Positions 1 to 64,000 of a stretch of DNA of 64,000 nt are shown here, one piece after another. Below the pieces are notes generated by a model. The model was given only the letters and a program-made list of their open reading frames with translations. It was not told the origin of the DNA and did no database searches. This stretch comes from Squalus acanthias (lineage: Eukaryota): the NCBI GenBank assembly GCA_030390025.1, contig JASTWF010000069.1, positions 248,001 through 312,000 of the forward strand, given 5' to 3'. A program made the position numbers and the translations under genes. Numbering within the stretch: the first letter of the stretch is position 1; the number at the start of each line of letters is the position of its first letter.

Positions 1-1404
1 AGCCTTGATTGTTCTGGAGCCACGTCTCTGTAATCCCAATCACATCATATCCGTTAACATCAATTTGCACAGTCAATTCATCCACCTTATTATGGATACT
101 CCTTGCATTAAGACACAGAGCCTTTAGGCTTGTTTTATTAACACCCTTTGTCCTTTTAGACTTATGATTTAGTATGGCCCTTTGTGTTTCTTGCCTTTGT
201 TTACTCGGATTTCCCTTATTGTTTCTCACCCTTCTAACATTTGTTTCTGACTGCATATTACTTCCCCCTGTTTCGCTACATAGGTTCCCATTCCCCTGCC
301 ATATTAGTTTAAATCCTCCCGAACTGCCTTAGCAAATATTACCCCGAGGACATCGGTTCCAGTCCTGCCCAAGTGTAGACCGTCCCTTTTGTACAGGTCC
401 CACTTCCCCCAGAACTGGTTCCAATGCCTCAGGTATTTGAATCCCTCCCTCCTGCACCACTGCTCAAGCCACGTATTTAATCTCGCTATCCTGTTCATGC
501 TACTCTGATTAGCACGTGGCACTGGTAGCAACCCAGAGATTACTACCTTTGAGGTCCTACTTTTCAATTTAGCTCCTAGCTCCCTAAATTCTGCTTGTAG
601 GACCTCTTCCCGCTTTTTACCTATATCGTTGGTACCTACATGCACCACGACAGCTGGCTCTTCACCCTCCCTTTCCAGAATGTTCTGCAGCCGCTCCGAG
701 ACATCCTTGGCCCTTGCACCAGGGAGGCAACATACCATCCTGGAATCTCGGTTGCGGCCACAGAAACTCCTGTCTATTCCCCTTACAATTGAGTCCCCTA
801 TCACTATAGCTCTACCACTCTTTTTCCCGCCCTGCTGTGCAGCAGAGCCAGCCATGGTGCCATGAACCTGGCTGCTGGTGCCTTCCCCTGGTAAGTCATT
901 TCCCCCAACAGTATCCAAAACGGTATATCTGTTTTGGAGGGAGACGACCACAGGGGACTCCTGCACTACCTTCCTGATATTGCCCTGCCTCTTGGTCACC
1001 CATTTACTGTCTGACCTAGCCTTTACCCGCGGTGTGTTCAACTCACTAAATGAGTAATCCACAAAGTTCTCGGCATCGTGGATGCTCCAGAGTGAGTCCA
1101 TCCGCAGCTCCAGTGCCGCCATGCGGTCCGTCAGGAGCTGCAGCTGGACGCACTTCCTGCACACATAGTTGTCAGGGACACTGGAAGTGTCCCTGATTTC
1201 CCACATAGCACAGGAGGAGCACGACACGGTTCCGAGATTTCCTGCCATGACTTAACCCTTATATTACTTTATTAAGTTAAGTCCCTGAAAACAAAATATA
1301 AATCGAACCTACCTTTTAAATTCCCTCTACCCCTAAAGGTTAGAGGAGGTGGGAGACACTACTAGTGTAGTGTCTCGGGTTTAGCAACAGCTCCACCTAT
1401 ATAC
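1..1404 (-). mobile_element. CR1-clade LINE, 5' part (5'UTR, ORF1, start of ORF2), runs off the window
   Basis: Intact ORF1 at 304-1248. The reverse complement of 1-130 reads SLKALCLNARSIHNKVDEL...YDVIGITETWLQ, an apurinic endonuclease N-terminus. A 10-bp-stem hairpin lies in the 5'UTR at 1353-1376. Confidence 0.9.
304..1248 (-). CDS. CR1 LINE ORF1p (N-terminal CxxC..CxxC zinc finger/coiled coil + SGNH/GDSL esterase domain)
   Basis: 314-aa ORF with CSSC...CRKC, VIGDSIVR, LPGA, VHVGTND and DGLHL motifs. Confidence 0.92.
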   Translation of the reverse strand: MAGNLGTVSCSSCAMWEIRDTSSVPDNYVCRKCVQLQLLTDRMAALELRMDSLWSIHDAENFVDYSFSELNTPRVKARSDSKWVTKRQGNIRKVVQESPVVVSLQNRYTVLDTVGGNDLPGEGTSSQVHGTMAGSAAQQGGKKSGRAIVIGDSIVRGIDRSFCGRNRDSRMVCCLPGARAKDVSERLQNILEREGEEPAVVVHVGTNDIGKKREEVLQAEFRELGAKLKSRTSKVVISGLLPVPRANQSSMNRIARLNTWLEQWCRREGFKYLRHWNQFWGKWDLYKRDGLHLGRTGTDVLGVIFAKAVREDLN

Positions 1405-1592
1405 GGGTACCAATGAATTGGCCCCGCCCTGTGACTTTGACTCCTGCTGATTGATTAGAAAACTGGTTTCCACTGCCTGCTGTGCCAATTTACTGCTACT
1501 GCAGTGTAACCTTGTTTTACTCTTCTTTCTCTTTTGATGCAAACCAATTAAATATCTGTAACTCAGTAAAACTTTAAAGGAAACTTAACAAA

Positions 1593-4500
1593 TCAAATTA
1601 AAATTTGGTAGTCCGGGGTGACGATGCACTCCAGTCCCCGCGGCGCCCACCAGTCACGGAAAAACTCAAGCGTGCCGGCGGACACCGCGTGCTCCATCTC
1701 CAGGGCCACCCGGGCGCGAACATGGCCGCGGAAGAGAGGCAGGCAATCGGGCCGAACGACCCCCTCGACCGCCCGCTGCCTGGACCAATTAATGGCTTTC
1801 TTAGCCAGGCCCAGGAGCAGTCCCACGAGGAGGTCCTCCGACCTGCCCGCTCCCCTCCGCACCGGGTGACCGTAGATCAGGAGCGTGGGGCTGAAGTGCA
1901 ACCAGAAATTGAGGAGCAGCCCCTTCAAATAATGAAAGAGGGGCTGCAACCTCTCACACTCTATGTATATGTGAAACACGGACTCCTCCAGGCCGCAGAA
2001 ATGGCAAGCGGCCTGGGAGTCCGTAAACCTATTTAACAACCTATTGCACGGGACTGCTCCGTGCAACACCCTCCAGGCCAAGTCCCCAATAGAACAAGGG
2101 AAGACTCCCGCGTAGAGAGCCCTCCATTGGGGACCTTCGCCTCCGCCAGATGGCAAGATGGTATGCCAAGGCGTGTCCGGACGGCAGACGAAGATGGCAA
2201 AGTAGAGAGTGTGCAGGAGCAGCCCGTACCGGAAAGGCCTCCGTGCGGATTGAAAGGGCACGGAGGGCATTTCTCCGAGAAGGCTCAAGTGGTGAGGCGG
2301 CAGCTCCCGAGGGAGGATTCGGGGCCGGGCGCCGATAAGGAATTCCGTCCGAACGGGGGTCAGCTCGGACGGGATCGCCCCACGTGCTTGAGCCTCCTCG
2401 ATGCACCTAGTGGAGTCGGGGCCCAGTGCCACTTTTAGCGAATCGATGGCTTTGACCGCGAGCCGGACGTTGATCCAAGACATGCGCCTCGCCAACTCCT
2501 CCGGCGCCATCCAGCCCGCTCCTCCGCCATCGAGCAGGTCCCCGACTCTGGTCACCTTACCGGGCACAGCCCTGCCCTCCGCCAGCCGGCCGAACCCGCG
2601 GTCGTGGAGGTGCGGATTCCTGAGCAGCGGCTCCCGAAGGACGGCCGCCGCTCCTGACGGGGGAGAACTGCGCCTGGAGGCGACGCTGTTCCAAACCCAT
2701 AGCAGTTCCTGGTAGAAGACAGGCAGCTCCCGCAGGCTGGCACGCGTGCCGCCCACTCTCACAAACAGGAGCTGCGTGTCGTAATTGAGGCCGTGCAGCT
2801 GGCGGAAGAAATACGTCGCCAGCGCACGCCACCTAGGAGGATTCTCCACGTACAGGTATCTCTGCAGCGTCTGAAGACGGAAAGTCGCCGCCTGGGTGCG
2901 AAGGCACACCAGCGCCTGACCGCCCTCCCTAAGCGGGAGACTCAGAACCGCGGCAAAGACCCAGTGCTTCCTTTTGTCCCAGAAGAAGTCGACGAGCTTC
3001 TTCTGCATCTTGGCGACAAACGCAGGGGGAGGGATCAAAGTGACCAACCGGTACCACAACATGGCGGCCACCAGCTGGTTTATGACCAGCGCTCGACCCC
3101 TGTAGGACAACACTCGGAGCAGTCCTGTCCAGCGCCCTAGGCGAGCGGTGACTTTGGCCTCCAGCTCTTGCCAGTTCGCCGGCCAGGCATCCTCGGCCGG
3201 GCTGAGGTAGACTCCCAGGTAGAGGAGGTGCGTTGTGCTCCAGGTGAAGGGCCTGAACTCCTCCGGCAGGGAGTCCACCTGCCACGGGCCCACCAGGAGT
3301 CCAGAACATTTCTCCCAGTTGATCTTGGCGGAGGATGCGTCCGAGTAAATCTGCTGGCATTCTCGCATCCTCCGCAAGTCAACGGGATCCGTGACCGCGA
3401 GGAGCACGTCATCGGCGAAAGCCGAGAGGACCACCTCCATGCCCGGCCCTTGCAGAGCCAGTCCCGTCAACCTCTTCCGCAAGAGGCGCAGGAAAGGCTC
3501 CACGCAAACGGCGTATAACTGACCAGACATGGGGCATCCCTGACGCACCCCCCTCCCGAAGCGAAGGGGCGCCGTCAAAGACCCGTTAACTTTAATCAGA
3601 CACTCCGCGGCGGCGTACAGAAGTCGGATCCGGGCGACGAAATGCGTCCCGAACCCGAAAGCACGCAGGGTCCCGAAAAGATACTCGTGATCCACCCTGT
3701 CGAACGCCTTCTCCTGATCCAGGGAAAGGAAGGCGACCGACAGACCAGCCCTCTGGGAATGGTGGACCAGGTCCCGGACCAGGTGGATGTTGTCGTGGAT
3801 TGACAGGCCCGGGACCGTGTAGGACTGGTCAGGGTGGATCATGTGGGCCAACACGGTGCCAAGGCGAGCAGACATAGCCCTGGCGAAAATTTTGTAGTCC
3901 GTGCTGAGGAGGGAGACCGGGCGCCAGTTCTTAAGAAGGCGGAGATCGCCCTTCTTGGGCAGCAGGACGATGACCGCCCTGCGCCAAGAGAGGGGCATCT
4001 CCCCAGTCGCCAGACTTTCCCCCAGGACCCGCGCGTAGTCGTCCCCCAAGACGTCCCAGAACGCCCTGTGGAACTCCACGGTCAGCCCGTCCTGCCCCGG
4101 GGACTTGCCCCTCGAGAGCTGGCGCAGGGCGCCGGTCAGCTCCGCCAGGCTTAGCGGAGCTTCTAAATTCTCGGCGCCCCCGGGCCGACCTTCGGCAGGT
4201 CCTCCCACAAAACTCTGCGCGCATCCTCGCTGGACGGATCCGAAGAGAACAGAGCCCCGTAATAGGCCCGGGCCTCCGTGCTGATGCCCTCCGGATCCGA
4301 GACCAGAGATCCGTCGTCGGCCAGCAGCCCCAAGAGCTGCTTACGGACCCCCCGTCTTTTTTCCAGCGAGTAGAAGGGGGAGCCGCGGTCCAGGTCCCGC
4401 AGGAACTGGATCCGCGACCTCACGTACGCGCCTCGGGACCCGACCAGCTGCAGGTCCTTCAGCGCACCCTTCTTCTCTTCGTACACCTTCCGCAGGGCCG

Positions 4501-5489
4501 GGTCCTCGACGACTTGACCGAGACGGGACTCCAGGTCGAGCACTTCTTTCTCCAATCGCCCGACCCGGGCCTCCCGCCTCTTGGTCGACCCCTTCGCGTA
4601 CTCCTGACAGAAGACGCGGACGTGAGCCTTGCCCACGTCCCACCATAGCCTCAAGGAGGGGAAGCCTCCCCGCTTCCTCCTCCAGTCGGCCCAGAACCGG
4701 CGAAACGAATCCCGGAACCGCGCGTCCTCCAGCAGCAGGTTGTTAAAATGCCAGTACGCGGACCCCCCCCCGCGCGCGCAGCGGAGCGAGCTCCGCCCAC
4801 ACCAGGTAGTGGTCCGTGCATGGCACCGGCCGCATGGAAGCCGCCGGAACGCAGGAGACGTACGCCCGGGAAATGTAAAGGCGGTCGATTCTGGACCTTC
4901 CTCCTCCAGACCTCACGCTCGTGAAGGCGCTGGAGTCGGGATGGAGATTTCGCCAGACGTCCACCAAGTCGAAGGACCCGTCCAGGTCCCGCAACTTTTC
5001 CATCACCGCCGGGCTTCGCGGGGGACCCGACCGGTCCCGCGCCTCGAGGTTACAATTGAAATCCCCCCCGAGGATGACGCACTCGCCCATGTCGATGGAG
5101 CCCAGAAGAGCGGACACTTCTCCGAAGAAGCGCACTTGCTGCGCACCGGTCCGGGGGGCGTACACGTTCACTAAATGGAGCGGCACGCCTCCCAGGCGAA
5201 CAGTGACCTGGAGCAAGCGGCCCGGCACGTGCTCCTTGACCCTCAAGATCTCCGGCTGAAAATGCGGGGCCAGCAAGATGGCCACCCCGCAGGAATTGTT
5301 GGAGAGGTGACTCATGCTGACCCCTCCTTGCCACTCCAGGAGCCACGTGGCCTCGTCTCCCGGAACGGTGTGGGTTTCTTGCAGGAAGCACACCGCATAT
5401 TTCCCGTCCCGAAGTACCGAGAAGTTATTGAATCTACAGTGCGCCTCCCTGCTGCCGTTGATGTTAAGGCTGGCTATGGTTATCTTCAT
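1593..5489 (-). pseudogene. Tx1 ORF2 (APE + reverse transcriptase + C-terminal zinc finger), split over several frames
   Basis: MKITIASLNING, LQETH, GGDFN, SRIDR, TDH (4743-5489); LDQEKAFDRVDH, GVRQGCPMS, AFADD, CHFC...HIYIEC (1593-4208); linker in 4163-4654. Confidence 0.9.
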
Positions 5490-5514
5490 CTCAGAAGCCT
5501 AGTGCAACCTCTAC

Positions 5515-7689
5515 CTAACGGGGTGGGGGGGGGGGTGGGGGGAGCGCGGTCACTGACGACCGCCACTCCCTCAGCAGCCCAGTGTGGAACATCCTGAGCC
5601 GACGCAGCTTGGGCCGGCTTACGTCCTTGTCCGCGCCCATGATTTTAACGGCGGCGCGGACGGACCGGACGAGCAGCGCCAGCTCCGACCACTTGTCGAG
5701 GGCCAGCCGGATCTTATTATGACGACCCCGGCACGTGGCCATAAAATCCCAGAGTTTCCCTACGGGGATGAGGGGAGAGTCGGTGAGGGGCATGAGGGTG
5801 TCCACCGTCTCGCTTCCGATGGACTCCAAATCGTCCTCGGTGCCCAACACCGAGTCCCCGTCCTCCTCCGGGAGGTCGTCACCGGCGGCCGACCTGTCCG
5901 TCGCACGGGGTGCAGCGAACAGCTCGGCCGCACCGGACGGCCCCGCCTCTGTCACGGTCCCACCCCCAGGATCGGTGGCAGAGGAGTCCTCCCTGGGCTC
6001 CTTCAGGGGCGCCGGGCCGGGAGGCGGCGGCGGTTCGGGGCCCCCCTCCACCTCGGGCGCCCGGAGAAACCGGGGAGAAAACAATTCCCAGTTCCTCCAG
6101 CACGTCCGCCGCCAACGTCAGGGACGGAGTCAGGGGGCTTTCTGTCTCCCCGCCACCAACCTCCGACCCAGCGGGCTGGGGATAATTGTACTCCTCCACC
6201 AGGTCGAGCAGTCCCTGGGAGATGTCTGGGTCGTAGTGGGCGGGCTCAGCTTCGGCCTCTTTGGCCTCGCCCGCCCCAGTCCCCAGGACGCCCGACCCGG
6301 CGAAGAGCAACGGTTCTGGCACTTCTTTATTATTAATTTCCGCGGGTTGTTCTGCGGCCCCCCCCACGGGCAGGGTCTCTTCCCCATCCCCGGGAGGCAC
6401 AGGCCGGACAGACTTGTCTGTCTCACCCTCCCGAGGGACAGGAGACCCCTGCCGATCGCGCGCGATGGTGACGGTGGTGGGGTGGGACGCAGCACCCGCG
6501 GCGGGCGACGACTCCCCTTGTGCGGAGGGACCTTCCTCCTCGCAGTCCTCCTCCTGGGGGTCGTGCCTCCTTTTTAACGTGTTGGGGCCCGGAGAGGGGG
6601 AGGCCTCCATGTCTGCCGGGGCCTCCCTCTCCGTCCCCTCCCGATGACTGGGTTTCTTGGGCCCCTCGGGCCCGAGCCCGGCCGCAGGTCCTGATTTATC
6701 TGCCTCGGCAGTTGCGGTCATGGGCCCGGGCACGAGGACCCCCCCAATCTCACGCGTCTCCGTTAACTCCGCGAGGAGCGCGGGCGTGAGTTCTGGCAGT
6801 TCAGTTGTTTCCTCCACGAGGGGACCCGCCCTGAGGTGCTTGGTCTTTTTCAGCGCCTTCCTTCCCCTCGGACGCTCTCCCTCCCCCCCGCCGGAGGCCG
6901 TGATGGTGTTGGCCCCCGACGTCGACCGCGCATCTGTTGTCCTTGACGCGCGGGTAGTATCAGGGGGAGGGGGGGCGGCGGCGCCAGCCCTGGCCGCACT
7001 GGATGTCGTGGCGGCCTTGGAGGCGGGGCAGTTTTTCCGGACGTGCCCCACCCCCTTACAGGCGTAGCACCGCACGCCGTCCGAGGTCCAGAAGACGCGA
7101 TGGGCGGTCCCCCCGTGGAGCACCGTGAACGCGCCGTCCGTGTCCTCCTCCCGCGCCAGCCGGACGAAAAGCTGGCACCGGAAGGAGAAGATGTGCCGGA
7201 GGCTGGCTTCCCGGAAGCCGAGCGGGATGGGTGTGATCCCCGACCTCACCTCCCCCAGTTGACGTAGGTGGGGGAGGAGGAGCTCACCCGGAACAAAGGG
7301 CGGGACGTTAGAGATAACAATTCTCTGCGCGGTGGCCTCAAGGGGGTCCACCGGCAGGAAGGTCCCGCCCACGGTGAGCCCCTTTTCAATGGCCAGGGAC
7401 ACCGCCCGCTCTGACCCCAGGAAGAACACATCTTAGAGGCGGCAACGATGGCTGAAGGGCCGACAACCCCAGCCATGGCTTTTACGCACGCCTCTATACT
7501 CATGTTGGGGTGAGTGTAGCTCTTGACCCCATTCTTCCTCGTGAGGAGTGTAAAAGGTGACGAGGTAACAGGAGGACCCGTGGCTGCGGCCGTGGCCGCG
7601 GCTGCCACGCTCGTGTAGGTCCTCGCTGCCCCCGCCACCGACGAAGATGTGGTCGCCATAATGGGTGGGTCTTTAAGGGCTACACTCAC
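5515..7689 (-). pseudogene. Tx1 ORF1 (gag-like, CCHC zinc knuckle), frameshifted
   Basis: Pieces 7246-7689, 5879-7429 (ISNVPPFVP, CYACKGVGHVRKNC) and 5515-6084. Confidence 0.85.
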
Positions 7690-7746
7690 CCCAAGTCACA
7701 GGCCTGAAGGTGTTAATGGCCTCGGTGTGTTTTTTTTCCCCCTGAG

Positions 7747-8636
7747 CAGATTGGTGGAGTAGTGGATGAGGTGGAGGGCAGTTGTAGGCTGCAAAGAGAC
7801 ATTGATAGGATGCAGAGCTGGGCCGAAAAATGGCAGATGGAATTTAACCCTGATAAGTGCGAGGTGATTCATTTTGGTAGGGCAAATTTGAATAAGGATT
7901 ACAGGGTCAACGGCAGGGTTCTGAGGAATGTGGAGGAGCAGAGGGATCTGGGGGTTCATATCCACAGATCTCTGAAGGTTGCCACTCAAGTGGATAGAGC
8001 AGTAAAGAAGGCCTATGGTGTGTTAGCGTTTATTAACAGAGGGTTTGAGTTTAAGAACCGTGAGGTTATGCTGCAACTGTACAGGACCTTGGTGAGACCA
8101 CATTTGGAATATTGTGTGCAGTTCTGGTCACCTCACTATAGGAAGGACGTAGAAGCATTGGAAAGAGTGCAAAGGAGATTTACCAGGATGCTGCCTGGTT
8201 TGGGGGGGAGGTCTTATGAGGAAAGATTGAGGGAGTTGGGGCTTTTCTCTTTAGAGCGGAGGAGGATGAGAGGCGACTTAATAGAGGTTTATAAGATGAT
8301 GAGGGGGATAGATAGAGTGGATGTTCAGAGACTATTTCCTCGGGTAGAGGCAGCTGTTACAAGGGGGCATAACTATAAGGTGCATGGGGGGAGATATAGA
8401 AGGGATGTCCGAGGTAGATTCTTTACTCAGAGAGTGGTTGGGGTGTGGAATGGACTGCCTGCTGTGATAGTGGAGTCGGACACTTTAGGAACTTTCAAGC
8501 GGTTATTGGATAAGCACATGGAGCACACCAGTGTGATAGGGAGTGTGATAGCTTGATCTTGGTCTCGGACAATGCTCGGCACAACATCGAGGGCCGAAGG
8601 GCCTGTACTGTGCTGTACTGTTCTATGTTCTATGTT
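7747..8636 (+). mobile_element. 5'-truncated CR1 LINE (RT C-terminus + 3'UTR) nested in the Tx1 5'UTR
   Basis: ORF 7762-8556 (WQMEFNPDKC, LVRPHLEYCVQFW), (TTCTATG)n tail, CAGA at both junctions. Confidence 0.9.
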
Positions 8637-9600
8637 CAGAGGGAGCTGTTAAATTGAAGGCACACCTCTCCCTTTATTTGATTGGATTAGGAGAGGGGCC
8701 TTCTCCCCTCTGCTCAATGGGTAGTTAATTAAAAAGTAAATGAGGTGCCTCTTAGAGAGAGAGGCAGAGAGAGACAAGAGACAAAGAGAGAGAGAGAGGG
8801 GGTGGGAAGGAGGGAAGCCGCAAGGGCAGGGTCGCCACTCAGGATGGTGGGTGGGTGTTGGCAGGGGGTGCACTCTCCGATGTAAAGTAAAGTCCTTTTC
8901 GGTGGTCTTCTGGGGGGGGTGGGGGGGGAGATGTCTTCACCTGGGAAAGCTGGAGATGCCCAGGCTCAGTCCTGCACCAGGTCTTAACGATGCCCCAATA
9001 AGATTAATTTAATTGGGGGACTTCACCTAGGCAGCTCCAGCTGTCCCAGGTCAGGCAATGGGAAGGGGTGTTTAGTATGGTGTGTGCGGCCGAGTTTTAA
9101 CAAAAGCCACACACACACACACACACCCCTTGGATGTTCCGGCCTTCTTCTATTCTTCTTTCCTCCCCCCACCGACAAAACAAAGTCTCTGGGAGAGTGC
9201 ACCAGAATAACACCCACCTGTAGATGAAGTTTCTTCCTCCCTCCTTCCAAACAGATGATGGTTGTTGTGCTGTTTTCTCCCCTCTCCTAAAATGGAGGCC
9301 AATTGGGGAGGCAGTATGGAAAGGCCTCTCCTCCTCTGATGTTGATGGCCTTCCTTTCTTTCTCCTTCTCCTCTCCTGTCCTCTCTCTCCAGGCACCTCA
9401 GTTGTAGTGGTTGTGTTGGTGGTGGTCTGCAGTCTGGTTCCTCCTCCTCTCCCTGGTCAATGAGACCACCACTCTGCTGCTGCTCTCCTCACTCTCCTTC
9501 TGCTGGCTGATGAGGCACCCAAACTCACAGCAGCCTCTGCTGACTTGCACTCAGTGCTGGCTCGCACTCACACTGGTCTTTTTACTGTTTGTTTACAGCC

Positions 9601-10905
9601 AAAGTGTTGGCGGGCCTTCTTCTTGAACCGCCGCCATCCCGTGTGGTGAAGGAGCTCCCGCGGCGCCGTTAGGTCGGGAGTTGGCGGATTTTGAACCGGC
9701 GACGATGACGGAACGGCCAATATATCTCCAAGTCGGGGTCGATGTTTGTGTGACTCAGAGGGGGAACTTGGAGGCGATGGTGTTCCCATGCGCCGGCTGT
9801 CCTTGTCCTTCTAGGAGTGGTGCTGGAGGTGACGTGTTTGGGAGGTTTTGTCGAAGAATGTGGCACTGGGCACAGAAGAGAAAGAAGACTTGTTATCCTC
9901 CTTGTCCTGTCACCCTCCTCCAGGAAGCCTCAATCCCAGCCAATAAACTCATTCTTTCACTAAAAAAACCTCCTTTCGGGTAAATCCAACTGCTTCTCCA
10001 ATCTCATTGAACATTTCCCCCCCAACAGCTCCTTCCCTGGGCTTCCTTAATGTGTTTTTCCCTCAATAGACTGAGCTTTCTGAAGTTGGCCATTGAGTTT
10101 GACCTTTCACCTCCCAGCCCACTTTCCAATTTGAACCATTTTTAACCAACGGTTTTTGCTAGCACCTGTCGCGGGCCGGGAGGCAGCCGGCCAATCAGGG
10201 GCAGGAGAGCGCTGTCACTCAGCGGGCCGGCCCGCCCACTCTGACCCCGCCCCTTGTGGATCAGCGAACGTTGGAAGGTGCGGGGCCAGACTGGGCGGAC
10301 GGCCAGCTGAGTGACAGCGCTCCTCGGCCTCTGATTGGCCGGCTGCCTCCCGGCCCGCGACTGGCGCGAGCAGAAACCGTTGGGGAACAAATTGGAAAGT
10401 GGGCTGGGAGGTGAAAGGTCAAACTCAATGGCCAACTTCAGAAAGCTCAGTCTATTCGGGGAAAAACACATTTAGGAAGCCCAGAGAAGGAGCTGTTGGG
10501 GGGGAAATGTTTAATGAGATGGGAGAAGCAGTTGGATTGACCCGAAAGGAGGTTTTTTTTCGTGAAAGAATGAGTTTATTGGCTGGGATTGAAGCTTCCT
10601 GGAGGAGGGTGACAGGACAAGGAGGATAACAAGTCTTCTTTCTCTTCTGTGCCCAGTGCCACATTCTTCGACAAAACCTCCCAAACACGTCACCTCCAGC
10701 ACCACTCCTGGAAGGACAAGGACAGCCGGCGCATGGGAACACCATCGCCTCCGAGTCACACACTCACCGTCCCTGACTTGGAGATATATCGGCCGTTCCG
10801 TCATCGACGCCGGTTCAAAATCCCGCAACTCCCGACCTAACGGTGCCATGGGAGCACCTTCACCACACGGGATGGTGGCGGTTCAAGAAGGCCCGCCAAC
10901 ACTTT
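9601..10905. repeat. Long imperfect palindrome (~650-bp arms, ~27-bp spacer)
   Basis: 9601-~10251 is the reverse complement of ~10278-10905. Mirror ORFs 9681-9983(+) and 10452-10763(-) reflect this. Confidence 0.85.
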
Positions 10906-11535
10906 CTCAAGGGACGACGAGGGATGGGCAATAAATGCCGGCCTTGCCAGCGACATCTCAAGAATTATTATTTCAAAAATGTGGCAACTCATTCGTTCCA
11001 TTGCTTTTACATCCAGTAGATTGTGCTCCATTATGAAGACCCTTTTTATATGGACGGGTCCTTAGCCTGATGAACAATGCCCTACCAGGAGGGTCCGGCT
11101 AGATACGATGGGTGTCGGGTTGACACTCCGCTCCCATCGGGCACCAGAACCTCGCTGGATGTCAACCCAGTATTCAGAGACTGGAATTCTCGCCTCCGCC
11201 TGCCAGGGTAGAGCTAACAAGTAGGGATCGGAATAAAGAGGTAAAAAGGTGTCTGGTGAAAAAGCCACAGCAGGTTCAATGTGTCTCAGATACTGGAACA
11301 AGCCCAGCAGCAACCAATGGAGGGTTCAATGTGTCCTGGACACTGAAGTAAACTCAATCGCAATGATGAGGAAGGTCGAGTTGATCCTGGAGAATGCTTG
11401 CAATCAGAAGCAGTGTGTCTAGAGGCCACACGGACAGTCAAACATGACCCAAATCATAGCAACACGAGGAGAGACCCCCAACCAACAGTCCAATGAATCT
11501 CGGAAAGGTAAATCCCATTTTCAGTTTTCTCACTT

Positions 11536-12190
11536 TACACAAAGCAAGGTTCCACAAACAGCACTGAGATAAATGACCAGTTAATCTGTTTTGAATGTTG
11601 CTTGAGGGATAAATATTGGCCTGAGGACACGGGGGAGAACTCCCCTGCTCTTCTTTGAAATGATGGCCGTCCACCTGAGAGGCCTTGTTTAACGTTTCAT
11701 CCGAAAGACGGCACCTCCGACAGTGCGGCCCTGCCTCAGTACTGCCCCTCCGACAGTGCGGCGCGCCCTCAGTACTGCCCCTCCGACAGTGCGGCTCTCC
11801 CTCAGTACTGCTCCTCCGACAGTGCGGCACTCCCTCAGTACTGCCCCTCCGACAGTGCGGTGCTCCCTCAGTACTGCCCCTCTGACAGTGCGGCGCTCCC
11901 TCGGTTCTGCCCCTCCGACAGTGCGGAGCTGCCTCAGTACTGCCCCTCCGACAGTGCAGCGCTCCCTCAGTACTGCCCCTCCAACAGTGCATCGCTCCCT
12001 CAGTACTGCCCCTCCGACAGTGCGGAGCTCCCTCAGTACTGCCCCTCCGACAGTGCGGCGCTCCCTCAGAACTGCCCCTCCAACAGTGCGGCGCTCCCTC
12101 AGTACTGCCCCCCGACAGTGCGGAGCTCCCTCAGTACTGCCCCTCCGACAGTGCGGCGCTCCCTCAGAGCTATCCCTCCGACAGTGCATC
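11536..12190 (-). repeat. Deu-domain SINE fragment ending in a 33-bp minisatellite (~14 units, 11713-12190)
   Basis: Unit CAGTACTGCCCCTCCGACAGTGCGGCGCTCCCT, preceded by SINE body sequence (gagggataaatattggcc...aacgtttcatccgaaagacggcacc). Confidence 0.85.
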
Positions 12191-12335
12191 GCTCCCATCG
12201 ACAAACTGGTGCAAAACTTCACGCTCGGGTATTCGCCAAACTACTTGTAAATCTGGGACTGGGACATTCCCTTTGTAGGTACAGGGCAGCACAACCTGCC
12301 CCCCAAGAACCCAGAAACTGTGACAGGCAAAGAAC
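12187..12335 (-). pseudogene. Truncated IgV pseudo-exon (psiV1), inverted, upstream of gene A
   Basis: Reverse complement: ttccag|GSLPVTVSGF-(1-bp deletion)-GGQVVLPCTYKGNVPVPDLQVVWRIPEREVLHQFVDGSD, then minisatellite. The homologous upstream intron continues to ~12442. Confidence 0.9.
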
Positions 12336-12509
12336 CTGGAAAAGATTCAAAGTATTTATCCACAGATATAACCTCCCTGCTGGGACATTACATCCCAAGC
12401 TTCACAGGGATACACGGCAAGAAGCTCTGTGACCAATAACTGTGTGAGGCAGAGAGTGAACCGCAGTGTTACGGAAATTGAGAGGCTGCCGAACCACGAC
12501 GTGGTTCTG

Positions 12510-12683
12510 CGGTTTCAGTTCTCATTTCAAGACGTTTCATTTTACTGGGTCAATCCCGGGGCTGTGATTGGCCGCCAGGGGTGTCAGTCAGAGCTGAACC
12601 AACTGCTCAGCCCAAGATCCGACTGTCAGCTGTGAACCGCCCCCATTGTCCACAGTGAAGAGAGACTCCGGGCAGAGCGAGCG
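12510..12683 (+). promoter_or_regulatory. Putative promoter/5'UTR of gene A (ISRE-like motifs, inverted CCAAT)
   Basis: GTTTCAGTTC (12512-12521), GTTTCATTTT (12534-12543), ATTGG (12567-12571); CpG-rich; directly upstream of ATG|gtaaag. Confidence 0.5.
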
Positions 12684-15600
12684 ATGGTAAAGGTTCTGAC
12701 TAAAGGTCTTCGACCTGAAACATTAACTCTGTTTTTCTCTCCACAGATGCTGTCTGGCCTGCTCAGTTTTTCCAGCATTTTCTGTTATTTCGGATTTCCA
12801 ACATCCGCTGTATTTTGCTGTTGTATATGTGATGGTCTCGGCGCTGCGGGGAGGGGAAGGACCGGCCTCCGGGACTCTGTGTGGCTCGAATCACAAATTC
12901 AGTCTCCACACAGCACAGATGTAACCAAGACCTTTCCAGGGTGTCAGGCTAACCTGCCGCGGTTTGATGTCTGGATGTTACAAACTGATATGGGCGGGGG
13001 GACTGGGGGCTCGGTCTGTCTCTCCGTCAATCTCCGGCTCTGAACACACGGACAGGAGGAGGAGCACTGAGAGAGACTGAGACTGAGAGAGCGACGTTAT
13101 CCTTTAAAAAGGGGGCACATGCTGATCCTTATATTGGGGTAGGAGAGAGAGAGAGAGAGAGAGACTGACTGACTGACTGACTGACTGGGAGAGGGGTTGT
13201 CGTGGCCCCCCCGTGTCCGCACTCCCACTCTGCCTCACCCAGTCAGTAAACTCACTGAGGCTCTTTCCCCACCCGGGGAGAGTCGCCCCGCGGGTAAAGG
13301 ACCGCTCACTGGGCGGGGTTAAAATCTCCTTTTTCTCCGCTGTGTTTTGGGTGTTTGAGCTGCTCTGAAAAGGGGGCGATTCTGTTCCATTCCTGTGCTT
13401 TGTGTCGTTGCCCCTGGGGCAGAGTCTCCTAAAGGGGCTGTTAGACAAGGCAACTCCTCACCAGGCGGAGGAGGGAGGGCGAGAGAAGTTTAAATCACAA
13501 AACTCTCAATTACAGCAAGTGGGACATTGGAGGAATTGGTGGGTGGAGACTCATTGATCGCCTGTCAATCATCACCCGGGGGAAATGACCCTGAGCAGGA
13601 GGAAGGAACTGTGCAAAGGCTTCACTCTGCTTTCTTGTTGCAGGGATCGAGCTTGCTGAACCTGCTGCTGCTGCTGCTGAATATTGCTGGGGTTTCGGGT
13701 AAGTGCTGTGACTCGAGTAACATTTCAGTTCAAGTGTCAGTGGTTGATTCGTTGGGTCAGTGTCGAAGCCTGGGGGTGTGTGTGTGGACCTCAGTCCCAA
13801 ATCCAGCGGCAGTTTGGCTCTCTTACTGCCAGTTAACCGCCAGTGTGGGTCATTGATATTAATTGCATCAGGAAATCCTCGAGTTTGGAAGCACTGTATG
13901 TACTGCCTGTGGGCCATTGAGGGAGTGGACACAGTAGGTGAACTGAGAGCTGAAAGGAAGGCAGGTAATGTCTTCAGATTAACCCCTGTGATGTGATCCG
14001 CTGCTTTTGGTTTGTTTGATTCAGCCATTCCCAGGCTTTGGGTTGTAGTAATAAAGGTAGTTCAATGAACACATTGAAAATGTTTGATGAAATGTAACAT
14101 CTTATTTTGGATATTAGAAATTTGCAACTGATGCATAAACTAAACAAACTTTAAAATCCAATTTGAAGTTTATTTGTTGTAAAGTGTGATGCTGAGGTGG
14201 TTTTGACATAAATGTTTACGTAGGGAATCTCCATTTTAAATCTTTCCCATTAAAAATTACAAAAGAAATAATTGCTTGGTATAGACGGGACTTGTCGCTA
14301 TAAATTATAAAATTCTCATCCTCGTGTTCAAATCCCTCCATGGCCCTCGCCCCTCCCTATCTCTGTAACCTCCTCCAACCCTTCCAGATCTCTGCGCTCC
14401 TCCAATTCCGGCCTCTTGCACATCCCCCGATTTCCATCGCTCCACCATTGGCGGCCGTGCCTTCAGCTGCCTGGGCCCCGAGCTCTGGAATTCCCTCCCT
14501 AAACCTCTCCGCCTCTCTCTCTCCTCCTTTAAGACTCTGCTTAAAACCTACATCTTTGACAGAGTGTTTGGTCACCTGTTATAATATCTCCTTATGTGGC
14601 TCGGTGTCAAATTTTATTCGTTGATCGCTGCTGTGAAGCTTGGAAACACAAGGCCAGAGAATGAATAACACCCGGGCTGAGAAAAAGGCCTTGTCTTATC
14701 AGGGTATGATGCGTTTCCAAACTGTCTGTTGTTCGTACATCGCCCTTTCCTCCACAGTTTCACTCACTCTAAAAATGCTAAGGGAAAGGATGCTATATAA
14801 ATGGTGCTTGTTGTAAATAGTACATGCCTGAGCTTCAGCCTTCCCACAGCAGTGAAAGCAGTGAGTTACTGGTCAGAGCTTCTTGCAGTGTATCCCTGTG
14901 AAGCTTGGGATGGAATGTTCCAGCAGGGAGGTTATATCTGAGGATAAATACTTTGAATCTTTTCCAGGTTCTTTGCCTGTCACAGTTTCTGGGTTCCTTG
15001 GGGAGCAGGTTGTGCTGCCCTGTACCTACAAAGGGAATGCCTCAGTCCCAGATTTACAAGTCATTTGGCGAATACCCGGGCCTGAAGTTGTCCACAAGTT
15101 TGTCGATGGGAGCGATGATTTGACACAGCAAGACCCGCGGTTCAGAAACAGAACAAACCTCTTCAAAGATCAACTGGAACACGGCAACTGGTCAGTTCTG
15201 CTCTCTGACCTCAGGCAGTCGGACCAGAACAAGTATGACTGTCTGATTTTCAGGAGGACGGGTGAGGGCTTTGATCAGGAGCAAGCTGTTCTCGTCCATC
15301 TCTCTGTAACAGGTGAGAGGTTTCTGTTTCAGGGCTTCTGCATTGATCAGGAGTCTGTTAGCAATTTTATGGGTATGATAGTGGAGCGGTTCTGTTACTA
15401 GATTAATAATCCAGAGAAGGTGAGTTCAAATCCCACCATGGCACTTTGAGAATTTGAGAATAAATCTGGAAATAAAAAGTTGGTATCAATAGAAGTGACC
15501 ATGAAGCTGTTGAATTGCCATAAAACCCAACTGGTTCACTGATGTCCTTCAGGGAAGGAAACCTGCCGTCCTTACCCGGTCTGGTCTATAGGTGACTCCA

Positions 15601-18600
15601 GTCCCACACCAACGTGGTTGGCTTTTCATGGCCCTCTGTGGCCCAGCAAGCCAATAAGTTTCTATCAAACCACTAGAAAGAATTTTACTGAATGGGCCAG
15701 GCCACAGCAAAGGCAAATCCAGCCCAGCCGACCCTGCAAAGTCCTCCTCACTAACACCTGGAAACTGGTGCCCAAGTTGGGAGAGCTGTGTGACATAGTC
15801 ATACTCCCAGAATCAACCCTACATCCCAGACTCCTCTATCACCATCCCCGGGTATGTCCTGTCCCACCGGAAGGACAGACCCACCAGAGGTGGGAGCTCA
15901 GTGGTATACAGTCGGGTGGGAGTGGCCCCGGGAGTCCTCAACATTGACTCTGAACCCCATGAAGTCTCACGGCTTCAGGTTAAACCTGGGCAAGGAAACC
16001 TCCTGCTGATTACCACCTACCGCCCTCCCTCGGTGGTTGAATCAGCACTCCTCCATGTTGAACACCACTTGGAGGAAGCACTGAGGGTAGCAAGGGCACA
16101 GAATGTATTGAGTGGGAGACTGCAATGTCCATCACCAAGGGTGGCTCGGTACCACCACTGACCGAGCTGGCTGAGCCCTGAAGGACAGAGCTGCCAAACT
16201 GGGTGATGGATGGAGTCAGTGGTGCTCTGAAGCTGCACTCACTCACCAGGAACGGGCTACATCTGTCTCCAGATGTTGGGGTGCAGGAGCTTGGGCCCAA
16301 AGCACCTCTGGAGCAGCCTTTAAAAGACCCAGTGCTCTTACCTTGAAGGTGTATCCCAGTAGGCCCAGGATCCTGTGGGAATGCACTCCACAGGCGGATG
16401 TAGGCTGCTGGGAACGATACTGCTCGGGGTAACTCTGGAAATCTTCCATTCTGCCCCTCAGTTAATGCAATCCTGTTGGATTTTTCACTCTGCCGACCCT
16501 GTTGCTGATCCTTCCTGATCAGTTTGACCCCAGTCTCGTTCCTCCCTGGATGTGTTTCCCTGCAGCCCTATAGAGTCTTTGAACATTTCTGCAGTTTGTT
16601 TCACAATACTAAACGCATGATGTTTTCTTTAGAGCGAGCCCGTTCACCTGTACCGAACACGCCCGCACCAGGTAAGTCTGTTTCTAAACTACTGCATGTG
16701 TTTTCAGCTCTTACATTCTATCGTGCGGGATAGACGGGCAGTAACACTGGAAGGTTTGAAATGCTGTTTGATATTTTGCCAAAGAATGATTCTGAGAGTG
16801 AGTGGTGTGGGTCACCGTTACCTGGAACTGCTCTTTAAACTACCTGCAATTGTTATTTCTGCTTCTGAGCCTCGCCTTCCTGTCCCTCAGCGGCTGAACT
16901 CTGAGGATTCCCGCTTCCCGCTAGCATTAGTGTTTGTGGAAGTCTGTGGGAAAGTCCGAGCCCTCCTGTCGGGAAACTGACGGGACAGGGTGCAACGCTG
17001 GTTGAAGTCACCGGAGAGTAATATTGGCCCAGCTGTGAAACCGGCGTTCCACCCGATCCCGTGCAAAGAGCCAATTGTAAAAGCATTTTGAGATTTCATT
17101 GGTTCAAAGTGTGACGCCGAGATGTTTCCATTTAAAAATGGCAAAAGAATGATGCCTGCCTCACACGGGACTTGTCATTCTAAATAGTACATGCCTGAGC
17201 TTCAGCCTTCCCACAGCAGTGAAAGCAGTGAGTTACTGGTCAGAGCTTCTTGCAGTGTATCCCTGTGAAGCTTGGGATGTAATGTTCCAGCAGGGAGGTT
17301 ATATCTGTGGATAAATACTTTGAATCTTTTCCAGGTTCTTTGCCTGTCACAGTTTCTGTGTTCCTTGGGGAGCAGGTTGTGCTGCCCTGTACCTACAAAG
17401 GGAATGCCCCCGTCCCAGATTTACAAGTCCTTTGGCAAATACCTGGGCCTGAAGTTGTCCACCAGTTTGTCGATGGGAGCGATGATTTGACACAGCAAGA
17501 CCCGCGGTTCAGAAACAGAACAAACCTCTTCAAAGATCAACTGGAACACGGCAACTGGTCAGTTCTGCTCTCTGACCTCAGGCAGTCCGACCAGAACGAG
17601 TATGAGTGTCTGATTTTCAGGAGGACGGGTGTGGATTTTCATTGGGAGCAAGATGTCTCCGTCCGTCTCTCTGTAACAGGTGAGAGGTTTCTGTTTCTGC
17701 ATTGATCAGGAATCTGTTAGCAATTTTATGGGTACGATAGTGCAGGGGTTCTGTTACTAGATTAATAATCCAGAGGCCTGGGCTCATAATCCAGAGAAGG
17801 TGAGTTCAGATCCCACCATGGCACTTTCAGAATTTGAGAATAAATCTGGAAATAAAACGTTGGCATCAATAGAAGTGACCCTGAAGCTGTTGGATTGCCG
17901 TCAAACTCAACTAGTTCACTGATGTCCTTTAGGGAAGGAAACCTGCCGTCCTTACCCGGTCTGGTCTATAGGTGACTCCAGTCCCACACCAACGTGGTTG
18001 ACTTTTCACGGCCCTCTGTGGCCCAGCAAGCCAATCAGTTTCTATCAAACCACTAGAAAGATAAACAAGAATTAAATTGGACGAGCCAGGCATTGAACCA
18101 GGACACAGGAAAGGCAAATCCAGCCCAGTCAACCCTGCAAAGTCCTCCTCACTAACATCTGGGGACTGGAGCCCAAGTTGGGAGAGCTGTGTGACATGGT
18201 CATACTCCCAGAATCAACCCTACATCCCAGACTCCTCCATCACCATCCCCGGGTATGTCCTGTCCCACCGGAAGGACAGACCCACCAGAGGTGGGGGCTC
18301 AGTGGTATACAGTCGGGTGGGAGTGGCCCCGGGAGTCCTCAACATTGACGACAATGGGGAATAATATTGGGCCGGGTGTGAAACCGGCGTTCCACCCGAT
18401 CCCAAGACTTCCCCGACCCACAGATTAGTTTAAAATTCCCCCTCTGTTTCAGCGGGCTGTTGGGTTTAATTGTAGGGAGGCTGCTGCTTGTCAGTCTCCA
18501 GTTATCTCTATCGGGAAGCCTGTATCGATCGCATTGTGGGGCAGTGTGTGTGTGTGTTCAAGGAGCTGTGGGCTGGCCTGGTGTGTGTGATTATTGGAAT

Positions 18601-21400
18601 CTAACCTCTCCCATCGCTCCGGGGCTAGAATTGACCAGGGATCTATTTGTGCTGGGGATGGTTCTGAAGCACTCGGTGCTGAAGGTCTCTGCTGTTAGTT
18701 TGTGAGTGTGTCCCGGTCTGTTAACGGTTTATTCTGTCTCTAGATCCTGGACTCTCTACTGGAGCAGCAGTCGCATTGGGGATCGGAATTCTTGCTCTTC
18801 TTACTCTTGCTGTCATTGGGGTTTTCCTGATCCGAAAGCGATGGTGGTGAGTTCTAGAATGTGCCGCAGTTTCCATTGTTGATTCTAGTTTTGTTCTATT
18901 ACACTTTGTGTTTAAAGATGTTGTGTGCAGCGATACACTTTGAGCTGTGTGCGATGCTTCAATGTAGCATTATCCCGTCACTTCCAGCTTGTTGTCATCT
19001 CTGTTGCTCCGTTCACTAGCCACCGACTCCATCCCTCTCCCTGGCCACTGTCTGAGGCTGAACCAGTTCACAACCTCGGTGTCTTATTAGACCCTGAGCT
19101 GAGCTTCCGACCCGTATCCTCCCCATCACCAAGACCGCCTACTGCCACCTCCGTAACATCGCCCGTCTCCGCCCCTACCTCAGCTCATCTGCTGCTGAAA
19201 CCCTCATCCATGCCTTACCGCAAAACGCGACCATTTCAAAACTCTCCTTTCTGTATCCTAACTCGCACCAAGTCCCGTTCACCCATCACCCTCTGTGTTC
19301 ACTGACCTACATTCATCCTCCTGTTCAAATCCCTCCGTGGCCTCCTCCAGCCCCACAATCCTTCGAGATCTCTGCGCTCCTCCAATTCTGGCCTCTTGAG
19401 CATCCCTGATTTCCATCGCTCCACCATTGGTGGCCGTGACATCAGCTGCCTGGGCCCTAAGCTCTGGAATTCCCTCCCTAAACCTCTCCGCCTCTCTCCT
19501 CCTTTAAGATGCTCCTTAAAACTGACCTATTTGAGCAAGCTTTTGGTCTCCTGCCCTAATATCTCCTTATGTGGCTCGCTGTCAAATTTTGTTTGATCGC
19601 TCCTGTGAAGCACCTTGGGCGATAAAGGCGCTATATAAATTCAAGTTGTTGCTCTATCTCCACTTGTGCTTACATTTTTCAAACCACCCCCTTGACCCGG
19701 CCATCAGTGATTCCGATCACTGAGAAGGCCATCCTGGATTTCCTTGTCTCCCTCAACATCCACCTCTCCCTGCCCATCTCTTACCCCCCACTTCCCCCTT
19801 TGCCCCCCGATGGGGAGAAGGAACTATTGCTGGGATCTCTAACTCTTCTCTGGTCTTTCCCCGTCACGATATTTCTGCCTCCGTTAGCCTGTTTGGCCAC
19901 TGCTAGAACAGGCTTGACCACATCAAGGAATACCATCTCCATCTGTGGCTCTCAGTACTTCAGGATCAGACTGGAGAGTACGGACATGCCCAACATCCTC
20001 CTGTCTGATCTGATCCCCATCATCTTTTACTCATTTACTAGAGTTCTTTGATGTAACGAGCAGGGTGGATAAAGGGGAACCAGTAGATGTAGTGTATTTG
20101 GATTTCCAGAAGGTATTCGATAAGGTGCCACATAAAAGGTTACTGCACAAGATAAGAGCTCACGGGGTTGGGGGTAATATATTAGCATGGATAGAGGATT
20201 GGCTAACTAACAGAAAACAGAGAGTTGGGATAAATGGGTCATTTTCTGGTTGGCAAACTGTAACTAGTGGGGTGCCACAGGGATCAGTGCTGGGGCCTCA
20301 AATATTTACAATCTGTATTAATGACTTGGATGAAGGGACCGTGTGTACTGTAGCCAAATTTGCTGATGATACAAAGATAGGTGGGAACACAAGTTGTGAG
20401 GAGGACACAGTCTGCAAAGAGATATGGATAGGCTAAGTGGGCAAAAATTTGGCAGATGGAGTATAATGTGGGAAAATGTGAGGTTATCCACTTTGGTAGG
20501 AAAAATAAAAAAGCAAATTATTATTTAAATAGAGAGAGACTACATAATGCTGCAGTACAGAGGGATCTGGAGGTCCTCATACATGAAACACAAAGTTAGC
20601 ATGCAGGTACAGCAAGTAATTAGGAAGGCAAATGGAATGTTGGCCTTTATTGCAAGGGGGATGGAGTATAAAAGTAGGGAAGTCTTGCTACAACTGTACA
20701 GGGCGCTGGTGAGACCACACCTGGAGTACTGCGTACAGTTTTGGTCTCCTTATTTAAGGAGGGATAGGGATATACTTGCATTGGAGGCAGTTCAGAGAAG
20801 GTTCACTAGGTTGATTCCTGGGATGAAGGGGTTGTCTTATGAAGAAAGGTTGAGCAGGTTGGGTCTATACTCATTGGAGTATCGAAGAATGAGAGGGGAT
20901 CTTATCGAAACATATAAGATTCTGAGGGGGCTCGACAGGGTAGATGCAGGGAGGATGTTTCCCCTCGTGGGGGAATCTAGAATTAGGGGGCACAGTTTCC
21001 GGATAAGGGGTCGCCCATTTAAAACAGAGATGAGGAGGAATTTCTTCTGAGGGTCGTGAATCTTTGGAATTCTCTACCCCAGAGAGCTGTGGAGGCTGGG
21101 TCATTGAATATATTCAAGGCGGAGATAGACAGATATTTCAGCTACAGGGGAGTCAAGGGTTATGGGGAGCGGGCGGGAACGTGGCATTAAGGCCAAGATC
21201 AGATCAGCCATGATCTTATTGAATGGCGGGGCAGGCTCGAGGGGTGGAATGGCCGACTCCTGATACTATTTCTTATGTTCTCATCAATTCTTTCTTAATC
21301 TCCAAAATTGAGGCTAGCTGTCATTTTTCTATTTCTCTGGTGCCTCAGGCAGCACGGGTCCTGTGGAGTGTACAGCTCCTGCCCATTGCCTCCCCTATAA
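12684..21400 (+). CDS. Gene A: B7/butyrophilin-like receptor with two IgV domains (leader-V-linker-V-TM-short tail), ~313 aa; join(12684-12686,13644-13698,14968-15312,16633-16671,17335-17679,18744-18846,21349-21400)
   Basis: All introns GT-AG with consistent phases (0,1,1,1,1,2); 942 nt with no internal stop. The ATG-only first exon and the last exon are the least certain parts. Confidence 0.75.
12689..12830 (+). mobile_element. ~140-bp Penelope-like terminal-repeat insert with a degenerate hammerhead-like core
   Basis: Flanked by a GATGGT duplication (12683-12688, 12831-12836). The empty site is seen in the inverted copy at ~28212-28240. Core reads CTGACTA..AGGTC-TTC-GACCT-GAAAC. Confidence 0.6.
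13143..13187 (+). repeat. (GA)n(GACT)n microsatellite
   Basis: Seen directly; much shorter in the paralogous intron at ~47204-47217. Confidence 0.9.
13644..13698 (+). CDS. Gene A signal-peptide exon (GSSLLNLLLLLLNIAGVS-G)
   Basis: ttcttgttgcag| ... TCGG|gtaagt; hydrophobic core encoded by (CTG)6; phase 0-1. Confidence 0.85.
14300..14812 (+). mobile_element. L2-like 3' fragment / composite insertion in the leader-V intron
   Basis: ggccgtgccttcagctgcctggg...ctctggaattccctccctaaacc motif; TAAAT at both ends; absent from the paralogous intron at ~17165-17195. Confidence 0.65.
14968..15312 (+). CDS. Gene A IgV exon V1 (B7/BTN-family V-set domain)
   Basis: tttccag|...ACAG|gtgaga, 345 nt, phase 1-1. 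B-strand Cys (LPCTY), C-strand Trp, QDPRFRNRTNLF...GNWSV and DQNKYDC match the VTCN1/CD276/HHLA2/BTN IgV pattern. Confidence 0.92.
15400..16200 (+). mobile_element. tRNA-headed SINE-like segment plus degenerate LINE endonuclease fragment
   Basis: gagttcaaatccc B-box-like motif; LVPKLGEL..DIVILPES and LLLITTYRPPS endonuclease-like motifs; repeated at ~17790-18350, ~34090-34345 and ~49430-49985. Confidence 0.6.
16633..16671 (+). CDS. Gene A 39-bp Pro-rich linker/stalk exon (ERARSPVPNTPAP-G)
   Basis: tgttttctttag| ... CCAG|gtaagt, phase 1-1. Confidence 0.8.
17335..17679 (+). CDS. Gene A IgV exon V2
   Basis: ttttccag|...ACAG|gtgaga, 345 nt; 14 aa differences from V1. Confidence 0.92.
18744..18846 (+). 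CDS. Gene A transmembrane exon (DPGLSTGAAVALGIGILALLTLAVIGVFLIRKRW)
   Basis: ttctgtctctag| ... TG|gtgagt; hydrophobic span followed by RKR stop-transfer; phase 1-2. Confidence 0.88.
19050..19652 (+). mobile_element. L2-like LINE 3' fragment
   Basis: acaacctcggtgtc..gaccctgagctgagc, and a tail ending taaaggcgctatataaat..agttgttg; paralogues at ~38625-39235 and ~50700-51315. Confidence 0.7.
20031..21280 (+). mobile_element. Degenerate 5'-truncated CR1 LINE
   Basis: [39 protein letters not shown] in broken frames; paralogues at ~39615-40870 and ~51695-52945. Confidence 0.9.
21349..21400 (+). CDS. Gene A putative cytoplasmic-tail exon (W-QHGSCGVYSSCPLPPL*)
   Basis: ttttctatttctctggtgcctcag| acceptor, phase 2; conserved in all three units; AATAAA at 21593-21598. 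Confidence 0.6.
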
Positions 21401-22410
21401 ACCTCCTCTCCTCTATACTCTGCTCCATCAACGTGCAGCTCCTGTGACACATTTTCCAGCTACCAGTGGTGCCCAGGATGTTGTGTAATTTAATCGGTCT
21501 GTGCTCCTGAACGGCTCCTTTACACACTTGTCCAAAGTGTTGGATCCTTTTAACGTAACCTGCACTCTGCTGGTTTCTCTCCTAGGAAACAAAATAAAGA
21601 CTCCAGCAATCCAGAAGCAGCATCTAATGGCGGCCCTTTGACAAACGTGCCTTGTTCGGATGAAGCACGGAGCCTTGTGACAACAGCAGCTGAGCATCAG
21701 ACTGGAGCGGCTGGAGAACAAAACCTTCTGGGGAATCTGGCTGTCCAGCGCTGACTGAGTTTACACTGCACTGTGCCTGGGTCAGGGAGGGGCCGACCAG
21801 CCCGGTATTGTGGTTATCATAGAATAGCACAGCACAGGAGGAGGCCATTCTATCGAGTGACTCCTGGAGGGAAGTCTGAGCTCAGGCTTGGGATCAGCAG
21901 TCACTTCCCCCTCTCACCAGCACAGTCTCAGAGGAGATAAGCTCCCAATGGAACTGTTGCCCCTTCACTAGAAAAACTGTCCAATCGGTATTTTATTCTA
22001 TGCATTATATCGCGGCATTACTGTGTCCAAGCTCAGTCTCGGGAACATCCAGGACCACCTTTAGCTGTGTAACCCATTGATCACTCCCTGTGAGAGATGG
22101 TAACTCCTAAATATCCCATCAATGAGCGGGAACAACAGGCACTTTCTGATTAATTTCTTTACTTGTTCAGGGTGTGGGTGGTGTTGGCAGGGCCCCATTT
22201 CTTGACCATCTCGACTTGAACCACTGCAGTCTTTGTAGCGATGGCGCTCCCACAGTGGGGAATGTGGGAAGAGGCTTCAGAACCTCCCTCTGCAGCATCA
22301 CTCACGAGCCAGAGCCAGCGACGACATCATTGCCAGCAACTGCTTTATATACAGAATTTATATTCCAGGTGTTTTACAGATTGAAACTGTCTACAGCAAA
22401 AAATTATGCA

Positions 22411-23805
22411 CTATTTAAAAAAGGAGGGAAAGAGAAAACCAGGAACTACAGCCTAACATCAGTAGTAGGGAAAATGCTAGTCTATTATAAAGGATGCGAT
22501 AACAGGACACTTAGAAAATATCAACGGGATTAGACAAAGTCAACATGGATTTATGAAAGGGAAATCGTGTTTGACAAACCTACTGGAATTTTTGAGGATG
22601 TAACTGGTAGAATAGATAAGGGAGAACCAGTGGATGTGGTGTATTTGGATTTTCAGAAGGCCTTTGATAAAGTCCCACATAAGAGGTTAGTGTGCAAAAT
22701 TAAAGCACATGGGATTGGGGGTAATATACTGGCATGGATTGAAAATTGGTTAACAGACAGGAAACACAGTAGGAATAAATGGGTCTTTTTCGGGGTGACT
22801 AGTGGGGTACCGCAGGGATCAGTGCTGGGGCCCCAGCTATTCACGATATATCAATGATTTGGATGAGGGAACCAAATGTAATATTTCCAACTTTGCTGAC
22901 AACACAAAACTAGGTGGGATTGTGAGGAGGATGCAAAGAGGCTTCAAGGTGATTTAGACAAGTTGAGTGAGTGGGCAAATACATGGCAGATGCAGTATAA
23001 CGTGCATAAATGTGAAGTTATTCACTTCGGTAGGAAAAACAAAGGTAGAGTATTATTTAAATGGTGATAGATTGGGAAATGCTGATGTGCAGAGGGACCT
23101 GGGTGTCCCTGTACACCAGTCACAGAAAGCAAACATGCAGGTGCAGCAAGCAGTTAGGAAGGCAAATGGTATGTTGGCCTTCATTGCAAGAGGATTTGAG
23201 TACAGGAGCAAGGATGTCTTGCTACAGTTGTACAGGGCCTTGGTGAGACCACACCTGGAGTAGTGTGTGCAGTTTTGGTCTCCTTACCTAAGAAAGGATA
23301 TACTTGCCATAGAGGGAGTGCAACGAAGGTTCACCTGACTGATTCCTGGGATGGCAGGACTGTCGTATGAGGAGAGATTGGGTCGACTAGGCCTGTATTC
23401 ACTAGCGTTTAGAAGAATGAGAGGGGATCTCATTGAAACGTATAAAATTCTGACAGGGCGAGACAGACTGGGTGCAGGGAGGATGTTTCCCTTGGCTGGG
23501 GGGTCTAGAACGAGGGGTCACAGTCTCAGGATACAGGGTAGGACATTTAGGACTGAGATGAGGAGAAATGTCTTCACTCAGAGGGTGGTGAACCTGTGGA
23601 ATTCTCCACCACAGAAGGCTGTGGAGGCCAAGTCACTGAATATATTTAAGTAGGAGACAGATAGATTTCTAGACGCAAAAGGCATCAAGGGGTATGGGGA
23701 GAGAGCGGGGATATGGTATTGAGATAGAGGATCAACCATGATCATATTGAATGATGGAGCAGGCTCAAAGGGCCTACTCCTGCTCCTATTTTTCTATGTT
23801 TCTAT
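22411..23805 (+). mobile_element. Degenerate CR1 LINE present in units A and C but not B
   Basis: RT motifs in broken frames; empty site at ~42260-42270; copy at ~54076-55470. Confidence 0.88.
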
Positions 23806-24764
23806 TTGAATATTGCTTGAAGTTTTCAATCCAAGCAGTGATTAAAGAGAAGTCGGTCTTTATATTTGTCAGTGGATGTATAGAATCATTAGAAGGACAC
23901 AGCCGAGACAGAGGCCTCTATTTATAAACCCATAGACCTGTACCTGGCCACTGGCTTTTAATGATTTGTGAACCTTGGACTCCCAAATCTCTCTGCTCTA
24001 CAGTTCCTCATCTCTCACTGTTTTATACACACAATTCATATTCTAAATATTTTACATATGTCGACACGACTGATACTGCCTTAGTGACCAAAAATTGTGT
24101 CTGTGTACGCGCACCAAATCCCAAGAATCTTTTTGACCGATCGTAACCATTCCCGGGAAAAGGGCATTCGGGGTCGGAGAGTTAGGCGATTTTCCCAACT
24201 ACTGCCCAGCGAATGCCCGTGAAATTCTTGTGCTGGTAAAAGGCCTGGTTGGGCCAGCATACACGTAGAGGCCCAGGAAGGCGAGTCTACGTGGATCCCG
24301 AGGAACCAGGTAGGCGCGGATTGTATTCGGGTTCGGAGGCATTTCCCCGCGGGAAACCTCCGACCGCAAATTCAGGCCCTTTGTATGAATAAATAAATGT
24401 ATATAATATGTCTGCCTTTCTCTCCTGTATACTGGAATGTCACTTTTCTATATGTACATTTTGAACCTGTGATTAAAGGGAAGCCCATGTTTATATGAGT
24501 GGATGTACAGTCTTGCTTTGTTTAAGGACCGAAAGCAGAGTAACGGTGAACGGTTGTTTTTCAGACTGGAGGGAGGTATACAGTGGTGTCCAAGGGCTTG
24601 CTGTTGGGACCACTGCTCTTTTGATGTATATTAATGACCTGGTCTTGGGTATACAGGGCATCATTTCAAAGTTTGCAGATGACACGGAACTCTGAAATAT
24701 AATAAGACAGCGAGATGGGGCAGGAACAGACTTCAGGAGGATCGAGAGCGAGACAGACTGAATC

Positions 24765-25940
24765 ATAGAATAGAATCAGAGAAATTTACAGCACAGAAGG
24801 AGGCCATTCGACTCACCGTGTCTGTGCCGGCCGAATGAGCTATCCAGTCTAATCCCACTTTCCAGCTCTTGGTCCATGGCCCTGTAGGTTACGGCACTTC
24901 AAGCGCATATCCAAGAACTTTTTAAATGCGATGAGGGTTTCTGCCTCTACCACCCTTTCAGGCAGTGAGTTCCAGACCCCCACCACCCTCTGGGTGAAAA
25001 AAGTTCTCCTCAACTCCCCTCTAATCCTTCGACCAATTACTTTAAATCTCTGCCCCCTGGTTATTGACCTCTCTGCTAGGGGAAATAGGTTCTTCCTATC
25101 CACTCTATCTAAGCCCCTCATCATTTTATACAACTCAATTAAGTCCTTCCCTCAGCCTCCTCTGTTCCAAAGAAAACAACCCCAGCCTATCCAATCTTTC
25201 CTCATAGCAGAAATTCTCCAGTCCTGGCAACATCCTCGTAAATCTCCTCTGAACCCTCTCCAGTGCAATCACGTCTTTCCTGTAATGTGGTGACCAGAAC
25301 TGTACACCGTACTCTAGCTGTGGCCTAACTAGTGTTTTATACAATTCAAGCATAACCTCCCTGCTCTTATATTCTATGCCTCGGCTAATAAAGGAAAGTA
25401 TCCCGTATGCCTTCTTAACCTGTTACCTTCAGGGATCTGTGGACATGCACTCCAAGGAGCCTCTGTTCCTCTACAAGTCTCAGTATCCTACTATTTATTG
25501 TGTATTCCCTTGTCTTGTTAGCCCTCCACAAATGCATTACCTCACCCTTCTCCAGTTTGAATTCCATTTGCCAGTTCTCTGCCCACCTGACCAGTCCATT
25601 GATATCTTCCTGCAGTCCACAGCTTTCTTCCTCACTGTCAACCATACGGCCAATTTTTAGATGATCTGCAAAATTCTTAATCATGCCCCCCTACATTGAA
25701 GTCTAAATTACGGATATATACCACAAAATGCAAGGGACCTGGAACAGAACCCCACTGGAAACAGCCTTCCAGTCACAAAAACACCCGTCGGCCATTACCC
25801 TTTGTTTCCTGCCACTGAGCCAATTTTGGATCCAACTTTCCCTTAGATCCCATGAGCTTTTACTTTTCTGCTCAGACTGTCATGTGGGACCTTGTCAAAA
25901 GCCTTGCTGAAATCTATGTATACTACATCAAACGGACAAT
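24765..25940 (-). mobile_element. Degenerate CR1 LINE
   Basis: YIDFSKAFDKVPH, LVRPQLEY and FFTQRVV on the minus strand; paralogues at ~43345-44550 and ~56430-57605. Confidence 0.88.
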
Positions 25941-25949
25941 CCTGTGGGT

Positions 25950-26660
25950 GGGGGGCAGTACTGAGGGAGCTCCGCACTGTCGGAGGGGCAGTACTGAGGG
26001 AGCGCCGCACTGTCGGAGGGGCAGTACTGAGGGTGCGCCGCACTGTCAGAGCGGCAGTACTGAGGGAGCGCCGCACTGTCGGAGGGGCAGTACTGAGGGC
26101 GCGCCGCACTGTCGGAGGGGCAGTACTGAGGGAGCGCCGCACTGTCGGAGGGGCAGTACTGAGATGCGCCGCACTGTCGGAGGGGCAGTACTGATGGAGC
26201 GCCACACTGTCGGAGGGGCAGTACTGAGGGAGCGCCGCACAGTCGGAGGGACAGTACTGAGGGAGCGCCGCACTGTCGGAGGGGCAGTACTGAGGGAGAG
26301 CCGCACTGTCAGAGGGTCAGTACTGAGGGAGCGCCGCACTGTCAGAGGGGCAGTACTGATGGAGTGCCACACTGTCGGAGGGGCGGTACTGAGGGAGCGC
26401 CGCACTGTCGGAGGGGCAGTACTGAGGGAGCGCTGCACTGTCGGAGGGGCAGTACTGAGGGAGTGCTGCACAGTTGGAGGTGCCGTCTTTCGGATGAAAC
26501 GTTAAACCGAGGCCCCTCGGGTGGACGGCCATCAATTCAAAGAGCAGGGGAGTTCTCCTCAGTGTCCTCAGGCCAATATTTATCCCTCAAGCAACATCCA
26601 AAACAGATTAACTGGTCATTTATCTCAGTGCTGTTTGTGGGATCTTGCTGTGTGTAAAGT
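25950..26660 (+). repeat. 33-bp minisatellite (~16 units) plus Deu-SINE body, inverted relative to 11536-12190
   Basis: (GGGGCAGTACTGAGGGAGCGCCGCACTGTCGGA)n followed by ggtgccgtctttcggatgaaacgttaaaccgagg. Confidence 0.9.
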
Positions 26661-28007
26661 GAAAAAACTGAAAATGGGAATTACCTTTCCGAGATACATT
26701 GGACTGTTGGTTGGGGGTCTCTCCTCATGTTGCTATGATTTGGGTCATGTTTGACTGTCCGTGTGGCCTCTAGACACACTACTTCTGATTGCAAGCATTC
26801 TCCAGGATCAACTCGACCTTCCTCAATCATTGCGATTGAGTTTACTTCAGTGTCCAGGACACATTGAACCCTCCATTGGTTGCTGCTGGGCTTGTTCCAG
26901 TATCTGAGACACATTGAACCTCCTCATGACTGTGGCTTTTTCACCAGACACCTTTTTACCTCTTTATTCCGAACCCTACTTGTTACCTCTACCCTGGCGA
27001 GCGGAGGCGAGAATTCCAGTCTCTGAATACTGGGTTGACATCCAGCGAGGTTCTGGTGCCCGATGGGAGCGGAGTGTCAACCCGACACCCATCGTATCTA
27101 GCCGGACCCTCCTGGTAGGGCAATGTTCATCAGGCTAAGGACCCATCCATATAAAAAGGGTCTTCATAATGGAGCACAATCTACTGGATGTAAAAGCAGT
27201 GGAACGAATGAGTTGCCACATTTTTGAAATAATAATTCTCGAGATGTCGCTGGCAAGGCCGGCATTTATTGCCCATCCCTCGTCGTCCCTTGAGAAAGTG
27301 TTGGCGGGCCTTCTTCTTGAACCGCCACCATCCCTTGTGGTGAAGGTGCTCCCGCGGCGCCGTTAGGTCGGGAGTTGTGGGATTTTGAACCAGCGACGAT
27401 GACGGAACGGCCGATATATCTCCAAGTCGGGGACGGTGAGTGTGTGTGTGACTCGGAGGTGATGGTGTTCCCATGCACCGACTATCCTTGTCCTTCCAGG
27501 AGTGGTGCTGGAGGTGACGTGTCTGGGAGGTTTTGTCGAAGAATGTGGCACTGGGCACAGAAGAGAAAGAAGACTTGTTATCCTCCTTGTCCTGTCACCC
27601 TCCTCCAGGAAGCTTCAACCCCAGCCAATAAACTCATTCTTTCCCCCAAAAAAGCCTTCTTTTCAGTAAATCCAACTCCTTCTCTCATCTCATTAAACAT
27701 TTCCCCCCCCAACAGCTCCTTCTCTGGGCTTCCTGAATGTGTTTTTCCCCCAATAGGCTGAGCTTTCTGAAGTTGGCCATTGAGTTTGACCTTTCACCTC
27801 CCAGCCCACTTTCCAATTTGAACATTTTCTTCCCCCAACGGTTTCTGCTCGCGCCAGTCGCGGGCCGGGAGGCAGCCGGCCAATCAGGGGCCGAGGAGCG
27901 CTGTCACTCAGCGGGTCGCCCCGCCCACTCTGGCTCCGCCCCTCCCATCGCTCGCTGATCCACAAGGAGTCTCTCCCTCACTGTGTTTGTCTCTGTAACA
28001 GGCTCAG

Positions 28008-28525
28008 TCCGTGTCTTCAGAGCCGGAGATTGACGGAGAGACAGACCGAGCCCCCAGTCCCCCCGCCCATATCAGTTTGCAGCATCCAGACATCAAACCG
28101 CGGCAGGTTAGCCTGACACCCTGTAAAGGTCTTGGTTACATCTGTGCTGTGTGGAGACTGAATTTGTGATTCGAGCCACACAGAGTCCCGGAGGCCGGTC
28201 TCTCCCCCTCCCCGCAGCGCCGAGACCATCGCTCGCTCTGCCCGGAGTCCGGGCCCACATCCCCCGGATACCATCGCTCGCTCTGCCCGGAGTCCGGGCC
28301 CACATCCCCCGGATACCATCGCTCGCTCTGCCCGGAGTCCGGGCCCACATCCCCCGGATACCATCGCTCGCTCTGCCCGGAGTCTCTCTTCACTGTGGAC
28401 AATGGCGGCGCTGCACAGCTGACAGTCGGATCAGGAGGAAGAGATGGTTCAGCTCTGACTGACACCCCTGGCGGCCAATCACAGCCCCGGGATTGACCGC
28501 AGTAAAAGGAAACAACAGGAAGTCA
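28008..28525 (-). pseudogene. Inverted orphan copy of the receptor promoter + ATG exon + start of intron 1
   Basis: Reverse complement matches 12540-13053 without the 140-bp insert; no leader exon follows. Confidence 0.8.
28226..28384 (-). repeat. 45-bp tandem repeat (~3.5 units) containing the ATG|GT junction
   Basis: Unit CCATCGCTCGCTCTGCCCGGAGTCCGGGCCCACATCCCCCGGATA. Confidence 0.92.
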
Positions 28526-29702
28526 CCAGAGAGCCGAGGGAGTGTCTGGCTGTTCGACAGTTTGTGACGCGCCTATTTTCAGTAACAAACTCACTGAGGC
28601 TCTTTCCCCACCCGGGGAGGGGGAGAGGGACCCCAACGCCCGCTGATCCACCAGGAGTCTCTCCCTCTCTTTGTTTCTCTCTCTCTGTGTCCCGCTCTCT
28701 CTCTGTAACAGGCTCAGTGCGCCTCCTCCAGGTGAAAGGTTAAACTCAATGGCCAACTTCAGAAAGCTCAGTCTATTGGGGGAAAAACACATTCAGGAAG
28801 CCCAGAGAAGGAGCTGTGGTGGGAAAATTTTAATGAGATGGGAGAAGCAGTTGGATTTACTCCAAAGAAAGTATTTTTTACTGAAAGAATGAGTTTATTG
28901 GCTGGGATTGAAGCTTCCTGGAGGAGGGTGACAGGACAAGGAGGATAACAAGTCTTCTTTCTCTTCTGTGCCCAGTGCCACATTCTTCGACAAAACCTCC
29001 CAAACACGTCCCCTCCAGCACCACTCCTGGAAGGACAAGGACAGCCGGCGCATGGGAACACCATCACCTCCAAGTTCCCCCTCCGAGTCACACACTCACC
29101 GTCCCCGACTTGGAGATATATCGGCCGTTCCATCATCGTCGCCGGTTCAAAATCCCACAACTCCCGACCTAACGGTGCCACGGGAGCACCTTCACCACAA
29201 GAATTAACCGTGCTCTTAGCCAAGCTGTTCCAGTGCAGCTACAACACTGGCATCTACCCGACAATGCGGAAAACTGCCCGGGTATGTCCTGTCCACAAAG
29301 AGGTTGAAGGGGAACATTGGGTAGGGCACCGAAGAACTCTCCTGGTCTTACTCAGGGAATGCCATGGCATTGTTTACATTACATCTCCGCCCCTGCCTCA
29401 GCTCATCCGCTGCTGAAACCCTCACCCCTGCCTTTGTTACCTCCAGACTCGACTATTCCAACGCTCTCCTGGCCGACCTCCCACCTTCCACCCTCCGTAA
29501 ACTGAGCTCCTCCAAAACTCTGCTGCCCCGTGTCCTAACTCGCACCCAGTCCCCTTCACCCGTCACCCCCTGCCGCTTGCTGACCTACACTGGCTCCTGG
29601 TTAAGCAATGCCTCGATTTAAAAATTCTCATCCTTGTGTTCCAATCCCTTCATGGCCTCCTCGCCCTCTCCCTATCTCTGTAACCTCCTCCAGCCCCACA
29701 AC

Positions 29703-32210
29703 CCATGGAATAAAAGGGACAGTGGCAGCATGGATACGGAATTGGCTAAGTGACAGGAAACAGAGAGTAGTGGTGAACGGTTGTTTTTCGGACTGGAGGA
29801 AGGTATGCAGTGGTGTTCCCCAGGGGTCGGTACTAGGACCACTGCTTTTCTTGATATATATTAATGACTTAGACTAGGATGTACAGGGCACAATTTGAAA
29901 ATTTGCAGATGACACAAAACTTGGAAGTATAGTGAACAGTGAGGAGGATAGTGATAGACTTCAAGAGGATATAGACAGGCTGGTGGAATGGGCGGACACG
30001 TGGCAGATGAAATTTAACGCAGAAAAGTGTGAAGTGATACATTTTGGTAGGAAGAACGAGGAGAGGCAATATAAACTAAAGGGTACAATTCTAAAGGGGG
30101 TGCATGAACAGAGAGACCTGGGGGTATATGTAAATAAATCGTTGAAGGTGACAGGGCAGGTTGAGAAACTGGTTAAAAAAGCGAACGGAATCCTGGGCTT
30201 CATAAATAGAGGCACAGGGTACAAAAGCAAGGAAGTTATGATGATCCTTTATAAAACCCTGGTTCGGCCTCAACTGGAGTATTGGGGGCGATTTTCCCAA
30301 TGGAGGCGGGTTTCGGTTTGGGTGGGTTCCAAACCCGCCTCCACTCAGAGGTGGGAAAAATTTGCGATTTTCCCCTAATTGGCCAGTTGATTTCAGAGGT
30401 GTGAGTTCCCCTGGGCCAACTAGTGTTTTGGGACTGAAACTCGCCTCTACTGACGTCACTCATCCAGCGTCATTTAAGGGCTGCTTGTTGCCTTGGCTCA
30501 TTCCACTGGTTCTTGGTCGATGCTGCACCACCTCCAAGCTGTTATCTCCTTGAAGAATGGCCAGCTCCAAGGCAAGGGTCTCCCCGAGGTTCTCGGATGA
30601 GGCGCTGGGTATGCTGGTTGAGGGGGCGAGAGCTAGCAGGGAGGTGCTCTTCCCCTCATCTGGGAGGAAGAGGCCTCCCAAAGAAACCAAGGCTGTGTGG
30701 GTCCAGCTGGCAAGGGATATAACCTCCAGATCTGTGTGCAGATTGGGTGATTGATTCTGTTCATTGATGAAATGCCATCCCTGTGGGAATGTATTAAAAT
30801 TAGGTGATGGCAAACTGTTGGCGTGATGGCATCTGTTATTTCGGCTTAGGCAGCTCCACATTGCAGGCTCCACGACACTTGCGTGGTCAGGTTGGTGGTC
30901 AGAGTGAAAGGAGGCCAGAGAGTCATGTCCTTTGTCTATCCTGTGTTAAGAAGGAGCCAAGCACATGTGCCACAATGGGCAACCCGTGCAAATCTGGCCA
31001 GGATGAGTGCATTCCTTGCACGACGTGCTTCCATGCGCTGGCGCCTTCTGCCCTGTGCAGCATCAGGTGGGTGAGCAGGAGGTTGGGGCTCCTGCTGCTG
31101 TTGCTGCTGAGCTGCCTGGTTCTGCTGCTGCCGTGGCTGCTCCTCATCCGAATCTGAGGTCCATGATGAAAGGAAATAAATGGTTCCCATGCTGCTGGCA
31201 GATACCTCCGTTGGGGAAGCGCTCAGTCCAAGTGGGGAGAGGGTCTTCCAAGGAGGTCCCACAGTTGAGAGATAGAAGCTGCAGCACCTCCGACTTCGGT
31301 AGGCCTGCAAAAAGTGCTGAAAGACCTTTGGAACAAAAGTTCTGCCACCTGCAACAGCTTCCTGATGAAAGCTCCGTTTTAATGGAGCTGCAGCTGTGAG
31401 GAGGCCACCCACTTGTCAACCCGCCAGGATTGGCTGGCGTGGTTTAGGAGGGTCGTGCAACACGCACAAAATGTGGTAAAATAACAAAGGCCTGTCAAAA
31501 TCGGATTGTAGAGGCCCTTAACTACTATTTAAGGGTCTACCGCTCCCGATTGATGGAGGCGGGACCGAATCGCACCCAAGAAACCTGCCTCCGGCAAAAT
31601 TGCACGGAGGCGGGTTCCAAACCCACCCTCAGTTTTTGCCATTTTGCCAACTGTCCCGCCTCCAAACCCACCTCCTCGGGGCTGGGAAAATCACCCCCTC
31701 AGTGTCCAATTCTGGGCACCGCACTTTAGGAAGGATGTGAAGGCCTTAGAGAGGGTGCAGAAAAGATTTACTAGAATGGTCCCAGGGATGAGGGACTTCA
31801 GTTGCATGGAGAGACTGGAGAAGGTTGAGAGGAGATTTGATAGAGGTGTCCAAAATCATGAGGGGTCTGCACAGAGTAGATAGAGAGAAACTGTTCCCAT
31901 TGGTGGAAGGGTGGAGAACCAGAGGACACAGATTTAAGGTGATTGGCAGAACAACCAAAGGCGACATGAGGAAACGCTTTTTTACGCAGCGAGTGGTGAG
32001 GATCTGGAATGTTCTGCCTGAAATGGTGGTGGAGGCAGATTCAACCGTGGCTTTCAAAAGGGAATTGGATAAGTACCTGAAGGAAACAAATTCACAGGGC
32101 TGTGGGGAAAGGGCGGGGGAGTGGGACTGGCTGAAGTGATCTTGGAGAGAGCCGGCACGGGCTCGATGGGCCGAATGGCCTCCTACTGTGCTGTAACCAT
32201 TCTATGATTC
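29703..32210 (+). mobile_element. CR1 LINE fragment, nested in an L2-like fragment and split by a Harbinger-type element
   Basis: [10 protein letters not shown]...LVRPQLEY (to 30283) resumes as VQFWAPHFRKD (from ~31700); L2-like sequence on both sides (29385-29700, 32212-32530). Confidence 0.85.
30284..31698. mobile_element. PIF/Harbinger-type internally deleted DNA transposon
   Basis: TIRs GGGGGCGATTTTCCCA / TGGGAAAATCACCCCC. Myb/SANT-like remnant at 30557-30754 (PRFSDEALGMLVEG..REVLF..KAVWVQLA). A convergent remnant ending EARRARNALILARF resembles a transposase C-terminus. Confidence 0.72.
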
Positions 32211-32663
32211 TGACCCTCCGAGATCTCTGCGCTCCTCCAATTCTGGCCTCTAGCGCATCCCCCGATTTTAATCGCTACACCATTGGCAGCCGTGCCTTCA
32301 GCTGCCTGGGCCCTAAGCTCTGGAATTCCCTCCCTAAACCTCTCCGCCTCTCTCTCCTCCTTTAAGACCCTCCTTAAAACCTACCTCTTTGGCCAAGCGT
32401 TTGGTCACCTTTCCTAATATCTCCTTATCTGGCTCGGTGTCAAAATTTGTTTGATAATTGCTCCTGTGCAGCGTCTTGGGACGTTTTACTGCGTTAAAGG
32501 CACTATATAAATGGAAGTTGTTGTTGTTGTTTTGTTTCCTGTATTAATGGTGCTCAGCCAGAGATGGCGGTGTTGTCCAGCTCAACGGGCCAATGGTAAA
32601 CAGAGCACCAGCACCACCCGCTGGACGAAGGGCTGTATTGCAGGGACACCCTGGAGCAACATT

Positions 32664-33965
32664 AAAGAAAGACTCGCATTTCTCCAGCGCCTTTCACCAC
32701 CTCAGGACGTCCCAAAGCGCTTCACAGCCAATGAAGTACCTTTTTTGAAGTGTAGTCACTGTTGTAATGTAGGAAACGCGGCAGCCAATTTGCGCACAGC
32801 AAGCTCCCACAAACAGCAGTGTGATAATGACCAGATCAGCTGTTTCAGTGATATTGATTGAGGGATAAATATTGGTCCCAGGACACGGGGGAGAACTCGC
32901 GAGCTCTTCCAATAGTGGGCATGGGATATTTTACATCCACCTGAGAGGGCAGACGGGACCTCGGTTTAACCTCTCCAAATAGCGGCCCCTCCGTCAGTGC
33001 GGCGATCCCTCAGTACTGCCCCTCCGACAGGGCAGCGCTCCCTCAGTACAGCCCCTCCGACAGTGCAGCGCTCCCTCAGTACTGCCCCTCCGACAGTGTG
33101 GTGCTCCCTCAGTACTGCCCCTCCGACAGTGTGGCGCCCCCTCATTACTGGCCCTCGGACAGTGCGGCGCTCCATCAGTACTGCCCCTCCGACAGTGCAG
33201 CGCTCCCTCAGTACTGCCCCTCCGACAGTGCGGCGCTCCCTCAGTACTGCCCCTCCGACAGTGCGGCGCTCCCTCAGTACTGCCCCTTCGGCAGTGCGGC
33301 GCTCCCTCAGTACTGCCCCTCTGACAGTGCGGCGCTCCCTCAGTACTGCCCCTCCGACAGTGCGGCGCTCCCTCAGTACTGCCCCTTCGGCAGTGCGGTG
33401 CTCCCTCAGTACTGCCCCTCCGACAGTGCGGCGCTCCCTCAGTACTGCCCCTCCGACAGTGCGGCGCTCCCTCAGTACTGCCCCTCCGACAGTGCAGCAC
33501 TCCCTCAGTACTACCCCTCCGACAGTGCGGCGCTCCCTCAGTACTGCCCCTCCGACAGTGCAGCGCTCCCTCAGTACTGCCCCTCCGATAGTGCGGAGCT
33601 CCCGCAGTACTGCCCCTCCAACAGTGCGGCGCTACCGCAGTACTGCCCCTCCAACAGTGCGGCACTCCCTCGGTACTGCCCCTCCGACAGTGCGGCGCTC
33701 CCTCAGTACTGCCCCTCCGACAGTGCGGCGCTCCCTCAGTACTGCCCCTCCGACAGTGCGGCGTTCCCTCAGTACTGCCCCTCCGACAGTGCGGCGCTCC
33801 CTCAGTACTGCCCCTCCGACAGTGCGGCGCTCCCTCAGTACTGACCCTCTCTCAGTACTGCAGTGGGAGTGTTAGCCTGGATTTTGTGCTCAAGTTCTCT
33901 GGAGTGGGACTTGAACCCACAACCTTCTGACTCAGAGGCGAGCGTGCTACCCACTGAGCCACGGC
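32664..33965 (-). mobile_element. Full-length tRNA-derived Deu-domain SINE (SacSINE1-like) with an internal 33-bp expansion (~26 units, ~32985-33860)
   Basis: Minus-strand head GCCGTGGCTCAGTGGGTAGCA...GGTTCAAGTCCC (pol III A/B boxes), Deu-type body, tail ending GTCTTTCTTT. Confidence 0.85.
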
Positions 33966-34344
33966 TGATGCCTCAATTTGAGAGTTCTCTGGACATTGTG
34001 AACAGGATCCCCACAAGTCATCTTTAGGAGGAGAATGTGCAGCAAATTCAGATGCAGAAACTCTTTGTCATGAAGTACTCTCTCCACCTCGTGACATAAT
34101 CATACTCCCAGAATCAACCCTACATCCCAGACTCCTCTATCACCATCCCCGGGTACATCCTGTCCCACCGGCAGGACAGACCCACCAGAGGTGGGGGCTC
34201 AGTGGTATACAGTCGGGTGGGATTGGCCCTGGGAGTCCTCAACATTGACTCCGGACCCCATGAAGTCTCACAGCTTCAGGTCAAACATGGGCAAGGAAAC
34301 CTCCTGCTGATTACCACCAACCGCCCTCCCTCAGCTGATGAATC

Positions 34345-35500
34345 AGCGCTCACCATTTAAAAAATATTGTGTTTTTCTATTCTTCCTACCAAAGTGAATA
34401 ACCTCACATTTCCCCACATTATGCTCCATCTGCTGCCTTATTGCCCACTCACTGAATCTGTCTGTATCCCTTTGCAGGCTCTTGTCGTCCTCACAGCTTA
34501 CTTTCCCACCTAGCTTTGTATTGTCGGCAAACTTGGATACATTGCACTCGATCCCTTCATCTAAGTCATTAATATAGATTGTAAATAGCTGAGGCCCAAG
34601 CACTGATCCTTGCGGCACCCCACTAGTTACAGCCTGCCAACCCGAAAAAGACCCGTTTATCCCGACTCTCTGTTTTCTGTCTGTTAACCAATCCTTTATC
34701 CATGCTAATATATTACTCCCAACCCCATGAGCCCTTCATAGAATCATAGAAATTTACAGCACAGAAGGAGGCCATTCGGCCCATTGTGTCCGTGCCGGCC
34801 GACAAAGCTATCCACCCTAATCCCACTTTCCAGCTCTTGGTCCATGGCCCTGTAGGTTACGGCACTTCAAGTGCATATCCAAGTACTTTTTAAATGCGAG
34901 GAGGGTTTCTGCCTCTACCACCCTTTCAGGCAGTGAGTTCCAGACCCCCACCACCCTCTGGGTGAAAAAAGTTCTCCTCAACTCCCCTCTAATCCTTCTA
35001 CCAATTACTTTAAATCTATGCCCCCTGGTTGTTGTCCCTTCTGCTAAGGGAAATAGGTCCTTCTTATCCACTCTATCTAGGCCCCTCATAACTTTATACA
35101 ACTCAATCTAGTCTCCCCTCAGCCTCCTCTGTTCCAAAGAAAACCACCCCAGCCTATCCAATCTTTCCTCATAGCTGAAATTCCCCAGCCCAGGCAACAT
35201 CCTTATCTTGCGTAGCAACCTTTTATGTGGCACTTTATCGAATGCCTATTGAAAATCCAAATATACTACATCCATTGGTTCCCCTTTATCTACCCTGCTA
35301 GTTACCTCCTCAAAAAACTCAAATAAATTTGTCAAACACGATTTCCCTTTCATAAAACCATGTTGACTCTGCTTAATCATATTATGATTTTTTAAGTGCC
35401 CTGTTACCACTTCCTTAATAATGGATTCCAGCATTTTCCCGATGACTGAGATCAGGCTAACTGGTCTGTAGTTCCCGGTTTTCTCTCTCATTCCTTTCTT
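34345..35500 (-). mobile_element. CR1 fragment with a second CR1 3' end nested inside (34737-35200)
   Basis: NYRPVSL..YLDFQ and PQGSVLGP on the minus strand; inner piece begins catagaatcatagaa; CCTT at both junctions. Confidence 0.8.
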
Positions 35501-35507
35501 GATTTAG

Positions 35508-38500
35508 AGCGAGCCCGTTCACCTGTACCGAACTAGCATTAGTGTTTGTGGAAGTCTGTGGGAAAGTCCGAGCCCTCCTGTCGGGAAACTGACGGGACAG
35601 GGTACAACGCTGGTTGAAGTCACCGGAGAGTAATATTGGGCCGGGTGTGAAACCGGCGTCCCACCCGATGCCCTGGCGTCCCCGACCCACAGATTAGTTT
35701 AAAATTCCCCCTCTGTTTCAGCGGGCTGTTGGGTTTAATTGTAGGGAGGCTGCTGCTTGTCAGTCTCCAGTTATCTCTATCGGAAAGCCTGTATCGATCG
35801 CATTGTGGGGCAGTGTGTGTGTGTTCAAGGAGCTGTGGGCTGGCCTGGTGTGTGTGTGATTATTGGAATCTAACCTCTCCCATCGCTCCGGGGCTAGAAT
35901 TGACCAGGGATCTATTTGTGCTGGGGATGGTTCTGAAGCACTCGGTGCTGGGGATGAGTGACCATAGTATGGTGGAGTTCTACATTAGGATGGAGAAGGA
36001 AACAGTTAAGTCAGAGACCATGGTCCAGAACTTAAATAAAGGCAACTTTGAGGGTATGAGGCGTGAATTGGCGAGGTTAAATTGGCAAGCGATATTTAAG
36101 GGGCTATCAGTGGAAGGGCAATGGCAGACATTTAGAGATCGCATGGATGAACTACAACAATTGTACATCCCGGTCTGGCATAAAAATAAAAAAGGGAAGG
36201 TGGCTCAACCATGGCTAACAAGGGAAATCAGGGATAGTATTAAAACCAAGGAAGTTGCATACAAATTGGCCAGAAGTAGCAGCAAACCCGGGGACTGGGA
36301 GAACTTCAAAACTCAGCAGAGGAGGACGAAGGGTTTGATTAGGGCAGGGAAAATAAAATATGAAAGGAAGCTTGCAGAGAACATTAAAATGGACTGCAAA
36401 AGCTTCTATAAATATGTAAAAAGAAAGAGGTTAGTAAAAACAAACGTAGGTCCCCTGCAGTCGGAAACAGGGGAAGTCGTAATGGGGAACAAGGAAATGG
36501 CAGATCAATTGAACAAGTACTTTGGTTCGGTGTTTACTGTGGAGGACACACACAACCTGCCGGAAATAAAAGGGGTCAGAGGATCTGGTAAGAGGGAGGA
36601 GCTGAGGGAAATCCTTATTAGTCGGGAAAAGGTATTGGGGAAATTGATGGGACTGAAGGCTGAAAAATCCCCGGGGCCTGATGGTCTGCATCCCAGAGTA
36701 CTTAAGGAGGTGGCCTTGGAAATAGTGGATGCATTGACGATCATTTTCCAACATTCCTTAGACTCTGGATCAGTTCCGATGGAGTGGAGGGTGGCCAATG
36801 TAACCCCTCTTTTTAAAAAAGGAGGGAGGGAGAAAGCAGGGAATTATAGACCGGTCAGCCTGACATCGGTCGTGGGTAAAATGATGGAAGCAATTATTAA
36901 AGATTTCATAACAGACCATTTGGAAAGTGGCGACATGATAGGTCCAAGTCAGCATGGATTTGTGAAAGGGAAATCATGCTTGACAAATCTTCTGGAATTT
37001 TTTGAGGATGTTTCCAATAGGGTGGACAGGGGGGAACCAGTAGATGTGGTGTATTTGGACTTTCAGAAGGCCTTCGACAAGGTCCCACACAAGAGATTGG
37101 TGAGCAAAGTTAAAGCACATGGGATTGGGGGTAATGTGTTGACGTGGATTGAGAACTGGTTGGCACACAGGAAACAAAGAGTAGGAGTAAATGGGTACTT
37201 TTCAGAATGGCAGGCAGTGACCAGCGGGGTACCGCAGGGTTCGGTGCTGGGACCCCAGCTGTTTACAATATATATTAATGATTTGGACGAAGGGATTAAA
37301 TGTAATATCTCCAAATTTGCGGATGACACTAAATTGGGAGGCAGTGTGAACAATGAGGAGGATGCTAGGAGGCTACAGAGTGACTTGGACAGGTTGGGTG
37401 AATGGGCAAATGTATGGCAGATGAAGTACAATGTGGATAAATGTGAGGTTATCCACTTTGGTGGTAAAAATAGAGAGGCGGACTATTACCTGAATGGTGG
37501 CAGATTAGGGAAAGGGGACGTGCAACGAGACCTGGGCATCATGGTACATCAGTCACTGAAGGTGGGAATGCAAGTGCAGCAGGCAGTCAAGAAAGCAAAC
37601 GGAATGATGGCCTTCATAGCAAGGGGATTTGAGTACAGGAGTAGGGAGGTGATGCTACAGTTGTACAGGGCCTTGGTGAGGCCACACCTGGAGTATTGTG
37701 CGCAGTTTTGGTCTCCTAACTTAAGGAAGGACATTCTTGCTATTGAGGGAGTGCAGCGAAGGTTCACTAGATTGATTCCTGGGATGGCCGGACTGACATA
37801 TCAAGAAAGATTGGGTCAACTGAACTTGTATCCTCTGGAGTTCAGAAGAATGAGGGGGGATCTTATAGAGACATTTAAAATCCTGACTGGTTTAGACAAA
37901 TTAGATGCGGGCAGAATGTTCCCAATGGTAGGGAAAACTAGAACCAGGGGTCACAGTCTAAGGATTAAGGGGAAGCCATTTAGGACTGAGCTGAGGAGGA
38001 ACTTCTTCACCCAGAGAGTGGTGAATCTATGGAATTCTCTTCCACAGAAGGTTGTTGAGGCCAGTTCGCTAAATATATTCAAAAGGGAGTTAGATATAAC
38101 ACTCACAACTAAGGGGATCAAGGGGTATGGCGAGAAAGCAGGAATGGGGTACTGAGGTAGCATGTTCAGCCATGAACGCATTGAATGGCGGTGCAGGCTC
38201 GAAGGACCGAATGGTCTACTCCTGTACCTATTTTCTATGTTTCTATGTTTCTATGAAGGTCTCTGCTGTTAGTTTTGTGAGTGTGTCCCGGTCTGTTAAT
38301 GGTTTATTCTGTCTCTAGATCCTGGACTCTCTACTGGAGCAGCAGTTGGATTGGGAATCGGAATTCTTACTCTTCTTACTCTTGCTGTCATTGGGGTTTT
38401 CCTGATCCGAAAGCGACGGTGGTGAGTTCTAGAATGTGCCGCAGTTTCCATTGTTGATTCTAGTTTTGTTCTATTACACTTTGTGTTTAAAGATGTTGTA

Positions 38501-40989
38501 TGCAGCGATACACTTTGAGCTGTGTGCGATGCTTCAATGTAGCATTATCCCGTCACTTCCAGCTTGTTGTCATCTCTGTTGCTCCGTTCACTAGCCACCG
38601 ACTCCATCCCTCTCCCTGGCCACTGTCTGAGGCTGAACCAGTTCACAACCTCGGTGTCTTATTAGACCCTGAGCTGAGCTTCCGACCCGTATCCTCTCCA
38701 TCACCAAGACCGCCTACTTCCACCTCCGTAACATCGCCCGTCTCCGCCCCTACCTCAGCTCATCTGCTGCTGAAACCCTCATCCATGCCTTATCGCAAAA
38801 CTTGACCATTCCAAAACTCTCCTTTCTGTATCCTAACTCACACCAAGTCCCGTTCACCCATCACCCTCTGTGTTCACTGACCTACATTCATCCTCATGTT
38901 CAAATCCCTCCATGGCCTCCTCCAGCCCCACAACCCTCCGAGATCTCTGCACTCCTCCAATTCTGGCCTCTTGAGCATCCCTGATTTCCATCGCTCCACC
39001 ATTGGCGGCCGTGCCTTCAGCCGCCTGGACCCGAAGGTCTGGAATTCCCTCCCTAAACCTCTCCGCCTCTCTCTCTCCTCCTTTAAGATGCTCCTTAAAA
39101 CCTACCTCTTTGACCAAGTTTTTGGTCGCCTGTCCTAATATCTCCTTATGTGGCTCGCTGTCAAATTTTGTTTGATAATCGCTCCTGTGAAGCACCTTGG
39201 GCGATAAAGGCGCTATATAAATTCAAGTTGTTGCTCTATCTCCACTTGCGCTTAAATTTTTCAAACCACCCCCTTGACCCAGCCATCAGTGATTCCAATC
39301 ACTGAGAAGACCATCCTGGATTTCCTCGTCTCCCTCAACATCCACCTCTCCCTGCCCACCTCTTACCCCCCCCCACTTCCCCCTTTGCCCCCCGATGGGG
39401 AGAAGGAACTATTGCTGGGATCTCTAACTCTTCTCTGGTCTTTCCCCGTCACGATATTTCTGCCTCCGTTAGCCTGTTTGGCCACTGCTAGAACAGGCTT
39501 GACCACATCAAGAAATACCATCTCCATCTGTGGCTCTCAGTACTTCAGGATCAGCCTGGAGAGTACGGACATGCCCAACATCCTCCTGTCTGATCTGATC
39601 CCCATCATCTTTTACTCATTTACTAGAGTTCTTTGATGTAACGAGCAGGGTGGATAAAGGCGAACCAGTAGATGTAGTGTATTTGGATTTCCAGAAGGTA
39701 TTCGATAAGGTGCCACATAAAAGGTTACTGCACAAGATAAGAGCTCACGGGGTTGGGGGTAATATATTAGCATGGATAGAGGATTGGCTAACTAACAGAA
39801 AAGAGAGAGTTGGGATAAATGGGTCATTTTCTGGTTGGCAAACTGTAACTAGTGGGGTGCCACAGGGATCAGTGCTGGGTCCTCAACTATTTACAACCTA
39901 TATTAATGACTTGGATGAAGGGACCGTGTGTAATGTAGCCAAATTTGCTGATGATACAAAGATAGGTGGGAACACAAGTTGTGAGGAGGACACAGAGTCT
40001 GCAAAGGGATATGGATAGGCTAAGTGAGTGGGCAAAAATTTGGCAGATGGAGTATAATGTGGGAAAATGTGAGGTTATCTACTTTGGGGGGAAAAATAAA
40101 AAAGCAAATTATTTAAATGGAGAGAGACTACATAATGCTGCGGTACAGAGGGATCTGGGGGTCCTCATACATGAAACACAAAGTTATCATGCAGGTACAG
40201 CAAGTAATTAGGAAGGCAAATGGAATGTTGGCCTTTATTGCAAGGGGGATGGAGTATAAAAGTAGGGAAGTCTTGCTACAACTGTACAGGGCGCTGGTGA
40301 GACCACACCTGGAGTACTGCGTGCAGTTTTGGTCTCCTTATTTAAGGAGGGATAGGGATATACTTGCATTGGAGGCAGTTCAGAGAAGGTTCACTAGGTT
40401 AATTCCTGGGATGAAGGGGTTGTCTTATGAAGAAAGGTTGAGCAGGTTGGGTCTATACTCATTGGAGTTTAGAAGAATGAGAGGCGCTCTTATTGAAACG
40501 TTTAAGATTCTGAGGGGGCTCGACAGGGTAGATGCAGGGAGGATTTTTCCCCTCATGGGGGTATCTAGAATTTGGGGACACAGTTTCCGGATAAGGGGTC
40601 GCCCATTTAAAACGGAGATGAGGAGGAATTTCTTCTCTGAGGTTCGTGAATCTTTGGAATTCTCCACCCCAGAGAGCTGTGGAGGCTGGGTCATTGAATA
40701 TATTCAAGGTGGAGATAGACAGATATTTCAGCTACAGGGGAGTCGAGGGTTATGGGGAGCGGGCGGGAACGTGGCATTCAGGCCAAGATCAGATCAGCCA
40801 TGATCTTATTGAATGGTGGGGCAGGCTCGAGGGGTGGAATGGCCGACTCCTGATCCTATTTCTTATGTTCTCATCAATTCTTCTTAATCTCCAAAATTGA
40901 GGCTAGCTGTCATTTTTCTATTTCTCTGGTGCCTCAGGCAGCACGGGTCCTGTGGAGTGTACAGCTCCTGCCCATTGCCTCCCCTATAA
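35508..40989 (+). pseudogene. Relic receptor gene B: broken linker exon (35508-35536), TM exon (38319-38421), tail exon (40938-40989); no leader or V exon
   Basis: ag|AGCGAGCCCGTTCACCTGTACCGAAC-TAG (donor deleted); TM DPGLSTGAAVGLGIGILTLLTLAVIGVFLIRKRR; tail identical to gene A. Confidence 0.8.
35951..38255 (+). mobile_element. Young 5'-truncated CR1 LINE with an uninterrupted RT frame
   Basis: Open frame to 38155 (SDH..., KSPGPDG, DFQKAFD, FADD), (TTTCTATG)n tail; exact empty site ctcggtgctg|aaggtctc at ~18680 and ~50310. Confidence 0.95.
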
Positions 40990-41611
40990 ACCTCCTCTCC
41001 TCTACACTCTGTGCTCCATCAACGTGCAGCTCCTGTGACACATTTTCCAGCTACCAGTGGTGCCCAGGATGTTGTGTAATTTAATCGGTCTGCGCTCCTG
41101 AACGGCTCCTTTACACACTTGTCCAAAGTGTTGGATCCTTTTAACGTAACCTGCACTCTGCTGGTTTCTCTCCTAGGAAACAAAATAGAGACTCCAGCAA
41201 TCCAGAAGCAGCACCTACTGACGACCCTTTGACAAACGTGCCTTGTTCGGATGAAGCACGGGGCCTTGTGACAACAGCAGCTGAGCATCAGAATGGAGCG
41301 GCTGGAGAACAAAACCTTCCGGGGAACCTGGCTGTCCAGCACTGACTGAGCTTAGACACTAATGCCGCGATATACAATAGAATAAAATAACGATCGGACA
41401 GCTTTTCTAGTGAAGGGGCAACACTTCCATTGGGAGCATATCTCCTCTGAGACTGTGCTGGTGAGAGGGGGAAGTGACTGCTGATCCCAATCCTGAGCTG
41501 AGACTTTGCTCCAGGAGTCACTCGATAGAATGGCCTCCTTCTGTGCTGTGCTATTCTATGATTCTATGATTACCACAATACCGGGCTGCTCTGCCCCTCC
41601 CTGACCCAGGC

Positions 41612-42218
41612 AACGCCCCGGTAGTGCCTCAGACCGGATATTGAGTGGCACCCCCTGCCTTCGCGCCTGCCGCTCGGAACGACAGGTAGAGGGGAACGTT
41701 TTCAAGTCGGGAAGGGGCTGGGGGAGCGCTATTTAAAGGCGGGCGCTTCTTGCCTTTTCTTGTCGGCAAAACTTTTGGTTTTAACGCTGTCCTGAGGAGT
41801 TTTGGCCCTCAGCACCACTTTTGAGGTTCCTAAGCGCCGAGCTCTTTCCCTGGGCCTATCCATTAGTGCTTCCAACACAATTGCTTTTGAGGTCTCTCCA
41901 GGCTGAGATTCAAGGCTGCAATGAGCAGGGAGTGGCTGGCCAGCAAGATGGCCCCTCCCCTTTAAGAACTGGACGGCGCCAGTCTGGCTTCCATGGTAAG
42001 TGACATCGCCTGAGCTTCAGTAGCGTTCTGAGGTAGCACCTCGCTCCCTGACGTTTGCGCCTTGAGAGGTGTGTAGCGCCTGATTTAGCGCTCAAATCAC
42101 CTCCAGGGGCGATGGAGGCGAATTTTGCAGTCGGAGGTGATTATTAGCACCGGGCGCTAAACTTTGTGCCCGGCCGATATGGGCACCCCAAAATGGGCGA
42201 TACCGAATTTTTCCCCCT
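41612..42218. mobile_element. GC-rich truncated non-autonomous DNA-transposon-like segment, unit B only
   Basis: Ends in gaatttttccccc, like the other TIR elements here; replaces the sequence found in A and C; no left TIR seen. Confidence 0.4.
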
Positions 42219-42619
42219 AGATGTTTTACAGATTGAAACTGTCTACAGCAAAAAAATTATGCATTTATATTTGAATATTGCTTTTCTATATGAATTTTAC
42301 AATCCAAGCAGTGATTAAAGAGAAGCCGGTCTTCATATTTGTCAGTGGATGTGTAGAATCATAGAAGGACACAGCAGAGACAGAGGCCTCTATTTATAAA
42401 CCCATGGACCTGTACCTGGCCACTGGCTCTTAATGATTCGTGAACATTGGACTCCCAAATCACTCTGCTCTACAGTTCCTCATCTCTCACTGTTTTATAC
42501 ACACAATTCATATTCTCAATATTTTACATATGTCTTGACACGACTGATACTGCCTTACTGAGCAAAAATTGTTTGTTTCTTTGTGTGTATATATATATAT
42601 CTATATATATAATATATTT

Positions 42620-42961
42620 CGGCCCGTATTCTGTGGGGCATACGCACCCGTAAGGGTCCTGCAAGTTCCGGGTTTTCATGCGTGAAGCGCACGCGCGAAA
42701 ACCCGGAACGTGCGATCTGTCAAGAATCCTTTTGACCGATCGTAGCCATTCCCGGGAAAAGGGCATTCGCGGTTGGAGACGTGGGCTATTTTCCCAACTA
42801 CTGCCCAGCGCATGCCCGTGAAATTCTTGTGCTGGTAAAAAGCCTGGTTGGGCCAGCATACACGTAGAGGCCCAGGAAGGCGAGTCGACATGGATCCCGG
42901 GGAACCAGGTAGGCGTGGATTTTATTCGGGTTCGGAGGCATTTCACCGCAAATTCAGGCCC
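42620..42961. mobile_element. MITE-like element
   Basis: Imperfect TIRs ggcccgtatt / aattcaggcc; truncated copies at ~24105-24380 and ~55770-56045. Confidence 0.5.
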
Positions 42962-45249
42962 TTTGTGTAAATAAATAAATGTATATAATGTGTCTGCCTT
43001 TCTCTCTCCTGTATACTGGAATGTCACTTTTCTATATGTACATTTTGAACCTGTGATTAAAGGGAAGCCCCTGTTTATACGAGTGGATGTACAGTCTTGC
43101 TTTGTTTAAGGACCGAAAGCAGAGTAACGGTGAATGGTTGTTTTTCAGACTGGAGGGAGGTATACAGTGGTGTCCAAGGGCTTGCTGTTGGGACCACTGC
43201 TCTTTTGATGTATATTAATGACCTAGTCTTGGGTATACAGGGCATCATTTCAAAGTTTGCAGATGACATGGAACTCTGAAATGTAATAAGACAGCGAGAT
43301 GGGGCAGGAACAGACTTCAGGAGGATCGAGAGCGAGACAGACTGAATCATAGAATAGAATCAGAGAAATTTACAGCACAGGAGGAGGCCATTCGACTCAC
43401 TGTGTCTGTGCCGGCCGAATGAGCTATCCAGTCTAATCCCACTTTCCAGCTCTTGGTCCATGGCCCTGTAGGTTACGGCACTTCAAGTGCATATCCAAGA
43501 ACTTTTTAAATGTGATGAGGGTTTCTGCCTCTACCACCCTTTCAGGCAGTGAGTTCCAGACCCCCACCACCCTCTGGGTGAAAAAAGTTCTCCTCAACTC
43601 CCCTCTAATCCTTCTACCAATTACTTTAAATCTCTGCCCCCTGGTTATTGACCTCACTGCTAGGGGAAATAGGTCCTTCCTATCCACTCTATCTAAGCCC
43701 CTCATCATTTTATACACCTCAATTAAGTCCTTCCCTCAACCTCCTCTGTTCCAAAGAAAACAACCCCAGCCTATCCAATCTTTCCTCATAGCTAAAATTC
43801 TCCAGTCCTGGCAACATCCTCGTAAATCTCCTCTGCACCCGCTCTAGTGCAATCACGTCTTTCCTGTAATGTGGTGACCAGAACTGTGCACAGTACTCTA
43901 GCTGTGGCCTAACCAGCGTTTTATACAATTCAAGCATAACCTCCCTGCTCTTATATTCTATGCCTCGGCTAATAAAGGAAAGTATCCCGTATGCCTTCTT
44001 AACCACCTTATCTACCTGTCCGGTTACCTTCAGGGGTCTGTGGACATGCACTCCAAGGAGCCTCTGTTCCTCTACAAGTCTCAGTATCCTACCATTTATT
44101 GTGTATTCCCTTGCCTTGTTAGCCCTCCCCAAATGCATTACCTCACACTTCTCCAGTTTGAGTTCCATTTACCACTTCTCTGCCCACCTGACCAGTCCAT
44201 CGATATCTTCCTGCAGTCCACAGCTTTCTTCCTCATTATCAACCACATTGCCAATTTTTGTATCATCTGCAAAATTCTTAATCATGCCCCCTACATTGAA
44301 GTCTAAATTACTGATATATACCACAAAAAGCAAGGGGCCTAGTACAGAACCCCACTGGAAACAGCCTTCCAGTCACAGAAACACCCGTCGGCCATTACCC
44401 TTTGTTTCCTGCCACTGAGCCAATTTTGGATCCAACTTGCCACGTTCCCGTGGATCCCGAGAGCTTTTACTTTTCTGACCAGTCTGCCATGTGGGACCTT
44501 GTCAAAAGCCTTGCTAAAATCTATGTAGAGTACATCAACCCGACAATCCTATGGGGAGCACCTTCACCACACGGGACGGCGGCGGTTCAAGAAGAAGGCC
44601 CGCCAACACTTTCTCAAGGGACGACGAGGGATGGGCAATAAATGCCGGCCTTGCCAGCGACATCTCGAGAATTATTATTTCAAAAATGTGGCAACTCATT
44701 CGTTCCACTGCTTTTACATCCAGTAGATTGTGCTCCATTATGAAGACCCTTTTTATATGGACGGGTCCTTAGCCTGATGAACAATGCCCTACCAGGAGGG
44801 TCCGGCTAGATACGATGGGTGTCGGGTTGACACTCCACTCCCATCGGGCACCAGAACCTCGCTGGATGTCAACCCAGTATTCAGAGACTGGAATTCTCGC
44901 CTCCGCTCGCCAGGGTAGAGGTAACAAGTCGGGATCGGAATAAAGAGGTAAAAAGGTGTCTGGTGAAAAAGCCACAGCCATGAGGAGGTTCAATGTGTCT
45001 CAGATACTGGAACAAGCCCAGCAGCAACCAATGGAGGGTTCAATGTGTCCTGGACACTGAAGTAAACTCAATCACAATGATGAGGAAGGTCGAGTTGATC
45101 CTGGAGAATGCTTGCAATCAGAAGTAGTGTGTCTGGAGGCCACACGGACAGTCAAACATGATCCAAATCATAGCAACACGAGGAGAGACCCCCAACCAAC
45201 AGTCCAATGAATCTCGGAAAGGTAATTCCCATTTTCAGTTTTCTCACTT

Positions 45250-46160
45250 TACACACAGCAAGGTCCCACAAACAGCACTGAGATAAATGACCAGTTAATC
45301 TGTTTTGGATGTTGCCTGAGGGATAAATATTGGCCTGAGGACACCGGGGAGAACTCCCCTGCTCTTCTTTGAAATGATGGCCGTCCACCCGAGAGGCCTT
45401 GTTTAACGTTTCATCTGAAAGACGGCACCTCCGACAGTGCGGCCCTGCCTCAGTACTGCCCCTCTGACAGTGTGGCGCTCCCTCAGTTCTGCCCCTCTGA
45501 CAGTGCGGAGCTCCCTCAGTACTGCCACTCCGACAGTGCGGTGCTCCCTCAGTACTGCTCCTCCGACAGTGCGGCGCTCCCTCAGTACTGCCCCTCCGAC
45601 AGTGCGGCACTCCCTCAGTACTGCCCCTCTGACAGTGCGGTGCTCCCTCAGTACTGCCCCTCCGACAGTGCGGCGCTCCCTCAGTACTGCCCCTCCGACA
45701 GTGCAGCGCTCCCTCAGTACTGCCCCTCCGACAGTGCAGCGCTCCCTCAGTACTGCCCCTCCGACAGTGCGGCGCTCCCTCTGTACCGCCCCTCCGACAG
45801 TGCAGCGCTCCCTCAGTACTGCCCCTCCGACAGTGCGGCGCTCCCTCTGTACCGCCCCTCCGACAGTGCGGTGCTCCCTCAGTACTGCTCCTCCGACAGT
45901 GCAGCGCTCCCTCAGTACTGCCCCTCCGACAGTGCGGCGCTCCCTCTGTACTGCCCCTCCGACAGTGCGGTGCTCCCTCAGTACTGCCCCTCCGATAGTG
46001 CGGCGCTCCCTCTGTACCGCCCCTCCGACAGTGCGGCGCTCCCTCAGTACTGCCCCTCCGACAGTGCAGCGCTCCCTCAGTACTGCCCCTCCGACAGTGC
46101 GGCGCTCCCTCAGTACCGCCCCTCCGACAGTCCCTCAGTACTGCCTCTCCGACAGTGCAT
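45250..46160 (-). repeat. Deu-SINE fragment plus 33-bp minisatellite (~22 units, 45428-46160)
   Basis: Same unit and context as 11536-12190. Confidence 0.9.
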
Positions 46161-46307
46161 CGCTCCCATCGACAAACTTGTGCAAAACTTCATGCTCCGC
46201 TATTCGCCAAACTACTTGTAAATCTGGGACTGGGGCATTCCCTTTGTAGGTACAGGGCCGCACAACCTGCTCCCCAAGGAACACAGAAACTCTGACAGGC
46301 AAAGAAC
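46158..46307 (-). pseudogene. Truncated IgV pseudo-exon (psiV2), inverted, upstream of gene C
   Basis: ttccag|GSLPVRVSVFLGEQVVRPCTYKGNAPVPDLQVVWRIAEHEVLHKFVDGSD, then minisatellite. Confidence 0.9.
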
Positions 46308-46549
46308 CTGGAAAAGATTCAAAGTGTTTATCCACAGATATAACCTCCCTGCTGTGAATCTTTTATTCAAACCAATAATACCAATTACATAGTAAAACCA
46401 TTACATTCATCCATCACAGTAAATACAGTACAAATACCGCCAAAGAATAGAACACAATTAATTGTGTTTTTTCCTCCACTCTGTGACTTACAATCCCCCA
46501 ACTTCACTTGGTTCCACCGCAAGAAGCTTATATACTACAACTGTAACTG

Positions 46550-46742
46550 GGTGAGTCAGAGAGGCGGCCTAACCACAGGTGACGTCCATCCGGGGCTGTG
46601 ATTGGCCGCCAGGGGTGTGAGTCAGAGCGACCATTGCTCCGCCCAAGTCCTGCGCAGCGCATCCGGCACAGTGAATGTAAATTCTCCAGTGTGTGATGTG
46701 ACCATTGTCCACAGTGAAGAGAGACTCCGGGCAGAGCGAGCG
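46550..46742 (+). promoter_or_regulatory. Putative promoter of gene C (AP-1, X1/X2-like CRE, inverted CCAAT)
   Basis: TGAGTCA (46552-46558, 46618-46624), CCTAACCACAGGTGACGTC (46568-46586), ATTGG (46601-46605). Confidence 0.5.
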
Positions 46743-49700
46743 ATGGTAAAGGTTCTGACGAAAGGTCCTCGACCTGAAACATTAACTCTGTTTTTCTCTC
46801 CACAGATGCTGTCTGGCCTGCTGAGTTTTTCCAGCATTTTTTGTTGTTATTTCGGATTTCCAACATCCGCTGTATTTTGCTGTTGTATATGTGATGGTCT
46901 CGGCGCTGCGGGGAGGGAGAGACCGGCCTCCGGGACTCTGTGTGGCTCGAATCACAAATTCAGTCTCCACACAGCACAGATGTAACCAAGACCTTTACAG
47001 GGTGTCAGGCTAACCTGCCGCGGTTTGATGTCTGGATGCTGCAAACTGATATGGGCGGGGGGACTGGGGGCTCGGTCTGTCTCTCCGTCAATCTCCGGCT
47101 CTGAACACAGGGACAGGAGGAGGAGCACTGAGAGAGACTGAGACTGAGAGAGCGACGTTATCCTTTAAAAAGGGGGCACATGCTGATCCTTAAATTAGGG
47201 TAAGAGAGAGACTGACTGGGAGAGGGGTTGTCGTGGCCTCCCGTGTCCGCACTCCCACTCTGCCTCATCCAGTCAGTAAACTCACTGAGGCTCTTTCCCC
47301 ACCCGGGTTAAGGGCCGCTCACTGGGCGGGGTTAAAATCTCCTTTTTCTCCGCTGTGTTTTGGGTGTTTGAGCTGCTCTGAAAAGGGGGCGATTCTGTTC
47401 CATTCCTGTGCTTTGTGTCGCTGCCCCTGGGGCAGTGTCTCCTAAAGGGGCTGTTAGACAAGGCAACTCCTCACCAGGCGGAGGAGGGAGGGCGAGAGAA
47501 GTTTAAATCACAAAACTCTCAATTACAGCAAGTGGGACATTGGAGGAATTGGAGACTCATTGATCGCCTGTCAATCATCACCCGGGAGCAATGACCCTGA
47601 GCAGGAGGAAGGAACTGTGCAAAGGCTTCACTCTGCTTTCTTGTTGCAGGGATCGAGCTTGCTGAACCTGCTGCTGCTGCTGCTGCTGCTGAATACTGCT
47701 GGGGTTTCAGGTAAGTGCTGTGACTCGAGTAACATTTCAGTTCAAGTGTCAGTGGTTGATTCGTTGGGTCAGTGTCGAAGCCTGGGTGTGTGTGTGGACC
47801 TCAGTCCCAAATCCAGCGGCAGTTTGGCTCTCTTACTGCCAGTTAACCGCCAGTGTGGGTCATTGATATTAATTGCATCAGGAAATCCTCGAGTTTGGAA
47901 GCACTGTATGTACTGCCTGTGGGCCATTGAGGGAGTGGACACAGTAGGTGAGCTGAGAGCTGAAAGGAAGGCAGGTAATGTCTTCAGATTAACCCCTGTG
48001 ATGTGATCCGCTGCTTTTGGTTCGTTTGATTCAGCCATTCCCAGGCTTTGGGTTGTAGTAATAAAGATAGTTCAATGAACACATTGAAAATGTCTGATGA
48101 AACATAACATCTTATTTTGGACATTAGAAATTTGCAACTGATGCATAAACTAAACAAACTTTAAAATCCAATTTGAAGTTTATCTGTTGGAAAGTGTGAT
48201 GCTGAGGTGGTTTTGACATTATAAATGTTTACGCAGGGAATCTCCATTTTAAATCTTTCCCATTTAAAAATTACAGAAGAAATAATTGCTTGGCATACAC
48301 GGGACTTGTCGCTATAAATTATAAAATTCTCATCCTCGTGTTTAAATCCCTCCATGGCCCTCGCCCCTCCCTATCTCTGTCACCTCCTCCAACCCTTCCA
48401 GATCTCTGCGCTCCTCCAATTCTGGCCTCTTGCGCATCCCCCGATTTCCATCGCTCCACCATTGGCGGCCGTGCCTTCAGCTGCCTGGGCCCCAAGCTCT
48501 GGAATTCCCTCTCTCTCCTCTAAGATGCTGCTTAGAACCGACCTCTTTGACAGAGCGTTTGGTCACCTGTTATAATATCTCCTTATATGGCTTGGTGTCA
48601 AAATTTATTCGTTGATCGCTGCTGTGAAGCCTGGAAACACAAGGCCAGAAAATGAATAACACCCGGGCTGAGAAAAAGGCCTTGTCTTATCAGGGTATGA
48701 TGCGTTTCCAAACTGTCTGTTGTTCGTACATCGCCCTTTCCTCCACAGTTTCTCTCACTCTGAAAATGCTCAGGGAAAGGATGCTCAGGGAAAGGATGCT
48801 ATATAAATGGTGCTTGTTGTAAATAGTACATGCCTGAGCTTCAGCCTTCCCACAGCAGTGAAAGCAGTGAGTTACTGGTCAGAGCTTCTTGCAGTGTAAC
48901 CCTGTGAAGTTTGGGATGTAATGTCCCAGCAGAGAGGTTATATCTGTGGATAAATACTTTCAATCTTTTCCAGGTTCTTCGCCTGTCACAGTTTCTGGGT
49001 TCCTTGGGGGGCAGGTTGTGCTGCCCTGTACCTACAAAGGGAATGCCCCAGTCCCAGATTTACAAGTACTTTGGCAAATATCCGAGCGTGAAGTTTTGCA
49101 CCAGTTTGTCAATGGGAACGATGATTTGACACAGCAAGACCCGCGGTTCAGAAACAGAACAAACCTCTTCAAAGATCAACTGGAACACGGCAACTGGTCA
49201 GTTCTGCTCTCTGACCTCAGGCAGTCCGACCAGAACGAGTATGAGTGTCTGATTTTCAGGAGGACGCGTGTGGTCTTTTATTGGGTGCAAGATGTCTCAG
49301 TCCTTCTCTCTCTAACAGGTGAGGTTTCTGTTTCTGCATTGATCAGGAGTCTGTCAGCAATTTTATGGGTACGATAGTGCAGGGGTTCTGTTACTAGATT
49401 AATAATCCAGAGGCCTGGGCTCATAATCCAGAGAAGGTGAGTTCAAATCCCACCATGGCACTTTGAGAATTTGAGAATAAATCTGCAAATAAAAAGTTGG
49501 TATCAAAAGAAGTGACCCTGAAGCTGTTGGATTGTCGTCAAACCCAACTGGTTCACTAATGTCCCTTAGGGAAGGAAACCTGCCATCCTTACCCGGTCTG
49601 GTCTATAGGTGACTCCAGTCCCACACCAACATGGTTGACTTTTCACGGCCCTCTGTGGCCCAGCAAGTCAATCAGTTTCTATCAAACCACTAGAAAGATA

Positions 49701-52700
49701 AACAAGAATTAAATTGGATGAGCCAGGCATCGAACCAGGACACAGGAAAGGCAAATCCAGCCCAGTCAACGCTGCAAAGTCCTCCTCACTAACATCTGGG
49801 GCCTGGTGCCCAAGTTGGGAGAGCTGTGTGACATGGTCATACTCCCAGAATCAACCCTAAATCCAGACTCCTCTATCACCATCCCCGGGTATGTCCTGTC
49901 CCACCGGCAGGACAGACCCACCAGAGGTGGGGGCTCAGTGGTATACAGTCGGGTGGGAGTGGCCCCGGGAGTCCTCAACATTGACGACAATGGGGAGTAA
50001 TATTAGGCTGGGTGTGAAACCGGCGTTCCACCCGATCCCAAGACTTCCCCGACCCACAGATTAGTTTAAAATTCCCCCTCTGTTTCAGCGGGCTGTTGGG
50101 TTTAATTGTAGGGAGGCTGCTGCTTGTCAGTCTCCAGTTATCTCTATCGGAAAGCCTGTATTGATCGCATTGTGGGGCAGTGTGTGTGTGTGCAAGGAGC
50201 TGTGGGCTGGTGTGTGTGATTATTGGAATCGAACCTCTCCCATCGCTCCGGGGCTAGAATTGACCAGGGATCTATTTGTGCTGGGGATGGTTCTGAACCA
50301 CTCGGTGCTGAAGGTCTCTGCTGTTAGTTTTGTGAGTGTGTCCCGGTCTGTTAACGGTTTATTCTGTCTCTAGATCCTGGACACACTACTGGAGCAGCAG
50401 TTCGATTGGGAATCGGAATTCTTGCTCCTCTTACTCTTGCTGTTTTCATTGGGGTTTTCCTGATCCGAAAGCGACGGTGGTGAGTTCTAGAATGTGCCGC
50501 AGTTTCCATTGTTGATTCTAGTTTTGTTCTATTACACTTTGTGTTTGAAGATGTTGTGTGCAGCGATACACTTTGAGCTGTGTGCGATGCTTCAATGTAG
50601 CATTATCCCATCACTTCCAGCTTGTTGTCATCTCTGTTGCTCCGTTCACTAGCCACCGACTCCATCCCCTCTCCCTGGCCACCGACTCCATCCCTCTCCC
50701 TGGCCACTGTCTGAGGCTGAACCAGTTCACAACCTCGGCGTCTTATTAGACCCTGAGCTGAGCTTCCGACCCGTATCCTCCCCATCACCAAGACCGCCTA
50801 CTTCCACCTCCGTAACATCGCCCGTCTCCGCCCCTACCTCAGCTCATCTGCTGCTGAAACCCTCATCCATGCCTTACCGCAAAACTCGACCATTTCAAAA
50901 CTCTCCTTTCTGTATCCTAACTCACACCAAGTCCCGTTCACCCATCACCCTCTGTGTTCACTGACCTACATTCATCCTCCTGTTCAAATCCCTCCGTGGC
51001 CTCCTCCAGCCCCACAACTCTCCGAGATCTCTGCACTCCTCCAATTCTGGCCTCTTGAGCATCCCTGATTTCCATCGCTCCACCATTGGCGGCCGTGCCT
51101 TCAGCCGCCTGGGCCCCGAGCTCTGGAATTCCTTCCCTAAACCTCTCTGCCTCTCTCTCTCCTCCTTTAAGATGCTCCTTAAAACTGACCTCTTTGACCA
51201 AGTTTTTGGTCGCCTGTCCTAATATCTCCTCATGTGGCTCGCTGTCAAATTTTGTTTGATCACCACTGTGAAGCACCTTGGGCGATAAAGGCGCTATATA
51301 AACTCAAGTTGTTGCTCTATCTCCACTTGTGCTTAAATTTTTCAAACCACCCCCTTGACCCGGCCATCAGTGATTCCGATCACTGAGAAGGCCATCCTGG
51401 ATTTCCTCGTCTCCCTCAACATCCACATCTCCCTGCCCACCTCTTACCCCCCACTTCCCCCTTTGCCCCCCGGTGGGGAGAAGGAACTATTGCTGGGATC
51501 TCTAACTCTTCTCTGGTCTTTCCCCATCACGATATTTCTGCCTCCGTTAGCCTGTTCGGCCACTGCTAGAACAGGCTTGACCACATCAAGAAATACCATC
51601 TCCATCTGTGGCTCTCAGTACTTCAGGATCAGACTGGAGAGTACGGACATGCCCAACATCCTCCTGTCTGATCTGATCCCCATCATCTTTTACTCATTTA
51701 CTAGAGTTCTTTGATGTAACGAGCAGGGTGGATAAAGGGGAACCAGTAGATGTGGTGTATTTGGATTTCCAGAAGGTATTCGATAAGGTGCCACATAAAA
51801 GGTTACTGCACAAGATAAGAGCTCACGGGGTTGGGGGTAATATATTAGCATGGATAGAGGATTGGCTAACTAACAGAAAACAGCGAGTCGGGATAAATGG
51901 GTCATTTTCTGGTTGGCAAACTGTAACTAGTGGGGTGCCACAGGGATCAGTGCTGGGTCCTCAAATACTTACAATCTGTATTAATGACTTGGATGAAGGG
52001 ACCGTGTGTAATGTCGCCAAATTTGCTGCTGATACAAAGATAGGTGGGAACACAAGTTGTGAGGAGGACACAGAGTCTGCAAAGGGATATGGATAGGTTA
52101 AGTGGGCAAAAATTTGGCAGATGGAGTATAATGTGGGAAAATGTGAGGTTATCCACTTTGGTAGGAAAAATAAAAAAGCAAATTATTATTTAAATGGAGA
52201 GAGACTACATAATGCTGTGGTACAGAGGGATCTGGGGGTCCTCATACATGAAACACAAAGTTAGCATGCAGGTACAGCAAGTAATTAGGAAGGCAAATGG
52301 AATGTTGGCCTTTATTGCAAGGGGGATGGAGTATAAAAGTAGGGAAGTCTTGCTACAACTGTACAGGGCGCTGGTGAGACCACACCTGGAGTACTGCGTA
52401 CAGTTTTGGTCTCCTTATTTAAGGAGGGATAGGGATATACTTGCATTGGAGGCAGTTCAGAGAAGGTTCACGAGGTTAATTCCTGGGATGAAGGGGTTGT
52501 CTTATGAAGAAAGGTTGAGCAGGTTGGGTCTATACTCATTGGAGTATCGAAGAATGAGAGGGGATCTTATCGAAACATATAAGATTCTGAGGGGGCTCGA
52601 CAGGGTAGATGCAGGGAGGATGTTTCCCCTCGTGGGGGAATCTAGAATTAGGGGGCACAGTTTCCGGATAAGGGGTCGCCCATTTAAAACAGAGATGAGG

Positions 52701-53065
52701 AGGAATTTCTTCTGAGGGTCGTGAATCTTTGGAATTCTCTACCCCAGAGAGCTGTGGAGGCTGGGTCATTGAATATATTCAAGGCGGAGATAGACAGATA
52801 TTTCAGCTACAGGGGAGTCAAGGGTTATGGGGAGCGGGCGGGAACGTGGCATTAAGGCCAAGATCAGATCAGCCATGATCTTATTGAATGGCGGGGCAGG
52901 CTCGAGGGGTGGAATGGCCGACTCCTGATACTATTTCTTATGTTCTCATCAATTCTTTCTTAATCTCCAAAATTGAGGCTAGCTGTCATTTTTCTATTTC
53001 TCTGGTGCCTCAGGCAGCACGGGTCCTGTGGAGTGTACAACTCCTGCCCATTGCCTCCCCTATAA
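46743..53065 (+). CDS. Gene C: B7/butyrophilin-like single-IgV receptor (leader-V-TM-tail), ~188 aa; join(46743-46745,47650-47710,48974-49318,50374-50479,53014-53065)
   Basis: GT-AG introns, phases 0,1,1,2; 567 nt with no internal stop. Confidence 0.75.
46748..46892 (+). mobile_element. Penelope-like terminal-repeat insert with a minimal hammerhead-like motif
   Basis: CTGACGA-A-AGGTC-CTC-GACCT-GAAAC at 46755-46780; GATGGT duplication at 46742-46747 and 46893-46898. Confidence 0.6.
47650..47710 (+). CDS. Gene C signal-peptide exon (GSSLLNLLLLLLLLNTAGVS-G)
   Basis: ttgttgcag| ... TCAG|gtaagt; (CTG)8. Confidence 0.85.
48974..49318 (+). CDS. Gene C IgV exon (V3)
   Basis: ttttccag|...ACAG|gtgagg, 345 nt; canonical Cys/Trp/Cys retained. 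Confidence 0.92.
50374..50479 (+). CDS. Gene C transmembrane exon (DPGHTTGAAVRLGIGILAPLTLAVFIGVFLIRKRR)
   Basis: ctctag| ... TG|gtgagt; in-frame 3-bp insertion relative to A and B. Confidence 0.88.
53014..53065 (+). CDS. Gene C putative cytoplasmic-tail exon (W-QHGSCGVYNSCPLPPL*)
   Basis: Same acceptor as gene A; AATAAA at 53258-53263. Confidence 0.6.
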
Positions 53066-56000
53066 ACCTCCTCTCCTCTATACTCTGCTCCATCAACGTG
53101 CAGCTCCTGTGACACATTTTCCAGCTACCAGTGGTGCCCAGGATGTTGTGTAATTTAATCGGTCTGTGCTCCTGAACGGCTCCTTTACACACTTGTCCAA
53201 AGTGTTGGATCCTTTTAACGTAACCTGCACTCTGCTGGTTTCTCTCCTAGGAAACAAAATAAAGACTCCAGCAATCCAGAAGCAGCATCTAATGGCGGCC
53301 CTTTGACAAACGTGCCTTGTTCGGATGAAGCACGGAGCCTTGTGACAACAGCAGCTGAGCATCAGACTGGAGCGGCTGGAGAACAAAACCTTCTGGGGAA
53401 TCTGGCTGTCCAGCGCTGACTGAGTTTACACTGCACTGTGCCTGGGTCAGGGAGGGGCCGACCAGCCCGGTATTGTGGTTATCATAGAATAGCACAGCAC
53501 AGGAGGAGGCCATTCTATCGAGTGACTCCTGGAGGGAAGTCTGAGCTCAGGCTTGGGATCAGCAGTCACTTCCCCCTCTCACCAGCACAGTCTCGGAGGA
53601 GATAAGCTCCCAATGGAACTGTTGCCCCTTCACTAGAAAAACTGTCCAATCGGTATTTTATTCTATGCATTATATCGCGGCATTACTGTGTCCAAGCTCA
53701 GTCTCGGGAACATCCAGGACCACCTTTAGCTGTGTAACCCATTGATCACTCCCTGTGAGAGATGGTAACTCCTAAATATCCCATCAATGAGCGGGAACAA
53801 CAGGCACTTTCTGATTAATTTCTTTACTTGTTCAGGGTGTGGGTGGTGTTGGCAGGGCCCCATTTCTTGACCATCTCGACTTGAACCACTGCAGTCTTTG
53901 TAGCGATGGCGCTCCCACAGTGGGGAATGTGGGAAGAGGCTTCAGAACCTCCCTCTGCAGCATCACTCACGAGCCAGAGCCAGCGACGACATCATTGCCA
54001 GCAACTGCTTTATATACAGAATTTATATTCCAGGTGTTTTACAGATGGAAACTGTCTACAGCAAAAAATTATGCACTATTTAAAAAAGGAGGGAAGGAGA
54101 AAACCAGGAACTACAGCCTAACATCAGTAGTAGGGAAAATGCTAGTCTATTATAAAGGATGCGATAACAGGACACTTAGAAAATATCAACGGGATTAGAC
54201 AAAGTCAACATGGATTTATGAAAGGGAAATCGTGTTTGACAAACCTACTGGAATTTTTGAGGATGTAACTGGTAGAATAGATAAGGGAGAACCAGTGGAT
54301 GTGGTGTATTTGGATTTTCAGAAGGCCTTTGATAAAGTCCCACATAAGAGGTTAGTGTGCAAAATTAAAGCACATGGGATTGGGGGTAATATACTGGCAT
54401 GGATTGAAAATTGGTTAACAGACAGGAAACACAGTAGGAATAAATGGGTCTTTTTCGGGGTGACTAGTGGGGTACCGCAGGGATCAGTGCTGGGGCCCCA
54501 GCTATTCACGATATATCAATGATTTGGATGAGGGAACCAAATGTAATATTTCCAACTTTGCTGACAACACAAAACTAGGTGGGATTGTGAGGAGGATGCA
54601 AAGAGGCTTCAAGGTGATTTAGACAAGTTGAGTGAGTGGGCAAATACATGGCAGATGCAGTATAACGTGCATAAATGTGAAGTTATTCACTTCGGTAGGA
54701 AAAACAAAGGTAGAGTATTATTTAAATGGTGATAGATTGGGAAATGCTGATGTGCAGAGGGACCTGGGTGTCCCTGTACACCAGTCACAGAAAGCAAACA
54801 TGCAGGTGCAGCAAGCAGTTAGGAAGGCAAATGGTATGTTGGCCTTCATTGCAAGAGGATTTGAGTACAGGAGCAAGGATGTCTTGCTACAGTTGTACAG
54901 GGCCTTGGTGAGACCACACCTGGAGTAGTGTGTGCAGTTTTGGTCTCCTTACCTAAGAAAGGATATACTTGCCATAGAGGGAGTGCAACGAAGGTTCACC
55001 TGACTGATTCCTGGGATGGCAGGACTGTCGTATGAGGAGAGATTGGGTCGACTAGGCCTGTATTCACTAGCGTTTAGAAGAATGAGAGGGGATCTCATTG
55101 AAACGTATAAAATTCTGACAGGGCGAGACAGACTGGGTGCAGGGAGGATGTTTCCCTTGGCTGGGGGGTCTAGAACGAGGGGTCACAGTCTCAGGATACA
55201 GGGTAGGACATTTAGGACTGAGATGAGGAGAAATGTCTTCACTCAGAGGGTGGTGAACCTGTGGAATTCTCCACCACAGAAGGCTGTGGAGGCCAAGTCA
55301 CTGAATATATTTAAGTAGGAGACAGATAGATTTCTAGACGCAAAAGGCATCAAGGGGTATGGGGAGAGAGCGGGGATATGGTATTGAGATAGAGGATCAA
55401 CCATGATCATATTGAATGATGGAGCAGGCTCAAAGGGCCTACTCCTGCTCCTATTTTTCTATGTTTCTATTTGAATATTGCTTGAAGTTTTCAATCCAAG
55501 CAGTGATTAAAGAGAAGTCGGTCTTTATATTTGTCAGTGGATGTATAGAATCATTAGAAGGACACAGCCGAGACAGAGGCCTCTATTTATAAACCCATAG
55601 ACCTGTACCTGGCCACTGGCTTTTAATGATTTGTGAACCTTGGACTCCCAAATCTCTCTGCTCTACAGTTCCTCATCTCTCACTGTTTTATACACACAAT
55701 TCATATTCTAAATATTTTACATATGTCGACACGACTGATACTGCCTTAGTGACCAAAAATTGTGTCTGTGTACGCGCACCAAATCCCAAGAATCTTTTTG
55801 ACCGATCGTAACCATTCCCGGGAAAAGGGCATTCGGGGTCGGAGAGTTAGGCGATTTTCCCAACTACTGCCCAGCGAATGCCCGTGAAATTCTTGTGCTG
55901 GTAAAAGGCCTGGTTGGGCCAGCATACACGTAGAGGCCCAGGAAGGCGAGTCTACGTGGATCCCGAGGAACCAGGTAGGCGCGGATTGTATTCGGGTTCG

Positions 56001-57614
56001 GAGGCATTTCCCCGCGGGAAGCCTCCGACCGCAAATTCAGGCCCTTTGTATGAATAAATAAATGTATATAATATGTCTGCCTTTCTCTCCTGTATACTGG
56101 AATGTCACTTTTCTATATGTACATTTTGAACCTGTGATTAAAGGGAAGCCCATGTTTATATGAGTGGATGTACAGTCTTGCTTTGTTTAAGGACCGAAAG
56201 CAGAGTAACGGTGAACGGTTGTTTTTCAGACTGGAGGGAGGTATACAGTGGTGTCCAAGGGCTTGCTGTTGGGACCACTGCTCTTTTGATGTATATTAAT
56301 GACCTGGTCTTGGGTATACAGGGCATCATTTCAAAGTTTGCAGATGACACGGAACTCTGAAATATAATAAGACAGCGAGATGGGGCAGGAACAGACTTCA
56401 GGAGGATCGAGAGCGAGACAGACTGAATCATAGAATAGAATCAGAGAAATTTACAGCACAGAAGGAGGCCATTCGACTCACCGTGTCTGTGCCGGCCGAA
56501 TGAGCTATCCAGTCTAATCCCACTTTCCAGCTCTTGGTCCATGGCCCTGTAGGTTACGGCACTTCAAGCGCATATCCAAGAACTTTTTAAATGCGATGAG
56601 GGTTTCTGCCTCTACCACCCTTTCAGGCAGTGAGTTCCAGACCCCCACCACCCTCTGGGTGAAAAAAGTTCTCCTCAACTCCCCTCTAATCCTTCGACCA
56701 ATTACTTTAAATCTCTGCCCCCTGGTTATTGACCTCTCTGCTAGGGGAAATAGGTTCTTCCTATCCACTCTATCTAAGCCCCTCATCATTTTATACAACT
56801 CAATTAAGTCCTTCCCTCAGCCTCCTCTGTTCCAAAGAAAACAACCCCAGCCTATCCAATCTTTCCTCATAGCAGAAATTCTCCAGTCCTGGCAACATCC
56901 TCGTAAATCTCCTCTGAACCCTCTCCAGTGCAATCACGTCTTTCCTGTAATGTGGTGACCAGAACTGTACACCGTACTCTAGCTGTGGCCTAACTAGTGT
57001 TTTATACAATTCAAGCATAACCTCCCTGCTCTTATATTCTATGCCTCGGCTAATAAAGGAAAGTATCCCGTATGCCTTCTTAACCTGTTACCTTCAGGGA
57101 TCTGTGGACATGCACTCCAAGGAGCCTCTGTTCCTCTACAAGTCTCAGTATCCTACTATTTATTGTGTATTCCCTTGTCTTGTTAGCCCTCCACAAATGC
57201 ATTACCTCACCCTTCTCCAGTTTGAATTCCATTTGCCAGTTCTCTGCCCACCTGACCAGTCCATTGATATCTTCCTGCAGTCCACAGCTTTCTTCCTCAC
57301 TGTCAACCATACGGCCAATTTTTAGAAGATCTGCAAAATTCTTAATCATGCCCCCCTACATTGAAGTCTAAATTACGGATATATACCACAAAATGCAAGG
57401 GACCTGGAACAGAACCACACTGGAAACAGCCTTCCAGTCACAAAAACACCCGTCGGCCATTACCCTTTGTTTCCTGCCACTGAGCCAATTTTGGATCCAA
57501 CTTTCCCTTAGATCCCATGAGCTTTTACTTTTCTGCTCAGACTGTCATGTGGGACCTTGTCAAAAGCCTTGCTGAAATCTATGTAGACTACATCAAACAG
57601 ACAATCCTGTGGGT

Positions 57615-58245
57615 GGGGGGCAGTACTGAGGGAGCGCCGCACTGTCGGAGGGGCAGTACTGAGGGAGCGCCGCACTGTCGGAGGGGCAGTACTGAGGGAG
57701 CGCCGCACTGTCGGAGGGGCAGTACTGAGGGTGCGCCGCACTGTCAGAGCGGCAGTACTGAGGGAGCGCCGCACTGTCGGAGGGGCAGTACTGAGGGTGC
57801 GCCGCACTGTCAGAGCGGCAGTACTGAGGGAGCGCCGCACTGTCGGAGGGGCAGTACTGAGGGCGCGCCGCACTGTCGGAGGGGCAGTACTGAGGGAGCG
57901 CCGCACTGTCGGAGGGGCAGTACTGAGATGCGCCGCACTGTCGGAGGGGCAGTACTGATGGAGCGCCACACTGTCGGAGGGGCAGTACTGAGGGAGCGCC
58001 GCACAGTCGGAGGGACAGTACTGAGGGAGCGCCGCACTGTCGGAGGGGCAGTACTGAGGGAGAGCCGCACTGTCAGAGGGTCAGTACTGAGGGAGCGCCG
58101 CACTGTCAGAGGGGCAGTACTGATGGAGTGCCACACTGTCGGAGGGGCGGTACTGAGGGAGCGCCGCACTGTCGGAGGGGCAGTACTGAGGGAGCGCTGC
58201 ACTGTCGGAGGGGCAGTACTGAGGGAGTGCTGCACAGTTGGAGGT
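57615..58245 (+). repeat. 33-bp minisatellite (~19 units)
   Basis: Three units (99 bp) longer than the paralogue at 25950. Confidence 0.9.
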
Positions 58246-59097
58246 GCCGTCTTTCGGATGAAACGTTAAACCGAGGCCCCTCGGGTGGACGGCCATCAAT
58301 TCAAAGAGCAGGGGAGTTCTCCTCAGTGTCCTCAGGCCAATATTTATCCCTCAAGCAACATCCAAAACAGATTAACTGGTCATTTATCTCAGTGCTGTTT
58401 GTGGGATCTTGCTGTGTGTAAAGTGAAAAAACTGAAAATGGGAATTACCTTTCCGAGATACATTGGACTGTTGGTTGGGGGTCTCTCCTCATGTTGCTAT
58501 GATTTGGGTCATGTTTGACTGTCCGTGTGGCCTCTAGACACACTACTTCTGATTGCAAGCATTCTCCAGGATCAACTCGACCTTCCTCAATCATTGCGAT
58601 TGAGTTTACTTCAGTGTCCAGGACACATTGAACCCTCCATTGGTTGCTGCTGGGCTTGTTCCAGTATCTGAGACACATTGAACCTCCTCATGACTGTGGC
58701 TTTTTCACCAGACACCTTTTTACCTCTTTATTCCGAACCCTACTTGTTACCTCTACCCTGGCGAGCGGAGGCGAGAATTCCAGTCTCTGAATACTGGGTT
58801 GACATCCAGCGAGGTTCTGGTGCCCGATGGGAGCGGAGTGTCAACCCGACACCCATCGTATCTAGCCGGACCCTCCTGGTAGGGCAATGTTCATCAGGCT
58901 AAGGACCCATCCATATAAAAAGGGTCTTCATAATGGAGCACAATCTACTGGATGTAAAAGCAGTGGAACGAATGAGTTGCCACATTTTTGAAATAATAAT
59001 TCTCGAGATGTCGCTGGCAAGGCCGGCATTTATTGCCCATCCCTCGTCGTCCCTTGAGAAAGTGTTGGCGGGCCTTCTTCTTGAACCGCCACCATCC

Positions 59098-60954
59098 CTT
59101 GTGGTGAAGGTGCTCCCGCGGCGCCGTTAGGTCGGGAGTTGTGGGATTTTGAACCAGCGACGATGACGGAACGGCCGATATATCTCCAAGTCGGGGACGG
59201 TGAGTGTGTGTGTGACTCGGAGGTGATGGTGTTCCCATGCACCGACTATCCTTGTCCTTCCAGGAGTGGTGCTGGAGGTGACGTGTCTGGGAGGTTTTGT
59301 CGAAGAATGTGGCACTGGGCACAGAAGAGAAAGAAGACTTGTTATCCTCCTTGTCCTGTCACCCTCCTCCAGGAAGCTTCAACCCCAGCCAATAAACTCA
59401 TTCTTTCCCCCAAAAAAGCCTTCTTTTCAGTAAATCCAACTCCTTCTCTCATCTCATTAAACATTTCCCCCCCCCAACAGCTCCTTCTCTGGGCTTCCTG
59501 AATGTGTTTTTCCCCCAATAGGCTGAGCTTTCTGAAGTTGGCCATTGAGTTTGACCTTTCACCTCCCAGCCCACTTTCCAATTTGAACATTTTCTTCCCC
59601 CAACGGTTTCTGCTCGCGCCAGTCGCGGGCCGGGAGCCAGCCGGCCAATCAGGGGCCGAGGAGCGCTGTCACTCAGCGGTGGCCCCGCCCACTCTGGCTC
59701 CGCCCCTCCCATCGCTCGCTGATCCACAAGGAGTCTCTCCCTCACTGTGTTTGTCTCTGTAACAGGCTCAGTCCGTGTGTTCAGAGCCGGAGATTGACGG
59801 AGAGACAGACCGAGCCCCCAGTCCCCCCGCCCATATCAGTTTGCAGCATCCAGACATCAAACCGCGGCAGGTTAGCCTGACACCCTGTAAAGGTCTTGGT
59901 TACATCTGTGCTGTGTGGAGACTGAATTTGTGATTCGAGCCACACAGAGTCCCGGAGGCCGGTCTCTCCCCCTCCCCGCAGCGCCGAGACCATCGCTCGC
60001 TCTGCCCGGAGTCCGGGCCCACATCCCCCGGATACCATCGCTCGCTCTGCCCGGAGTCCGGGCCCACATCCCCCGGATACCATCGCTCGCTCTGCCCGGA
60101 GTCCGGGCCCACATCCCCCGGATACCATCGCTCGCTCTGCCCGGAGTCTCTCTTCACTGTGACAATGGCGGCGCTGCACAGCTGACAGGAGGAAGAGATG
60201 GTTCAGCTCTGACTGACACCCCTGGCGGCCAATCACAGCCCCGGGATTGACCGCAGTAAAAGGAAACAACAGGAAGTCACCAGAGAGCCGAGGGAGTGTC
60301 TGGCTGTTCGACAGTTTGTGACGCGCCTATTTTCAGTAACAAACTCACTGAGGCTCTTTCCCCACCCGGGGAGGGGGAGAGGGACCCCAACGCCCGCTGA
60401 TCCACCAGGAGTCTCTCCCTCTCTTTGTTTCTCTCTCTCTGTGTCCCGCTCTCTCTCTGTAACAGGCTCAGTGCGCCTCCTCCAGGTGAAAGGTTAAACT
60501 CAATGGCCAACTTCAGAAAGCTCAGTCTATTGGGGGAAAAACACATTCAGGAAGCCCAGAGAAGGAGCTGTGGTGGGAAAATTTTAATGAGATGGGAGAA
60601 GCAGTTGGATTTACTCCAAAGAAAGTATTTTTAGTGAAAGAATGAGTTTATTGGCTGGGATTGAGGCTTCCTGGAGGAGGGTGACAGGACAAGGAGGATA
60701 ACAAGTCTTCTTTCTCTTCTGTGCCCAGTGCCACATTCTTCGACAAAACCTCCCAAACACGTCCCCTCCAGCACCACTCCTGGAAGGACAAGGACAGCCG
60801 GCGCATGGGAACACCATCACCTCCAAGTTCCCCCTCCGAGTCACACACTCACCGTCCCCGACTTGGAGATATATCGGCCGTTCCATCATCGTCGCCGGTT
60901 CAAAATCCCCCAACTCCCGACCTAACGGTGCCACGGGAGCACCTTCACCACAAG
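59098..60954. repeat. Second inverted-repeat cassette with inverted promoter/ATG exon and 45-bp repeat
   Basis: Duplicate of 27334-29201. Confidence 0.8.
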
Positions 60955-62035
60955 AATTAACCGTGCTCTTAGCCAAGCTGTTCCAGTGCAGCTACAACAC
61001 TGGCATCTACCCGACAATGCGGAAAACTGCCCGGGTATGTCCTGTCCACAAAGAGGTTGAAGGGGAACATTGGGTAGGGCACCGAAGAACTCTCCTGGTC
61101 TTACTCAGGGAATGCCATGGCATTGTTTACATTACATCTCCGCCCCTGCCTCAGCTCATCCGCTGCTGAAACCCTCACCCGTGCCTTTGTTACCTCCAGA
61201 CTCGACTATTCCAACGCTCTCCTGGCCGACCTCCCACCTTCCACCCTCCGTAAACTGAGCTCCTCCAAAACTCTGCTGCCCCGTGTCCTAACTCGCACCC
61301 AGTCCCCTTCACCCGTCACCCCCTGTCGCTCGCTGACCTACACTGGCTCCTGGTTAAGCAATGCCTCGATTTAAAATTCTCATCCTTGTGTTCAAATCCC
61401 TTCATGGCCTCCTCGCCCTCTCCCTATCTCTGTAACCTCCTCCAGCCCCACAACCCATGGAATAAAAGGGACAGTGGCAGCATGGATACGGAATTGGCTA
61501 AGTGACAGGAAACAGAGAGTAGTGGTGAACGGTTGTTTTTCGGACTGGAGGAAGGTACACAGTGGTGTTCCCCAGGGGTCGGTACTAGGACCACTGCTTT
61601 TCTTGATATATATTAATGACTTAGACTAGGATGTACAGGGCACAATTTGAAAATTTGCAGATGACACAAAACTTGGAAGTATAGTGAACAGTGAGGAGGA
61701 TAGTGATAGACTTCAAGAGGATATAGACAGGCTGGTGGAATGGGCGGACACGTGGCAGATGAAATTTAACGCAGAAAAGTGTGAAGTGATACATTTTGGT
61801 AGGAAGAACGAGGAGAGGCAATAGAAACTAAAGGGTACAATTCTAAAGGGGGTGCATGAACAGAGAGACCTGGGGGTATATGTAAATAAATCGTTGAAGG
61901 TGACAGGGCAGGTTGAGAAACCGGTTAAAAAAGCGAACGGAATCCTGGGCTTCATAAATAGAGGCACAGGGTACAAAAGCAAGGAAGTTATGATGAAACT
62001 TTATAAAACCCTGGTTCGGCCTCAACTGGAGTATT

Positions 62036-63450
62036 GGGGGCGATTTTCCCAATGGAGGCGGGTTTCGGTTTGGGTGGGTTCCAAACCCGCCTCCACTCAG
62101 AGGTGGGAAAAATTTGCGATTTTCCCCTAATTGGCCAGTTGATTTCAGAGGTGTGAGTTCCCCTGGGCCAACTAGTGTTTTGGGACTGAAACTCGCCTCT
62201 ACTGACGTCACTCATCCAGCGTCATTTAAGGGCTGCTTGTTGCCTTGGCTCATTCCACTGGTTCTTGGTCGATGCTGCACCACCTCCAAGCTGTTATCTC
62301 CTTGAAGAATGGCCAGCTCCAAGGCAAGGGTCTCCCCGAGGTTCTCGGATGAGGCGCTGGGTATGCTGGTTGAGGGGGCGAGAGCTAGCAGGGAGGTGCT
62401 CTTCCCCTCATCTGGGAGGAAGAGGCCTCCCAAAGAAACCAAGGCTGTGTGGGTCCAGCTGGCAAGGGATATAACCTCCAGATCTGTGTGCAGATTGGGT
62501 GATTGATTCTGTTCATTGATGAAATGCCATCCCTGTGGGAATGTATTAAAATTAGGTGATGGCAAACTGTTGGCGTGATGGCATCTGTTATTTCGGCTTA
62601 GGCAGCTCCACATTGCAGGCTCCACGACACTTGCGTGGTCAGGTTGGTGGTCAGAGTGAAAGGAGGCCAGAGAGTCATGTCCTTTGTCTATCCTGTGTTA
62701 AGAAGGAGCCAAGCACATGTGCCACAATGGGCAACCTGTGCAAATCTGGCCAGGATGAGTGCATTCCTTGCACGACGTGCTTCCATGCGCTGGCGCCTTC
62801 TGCCCTGTGCAGCATCAGGTGGGTGAGCAGGAGGTTGGGGCTCCTGCTGCTGTTGCTGCTGAGCTGCCTGGTTCTGCTGCTGCCGTGGCTGCTCCTCATC
62901 CGAATCTGAGGTCCATGATGAAAGGAAATAAATGGTTCCCATGCTGCTGGCAGATACCTCCGTTGGGGAAGCGCTCAGTCCAAGTGGGGAGAGGGTCTTC
63001 CAAGGAGGTCCCACAGTTGAGAGATAGAAGCTGCAGCACCTCCGACTTCGGTAGGCCTGCAAAAAGTGCTGAAAGACCTTTGGAACAAAAGTTCTGCCAC
63101 CTGCAACAGCTTCCTGATGAAAGCTCCGTTTTAATGGAGCTGCAGCTGTGAGGAGGCCACCCACTTGTCAACCCGCCAGGATTGGCTGGCGTGGTTTAGG
63201 AGGGTCGTGCAACACGCACAAAATGTGGTAAAATAACAAAGGCCTGTCAAAATCGGATTGCAGAGGCCCTTAACTACCATTTAAGGGTCTACCTCTCCCG
63301 ATTGATGGAGGCGGGACCGAATCGCACCCATCAAACCCGCCTCCGGCAAAATTGCGCGGAGGCGGGTTCCGAACCCACCCTCAGTTTTTGCCATTTTGCC
63401 AACTGTCCCGCCTCCAAACCCACCTCCTCGGGGCTGGGAAAGTCACCCCC
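62036..63450. mobile_element. Duplicate of the PIF/Harbinger-type element inside CR1
   Basis: Same TIRs and Myb-like remnant (62309-62506). Confidence 0.72.
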
Positions 63451-64000
63451 ACAGTGTCCAATTCTTGGCACCGCACTTTAGGAAGGATGTGAAGGCCTTA
63501 GAGAGGGTGCAGAAAAGATTTACTAGAATGGTCCCAGGGATGAGGGACTTCAGTTATGTGGATAGACTGGAGAAGGTTGAGAGGAGATTTGATAGAGGTG
63601 TCCAAAATCATGAGGGGTCTGGACAGAGTAGATAGAGAGAAACTGTTCCCATTGGTGGAAGGGTGGAGAACCAGAGGACACAGATTTAAGGTGATTGGCA
63701 GAACAACCAAAGGTGACATGAGGAAACGCTTTTTTACGCAGCGAGTGGTGAGGATCTGGAATGTTCTGCCTGAAATGGTGGTGGAGGCAGATTCAACCGT
63801 GGCTTTCAAAAGGGAATTGGATAAGTACCTGAAGGAAACAAATTTGCAGGGCTACGGGGAAAGGGTGGGGGAGTGGGACTAGCTGAAGTGCTCTTGCAGA
63901 GAGCCGGCACGGGCTCGACGGGCCGAATGGCCTCCTACTGTGCTGTAACCATTCTATGATTCTGACCCTCCGAGATCTCTGCGCTCCTCCAATTCTGGCC

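What the first reader, a model, noticed from the sequence alone, without database searches (positions are those of the whole stretch)
12187..49318. Mosaic V sequences plus inverted upstream pseudo-V exons: candidate gene-conversion diversification system
Seen: among the five V copies, neighbouring sites group the copies incompatibly. Codon 9 GTG joins V2+psiV2; codon 13 GGG joins V3+psiV1; codon 35 CAA joins V2+V3; codon 42 GTC joins V1+V2; codon 44 AAG joins V1+psiV2. Pairs 9/42, 35/42 and 42/44 each show all four haplotypes within ~110 bp. Each intact gene has a truncated psiV in opposite orientation ~350-440 bp upstream of its ATG. Established: upstream pseudo-V donors diversify chicken Ig genes by conversion. 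Inference: short-tract conversion among paralogues. Germline exchange is sufficient to explain the pattern; a somatic process is speculative.
Basis: partly seen in the sequence, partly recalled or inferred. Interest (0 to 1): 0.8.

Follow-up and report, generated by a model that had tools for sequence, protein, structure and literature searches.

The report
Shark B7-like receptor genes swapping DNA
These are shark cell-surface immune-type receptor genes, not antibody genes; their duplicated copies have traded DNA in the germline as many gene families do, and the two broken fragments beside them look like leftovers of one old rearrangement rather than a chicken-style donor library.

Summary
The V exons are not antigen-receptor V segments. 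They are B7/CD276/MOG-type V-set exons of two intact shark genes, L-V1-V2-TM-tail and L-V3-TM-tail, from a tandem family found in 11 other sharks. V2 is a second domain and has no ATG or pseudo-V of its own.

Both pseudo-Vs keep intron DNA and stop at the same base, in a 10-nt microhomology with a 33-bp minisatellite. They are one rearrangement, duplicated.

Germline exchange is clear outside V: a breakpoint at 20813-20881 (0 of 5000 permutations) starts a 6.8-kb tract only 0.15% diverged. Inside V it is only moderately supported. Homoplasy gives P about 0.01 if the pseudo-Vs are neutral and 0.05-0.09 with strong site-rate variation; tract tests are not significant.

A donor system is not supported. 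There is one half-exon per gene, V3 and its own pseudo-V are the second most divergent of the 10 pairs (16 of 196), 12 of 25 variable residues lie outside the pseudo-Vs, and no RSS was found. Closest known cases: chicken BG genes and SIGLEC11/16P.

The parts
12187..12441 (-). psiV1: about 105 bp of intron 2 plus codons 1-50 of the V exon; has a 1-bp deletion; ends at a minisatellite junction
11714..12196 (.). 33-bp minisatellite (14.7 copies) joined to psiV1 through a 10-nt microhomology
12684..12686 (+). gene 1 start codon at the end of exon 1, followed by a GT donor (inferred ATG; 5' end of exon not mapped)
13644..13698 (+). gene 1 leader exon
14968..15312 (+). V1, B7-type V-set exon, first domain of gene 1
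17335..17679 (+). V2, second V-set exon of gene 1 (no own promoter or psiV)
18744..18846 (+). gene 1 transmembrane exon
21586..21754 (+). gene 1 cytoplasmic exon; no tyrosine in the last 70 aa; matches the shark family tail
20881..27677 (+). homogenised tract, 10 differences in 6797 columns against 52546-59460; left breakpoint 20813-20881; includes the tail exon and LINE fragments
28007..28513 (-). inverted copy of the promoter, exon 1 and intron 1 start (second copy at 59771-60267)
34091..44555 (+). third, headless gene copy: post-V intron pieces, TM exon (about 38319-38421) and tail exon (about 41177-41345), no V or leader found
45428..46167 (.). 33-bp minisatellite joined to psiV2 at the same junction as psiV1
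46158..46357 (-). psiV2: about 50 bp of intron 2 plus codons 1-50, reading frame open; same 3' junction as psiV1
46488..46585 (-). older, much more diverged homologue (roughly 70% by eye) of the psiV1 upstream/intron-2 segment, in the gene 2 spacer
46743..46745 (+). gene 2 start codon at the end of exon 1 (inferred)
47650..47710 (+). gene 2 leader exon
48974..49318 (+). V3, single V-set exon of gene 2
50374..50479 (+). gene 2 transmembrane exon (in-frame 3-bp insertion relative to gene 1)
53251..53419 (+). gene 2 cytoplasmic exon; protein identical to that of gene 1

Best explanation
This is part of a tandem, rearrangement-prone cluster of shark B7/MOG/BG-like V-only membrane proteins that evolves by segmental duplication, exon duplication and loss, and germline non-allelic recombination. 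SHOWN: two intact genes, a headless third copy, inverted promoter fragments, and a multi-kb homogenised tract. INFERRED: one inverted duplication or template switch, resolved at a 10-nt microhomology between V codon 50 and the minisatellite, left an inverted half-exon beside the promoter, and this cassette was then duplicated with the gene. Because the half-exons are about 92-95% identical to the V exons, they take part in occasional germline exchange with V copies, probably including copies outside this window. They look like recipients at least as much as donors. Diversity concentrates on the C-C' and F-G strands, which is inferred (from general knowledge of PD-L1/B7 domains) to be the partner-binding face under relaxed or diversifying selection.
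For: B7-family identity: best PDB sequence hits CD276 1e-17, B7-H4 1.3e-14, MOG 2.3e-10; best fold hit B7-H4. 50 of 50 hits in the longer-length search are shark proteins, 61-76% identical; 13 of those 50 have two V domains. Both spliced ORFs are open with GT-AG introns. The psiVs share one junction, and the matching variant minisatellite unit occurs once more in the array. TM-tail triplet: unique sites 30/28/29 left of 20813-20881 and 0/34/1 right, 0 of 5000 permutations as extreme. 6 of 10 psi1/psi2 differences fall on the 20 of 196 columns variable among the Vs, and 3 share both alleles; with neutral psi branches P(overlap) <=0.005 and P(shared) 0.004-0.05. 21 of 25 variable residues lie in positions 32-48 or 88-113, and variable positions are also variable in 58 other shark domains (mean entropy 1.90 vs 0.70, P 1e-7). 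Horn shark paralogues are mosaic at protein level (P 0.002-0.003).
Against: No tract inside V is significant: GENECONV-like 0 of 10 and 0 of 6 pairs, PHI-like P 0.16-0.71, V1/V2/V3 max-chi P 0.14. Homoplasy is not significant if all branches share strong rate heterogeneity (P 0.05-0.09). The overlap and shared-allele statistics were chosen after seeing the data, and branch lengths were set by hand from the ML trees. Only 1 of 7 shark groups gave a significant mosaic test. Whole-exon pN/pS is not clearly above 1 (0.061/0.064, 0.101/0.057, 0.059/0.070). The near-identical tract could be an assembly chimera. Direction of transfer is not shown.
Confidence: 0.72

Rival explanations
1. Inside the V exon there was no exchange: a tree plus recurrent mutation at CpGs and at selected, hypervariable codons makes the incompatible sites. 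Exchange elsewhere in the block is unaffected by this rival.
For: Only 4 extra steps; P 0.05-0.09 under ML-level heterogeneity. Tract tests are negative. Codon 35 is a CpG transition. Codons 35, 42 and 44 vary across other sharks.
Against: Selection cannot act on truncated psiVs, and with neutral psi branches plus CpG x10 the pattern has P 0.007-0.014. Codon 9 is Gly in 58 of 58 other shark domains yet Val in both V2 and psiV2.
Confidence: 0.15
2. The psiVs are a maintained germline donor reservoir that feeds C-C' loop variants into the functional genes, like a repeated SIGLEC16P-to-SIGLEC11 event.
For: Codon 9 Val, at a position that is Gly in 58 of 58 other domains, is more easily born in a pseudogene and passed to V2. 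psiV2 keeps an open frame and a distinct C-C' loop. The psiVs cover the C-C' region. An older diverged homologue in the gene 2 spacer suggests the inverted copy is old and has been refreshed.
Against: It rests on one site. V3 differs from its own psiV2 at 16 of 196 columns, from psiV1 at 9; V1 differs from its own psiV1 at 11 and from V2 at 8. 12 of 25 variable residues are outside psi coverage. psiV1 has a frameshift. A single accidental junction explains the layout.
Confidence: 0.09
3. Somatic, AID-dependent pseudogene-templated conversion diversifies these receptors within an animal, as in chicken Ig genes.
For: Layout only: a truncated, inverted V fragment upstream of each promoter. A review passage notes some evidence of gene conversion in cartilaginous fish Ig V regions (PMC4279169). 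V1 has 26 WRCY/RGYW motifs against 19.5 expected, P 0.035.
Against: Not an Ig/TCR locus; no RSS-like site; one half-exon per gene against more than 20 pseudo-V in chicken IgL (PMC3487963). No hotspot excess in V2 or V3 (P 0.12, 0.21), no WGCW excess in any, and AGY Ser codons are 1 of 8, 1 of 8 and 0 of 9.
Confidence: 0.03
4. The near-identical 6.8-kb tract, and possibly part of the duplication, is an assembly artefact (haplotype duplication or chimeric repeat resolution). This can hold together with the other explanations.
For: 10 differences in 6797 columns in a repeat-rich region with minisatellites and LINEs.
Against: Divergence grades from 2-5% through about 0.15% to 0.2-0.8% and back to 1.6-3.6%. 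The two units differ structurally (V1-V2 versus V3; different spacers), and a third copy is equidistant left of the breakpoint.
Confidence: 0.15

Closest known systems
Chicken BG genes (B7/butyrophilin-related tandem array; PMC5043582 section 3.3 read in full plus passages, PMC4046983 abstract)
   Same: B7-superfamily V domain, tandem array, copy-number change, hybrid genes, germline segmental exchange among V exons
   Different: BG swaps are reported in CDR1/CDR2-equivalent loops with a significant PHI test (p 0.0017); here variation is in the C-C' and F-G strands and tract tests in the window are negative. The CDR1-loop dimer cysteine described for BG was not seen in V1-V3. The tail here is one short exon. 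Orthology to BG was not tested.
SIGLEC11 / SIGLEC16P (PMC5701461, abstract and passages)
   Same: Head-to-head IgSF V-set copies where a non-functional copy exchanged sequence with the functional gene in the germline
   Different: SIGLEC16P is a null allele of a whole paired receptor 9 kb away with a documented kb-scale conversion; here the partner is a 200-255 bp fragment about 2.5 kb from the V exon, and donor direction rests on one site
Shark 'CD276-like / MOG-like / VTCN1-like' predicted proteins
   Same: Same leader, V, TM and tail; one or two V domains; several paralogues per species that report the same longest-contig length, suggesting one cluster
   Different: Those names are automatic labels; the family lacks the C-type domain of true CD276/B7-H4. 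No paper describing the family was found in my searches. Whether other sharks have inverted psiVs was not checkable.
Avian Ig pseudogene-templated gene conversion (PMC3487963 passages)
   Same: Truncated V homologues upstream of a functional V
   Different: Non-rearranging B7-type gene, no RSS/J/C, one half-exon rather than more than 20 donors, no somatic evidence

Membership tests
Ig/TCR V gene segment | RSS 3' of V, separate J segment | tested here: not met
   No heptamer/12 or 23 spacer/nonamer match on either strand of the window; each V ends in a GT donor; G strand lies in the exon
Ig/TCR V gene segment | Closest sequence and fold are antigen-receptor V domains | tested here: not met
   None of the 60 PDB sequence hits shown (of 100) is an Ig/TCR V; top are CD276, B7-H4, MOG, PD-L1; top folds B7-H4 and PD-L1
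Avian-type pseudogene conversion system | Array of many diverse upstream donors covering the variable loops | tested here: not met
   One psiV per gene, both from one junction, codons 1-50 only
Avian-type pseudogene conversion system | Donor-templated tracts in the acceptor, with cis donors used | tested here: inconclusive
   No significant tract in 10 pairs; V3 is closer to the other gene's psiV; one suggestive site at codon 9; only germline copies could be compared
Avian-type pseudogene conversion system | Somatic, AID-dependent, in lymphocytes | not testable with these tools
   No reads or expression data; hotspot content mostly unremarkable
B7/butyrophilin/MOG superfamily | B7-type V-set ectodomain | tested here: met
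   Pfam V-set above cut-off for 3 of 3
B7/butyrophilin/MOG superfamily | Type I membrane protein with leader and TM | tested here: met
   Spliced ORFs of 339 and 227 aa with hydrophobic leader and TM exons
Canonical B7 (CD276/B7-H4) or butyrophilin proper | C-type Ig domain after V (and B30.2 tail in most BTN) | tested here: not met
   V splices to TM in the models; tail is 55 aa; all 50 hits carry the V-set family, none is listed as B30.2 from my reading of the accessions
Butyrophilin/BG/MOG | MHC linkage | tested here: inconclusive
   White shark MHC is on chromosome 19 (TNX at 104 Mb) whereas its family members report a 16.5-Mb longest contig; family gene IDs were absent from the PMC10751288 supplement. 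Points away from linkage; the window's own position is unknown
Multigene family under germline segmental exchange (BG-like behaviour) | Hybrid or homogenised segments between paralogues | tested here: met
   Breakpoint 20813-20881, 0.15% tract, horn shark mosaic; assembly caveat applies

The most novel reading that the evidence does not exclude
A shark B7-like, non-rearranging receptor is diversified within the animal using a promoter-adjacent inverted half-exon, either by AID-triggered templated conversion or by repeated inversion between the psiV/V inverted repeats (about 2.5 kb apart, flanking promoter and leader). Such inversion would also switch the gene off and on. This would be pseudogene-templated somatic diversification outside antigen receptors.
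Probability: 0.03. Interest if true: 0.9.

Novelty: new member of a known kind. Interest (0 to 1): 0.3.

Why it matters
The mechanism is ordinary. What remains of interest is the family: a cluster of V-only B7-like receptors found in many sharks, with variation focused on one face and lineage-specific expansion, behaving like chicken BG genes. Four literature searches aimed at it, showed no paper describing it, but the library lacks most subscription journals and the main B7-evolution paper was not held. If its partner were a T-cell or NK receptor or a pathogen, it would inform how B7/butyrophilin surveillance evolved. The somatic version would matter a great deal but has almost no support.

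Tried and rejected
1. Ig/TCR identity: rejected.

2. A single crossover in the 105-bp block that is identical in V1-V3 (codons 50-84), making V2 or V3 a two-part hybrid. Unique sites shift from 6/3/15 to 34/11/17 across it, but max-chi P is 0.14, V2 and V3 stay 4-5% apart downstream, and the block is conserved family-wide. Not established.

3. Tract detection in V (GENECONV-like on 5 and 4 sequences, PHI-like): negative.

4. AID hotspot enrichment: only V1 marginal.

5. MHC linkage, a lead from memory about catshark chromosome sizes: not supported.

6. The minisatellite as a derivative of the shark SacSINE1/Deu SINE is recalled, not tested; passages of PMC5499810 did not mention tandem repeats.

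7. Rfam scan of the window: 0 matches.

8. The parsimony counts printed were wrong because of a script bug and were replaced; the pairwise differences and ML trees are used. The tblastn and the spliced-model and TM/tail translation checks used off-frame coordinates and were replaced.

9. Whether other sharks have inverted psiVs stayed unchecked, because no shark DNA collection was available.
Full report
Observation. The window is repeat-rich vertebrate DNA with a duplication of about 31.6 kb period. A sensitive self-search with the V1 region found three full V exons and two inverted fragments, 12187-12441 and 46158-46357. It also shows a dominant split, V1+V2 versus V3+psiV1+psiV2, at 15062, 15079, 15090 and 15092, and at 14919 just outside the strict overlap. 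Over the 196 ungapped columns shared by all five copies, 24 vary and the best of 15 trees needs 32 steps against a minimum of 28.

What the genes are. All three exons are Pfam V-set. The best solved relatives of V2 are CD276 (1e-17), B7-H4 (1.3e-14), MOG and PD-L1. A confident model of V1 (pLDDT 92) matches B7-H4 and PD-L1 best. Splicing gives two open genes with GT-AG introns: leader-V1-V2-TM-tail (339 aa) and leader-V3-TM-tail (227 aa), with no tyrosine in the last 70 residues. The ATG placement is inferred from the donor site and frame. V2 is therefore a second domain, not a third gene. A third TM and tail exon pair at about 38.3 and 41.2 kb has no V. No RSS-like site was found on either strand with up to 1 heptamer and 2 nonamer mismatches (the consensus motifs are recalled).

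The family. All 50 hits of a search among 201-2000 aa proteins are from 11 shark species, 61-76% identical, under assorted automatic names. Leader, TM and tail align with the window's. Thirteen of the 50 have two V domains. In a tree of 61 distinct domains the window's three group with sawshark (96/99), and horn shark domains form one group. Several paralogues per species report the same longest-contig length, which suggests one cluster per genome; this is inference.

Origin of the pseudo-Vs. Both carry intron-2 DNA and the splice acceptor, so they are genomic fragments. Both stop at the same base after codon 50, where the V exon shares 10 nt with a variant unit of the adjacent 33-bp minisatellite; that unit occurs once more in the psiV1 array. 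The simplest reading is one microhomology-mediated rearrangement, later duplicated with the promoter cassette: flanking element DNA differs by 2.2-2.5% and intron DNA by 0.7-6%. Inversions are common here. There is a fold-back at 9619-10890 and there are inverted promoter/exon-1 copies at 28007-28513 and 59771-60267. The gene 2 spacer holds an older diverged homologue of the psiV1 upstream segment (score 61 against a shuffled maximum of 29), so the inverted copy may be old and partly refreshed.

Is there exchange? Outside V, yes. Among the three TM-tail copies, unique sites run 30/28/29 up to 20813 and 0/34/1 from 20881; 0 of 5000 permutations were as extreme. Genes 1 and 2 then differ at 10 of 6797 columns, against 2-5% to the left. 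This tract covers the tail exon and LINE debris, so it is not V-directed. An assembly chimera cannot be excluded without reads.

Inside V the evidence is moderate. Four extra steps have P 0.0003-0.0007 under uniform rates and 0.009-0.09 as heterogeneity rises to the ML estimate. Selection cannot shape truncated fragments, so I also simulated heterogeneous V branches with neutral psi branches and CpG x10. This gave P 0.007-0.014 for homoplasy, at most 0.005 for 6 of 10 psi1/psi2 differences falling on V-variable columns, and 0.004-0.05 for 3 shared allele pairs. The last two statistics were chosen after seeing the data. No tract was significant: 0 of 10 and 0 of 6 pairs, PHI-like P 0.16-0.71, V triplet max-chi P 0.14. 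Horn shark paralogues show clustered compatibility at protein level (P 0.0027 and 0.0017), but the other 6 of 7 groups tested do not, and these are predicted proteins.

Are the pseudo-Vs donors? Mostly no. V3 differs from its own psiV2 at 16 of 196 columns and from psiV1 at 9; V1 differs from psiV1 at 11 and from V2 at 8. The fragments cover codons 1-50. Twelve of 25 variable residues, and 11 of 16, 14 of 26.5 and 6 of 15.5 nonsynonymous differences, lie beyond them in the F-G strands. The psi differences sit on positions that vary in functional genes, which suits a recipient that has sampled selected paralogues. For a somatic AID process, only V1 shows a marginal hotspot excess (P 0.035); V2, V3, WGCW counts and Ser codon use do not.

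Function. Twenty-one of 25 variable residues lie in positions 32-48 and 88-113, the C-C' and F-G strands of the model. The variable positions are also variable across sharks (entropy 1.90 against 0.70, P 1e-7, window rows excluded). That this face binds partners in B7 proteins is general knowledge, not tested here. Whole-exon pN/pS is near 1, so positive selection is suggested, not shown. The most likely role is a cell-surface ligand or adhesion/pathogen-contact molecule without tyrosine signalling.

Comparison. Chicken BG genes are B7-related V-domain genes in a tandem array with hybrid genes and cassette exchange (PMC5043582, passages and section 3.3 in full; PMC4046983, abstract and outline). 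SIGLEC16P converted the head-to-head SIGLEC11 in the human germline (PMC5701461, abstract and passages), so an inverted pseudogene acting as an occasional germline donor to a V-set receptor is known. Chicken IgL uses more than 20 pseudo-V on a pre-rearranged V (PMC3487963, passages). Gene conversion among shark IgSF domains is reported for UrIg2 (PMC12227049, passages) and for catshark MHC II (PMC9992475, passages); a review mentions some evidence for it in shark Ig V regions (PMC4279169, passages). MHC linkage was not supported (PMC10751288 passages and supplement term searches; PMC11401434 passages). PMC12841164 (passages) did not address this family in the passages seen. Searches (listings and abstract starts) showed no description of the family or of such cassettes; Flajnik et al. 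2012 was not held and may cover it.

Verdict. The pattern is real. It is best read as ordinary germline exchange in a dynamic shark B7-like cluster, with the pseudo-Vs as duplicated rearrangement debris. It is a new member of a known kind; interest 0.3.

Noticed in passing
window 1593-7640 (-): Near-complete GC-rich non-LTR retrotransposon: CCHC-knuckle ORF1, endonuclease and reverse transcriptase in separate frames; Tx1/L1-like by recall
   Followed up: partly
window 304-1251 (-) and 35651-38155 (+): GDSL/esterase-like ORF (315 aa) and an 834-aa RT ORF of another LINE family (CR1-like by recall); many fragments of it lie across the window
   Followed up: partly
window 9619-10890: Fold-back palindrome, arms 86-98% complementary around about 10260, with CCAAT/GC-box-like sequence near the centre; related copies at about 27.3-29.2 kb and 59.1-61.0 kb
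   Followed up: partly
window 28225-28384 and 59989-60148: 45-bp tandem repeat (3.6 copies) that multiplies the exon-1 ATG/donor region inside the inverted promoter copy
   Followed up: no
window 11714-12196, 25952-26480, 32985-33849, 45428-46131, 57617-58244: Five arrays of one 33-bp minisatellite, several at or near rearrangement junctions; possibly derived from a shark Deu-SINE (recalled, untested); they generate spurious long ORFs
   Followed up: partly
window 15113-15220 and the matching parts of V2 and V3: About 105 bp (codons 50-84) identical in all three V exons, including 22 synonymous sites; conversion or constraint plus chance
   Followed up: partly
window 12187-15117 and 46158-49123: psiV and V form inverted repeats about 2.5 kb apart around promoter and leader; recombination between them would flip the promoter (one search shows the gene 1 pair)
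   Followed up: no
protein P0029 (Cetorhinus maximus): A gene model fuses a family V-TM unit to a PRDM7/9-like KRAB-SET protein; probably a read-through annotation, implying a PRDM9-like neighbour of the cluster in that species
   Followed up: no
window 50374-50479: Gene 2 TM exon has Arg, Pro and an extra Phe relative to gene 1, while the tails are identical
   Followed up: no

Follow-up and report, generated by a model that had tools for sequence, protein, structure and literature searches.

The three V exons (V1, V2 and V3) found in a 64,000-nucleotide stretch of Squalus acanthias DNA (the window, to which all coordinates refer) encode the ectodomains of two genes, A and B. These belong to a multigene family of sharks whose copies exchange DNA and whose products are B7-like membrane proteins built on IgV alone. 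Diversifying selection likely acts on the predicted partner-binding front sheet of these domains (strands C, C', F and G), the probable driver being an arms race with pathogen proteins that would bind there; this reading is given a probability of about 0.65. Family transcripts are spliced, the copies are mosaics of exchanged segments, the expansions are lineage-specific, and the variation is concentrated on the front sheet.

Change on the predicted binding face outpaces that in adjacent non-coding DNA, and a preference of selection for new binding surfaces is the likely reason. New point mutations on this face would be favoured and then reshuffled among paralogues by germline gene conversion, and the back sheet and the C''-D-E core would be kept constrained and homogenised. 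The typical B7 ligand is single-copy and keeps its receptor-binding face conserved. An IgV-only offshoot that is found across sharks, has expanded repeatedly and has diversified this very face suggests an as yet unrecognized antagonist or a variable receptor in the most ancient immune system of jawed vertebrates, and its V copies are natural variants with which to search for the partner.

Organization of genes A and B and of their decayed copies

Both genes lie on the + strand and follow the layout leader-V(-stalk-V)-TM-tail, with IgV as the sole ectodomain type. Gene A comprises a leader (signal peptide) exon (13644..13698), V1 (14968..15312), a 39-nt proline-rich stalk exon (16633..16671), V2 (17335..17679), a transmembrane exon (18744..18846) and a cytoplasmic exon (21586..21754). 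Gene B has a leader exon (47650..47710), the single IgV exon V3 (48974..49318), a transmembrane exon (50374..50479) differing from that of gene A at 8/105 nt and by one extra codon, and a cytoplasmic exon (53251..53419) identical to its counterpart (0/171 nt differ). An orphan module, also on the + strand, contains TM and tail exons without a V exon of its own (38319..41345; TM 38319-38421, tail 41177-41345).

The putative start codon of gene A (12684..12686) is placed at the end of the first exon, where ATG is followed by a GT donor and CCAAT/GC-box-like motifs lie upstream, and that of gene B (46743..46745) is placed likewise. Both positions, and the splicing of the first exon, are inferred from a recurring element present 0.9-2.1 kb upstream of five of six leader exons, in the right orientation and with an open frame. 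A search of 800 kb for a first exon encoding the MDG..Q start seen in leaders of other sharks gave no match.

Each V exon is a 345-nt phase-1/1 exon with AG/GT ends. Spliced ends of family transcripts join leader to V (runs X4 and X6), stalk to V (X1 and X6) and V straight to TM (X1 and X6). GT..AG joints from the gene A stalk exon to the TM exon and from TM to tail were seen in all four probable RNA runs, whose status as RNA is a guess supported by these joints only, no run being recorded as RNA. The G strand is encoded within the V exon, the end of which is a splice donor used in transcripts. The only cysteines of the V domain are the canonical Cys19 and Cys92. No IgC-like frame occurs in the introns, and the shark homologues likewise contain V domains only. 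The spliced tail is short (~57 residues), ends in a stop and carries no B30.2 domain; its C-terminal motif is conserved across sharks, and tyrosine is absent from the tails of both genes. An arginine in the TM of gene B sits at the edge of the 20-residue hydrophobic stretch.

The contig contains ten open V exons, one frameshifted and eleven truncated; no leader exon was found in the units of four of the ten open ones. Apart from other Ig-type exons, no marker genes were found in the 800 kb examined. At least ten truncated pseudo-V exons break off directly behind the C' strand, and many of them lie inverted next to putative promoters. One of them (12187..12335, minus strand), covering strands A to C' with a one-base deletion, is cut by a 33-bp minisatellite detected with TRF (11714..12196; twin array at 45428-46131), to which it is fused, and a second (46158..46307, minus strand) has the same right breakpoint.

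Fold and location of the variable positions

The B7-type IgV fold proposed in the sequence-only reading is borne out by Pfam V-set matches above the cut-off for the V exons, by the best PDB sequence matches of the domain (B7-H3, B7-H4, MOG and PD-L1) and by the best structural matches of the predicted model, CD86 (Z 17.0, rmsd 1.3) and ICOS-L (Z 16.9).

That reading had described variation clustered on the C-C' and F-G face around an invariant core. Its observations on V1-V3 were accurate: all six quoted motifs are present, the identical 39-residue block (positions 50-88) is the longest such block and contains one nucleotide difference, and the hand count for V1 against V2 is exact (16 nonsynonymous (N) and 5 synonymous (S) changes; 14 amino-acid differences, nine from position 89 on). 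The 16:5 count is by itself neutral, because N and S sites stand at 264:78, but the clustering exceeds chance once the seven further open copies are added. Among the ten copies, C-C'/F-G carries 31 N variants at 105 N sites, as compared with 16/158 elsewhere (p=2.7e-4), and the seven copies outside the window show the same on their own (21/105 vs 13/159, p=0.008). The core, invariant in V1-V3, is not so among ten copies, where positions 47-87 carry 7 N and 4 S variants.

With residues assigned inward or outward by strand alternation rather than model coordinates, 13/17 outward front positions vary among the ten copies, as opposed to 2/17 inward and 1/11 outward back positions (Fisher p=4e-4 and 1e-3). 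Within-species variability in seven other sharks tracks the same profile (Spearman 0.55, p=2e-10), reaching 0.52 on the outward front and 0.12 on the outward back. The back sheet bears two N-glycan sequons. To bind its receptor, ICOS-L uses strands C and F together with the CC', C'D and FG loops (PMC7545189).

Gene conversion and tests of selection

The V copies swap DNA with one another and with broken copies, and conversion is heavy. Of the informative site pairs, 37% are incompatible, both in the exon and in the introns, while simulations that lack conversion give 0.03 (0/25 as high); the nearest-neighbour copy switches from segment to segment. A PHI-like test was not significant (p=0.14). 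Truncated and intact exons have 15 polymorphisms in common and no fixed differences. In chicken immunoglobulin loci, pseudogenes serve as gene-conversion donors. A similar arrangement here is a doubtful proposal, in which at least ten truncated pseudo-V exons would be a candidate donor library for the C-C' half, the F-G half would vary through positive selection and exchange among intact copies, and the whole would form an undescribed B7-derived, germline-diversified shark family.

Heavy conversion was overlooked when site models of the M7/M8 type were suggested as the check for selection. Both M1a/M2a and M7/M8 are significant (LRT 17.2-17.4), but they were rejected as proof on neutral simulations with conversion, which give an LRT of at least 5.99 in 10/24 cases and of at least 17.2 in 2/24, as opposed to 0/8 without conversion. 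The M1a/M2a result (LRT 17.2) is thus unreliable because of the conversion, and the M2a solution, which has two classes (0/3.7), marks all variable sites.

Diversifying selection, which neither these models nor the 16:5 count can establish, is made likely by conversion-aware tests, all of them covering paralogues of a single genome. The front region has 31 N variants at 105 sites, whereas flanking intron and silent sites together show 63/497, a ratio of 2.3 when flanking intron is taken as unconstrained; the ratio is 2.4 in the seven non-window copies and unchanged without CpG changes, so that CpG hypermutability is rejected as the sole cause of the excess. Against coalescent nulls that include conversion, this excess has a p of between 0 and 0.018, weakening to ~0.05 in two of three conversion settings when post-hoc choice of the best 28-codon window is allowed for. 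Partitioned omega is 2.8 for F-G, 2.8 for C-C' and 0.8 for the rest, and simulations of neutrality plus conversion reach 2.8 in 0/64 cases for F-G and 1/64 for C-C'. These tests support an omega of ~2.8 on the front face, less strongly after post-hoc correction. Outward front-sheet positions do vary, as had been claimed for the binding face; the F-G signal is solid, while the evidence for C-C' is mixed.

An unlikely alternative is that the front face lost a conserved receptor and drifts neutrally (omega ~1, perhaps with a local hotspot), conversion homogenising the core. It agrees with the overall pairwise pN/pS of 1.07, where no region is significant (F-G 1.65, bootstrap p=0.13), with a conserved core like that common to B7 proteins such as PD-L1 and B7-H4, with the borderline post-hoc p and with the abundance of decayed modules (7 V-bearing units as against 15 TM and 17 tail exons). 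Inside the front region alone, N against S is also not significant (31 vs 6, p=0.26). In C-C' the N density matches the S density (0.22 vs 0.28), and a mutational hotspot there is possible because the truncated pseudo-copies, too, vary more in C-C' (19/51 vs 14/84, p=0.016); however, pseudogene-private changes are not significantly denser in it (9/51 vs 9/84, p=0.20). Drift alone would rarely produce the 2.3-fold front excess, which persists after CpG removal, or the F-G omega. A far less probable explanation is that tandem joining of allelic haplotypes or chimeras on an unplaced contig produced some of the copies, making the mosaic partly artificial. The contig is repeat-rich, and 19049-32248 and 50708-64000 are 98.7-99.7% identical, but 23/40 variants listed from four independent runs recur among the assembled copies, which occur in both orientations with different flanks, and other sharks also have multi-copy clusters. 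Treating V2 and V3 as alleles would leave unexplained a divergence of 6% in the exon (21/345 nt) against 2% in the TM-tail intron (53/2737).

Relatives, possible partners and known systems

Selection for new binding surfaces could also come from a variable host receptor, a sub-case of the selection claim that is possible, if rather unlikely. Paralogues would then use the CFG face, in butyrophilin-like or Skint fashion, to engage shark lymphocyte receptors that carry different germline V segments. This is consistent with the B7-superfamily fold of the model, which has BTN and MOG among its structural neighbours, and with the reported binding of a Vgamma4 TCR by the BTNL3 IgV domain (PMC6868513), and the conserved tail without a tyrosine motif fits a ligand better than a signalling receptor. 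Against it stand the lack of B30.2 and IgC domains, the turnover of copies in each shark lineage without stable orthologue classes, and the constant mixing of the face by conversion, which would suit escape better than fixed pairing. A pathogen binder is moderately preferred as the driver, since a fixed host receptor (CD28 or ICOS) would conserve the front face.

In its IgV fold (Z 15.7-17.0) and sequence (21-30% identity) the family resembles CD86 (B7-2), ICOS-L, PD-L1, B7-H4 and B7-H3, but unlike canonical B7 ligands it lacks IgC, is multi-copy and has a hypervariable rather than conserved predicted receptor-binding face. Butyrophilin/BTNL proteins differ in having IgC and a cytoplasmic B30.2. 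Paired ITIM/ITAM receptors of the CEACAM, Siglec and CD300 type differ from the products of genes A and B, which have neither tail tyrosine motifs nor a charged residue within the TM, and rearranging antigen-receptor V genes differ in their split V/J, the G strand here being inside the V exon.

Chicken BG (PMC5043582) is another multigene family of the B7 superfamily whose members have IgV only and trade segments among paralogues; it forms disulfide-linked dimers, swaps cassettes in CDR1/CDR2-equivalent loops and has a heptad-repeat tail. The shark variation lies instead on the front sheet and F-G hairpin, with no CDR1-loop cysteine and a short non-repeat tail. Primate CEACAM N-domains also combine an IgV domain, rapid evolution and recurrent gene conversion, and their diversification alters binding by bacterial adhesins (PMC8860441). 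They belong to the CEA family rather than B7 and, unlike the postulated partners of the shark family, their partners were shown experimentally; paired receptors with ITIM/ITAM were not seen in the shark cluster. The evolution of BG and CEACAM is paralleled in a third lineage.

Sharks were the only source of relatives found; their expansions are specific to lineages, and in the tree the copies fall together mostly according to lineage. The homologue search matches included no ray, chimaera or bony-fish member, which is weak evidence, and a profile search of 518-2000-aa proteins gave no further member. The literature search found no paper describing a shark IgV-only B7-like family, and the consulted parts of PMC11599192, PMC12151841 and PMC10751288 do not mention it, although their supplements may list these loci.

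Automatic shark models of the same family contain a leader, one or two IgV domains, an optional Pro-rich stalk, a TM and the conserved tail. Their names are inconsistent best-match labels, at least six misleading ones for a single family, among them 'CD276 antigen homolog' for Pristiophorus japonicus P0001 (76% identity), 'myelin-oligodendrocyte glycoprotein-like' in Heterodontus, and elsewhere 'ICOS ligand-like', 'CD86-like' and 'sodium channel subunit beta-4-like'. A canonical V+C B7-like gene is present elsewhere in the same genome (C2295), with 37% identity in V.

The V exons and their genes

The three V exons lie exactly where the sequence-only reading had placed them (V1 at 14968–15312, V2 at 17335–17679, V3 at 48974–49318), and its 39-residue identical block, all six quoted motifs and the hand count for V1 and V2 (16 nonsynonymous and 5 silent changes, 14 amino acid differences, nine from position 89 on, numbered from the Gly whose codon straddles the first splice site) are equally exact. 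Gene A has the order leader-V1-stalk-V2-TM-tail and gene B leader-V3-TM-tail, both open throughout with no stop; neither contains an IgC domain, a B30.2 domain or a tyrosine in the tail. The start codon is probably provided by a putative ATG-plus-donor element found upstream of five of the six leaders. Family transcripts are spliced: GT..AG joints between TM and tail and between stalk and TM occur in all four probable RNA runs (contigs, two studies), and leader-V, stalk-V and V-TM spliced ends in two runs each, which is evidence for the family as a whole rather than for exactly these copies.

The gene B TM exon (50374–50479) differs from that of gene A in 8 of 105 nucleotides, most of them changing residues, and gains one codon as well as His, Arg and Pro residues; the tail exons of the two genes, by contrast, are identical. 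The leader poly-Leu (13644–13698, and in other leader exons) is a CTG repeat encoding ~2–8 Leu across paralogues and runs; its variable length may alter secretion. The intron end ahead of each V exon (14926–14967) is conserved across sharks and kept in truncated copies, and its equivalent appears to be translated in gene models of Rhincodon and Cetorhinus (P0030, P0012, P0043).

Front-face variation, DNA exchange and probable diversifying selection

Variation had been proposed to cluster on the C-C' and F-G face around an invariant core. Among the 10 open V exons, nonsynonymous variants occupy 31/105 sites in C-C' plus F-G and 16/158 elsewhere (p = 2.7e-4), and silent variants show no such enrichment (6/30 versus 7/49, p = 0.37). 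Outward positions of the front vary in 13/17 cases and inward ones in 2/17, the sides being assigned from strand alternation around Trp34, Phe45 and Cys92 rather than from model coordinates; since outward back-sheet positions vary in 1/11, the pattern is not merely one of a variable surface. The core varies less, at 0.57 times the baseline (p = 0.10), a modest constraint within the genome studied, and it resembles the general B7 core. The within-species profile of seven other sharks (at least four domains each) agrees with that of this genome (rho 0.55). Four sequencing runs gave 40 listed variants (of 49), none inside 17465–17582; 17 are new relative to the assembled copies. Taken one at a time against V2, 14 of these are nonsynonymous, including one that creates a stop, and 9/14 fall in the front region.

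By the four-gamete test, about 37% of informative site pairs are incompatible, equally so in V exon and introns; simulations without conversion yielded a fraction of 0.03 and reached the observed value in 0/25. The V exon requires at least nine recombination events, and the nearest-neighbour copy switches between segments. A PHI-like test gave no significant result (p = 0.14), which would follow if nearby sites are densely incompatible too. Ten truncated copies, pseudogenes given the stop codon, frameshift and cysteine loss among them, end at the identical base, fused to a 33-bp minisatellite, and have several different left junctions. Across the 148 nt compared, 15 polymorphisms are common to these copies and the intact V exons, and no difference is fixed; if truncation arose only once, they have therefore exchanged DNA with the intact exons.

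The suggested site models gave an LRT of 17.2, but neutral data with conversion matched it in 2/24 simulations. Tests less sensitive to recombination were the nonsynonymous density against an intron-plus-silent baseline (63/497) and partitioned omega. The front-region density is 2.3 times this baseline, a ratio that holds when CpG changes are removed and when only the seven copies outside the window are used. All-neutral coalescents with conversion give p = 0.005 (1313 runs), 0.018 (221) and 0 (91) for this excess, and 0.047, 0.050 and 0 for the best 28-codon window, picked post hoc. Omega is 2.8 for F-G, 2.8 for C-C' and 0.8 for the rest, values attained by neutral simulations in 0/64 (F-G) and 1/64 (C-C'). 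The 16:5 ratio of V1 and V2 is the neutral expectation for an exon of ~264 nonsynonymous and ~78 silent sites. Against selection, pairwise pN/pS is not significant, nor is nonsynonymous versus silent inside the front region (p = 0.26); in C-C' the per-site densities of silent and replacement variants are alike, and C-C' is also variable in the truncated pseudo-copies. Diversifying selection on the V domains, as the earlier reading had proposed, has a probability of about 0.65, firmest for F-G and mixed for C-C'.

A shark family with a B7-like fold

Named relatives all come from sharks, and the homologue search returned 46 hits, 45 shark proteins of common architecture under many differing automatic names and one distant bony-fish protein. 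In a tree of 65 V domains, Heterodontus copies form one group (98/88) and those of this genome join Pristiophorus (100/99), with many forks unresolved. The AlphaFold model (pLDDT 91; strands C 30–36, C' 40–46, F 88–98, G 101–112) has its closest structural counterparts in CD86 (Z 17.0, rmsd 1.3) and ICOS-L (Z 16.9), PD-L1, B7-H4 and MOG following within one Z unit. The family falls outside canonical B7, BTN and BG by their membership tests. It resembles chicken BG, an IgV-only B7 offshoot with segmental exchange (PMC5043582); no description of the shark family was found in the open-access literature searched. Elsewhere in the genome (G000:C2295:134149–134481, piece L023; L106:2521–2838) lies a canonical B7-like gene in which a V exon with 37% identity to V2 precedes an IgC-like exon; it is a candidate for the parent lineage of the family.

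Duplication, DNA exchange and front-face variation are observed in this family, and positive selection is supported. A binder of the front face would drive its change and conversion would recombine C-C' and F-G variants, each segment having nine distinct protein sequences among 10 copies, while the back sheet with its two N-glycan sequons would remain fixed. In ICOS-L the binding surface comprises strands C and F together with the CC', C'D and FG loops (PMC7545189). By analogy with CEACAM N-domains (PMC8860441), we favour a pathogen protein as the putative binder; pathogens do target B7 domains, as the structural matches include a poxvirus protein bound to B7-2. The main rival is a variable host receptor, BTNL-style.

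The cluster on contig C3542 and its neighbours

Contig C3542 of the 3.7-Gb genome, on which the window sits, was read over bases 1–800,000 of 1,686,105. This part holds 10 open, one frameshifted and 11 truncated V exons as well as 6 leader, 15 TM and 17 tail exons; both strands are represented, and the whole is a birth-and-death cluster; 4/10 open V exons belong to units with no detected leader. With 150/181 candidates of a genome search scored, close V copies are confined to 10–672 kb of the contig and the best match beyond them has 37% identity.

Orphan TM-plus-tail modules without V exons occur at 38319–41345 of the window and elsewhere on the contig, the V-less surplus being 8 TM and 10 tail exons beyond seven V-bearing units; other sharks also have V-less gene models (P0069–P0071), without a Pfam domain. 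A 13-kb segment of the window is present twice (19049–32248 and 50708–64000, 98.7–99.7% identity); it either duplicated very recently or represents two alleles assembled as separate copies. Interspersed on the contig is a second IgV family (525005–525334, 576586–576768, 751686–752027, 765544–765885), which we take to be Siglec/CD22-like by its motifs. At 717888–724782 the contig carries long frames of retroviral appearance, one of which has an Ig-like motif close to its start. At 1596–7695 (minus strand) the window has a GC-rich element of LINE type with frames of the ORF1-like and endonuclease/reverse-transcriptase kinds. Further large clusters of V-set exons, ~30–35% identical to V2, are located on C16 (52.1–52.7 Mb), C26 (5.4–7.6 Mb), C3806 and C4 (43.4–43.9 Mb).

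What the first reader, a model, noticed from the sequence alone, without database searches (positions are those of the whole stretch)
12684..53065. Tandem family of IgC-less B7/BTN-like receptors with variable domain architecture (V-V, V, relic)
Seen: phase-consistent spliced genes A (leader-V-linker-V-TM-tail) and C (leader-V-TM-tail), relic B, and two pseudo-V exons in repeated units. Established: the V motif (VH.F..G.D.L..QD.RF.NRT.LF..QL..GN.S..L..L...D...Y.C) is that of B7-family/BTN IgV domains (VTCN1, CD276, HHLA2), which normally pair V with IgC. V-only members such as MOG and chicken BG are exceptions. Inference: this is a lineage-specific immune-type receptor cluster undergoing birth and death, likely missed or mis-annotated as generic 'CD276-like'.
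Basis: partly seen in the sequence, partly recalled or inferred. Interest (0 to 1): 0.85.

Follow-up and report, generated by a model that had tools for sequence, protein, structure and literature searches.

The report
Shark V-only B7-like gene cluster
This stretch of a shark genome holds two tandem, transcribed genes and one broken copy of a shark-wide family of cell-surface proteins built from one or two B7-type antibody-like V domains with no constant domain, a family that databases name inconsistently and that I found described in no paper.

Summary
Three intact 345-nt, phase 1-1 IgV exons lie on the + strand. Two truncated V relics lie on the - strand. Gene A reads leader, V, 39-nt hinge, V, TM, tail. 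Gene C reads leader, V, TM, tail. B is a 3' relic with a broken hinge, TM and tail, and a LINE has inserted into it. All exons have canonical AG/GT ends.

Contigs from public runs carry joints exactly at hinge>TM and V2>TM, so no IgC exon is spliced in. No Ig-like ORF lies in the V>TM introns. None of 76 hit rows from other sharks carries a C-set Pfam domain.

The V domain is B7-type: CD276 and B7-H4 are the best solved relatives, and Foldseek puts the B7-H4 IgV first.

The family is not species-specific. It occurs in 12 named shark species under at least eight different automatic names. The nearest relatives outside sharks are teleost multi-V "butyrophilin-like" proteins at 39% identity or less.

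"Receptor" is not supported, because the conserved tail has no tyrosine motif.

The start codon is unresolved. The tail exon of C (53251-53419) also lies outside it.

The scan's first readers noted further copies on neighbouring DNA; I did not check those notes.

Verdict: a new variant of a known kind, of moderate interest.

The parts
11493..11507 (+). Gene A, candidate exon 1 coding part (MNLGK, donor GTAAAT at 11508). The conserved exon-1 block spans about 11408-11507.
   Evidence: tblastn: Cetorhinus P0210 residues 5-36 match 11408-11503, E 1.3e-6. Pristiophorus P0001 residues 11-26 match 11460-11507, E 0.89. Phase 0 fits the leader acceptor. Not checked with RNA.
12176..12420 (-). Pseudo-V: the 5' half of a V exon, with a frameshift and a stop, cut off by the minisatellite at 11714-12196
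13644..13698 (+). Gene A leader exon (GSSLLNLLLLLLNIAGVS-G), phase 0 to 1, with no in-frame ATG
   Evidence: A contig joint runs from the leader to a V acceptor (13695>17332, run X5).
14968..15312 (+). Gene A IgV exon 1 (345 nt, phase 1-1)
16633..16671 (+). Gene A 39-nt proline-rich hinge micro-exon (E-RARSPVPNTPAP-G), phase 1-1
   Evidence: Joint 16671>18744 in X1 and X5. A V-exon end is seen as a loose end before 16631 in X1.
17335..17679 (+). Gene A IgV exon 2 (345 nt, phase 1-1)
   Evidence: Joint 17679>18744 in X5.
18744..18846 (+). Gene A transmembrane exon (PGLSTGAAVALGIGILALLTLAVIGVFLIRKRW), phase 1 to 2
21586..21754 (+). Gene A last exon: 55-aa cytoplasmic tail plus stop codon
26672..26762 (-). 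Orphan inverted copy of exon 1 (96.7% to A's), inside an inverted duplicate of 10252-12196
35503..35533 (+). Relic B: the first 31 nt of the hinge region, truncated
35950..38254 (+). 5'-truncated LINE inserted in B's intron. It carries most of an open 808-codon reverse-transcriptase ORF (35729-38155).
38319..38421 (+). Relic B transmembrane exon (open, splice sites intact)
41177..41345 (+). Relic B tail exon (open). It differs from A's tail by 9 nonsynonymous and 1 synonymous change, including L>P in the conserved EQNLL box.
45207..45221 (+). Gene C candidate exon 1 coding part (MNLGK, donor GTAATT)
46144..46353 (-). Pseudo-V: 70 open codons of the 5' half of a V exon, cut off by the minisatellite at 45428-46131
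47650..47710 (+). Gene C leader exon (GSSLLNLLLLLLLLNTAGVS-G)
48974..49318 (+). Gene C IgV exon (345 nt, phase 1-1)
50374..50479 (+). Gene C transmembrane exon (PGHTTGAAVRLGIGILAPLTLAVFIGVFLIRKRR)
53251..53419 (+). Gene C last exon (its 168 aligned positions are identical to A's tail).
58436..58526 (-). Second orphan inverted copy of exon 1

Best explanation
A and C are two tandem paralogues of a shark-wide multigene family, and B is a 3' relic of the same family. The proteins are type I membrane glycoproteins whose ectodomain is made only of B7-type IgV domains, one or two of them. An optional 13-residue proline-rich hinge, one transmembrane helix and a conserved 55-residue tyrosine-free tail follow. 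There is no IgC.

How the architecture varies (shown): the V and hinge exons are all symmetrical phase-1 exons sitting in repeat units of about 2.4 kb. Unequal crossing-over can therefore add or remove a V, and exon skipping can drop one, without breaking the frame.

How the protein probably works (inferred): it is displayed on the cell surface as a B7/butyrophilin-like ligand or counter-structure and is read by a partner through the A'GFCC'C'' front sheet. That sheet is the only part that differs between the three V copies. The back sheet, the two N-glycosylation sequons and the tail stay fixed. The tail more likely directs sorting (a conserved acidic EQNLL box) than tyrosine-based signalling.
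For: Exons and phases.

Spliced contigs at the exact predicted ends:
- hinge>TM, 16671>18744, in runs X1 and X5.
- V2>TM, 17679>18744, in X5.
- leader>V acceptor in X5.
- hinge followed by a V start in X1 and X2.
- a V-exon end before the hinge in X1.

No IgC:
- 0 of 10 open frames of 71 aa or more in the introns between V1 and TM of A and between V and TM of C hit any Pfam family at E<=1.
- 0 of 48 and 0 of 28 shark homologue rows carry a C-set family.

B7-type V:
- Pfam V-set, 1.9e-8 to 7e-10.
- PDB by sequence: CD276 1e-17, VTCN1 1e-14, MOG 2e-10, PD-L1 1e-9, BTN1A1 3e-7.
- AF2 model with pLDDT 94.3. Foldseek top hit is the B7-H4 IgV 4gos_A (TM 0.82), followed by PD-L1.

Family range:
- 48 of 48 named hits are sharks.
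- 28 of 28 hits found with the TM and tail are sharks.
- In the exhaustive search, 14 of the best 150 have 58% identity or more. 13 of those 14 were looked up and all are sharks. The other 136 have 39% or less.
- Of the 14 low-identity representatives looked up, 13 are teleost proteins and 1 is unnamed.
- Tree: the shark clade has support 99, and the window copies plus Pristiophorus have support 99.

Constraint pattern:
- 25 of 114 residues vary among the three V copies. None lies in residues 49-85, the C''-D-E part (Fisher p 1.6e-5).
- A versus C: V exon 21/345 and TM 8/103 differences against 90/4097 in non-coding DNA (p 9e-5 and 0.0025). The tail has 0/168.
- The tail box TAPEHQ.GAAGEQNLLGN..VQ is kept in 80% or more of 37 distinct tails.
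Against: - The start codon is not settled. The leader exon has no in-frame ATG, and the ATG at 13585 is out of frame and runs into stops. The MNLGK exon 1 rests on homology and phase alone.
- The contigs laid are not copy-specific. They carry C at 15042, and G and A at 18774 and 18781, unlike the reference A copy and like V2/V3 and B/C. Transcription is therefore shown for copies at least 95% like A, not for A itself.
- The runs are only guessed to be RNA. Only the GT..AG joints show that spliced RNA is present.
- Joints leader>V1, V1>hinge and hinge>V2 in forward form were not among the 15 of 133 joints shown. The TM>tail and exon 1>leader joints lay outside the 6000 letters laid.
- dN/dS among the V copies is 0.84-1.84 on few changes. 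This fits relaxed constraint as well as diversifying selection.
- No partner, tissue or function was tested. The ligand role and the sorting role of EQNLL are inference. EQNLL is not a canonical [DE]XXXL[LI] motif, and DXXLL is recalled from memory.
Confidence: 0.7

Rival explanations
1. In this genome A and C are transcribed pseudogenes. The ancestral start codon in the leader exon has been lost to a frame shift, so the spliced RNAs make no protein, and the differences between the V copies are decay.
For: - There is no in-frame ATG in either leader exon.
- The ATG at 13585 reads MTLSRRKELCKG.., resembling the MDGKELQG.. start of other sharks, but it is in another frame and stops (my own reading).
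- The first ATG of exon 1 (11444) is in yet another frame.
- dN/dS is about 1.
Against: - Every exon from the leader to the tail is open with canonical splice sites in both copies.
- An in-phase ATG ends exon 1 in both copies.
- The tails of A and C are identical over 168 nt, while the relic B has 9 nonsynonymous changes against 1 synonymous.
- Amino-acid variation avoids the core and back sheet completely (p 1.6e-5).
- The Cys, Trp and NxT/S residues that are invariant across the family are kept.
Confidence: 0.15
2. One reading: these are immune-type receptors, with paired activating and inhibitory forms that signal into the cell carrying them. Gene C's Arg in the TM would then mark an emerging activating form.
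For: - C's TM exon reads AAVRLGIGIL, where A has A and B has G at that position.
- The genes form a multigene cluster with variable ectodomains.
Against: - The tails of A, B and C hold no tyrosine. Only 4 of 37 distinct family tails hold any Tyr, and in 3 of them it is the last residue.
- Homologues carry an Arg one or two residues earlier at the outer edge of the helix (..GARVGLGIGI..), so a boundary Arg is the family norm and not a buried charge.
- The closest solved relatives are ligands: CD276, B7-H4 and PD-L1.
Confidence: 0.1
3. The A/C duplication is an assembly artefact (two haplotypes or a mis-joined repeat), so there is only one gene here.
For: 17178-32248 and 48817-64000 are 97.7-99% alike over 15 kb.
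Against: - The 5' parts are only 91.5-96.7% alike, and the copies differ in architecture.
- The V and TM exons differ three times more than the non-coding DNA around them.
- Contigs of other runs jump between the two V units at paralogous, non-splice positions (15485>17873 in X9, 15548>17928 in X5). A single-V copy like C, present in other samples, would give exactly this.
- Other sharks have many copies on one contig.
Confidence: 0.05

Closest known systems
B7-H4 (VTCN1), B7-H3 (CD276) and PD-L1: the B7 family of co-signalling ligands
   Same: They are the best sequence and fold matches of the V domain: CD276 1e-17, VTCN1 1e-14, PD-L1 1e-9, and Foldseek 4gos_A with TM 0.82. They share the type I membrane topology, a short tail without known tyrosine motifs, and phase-1 Ig exons.
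   Different: The shark proteins have no membrane-proximal IgC. They carry one or two V domains joined by a proline-rich micro-exon. They are multicopy and cluster by lineage. Identity to these relatives is only about 24-30%. Orthology was not tested, because no named reference V domains could be brought into the tree.
Butyrophilin/BTNL family, including the teleost 'butyrophilin-like' multi-V proteins
   Same: Outside sharks, these teleost proteins are the nearest ones in the exhaustive search: 27-39% identity, with several V domains in a row. The Atlas look-alikes are BTN3A2, BTN2A1 and BTNL2 clusters. Both groups are expanded and variable in copy number.
   Different: The shark proteins have no IgC and no room for a B30.2 domain, since the tail is 55 residues. 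The shark clade is separated from the teleost ones by a long branch with support 99.
MOG and chicken BG (V-only relatives of butyrophilins; their features are recalled, not tested)
   Same: They have a single IgV followed directly by a transmembrane segment. The MOG V domain matches at 2e-10. BG is likewise a polymorphic multigene family.
   Different: The match is weaker than to CD276 or VTCN1. The tail is unlike either one: there is no second hydrophobic segment and no long heptad-repeat tail. V-V forms exist. The family appears restricted to sharks in the hits seen.

Membership tests
B7 family (CD80/86, PD-L1/2, ICOSLG, CD276, VTCN1, HHLA2) | N-terminal IgV domain of B7 type | tested here: met
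   Pfam V-set above the cut-off for all 3 exons. PDB phmmer best hits are CD276, VTCN1, MOG and PD-L1. The Foldseek top hit is the B7-H4 IgV with TM 0.82.
B7 family (CD80/86, PD-L1/2, ICOSLG, CD276, VTCN1, HHLA2) | Membrane-proximal IgC domain after each V | tested here: not met
   Joints run directly from V2 to TM and from hinge to TM. 0 of 10 intron ORFs hit any Pfam family. 0 of 48 and 0 of 28 homologue rows carry a C-set family.
B7 family (CD80/86, PD-L1/2, ICOSLG, CD276, VTCN1, HHLA2) | Type I membrane protein: signal peptide, one TM helix, short tail | tested here: inconclusive
   The hydrophobic leader, TM exon and 55-aa tail were read directly. The initiator codon is not established.
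B7 family (CD80/86, PD-L1/2, ICOSLG, CD276, VTCN1, HHLA2) | Orthology to one named member | tested here: inconclusive
   There are many copies per species, and the tree clusters by lineage, which argues against one-to-one orthology. No named reference V domains were in the tree.
Butyrophilins proper (BTN/BTNL) | IgV-IgC ectodomain with, in most members, a cytoplasmic B30.2 domain | tested here: not met
   There is no IgC (see above). The tail exon encodes 55 residues followed by a stop.
MOG / chicken BG type V-only proteins | A single IgV spliced directly to the TM | tested here: met
   Gene C: V 48974-49318, then TM 50374-50479. The equivalent joint 17679>18744 is seen in contigs.
MOG / chicken BG type V-only proteins | Family-specific tail: a second hydrophobic segment in MOG, a heptad-repeat tail in BG (both recalled) | tested here: not met
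   The tail KQNKDSS...EQNLLGNLAVQR has neither feature. The definitions of both features come from memory.
Paired ITIM/ITAM-coupled immune receptors | A cytoplasmic ITIM/ITSM, or a charged TM residue for an ITAM adaptor | tested here: not met
   There is no Tyr in the tails of A, B and C, and 4 of 37 family tails hold any Tyr. Only C has an Arg, and it sits at the outer edge of the helix, where homologues also carry one.

The most novel reading that the evidence does not exclude
Sharks carry a large, chromosomally clustered system of germline-diversified B7-like proteins built from V domains alone. A common leader, hinge, TM and tail cassette is combined with different heads: one V, two V, or an unrelated Cys-rich domain seen in other sharks. 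The front sheet of the V evolves fastest. This would be a family of self or stress ligands co-evolving with a shark lymphocyte receptor, in the way butyrophilins work with gamma-delta T cells or B7H6 with NKp30, and it would be unknown outside selachians.
Probability: 0.2. Interest if true: 0.75.

Novelty: new variant of a known kind. Interest (0 to 1): 0.5.

Why it matters
B7 and butyrophilin ligands control lymphocyte activation. How that system looked in the oldest jawed vertebrates is still largely inferred from a few orthologues.

This family is shark-wide, multicopy and IgC-less, and its binding face varies while its tail is invariant. It is a concrete candidate for a lineage-specific ligand system. 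Its exon structure also shows directly how domain number changes through duplication or skipping of phase-1 exons.

There is a practical point as well. Automatic pipelines give these genes at least eight unrelated names, including sodium channel beta-4-like, MOG-like, ICOS ligand-like and PRDM7-like. Comparative studies that count 'CD276' or 'MOG' orthologues in sharks will therefore be misled.

Tried and rejected
It is phase-compatible with the acceptor at 13644. No homologue aligns to it as a start. Two predicted N-termini from other sharks match the DNA just after it, in opposite orientations (P0033 +, P0029 -). That looks like a repeat picked up by gene predictors. I recalled this sequence as a shark SINE, but the window holds only two copies, so I make no such claim.
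- **ATG at 13585 inside the leader exon.** Rejected, because it is out of frame and hits stops.
- **Exon-1 reading frames MTQIIATRGETPNQQ.. and ..RRDPQPTVQ...** Cetorhinus and Mustelus models use these frames. Here they are out of phase with the leader or hold ACG and TGA.
- **Hidden IgC.** None was found.
- **Cys-rich head exon of P0204-P0210.** It is not in this window.
- **Synteny with MHC paralogons.** This could not be tested.
- **Literature.** Six full-text searches gave no description of this family.
  - I read passages, by 'find' only, of two Greenland shark genome preprints. They mention butyrophilin only for rockfish.
  - I read passages of PMC10751288 and PMC11599192. Neither describes the family.
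  - Flajnik et al. 2012 on B7 evolution is not held, so I have not seen what it says about shark B7 genes.
  - I did not ask for supplements. Supplementary gene-family tables of shark genome papers may list these genes.
- **Not used.** One protein search, one cluster look-up and one structure job, because no open question justified their cost.
Full report
**What is in the window.** The DNA is vertebrate and rich in LINEs. The closest proteins in public collections come from sharks, and the best is from the sawshark Pristiophorus japonicus, a squalomorph, at 72-76% identity. No N and no masked stretch occurs in the window.

A self-comparison shows a tandem segmental duplication:
- 17178-32248 matches 48817-64000 at 97.7-99%.
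- 12643-15948 matches 46702-49985 at 91.5-96.7%.
- Inside the first copy, a unit of about 2.37 kb is repeated: 14811-15948 matches 17178-18349 at 91%.
- A further copy of the 3' half lies at 38254-41354, matching 18680-21763 at 96%.
- Five arrays of a 33-bp minisatellite punctuate these units.

**Check of the observation.** tblastn with the V open frames finds three complete V exons on the + strand and two partial ones on the - strand.

I read the splice sites directly. All three V exons are 345 nt, start after ..ttttccag and end before gtgag.., and are phase 1 at both ends.

The other exons were located with homologues from other sharks and confirmed by reading:
- a 55 or 61-nt leader exon
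- a 39-nt hinge exon, in A only
- a 103 or 106-nt TM exon
- a 169-nt last exon.

All have canonical AG/GT ends and compatible phases.

B keeps 31 nt of the hinge region, the TM exon and the tail exon. It has no leader and no V. A 2.3-kb LINE with an open reverse-transcriptase frame sits in its intron.

The two minus-strand V pieces are 5' halves of V exons cut off at the minisatellite. One has a frameshift and a stop.

I searched, translated and folded each exon on its own. I never built a joined spliced model.

**Corrections to the gene ends.** Neither leader exon has an in-frame ATG.

A block conserved with other sharks lies further upstream. Cetorhinus P0210 residues 5-36 match 11408-11503 at E 1.3e-6 and 45131-45217 at 7.7e-7. 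Pristiophorus P0001 residues 11-26 match 11460-11507, though weakly (E 0.89).

In the frame used by the Pristiophorus model this block ends ..P-M-N-L-G-K|gtaa. The ATG at 11493 (45207 for C) is in phase 0 with the leader acceptor and would give MNLGK-GSSLLNLLLLLL..AGVSG, a plausible signal peptide. This rests on homology and phase only. The laid stretch did not reach it.

Models in other species read the same block in three different frames (P0001, P0007, P0210), so it may be largely 5' UTR.

Two more copies of this exon lie inverted and orphaned at 26672-26762 and 58436-58526.

**Transcription and splicing.** The single run search listed 11 runs from 3 studies, none on record as RNA.

I laid the contigs of X1, X2, X5 and X9 on 12900-18899. 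X1, X2 and X5 total only about 100-160 million contig letters each, yet they cover the introns at depth 10-100 and the V and TM exons at several hundred.

The decisive point is that they hold joints with GT..AG ends exactly at the predicted exon ends:
- 16671>18744, hinge to TM: one contig each in X1 and X5.
- 17679>18744, V2 to TM: one contig in X5.

Further rows fit the model:
- A contig joins the leader to a V acceptor (13695>17332, X5). The three-letter offset fits an alignment slip at ..CGG/..CAG.
- Contigs show the hinge followed by a V-exon start. They are listed as 'goes back' 16667>14964 in X1 and X2, because the first 24 letters of V1 and V2 are identical.
- A 12-letter loose end before 16631 in X1 equals the end of a V exon.

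Spliced RNA of this architecture therefore exists, with the V spliced straight to the TM.

There are limits:
- Only 15 of 133 joints were shown.
- Forward joints leader>V1, V1>hinge and hinge>V2 were not among them.
- The contigs differ from the reference A copy at 15042 (C), 18774 (G) and 18781 (A). These are the letters carried by V2/V3 and by B/C.
- The RNA therefore cannot be assigned to A rather than to an allele or a near-identical paralogue.

Non-splice jumps between the two V units (15485>17873 in X9, 15548>17928 in X5) are what a single-V copy like C gives when laid on A. They argue that the single-V arrangement is real.

**Is an IgC hidden?** Between V1 and TM in A, and between V and TM in C, I listed every stop-to-stop frame of 55 aa or more on the + strand. 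I scanned the ten that lie in those introns, 71-134 aa long, against Pfam at E<=1, and 0 of 10 hit any family. They look like LINE fragments. The direct V>TM joints agree.

The homologues agree as well. Of 48 shark proteins found with the V, 46 carry V-set and none carries a C1- or C2-set family. Of 28 found with the TM and tail, 19 carry V-set, 9 carry nothing, and none carries a C-set family.

**What kind of V.**
- Pfam gives V-set for all three exons.
- The best solved relatives by sequence are CD276 (1e-17), VTCN1/B7-H4 (1e-14), MOG (2e-10), PD-L1 (1e-9) and BTN1A1 (3e-7).
- An AlphaFold2 model of V2, built with a 41-row alignment, has pLDDT 94.3.
- Its best Foldseek matches are the B7-H4 IgV (4gos_A, TM 0.82, 30% identity) and then many PD-L1 IgV entries.
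- The Atlas look-alikes are butyrophilin clusters.

**Range of the family.**
- The word-based search gave 48 hits among 68 candidates, all from sharks of 11 named species.
- The TM and tail search added Scyliorhinus torazame.
- The names differ wildly: CD276 homolog, BTN1A1-like, ICOS ligand-like, MOG-like, sodium channel beta-4-like, CD86-like, VTCN1-like, BTNL2, JAM-like, PRDM7-like and uncharacterized.
- All hits of a species share one 'longest contig' length. For example, all 13 Heterodontus hits sit on a contig of 44,089,062 letters, which suggests one cluster per genome.

The exhaustive profile-free search of 1.84 billion representatives found 3253 proteins at E<=1e-3.
- Among the best 150, 14 have 58-73% identity. 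The 13 I could name are sharks, and P0171 was not looked up.
- The other 136 have 39% identity or less.
- Of 14 of those 136 that I looked up, 13 are teleost proteins with several V domains, and one is unnamed.

No ray or chimaera appeared. That is not proof of absence.

In a tree of 71 V domains over 114 columns (quick IQ-TREE, SH-aLRT only), the shark family is one clade against eight teleost domains (99). The three window domains group together (84) and, with Pristiophorus, form a clade (99). Heterodontus, the lamniforms and the orectolobiforms each form their own groups.

Two-V proteins occur in 12 of the 61 shark proteins tabulated, plus P0202 and P0212 by reading.
- In the orectolobiforms, the first domains of V-V proteins group across species (99), so V-V is old there.
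- In Cetorhinus, Pristiophorus and this genome, the two domains of one protein are each other's near relatives. That means either repeated duplication or homogenisation.

**How the architecture changes.** V1, hinge and V2 are all phase 1-1. Any of them can therefore be duplicated, deleted or skipped without breaking the frame. The three copies show this at the DNA level:
- A's second V lies in a 2.37-kb direct repeat.
- C has one such unit, flanked by A-like sequence on both sides. Its left flank aligns with the V1 unit and its right flank with the V2 unit.
- B has lost the V unit at the same repeat.

The hinge>TM joint shows the same thing at the RNA level, or else comes from a V-hinge-TM paralogue, which is the commonest form in other sharks.

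**Constraint.**
- Among the three V copies, 25 of 114 residues vary.
- All 25 lie in strand A, the A-B and B-C loops, strand C, the CC' loop, C', the start of C'', F, the FG turn and G of the model.
- None lies in residues 49-85, which cover the rest of C'', D and E with the two N-x-T/S sequons (Fisher p 1.6e-5).
- The family consensus shows the same two variable regions.
- Pairwise dN/dS is 0.95, 1.84 and 0.84.
- Between A and C, the V exon has 21/345 differences and the TM exon 8/103, against 90/4097 in aligned non-coding DNA (p 9e-5 and 0.0025). The tail exon has 0/168.
- V1 against V2 within A is not different from its flanks (21/345 against 37/785, p 0.38).
- The relic B's tail has 9 nonsynonymous and 1 synonymous change against A, one of them in a conserved Leu.

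In B7 proteins the front sheet is the receptor-binding face (recalled knowledge). Variation confined to that face, with a frozen back sheet and tail, fits a surface ligand under diversifying pressure better than it fits decay. With so few changes, however, conversion from other paralogues cannot be excluded.

**Tail.** Across 37 distinct tails the box TAPEHQ.GAAGEQNLLGN..VQ is kept in 80% or more. A, B and C have no tyrosine. Only 4 of 37 tails have one, and in 3 of them it is the last residue. ITIM or ITAM-type signalling is therefore unsupported. EQNLL resembles acidic dileucine sorting signals (recalled), which is a lead only.

The same leader, hinge, TM and tail occur in other sharks with a Cys-rich head of about 85 residues that has no Pfam match, or with no head at all (P0204-P0213). 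No such head exon lies in this window.

**Earlier notes of the scan.** All are first-reader notes, and I did not check them unless stated.
- Similar V-V and single-V genes were noted 8.6 kb upstream (s1-889437), and 48 kb and 138 kb downstream (s1-890821, s1-890823).
- A Cys-rich type I gene was noted 10 kb downstream (s1-890676).

If these hold, the cluster spans more than 200 kb. The scan has therefore already seen this family on neighbouring DNA.

**Novelty and verdict.** The proteins exist as automatic predictions in other sharks. In six searches I found no paper describing the family. Supplements and Flajnik et al. 2012 were not seen.

V-only B7/BTN relatives and lineage-expanded IgSF families are known kinds. 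What is new is a selachian-wide, IgC-less family with one or two V domains, a shared cassette and a variable front sheet.

I rate it a new variant of a known kind, with interest 0.5.

Noticed in passing
window 35729-38155 (+): An open frame of 808 codons. Its first 74 or so codons are intron sequence shared with gene A (18460-18681). The rest is a 5'-truncated LINE reverse transcriptase inserted in relic B, and it may be a recent insertion.
   Followed up: partly
window 11714-12196, 25952-26480, 32985-33849, 45428-46131, 57617-58244: Five arrays (14.7-26.2 copies, 90-92% matches) of one 33-bp minisatellite, in both orientations. They sit at the edges of the duplicated units and at the break points of both pseudo-V exons, so they are candidate recombination sites.
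   Followed up: partly
   Followed up: no
window 304-8556: GC-rich (62-65%) LINE remains on the minus strand: an 871-aa reverse-transcriptase ORF (1593-4208), an endonuclease-like ORF (4743-5489), a 516-aa ORF (5879-7429) and an esterase-like ORF1 (304-1248). No cellular gene was seen.
   Followed up: no
window 14300-14700, 15500-16100, 17900-18300: Contig depth reaches thousands to a million in all four runs, so these are high-copy interspersed repeats inside the introns of gene A.
   Followed up: no
proteins P0204-P0210 (Scyliorhinus, Hemiscyllium, Cetorhinus): The same leader, hinge, TM and tail cassette carries a Cys-rich head of about 85 residues without any Pfam match. P0206, P0211 and P0213 have no head at all. 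This points to head swapping within the cluster.
   Followed up: partly
window 11408-11507 and three further copies: Gene models of three shark species read the conserved exon 1 in three different frames (P0001, P0007, P0210). This suggests it is mostly untranslated and that predicted N-termini in this family are unreliable.
   Followed up: partly
window 50374-50479: Gene C's TM exon has Arg in AAVRLGIGIL and a 3-nt insertion relative to A. Homologues carry Arg one or two residues earlier, so it looks like a boundary residue and not a buried charge.
   Followed up: partly
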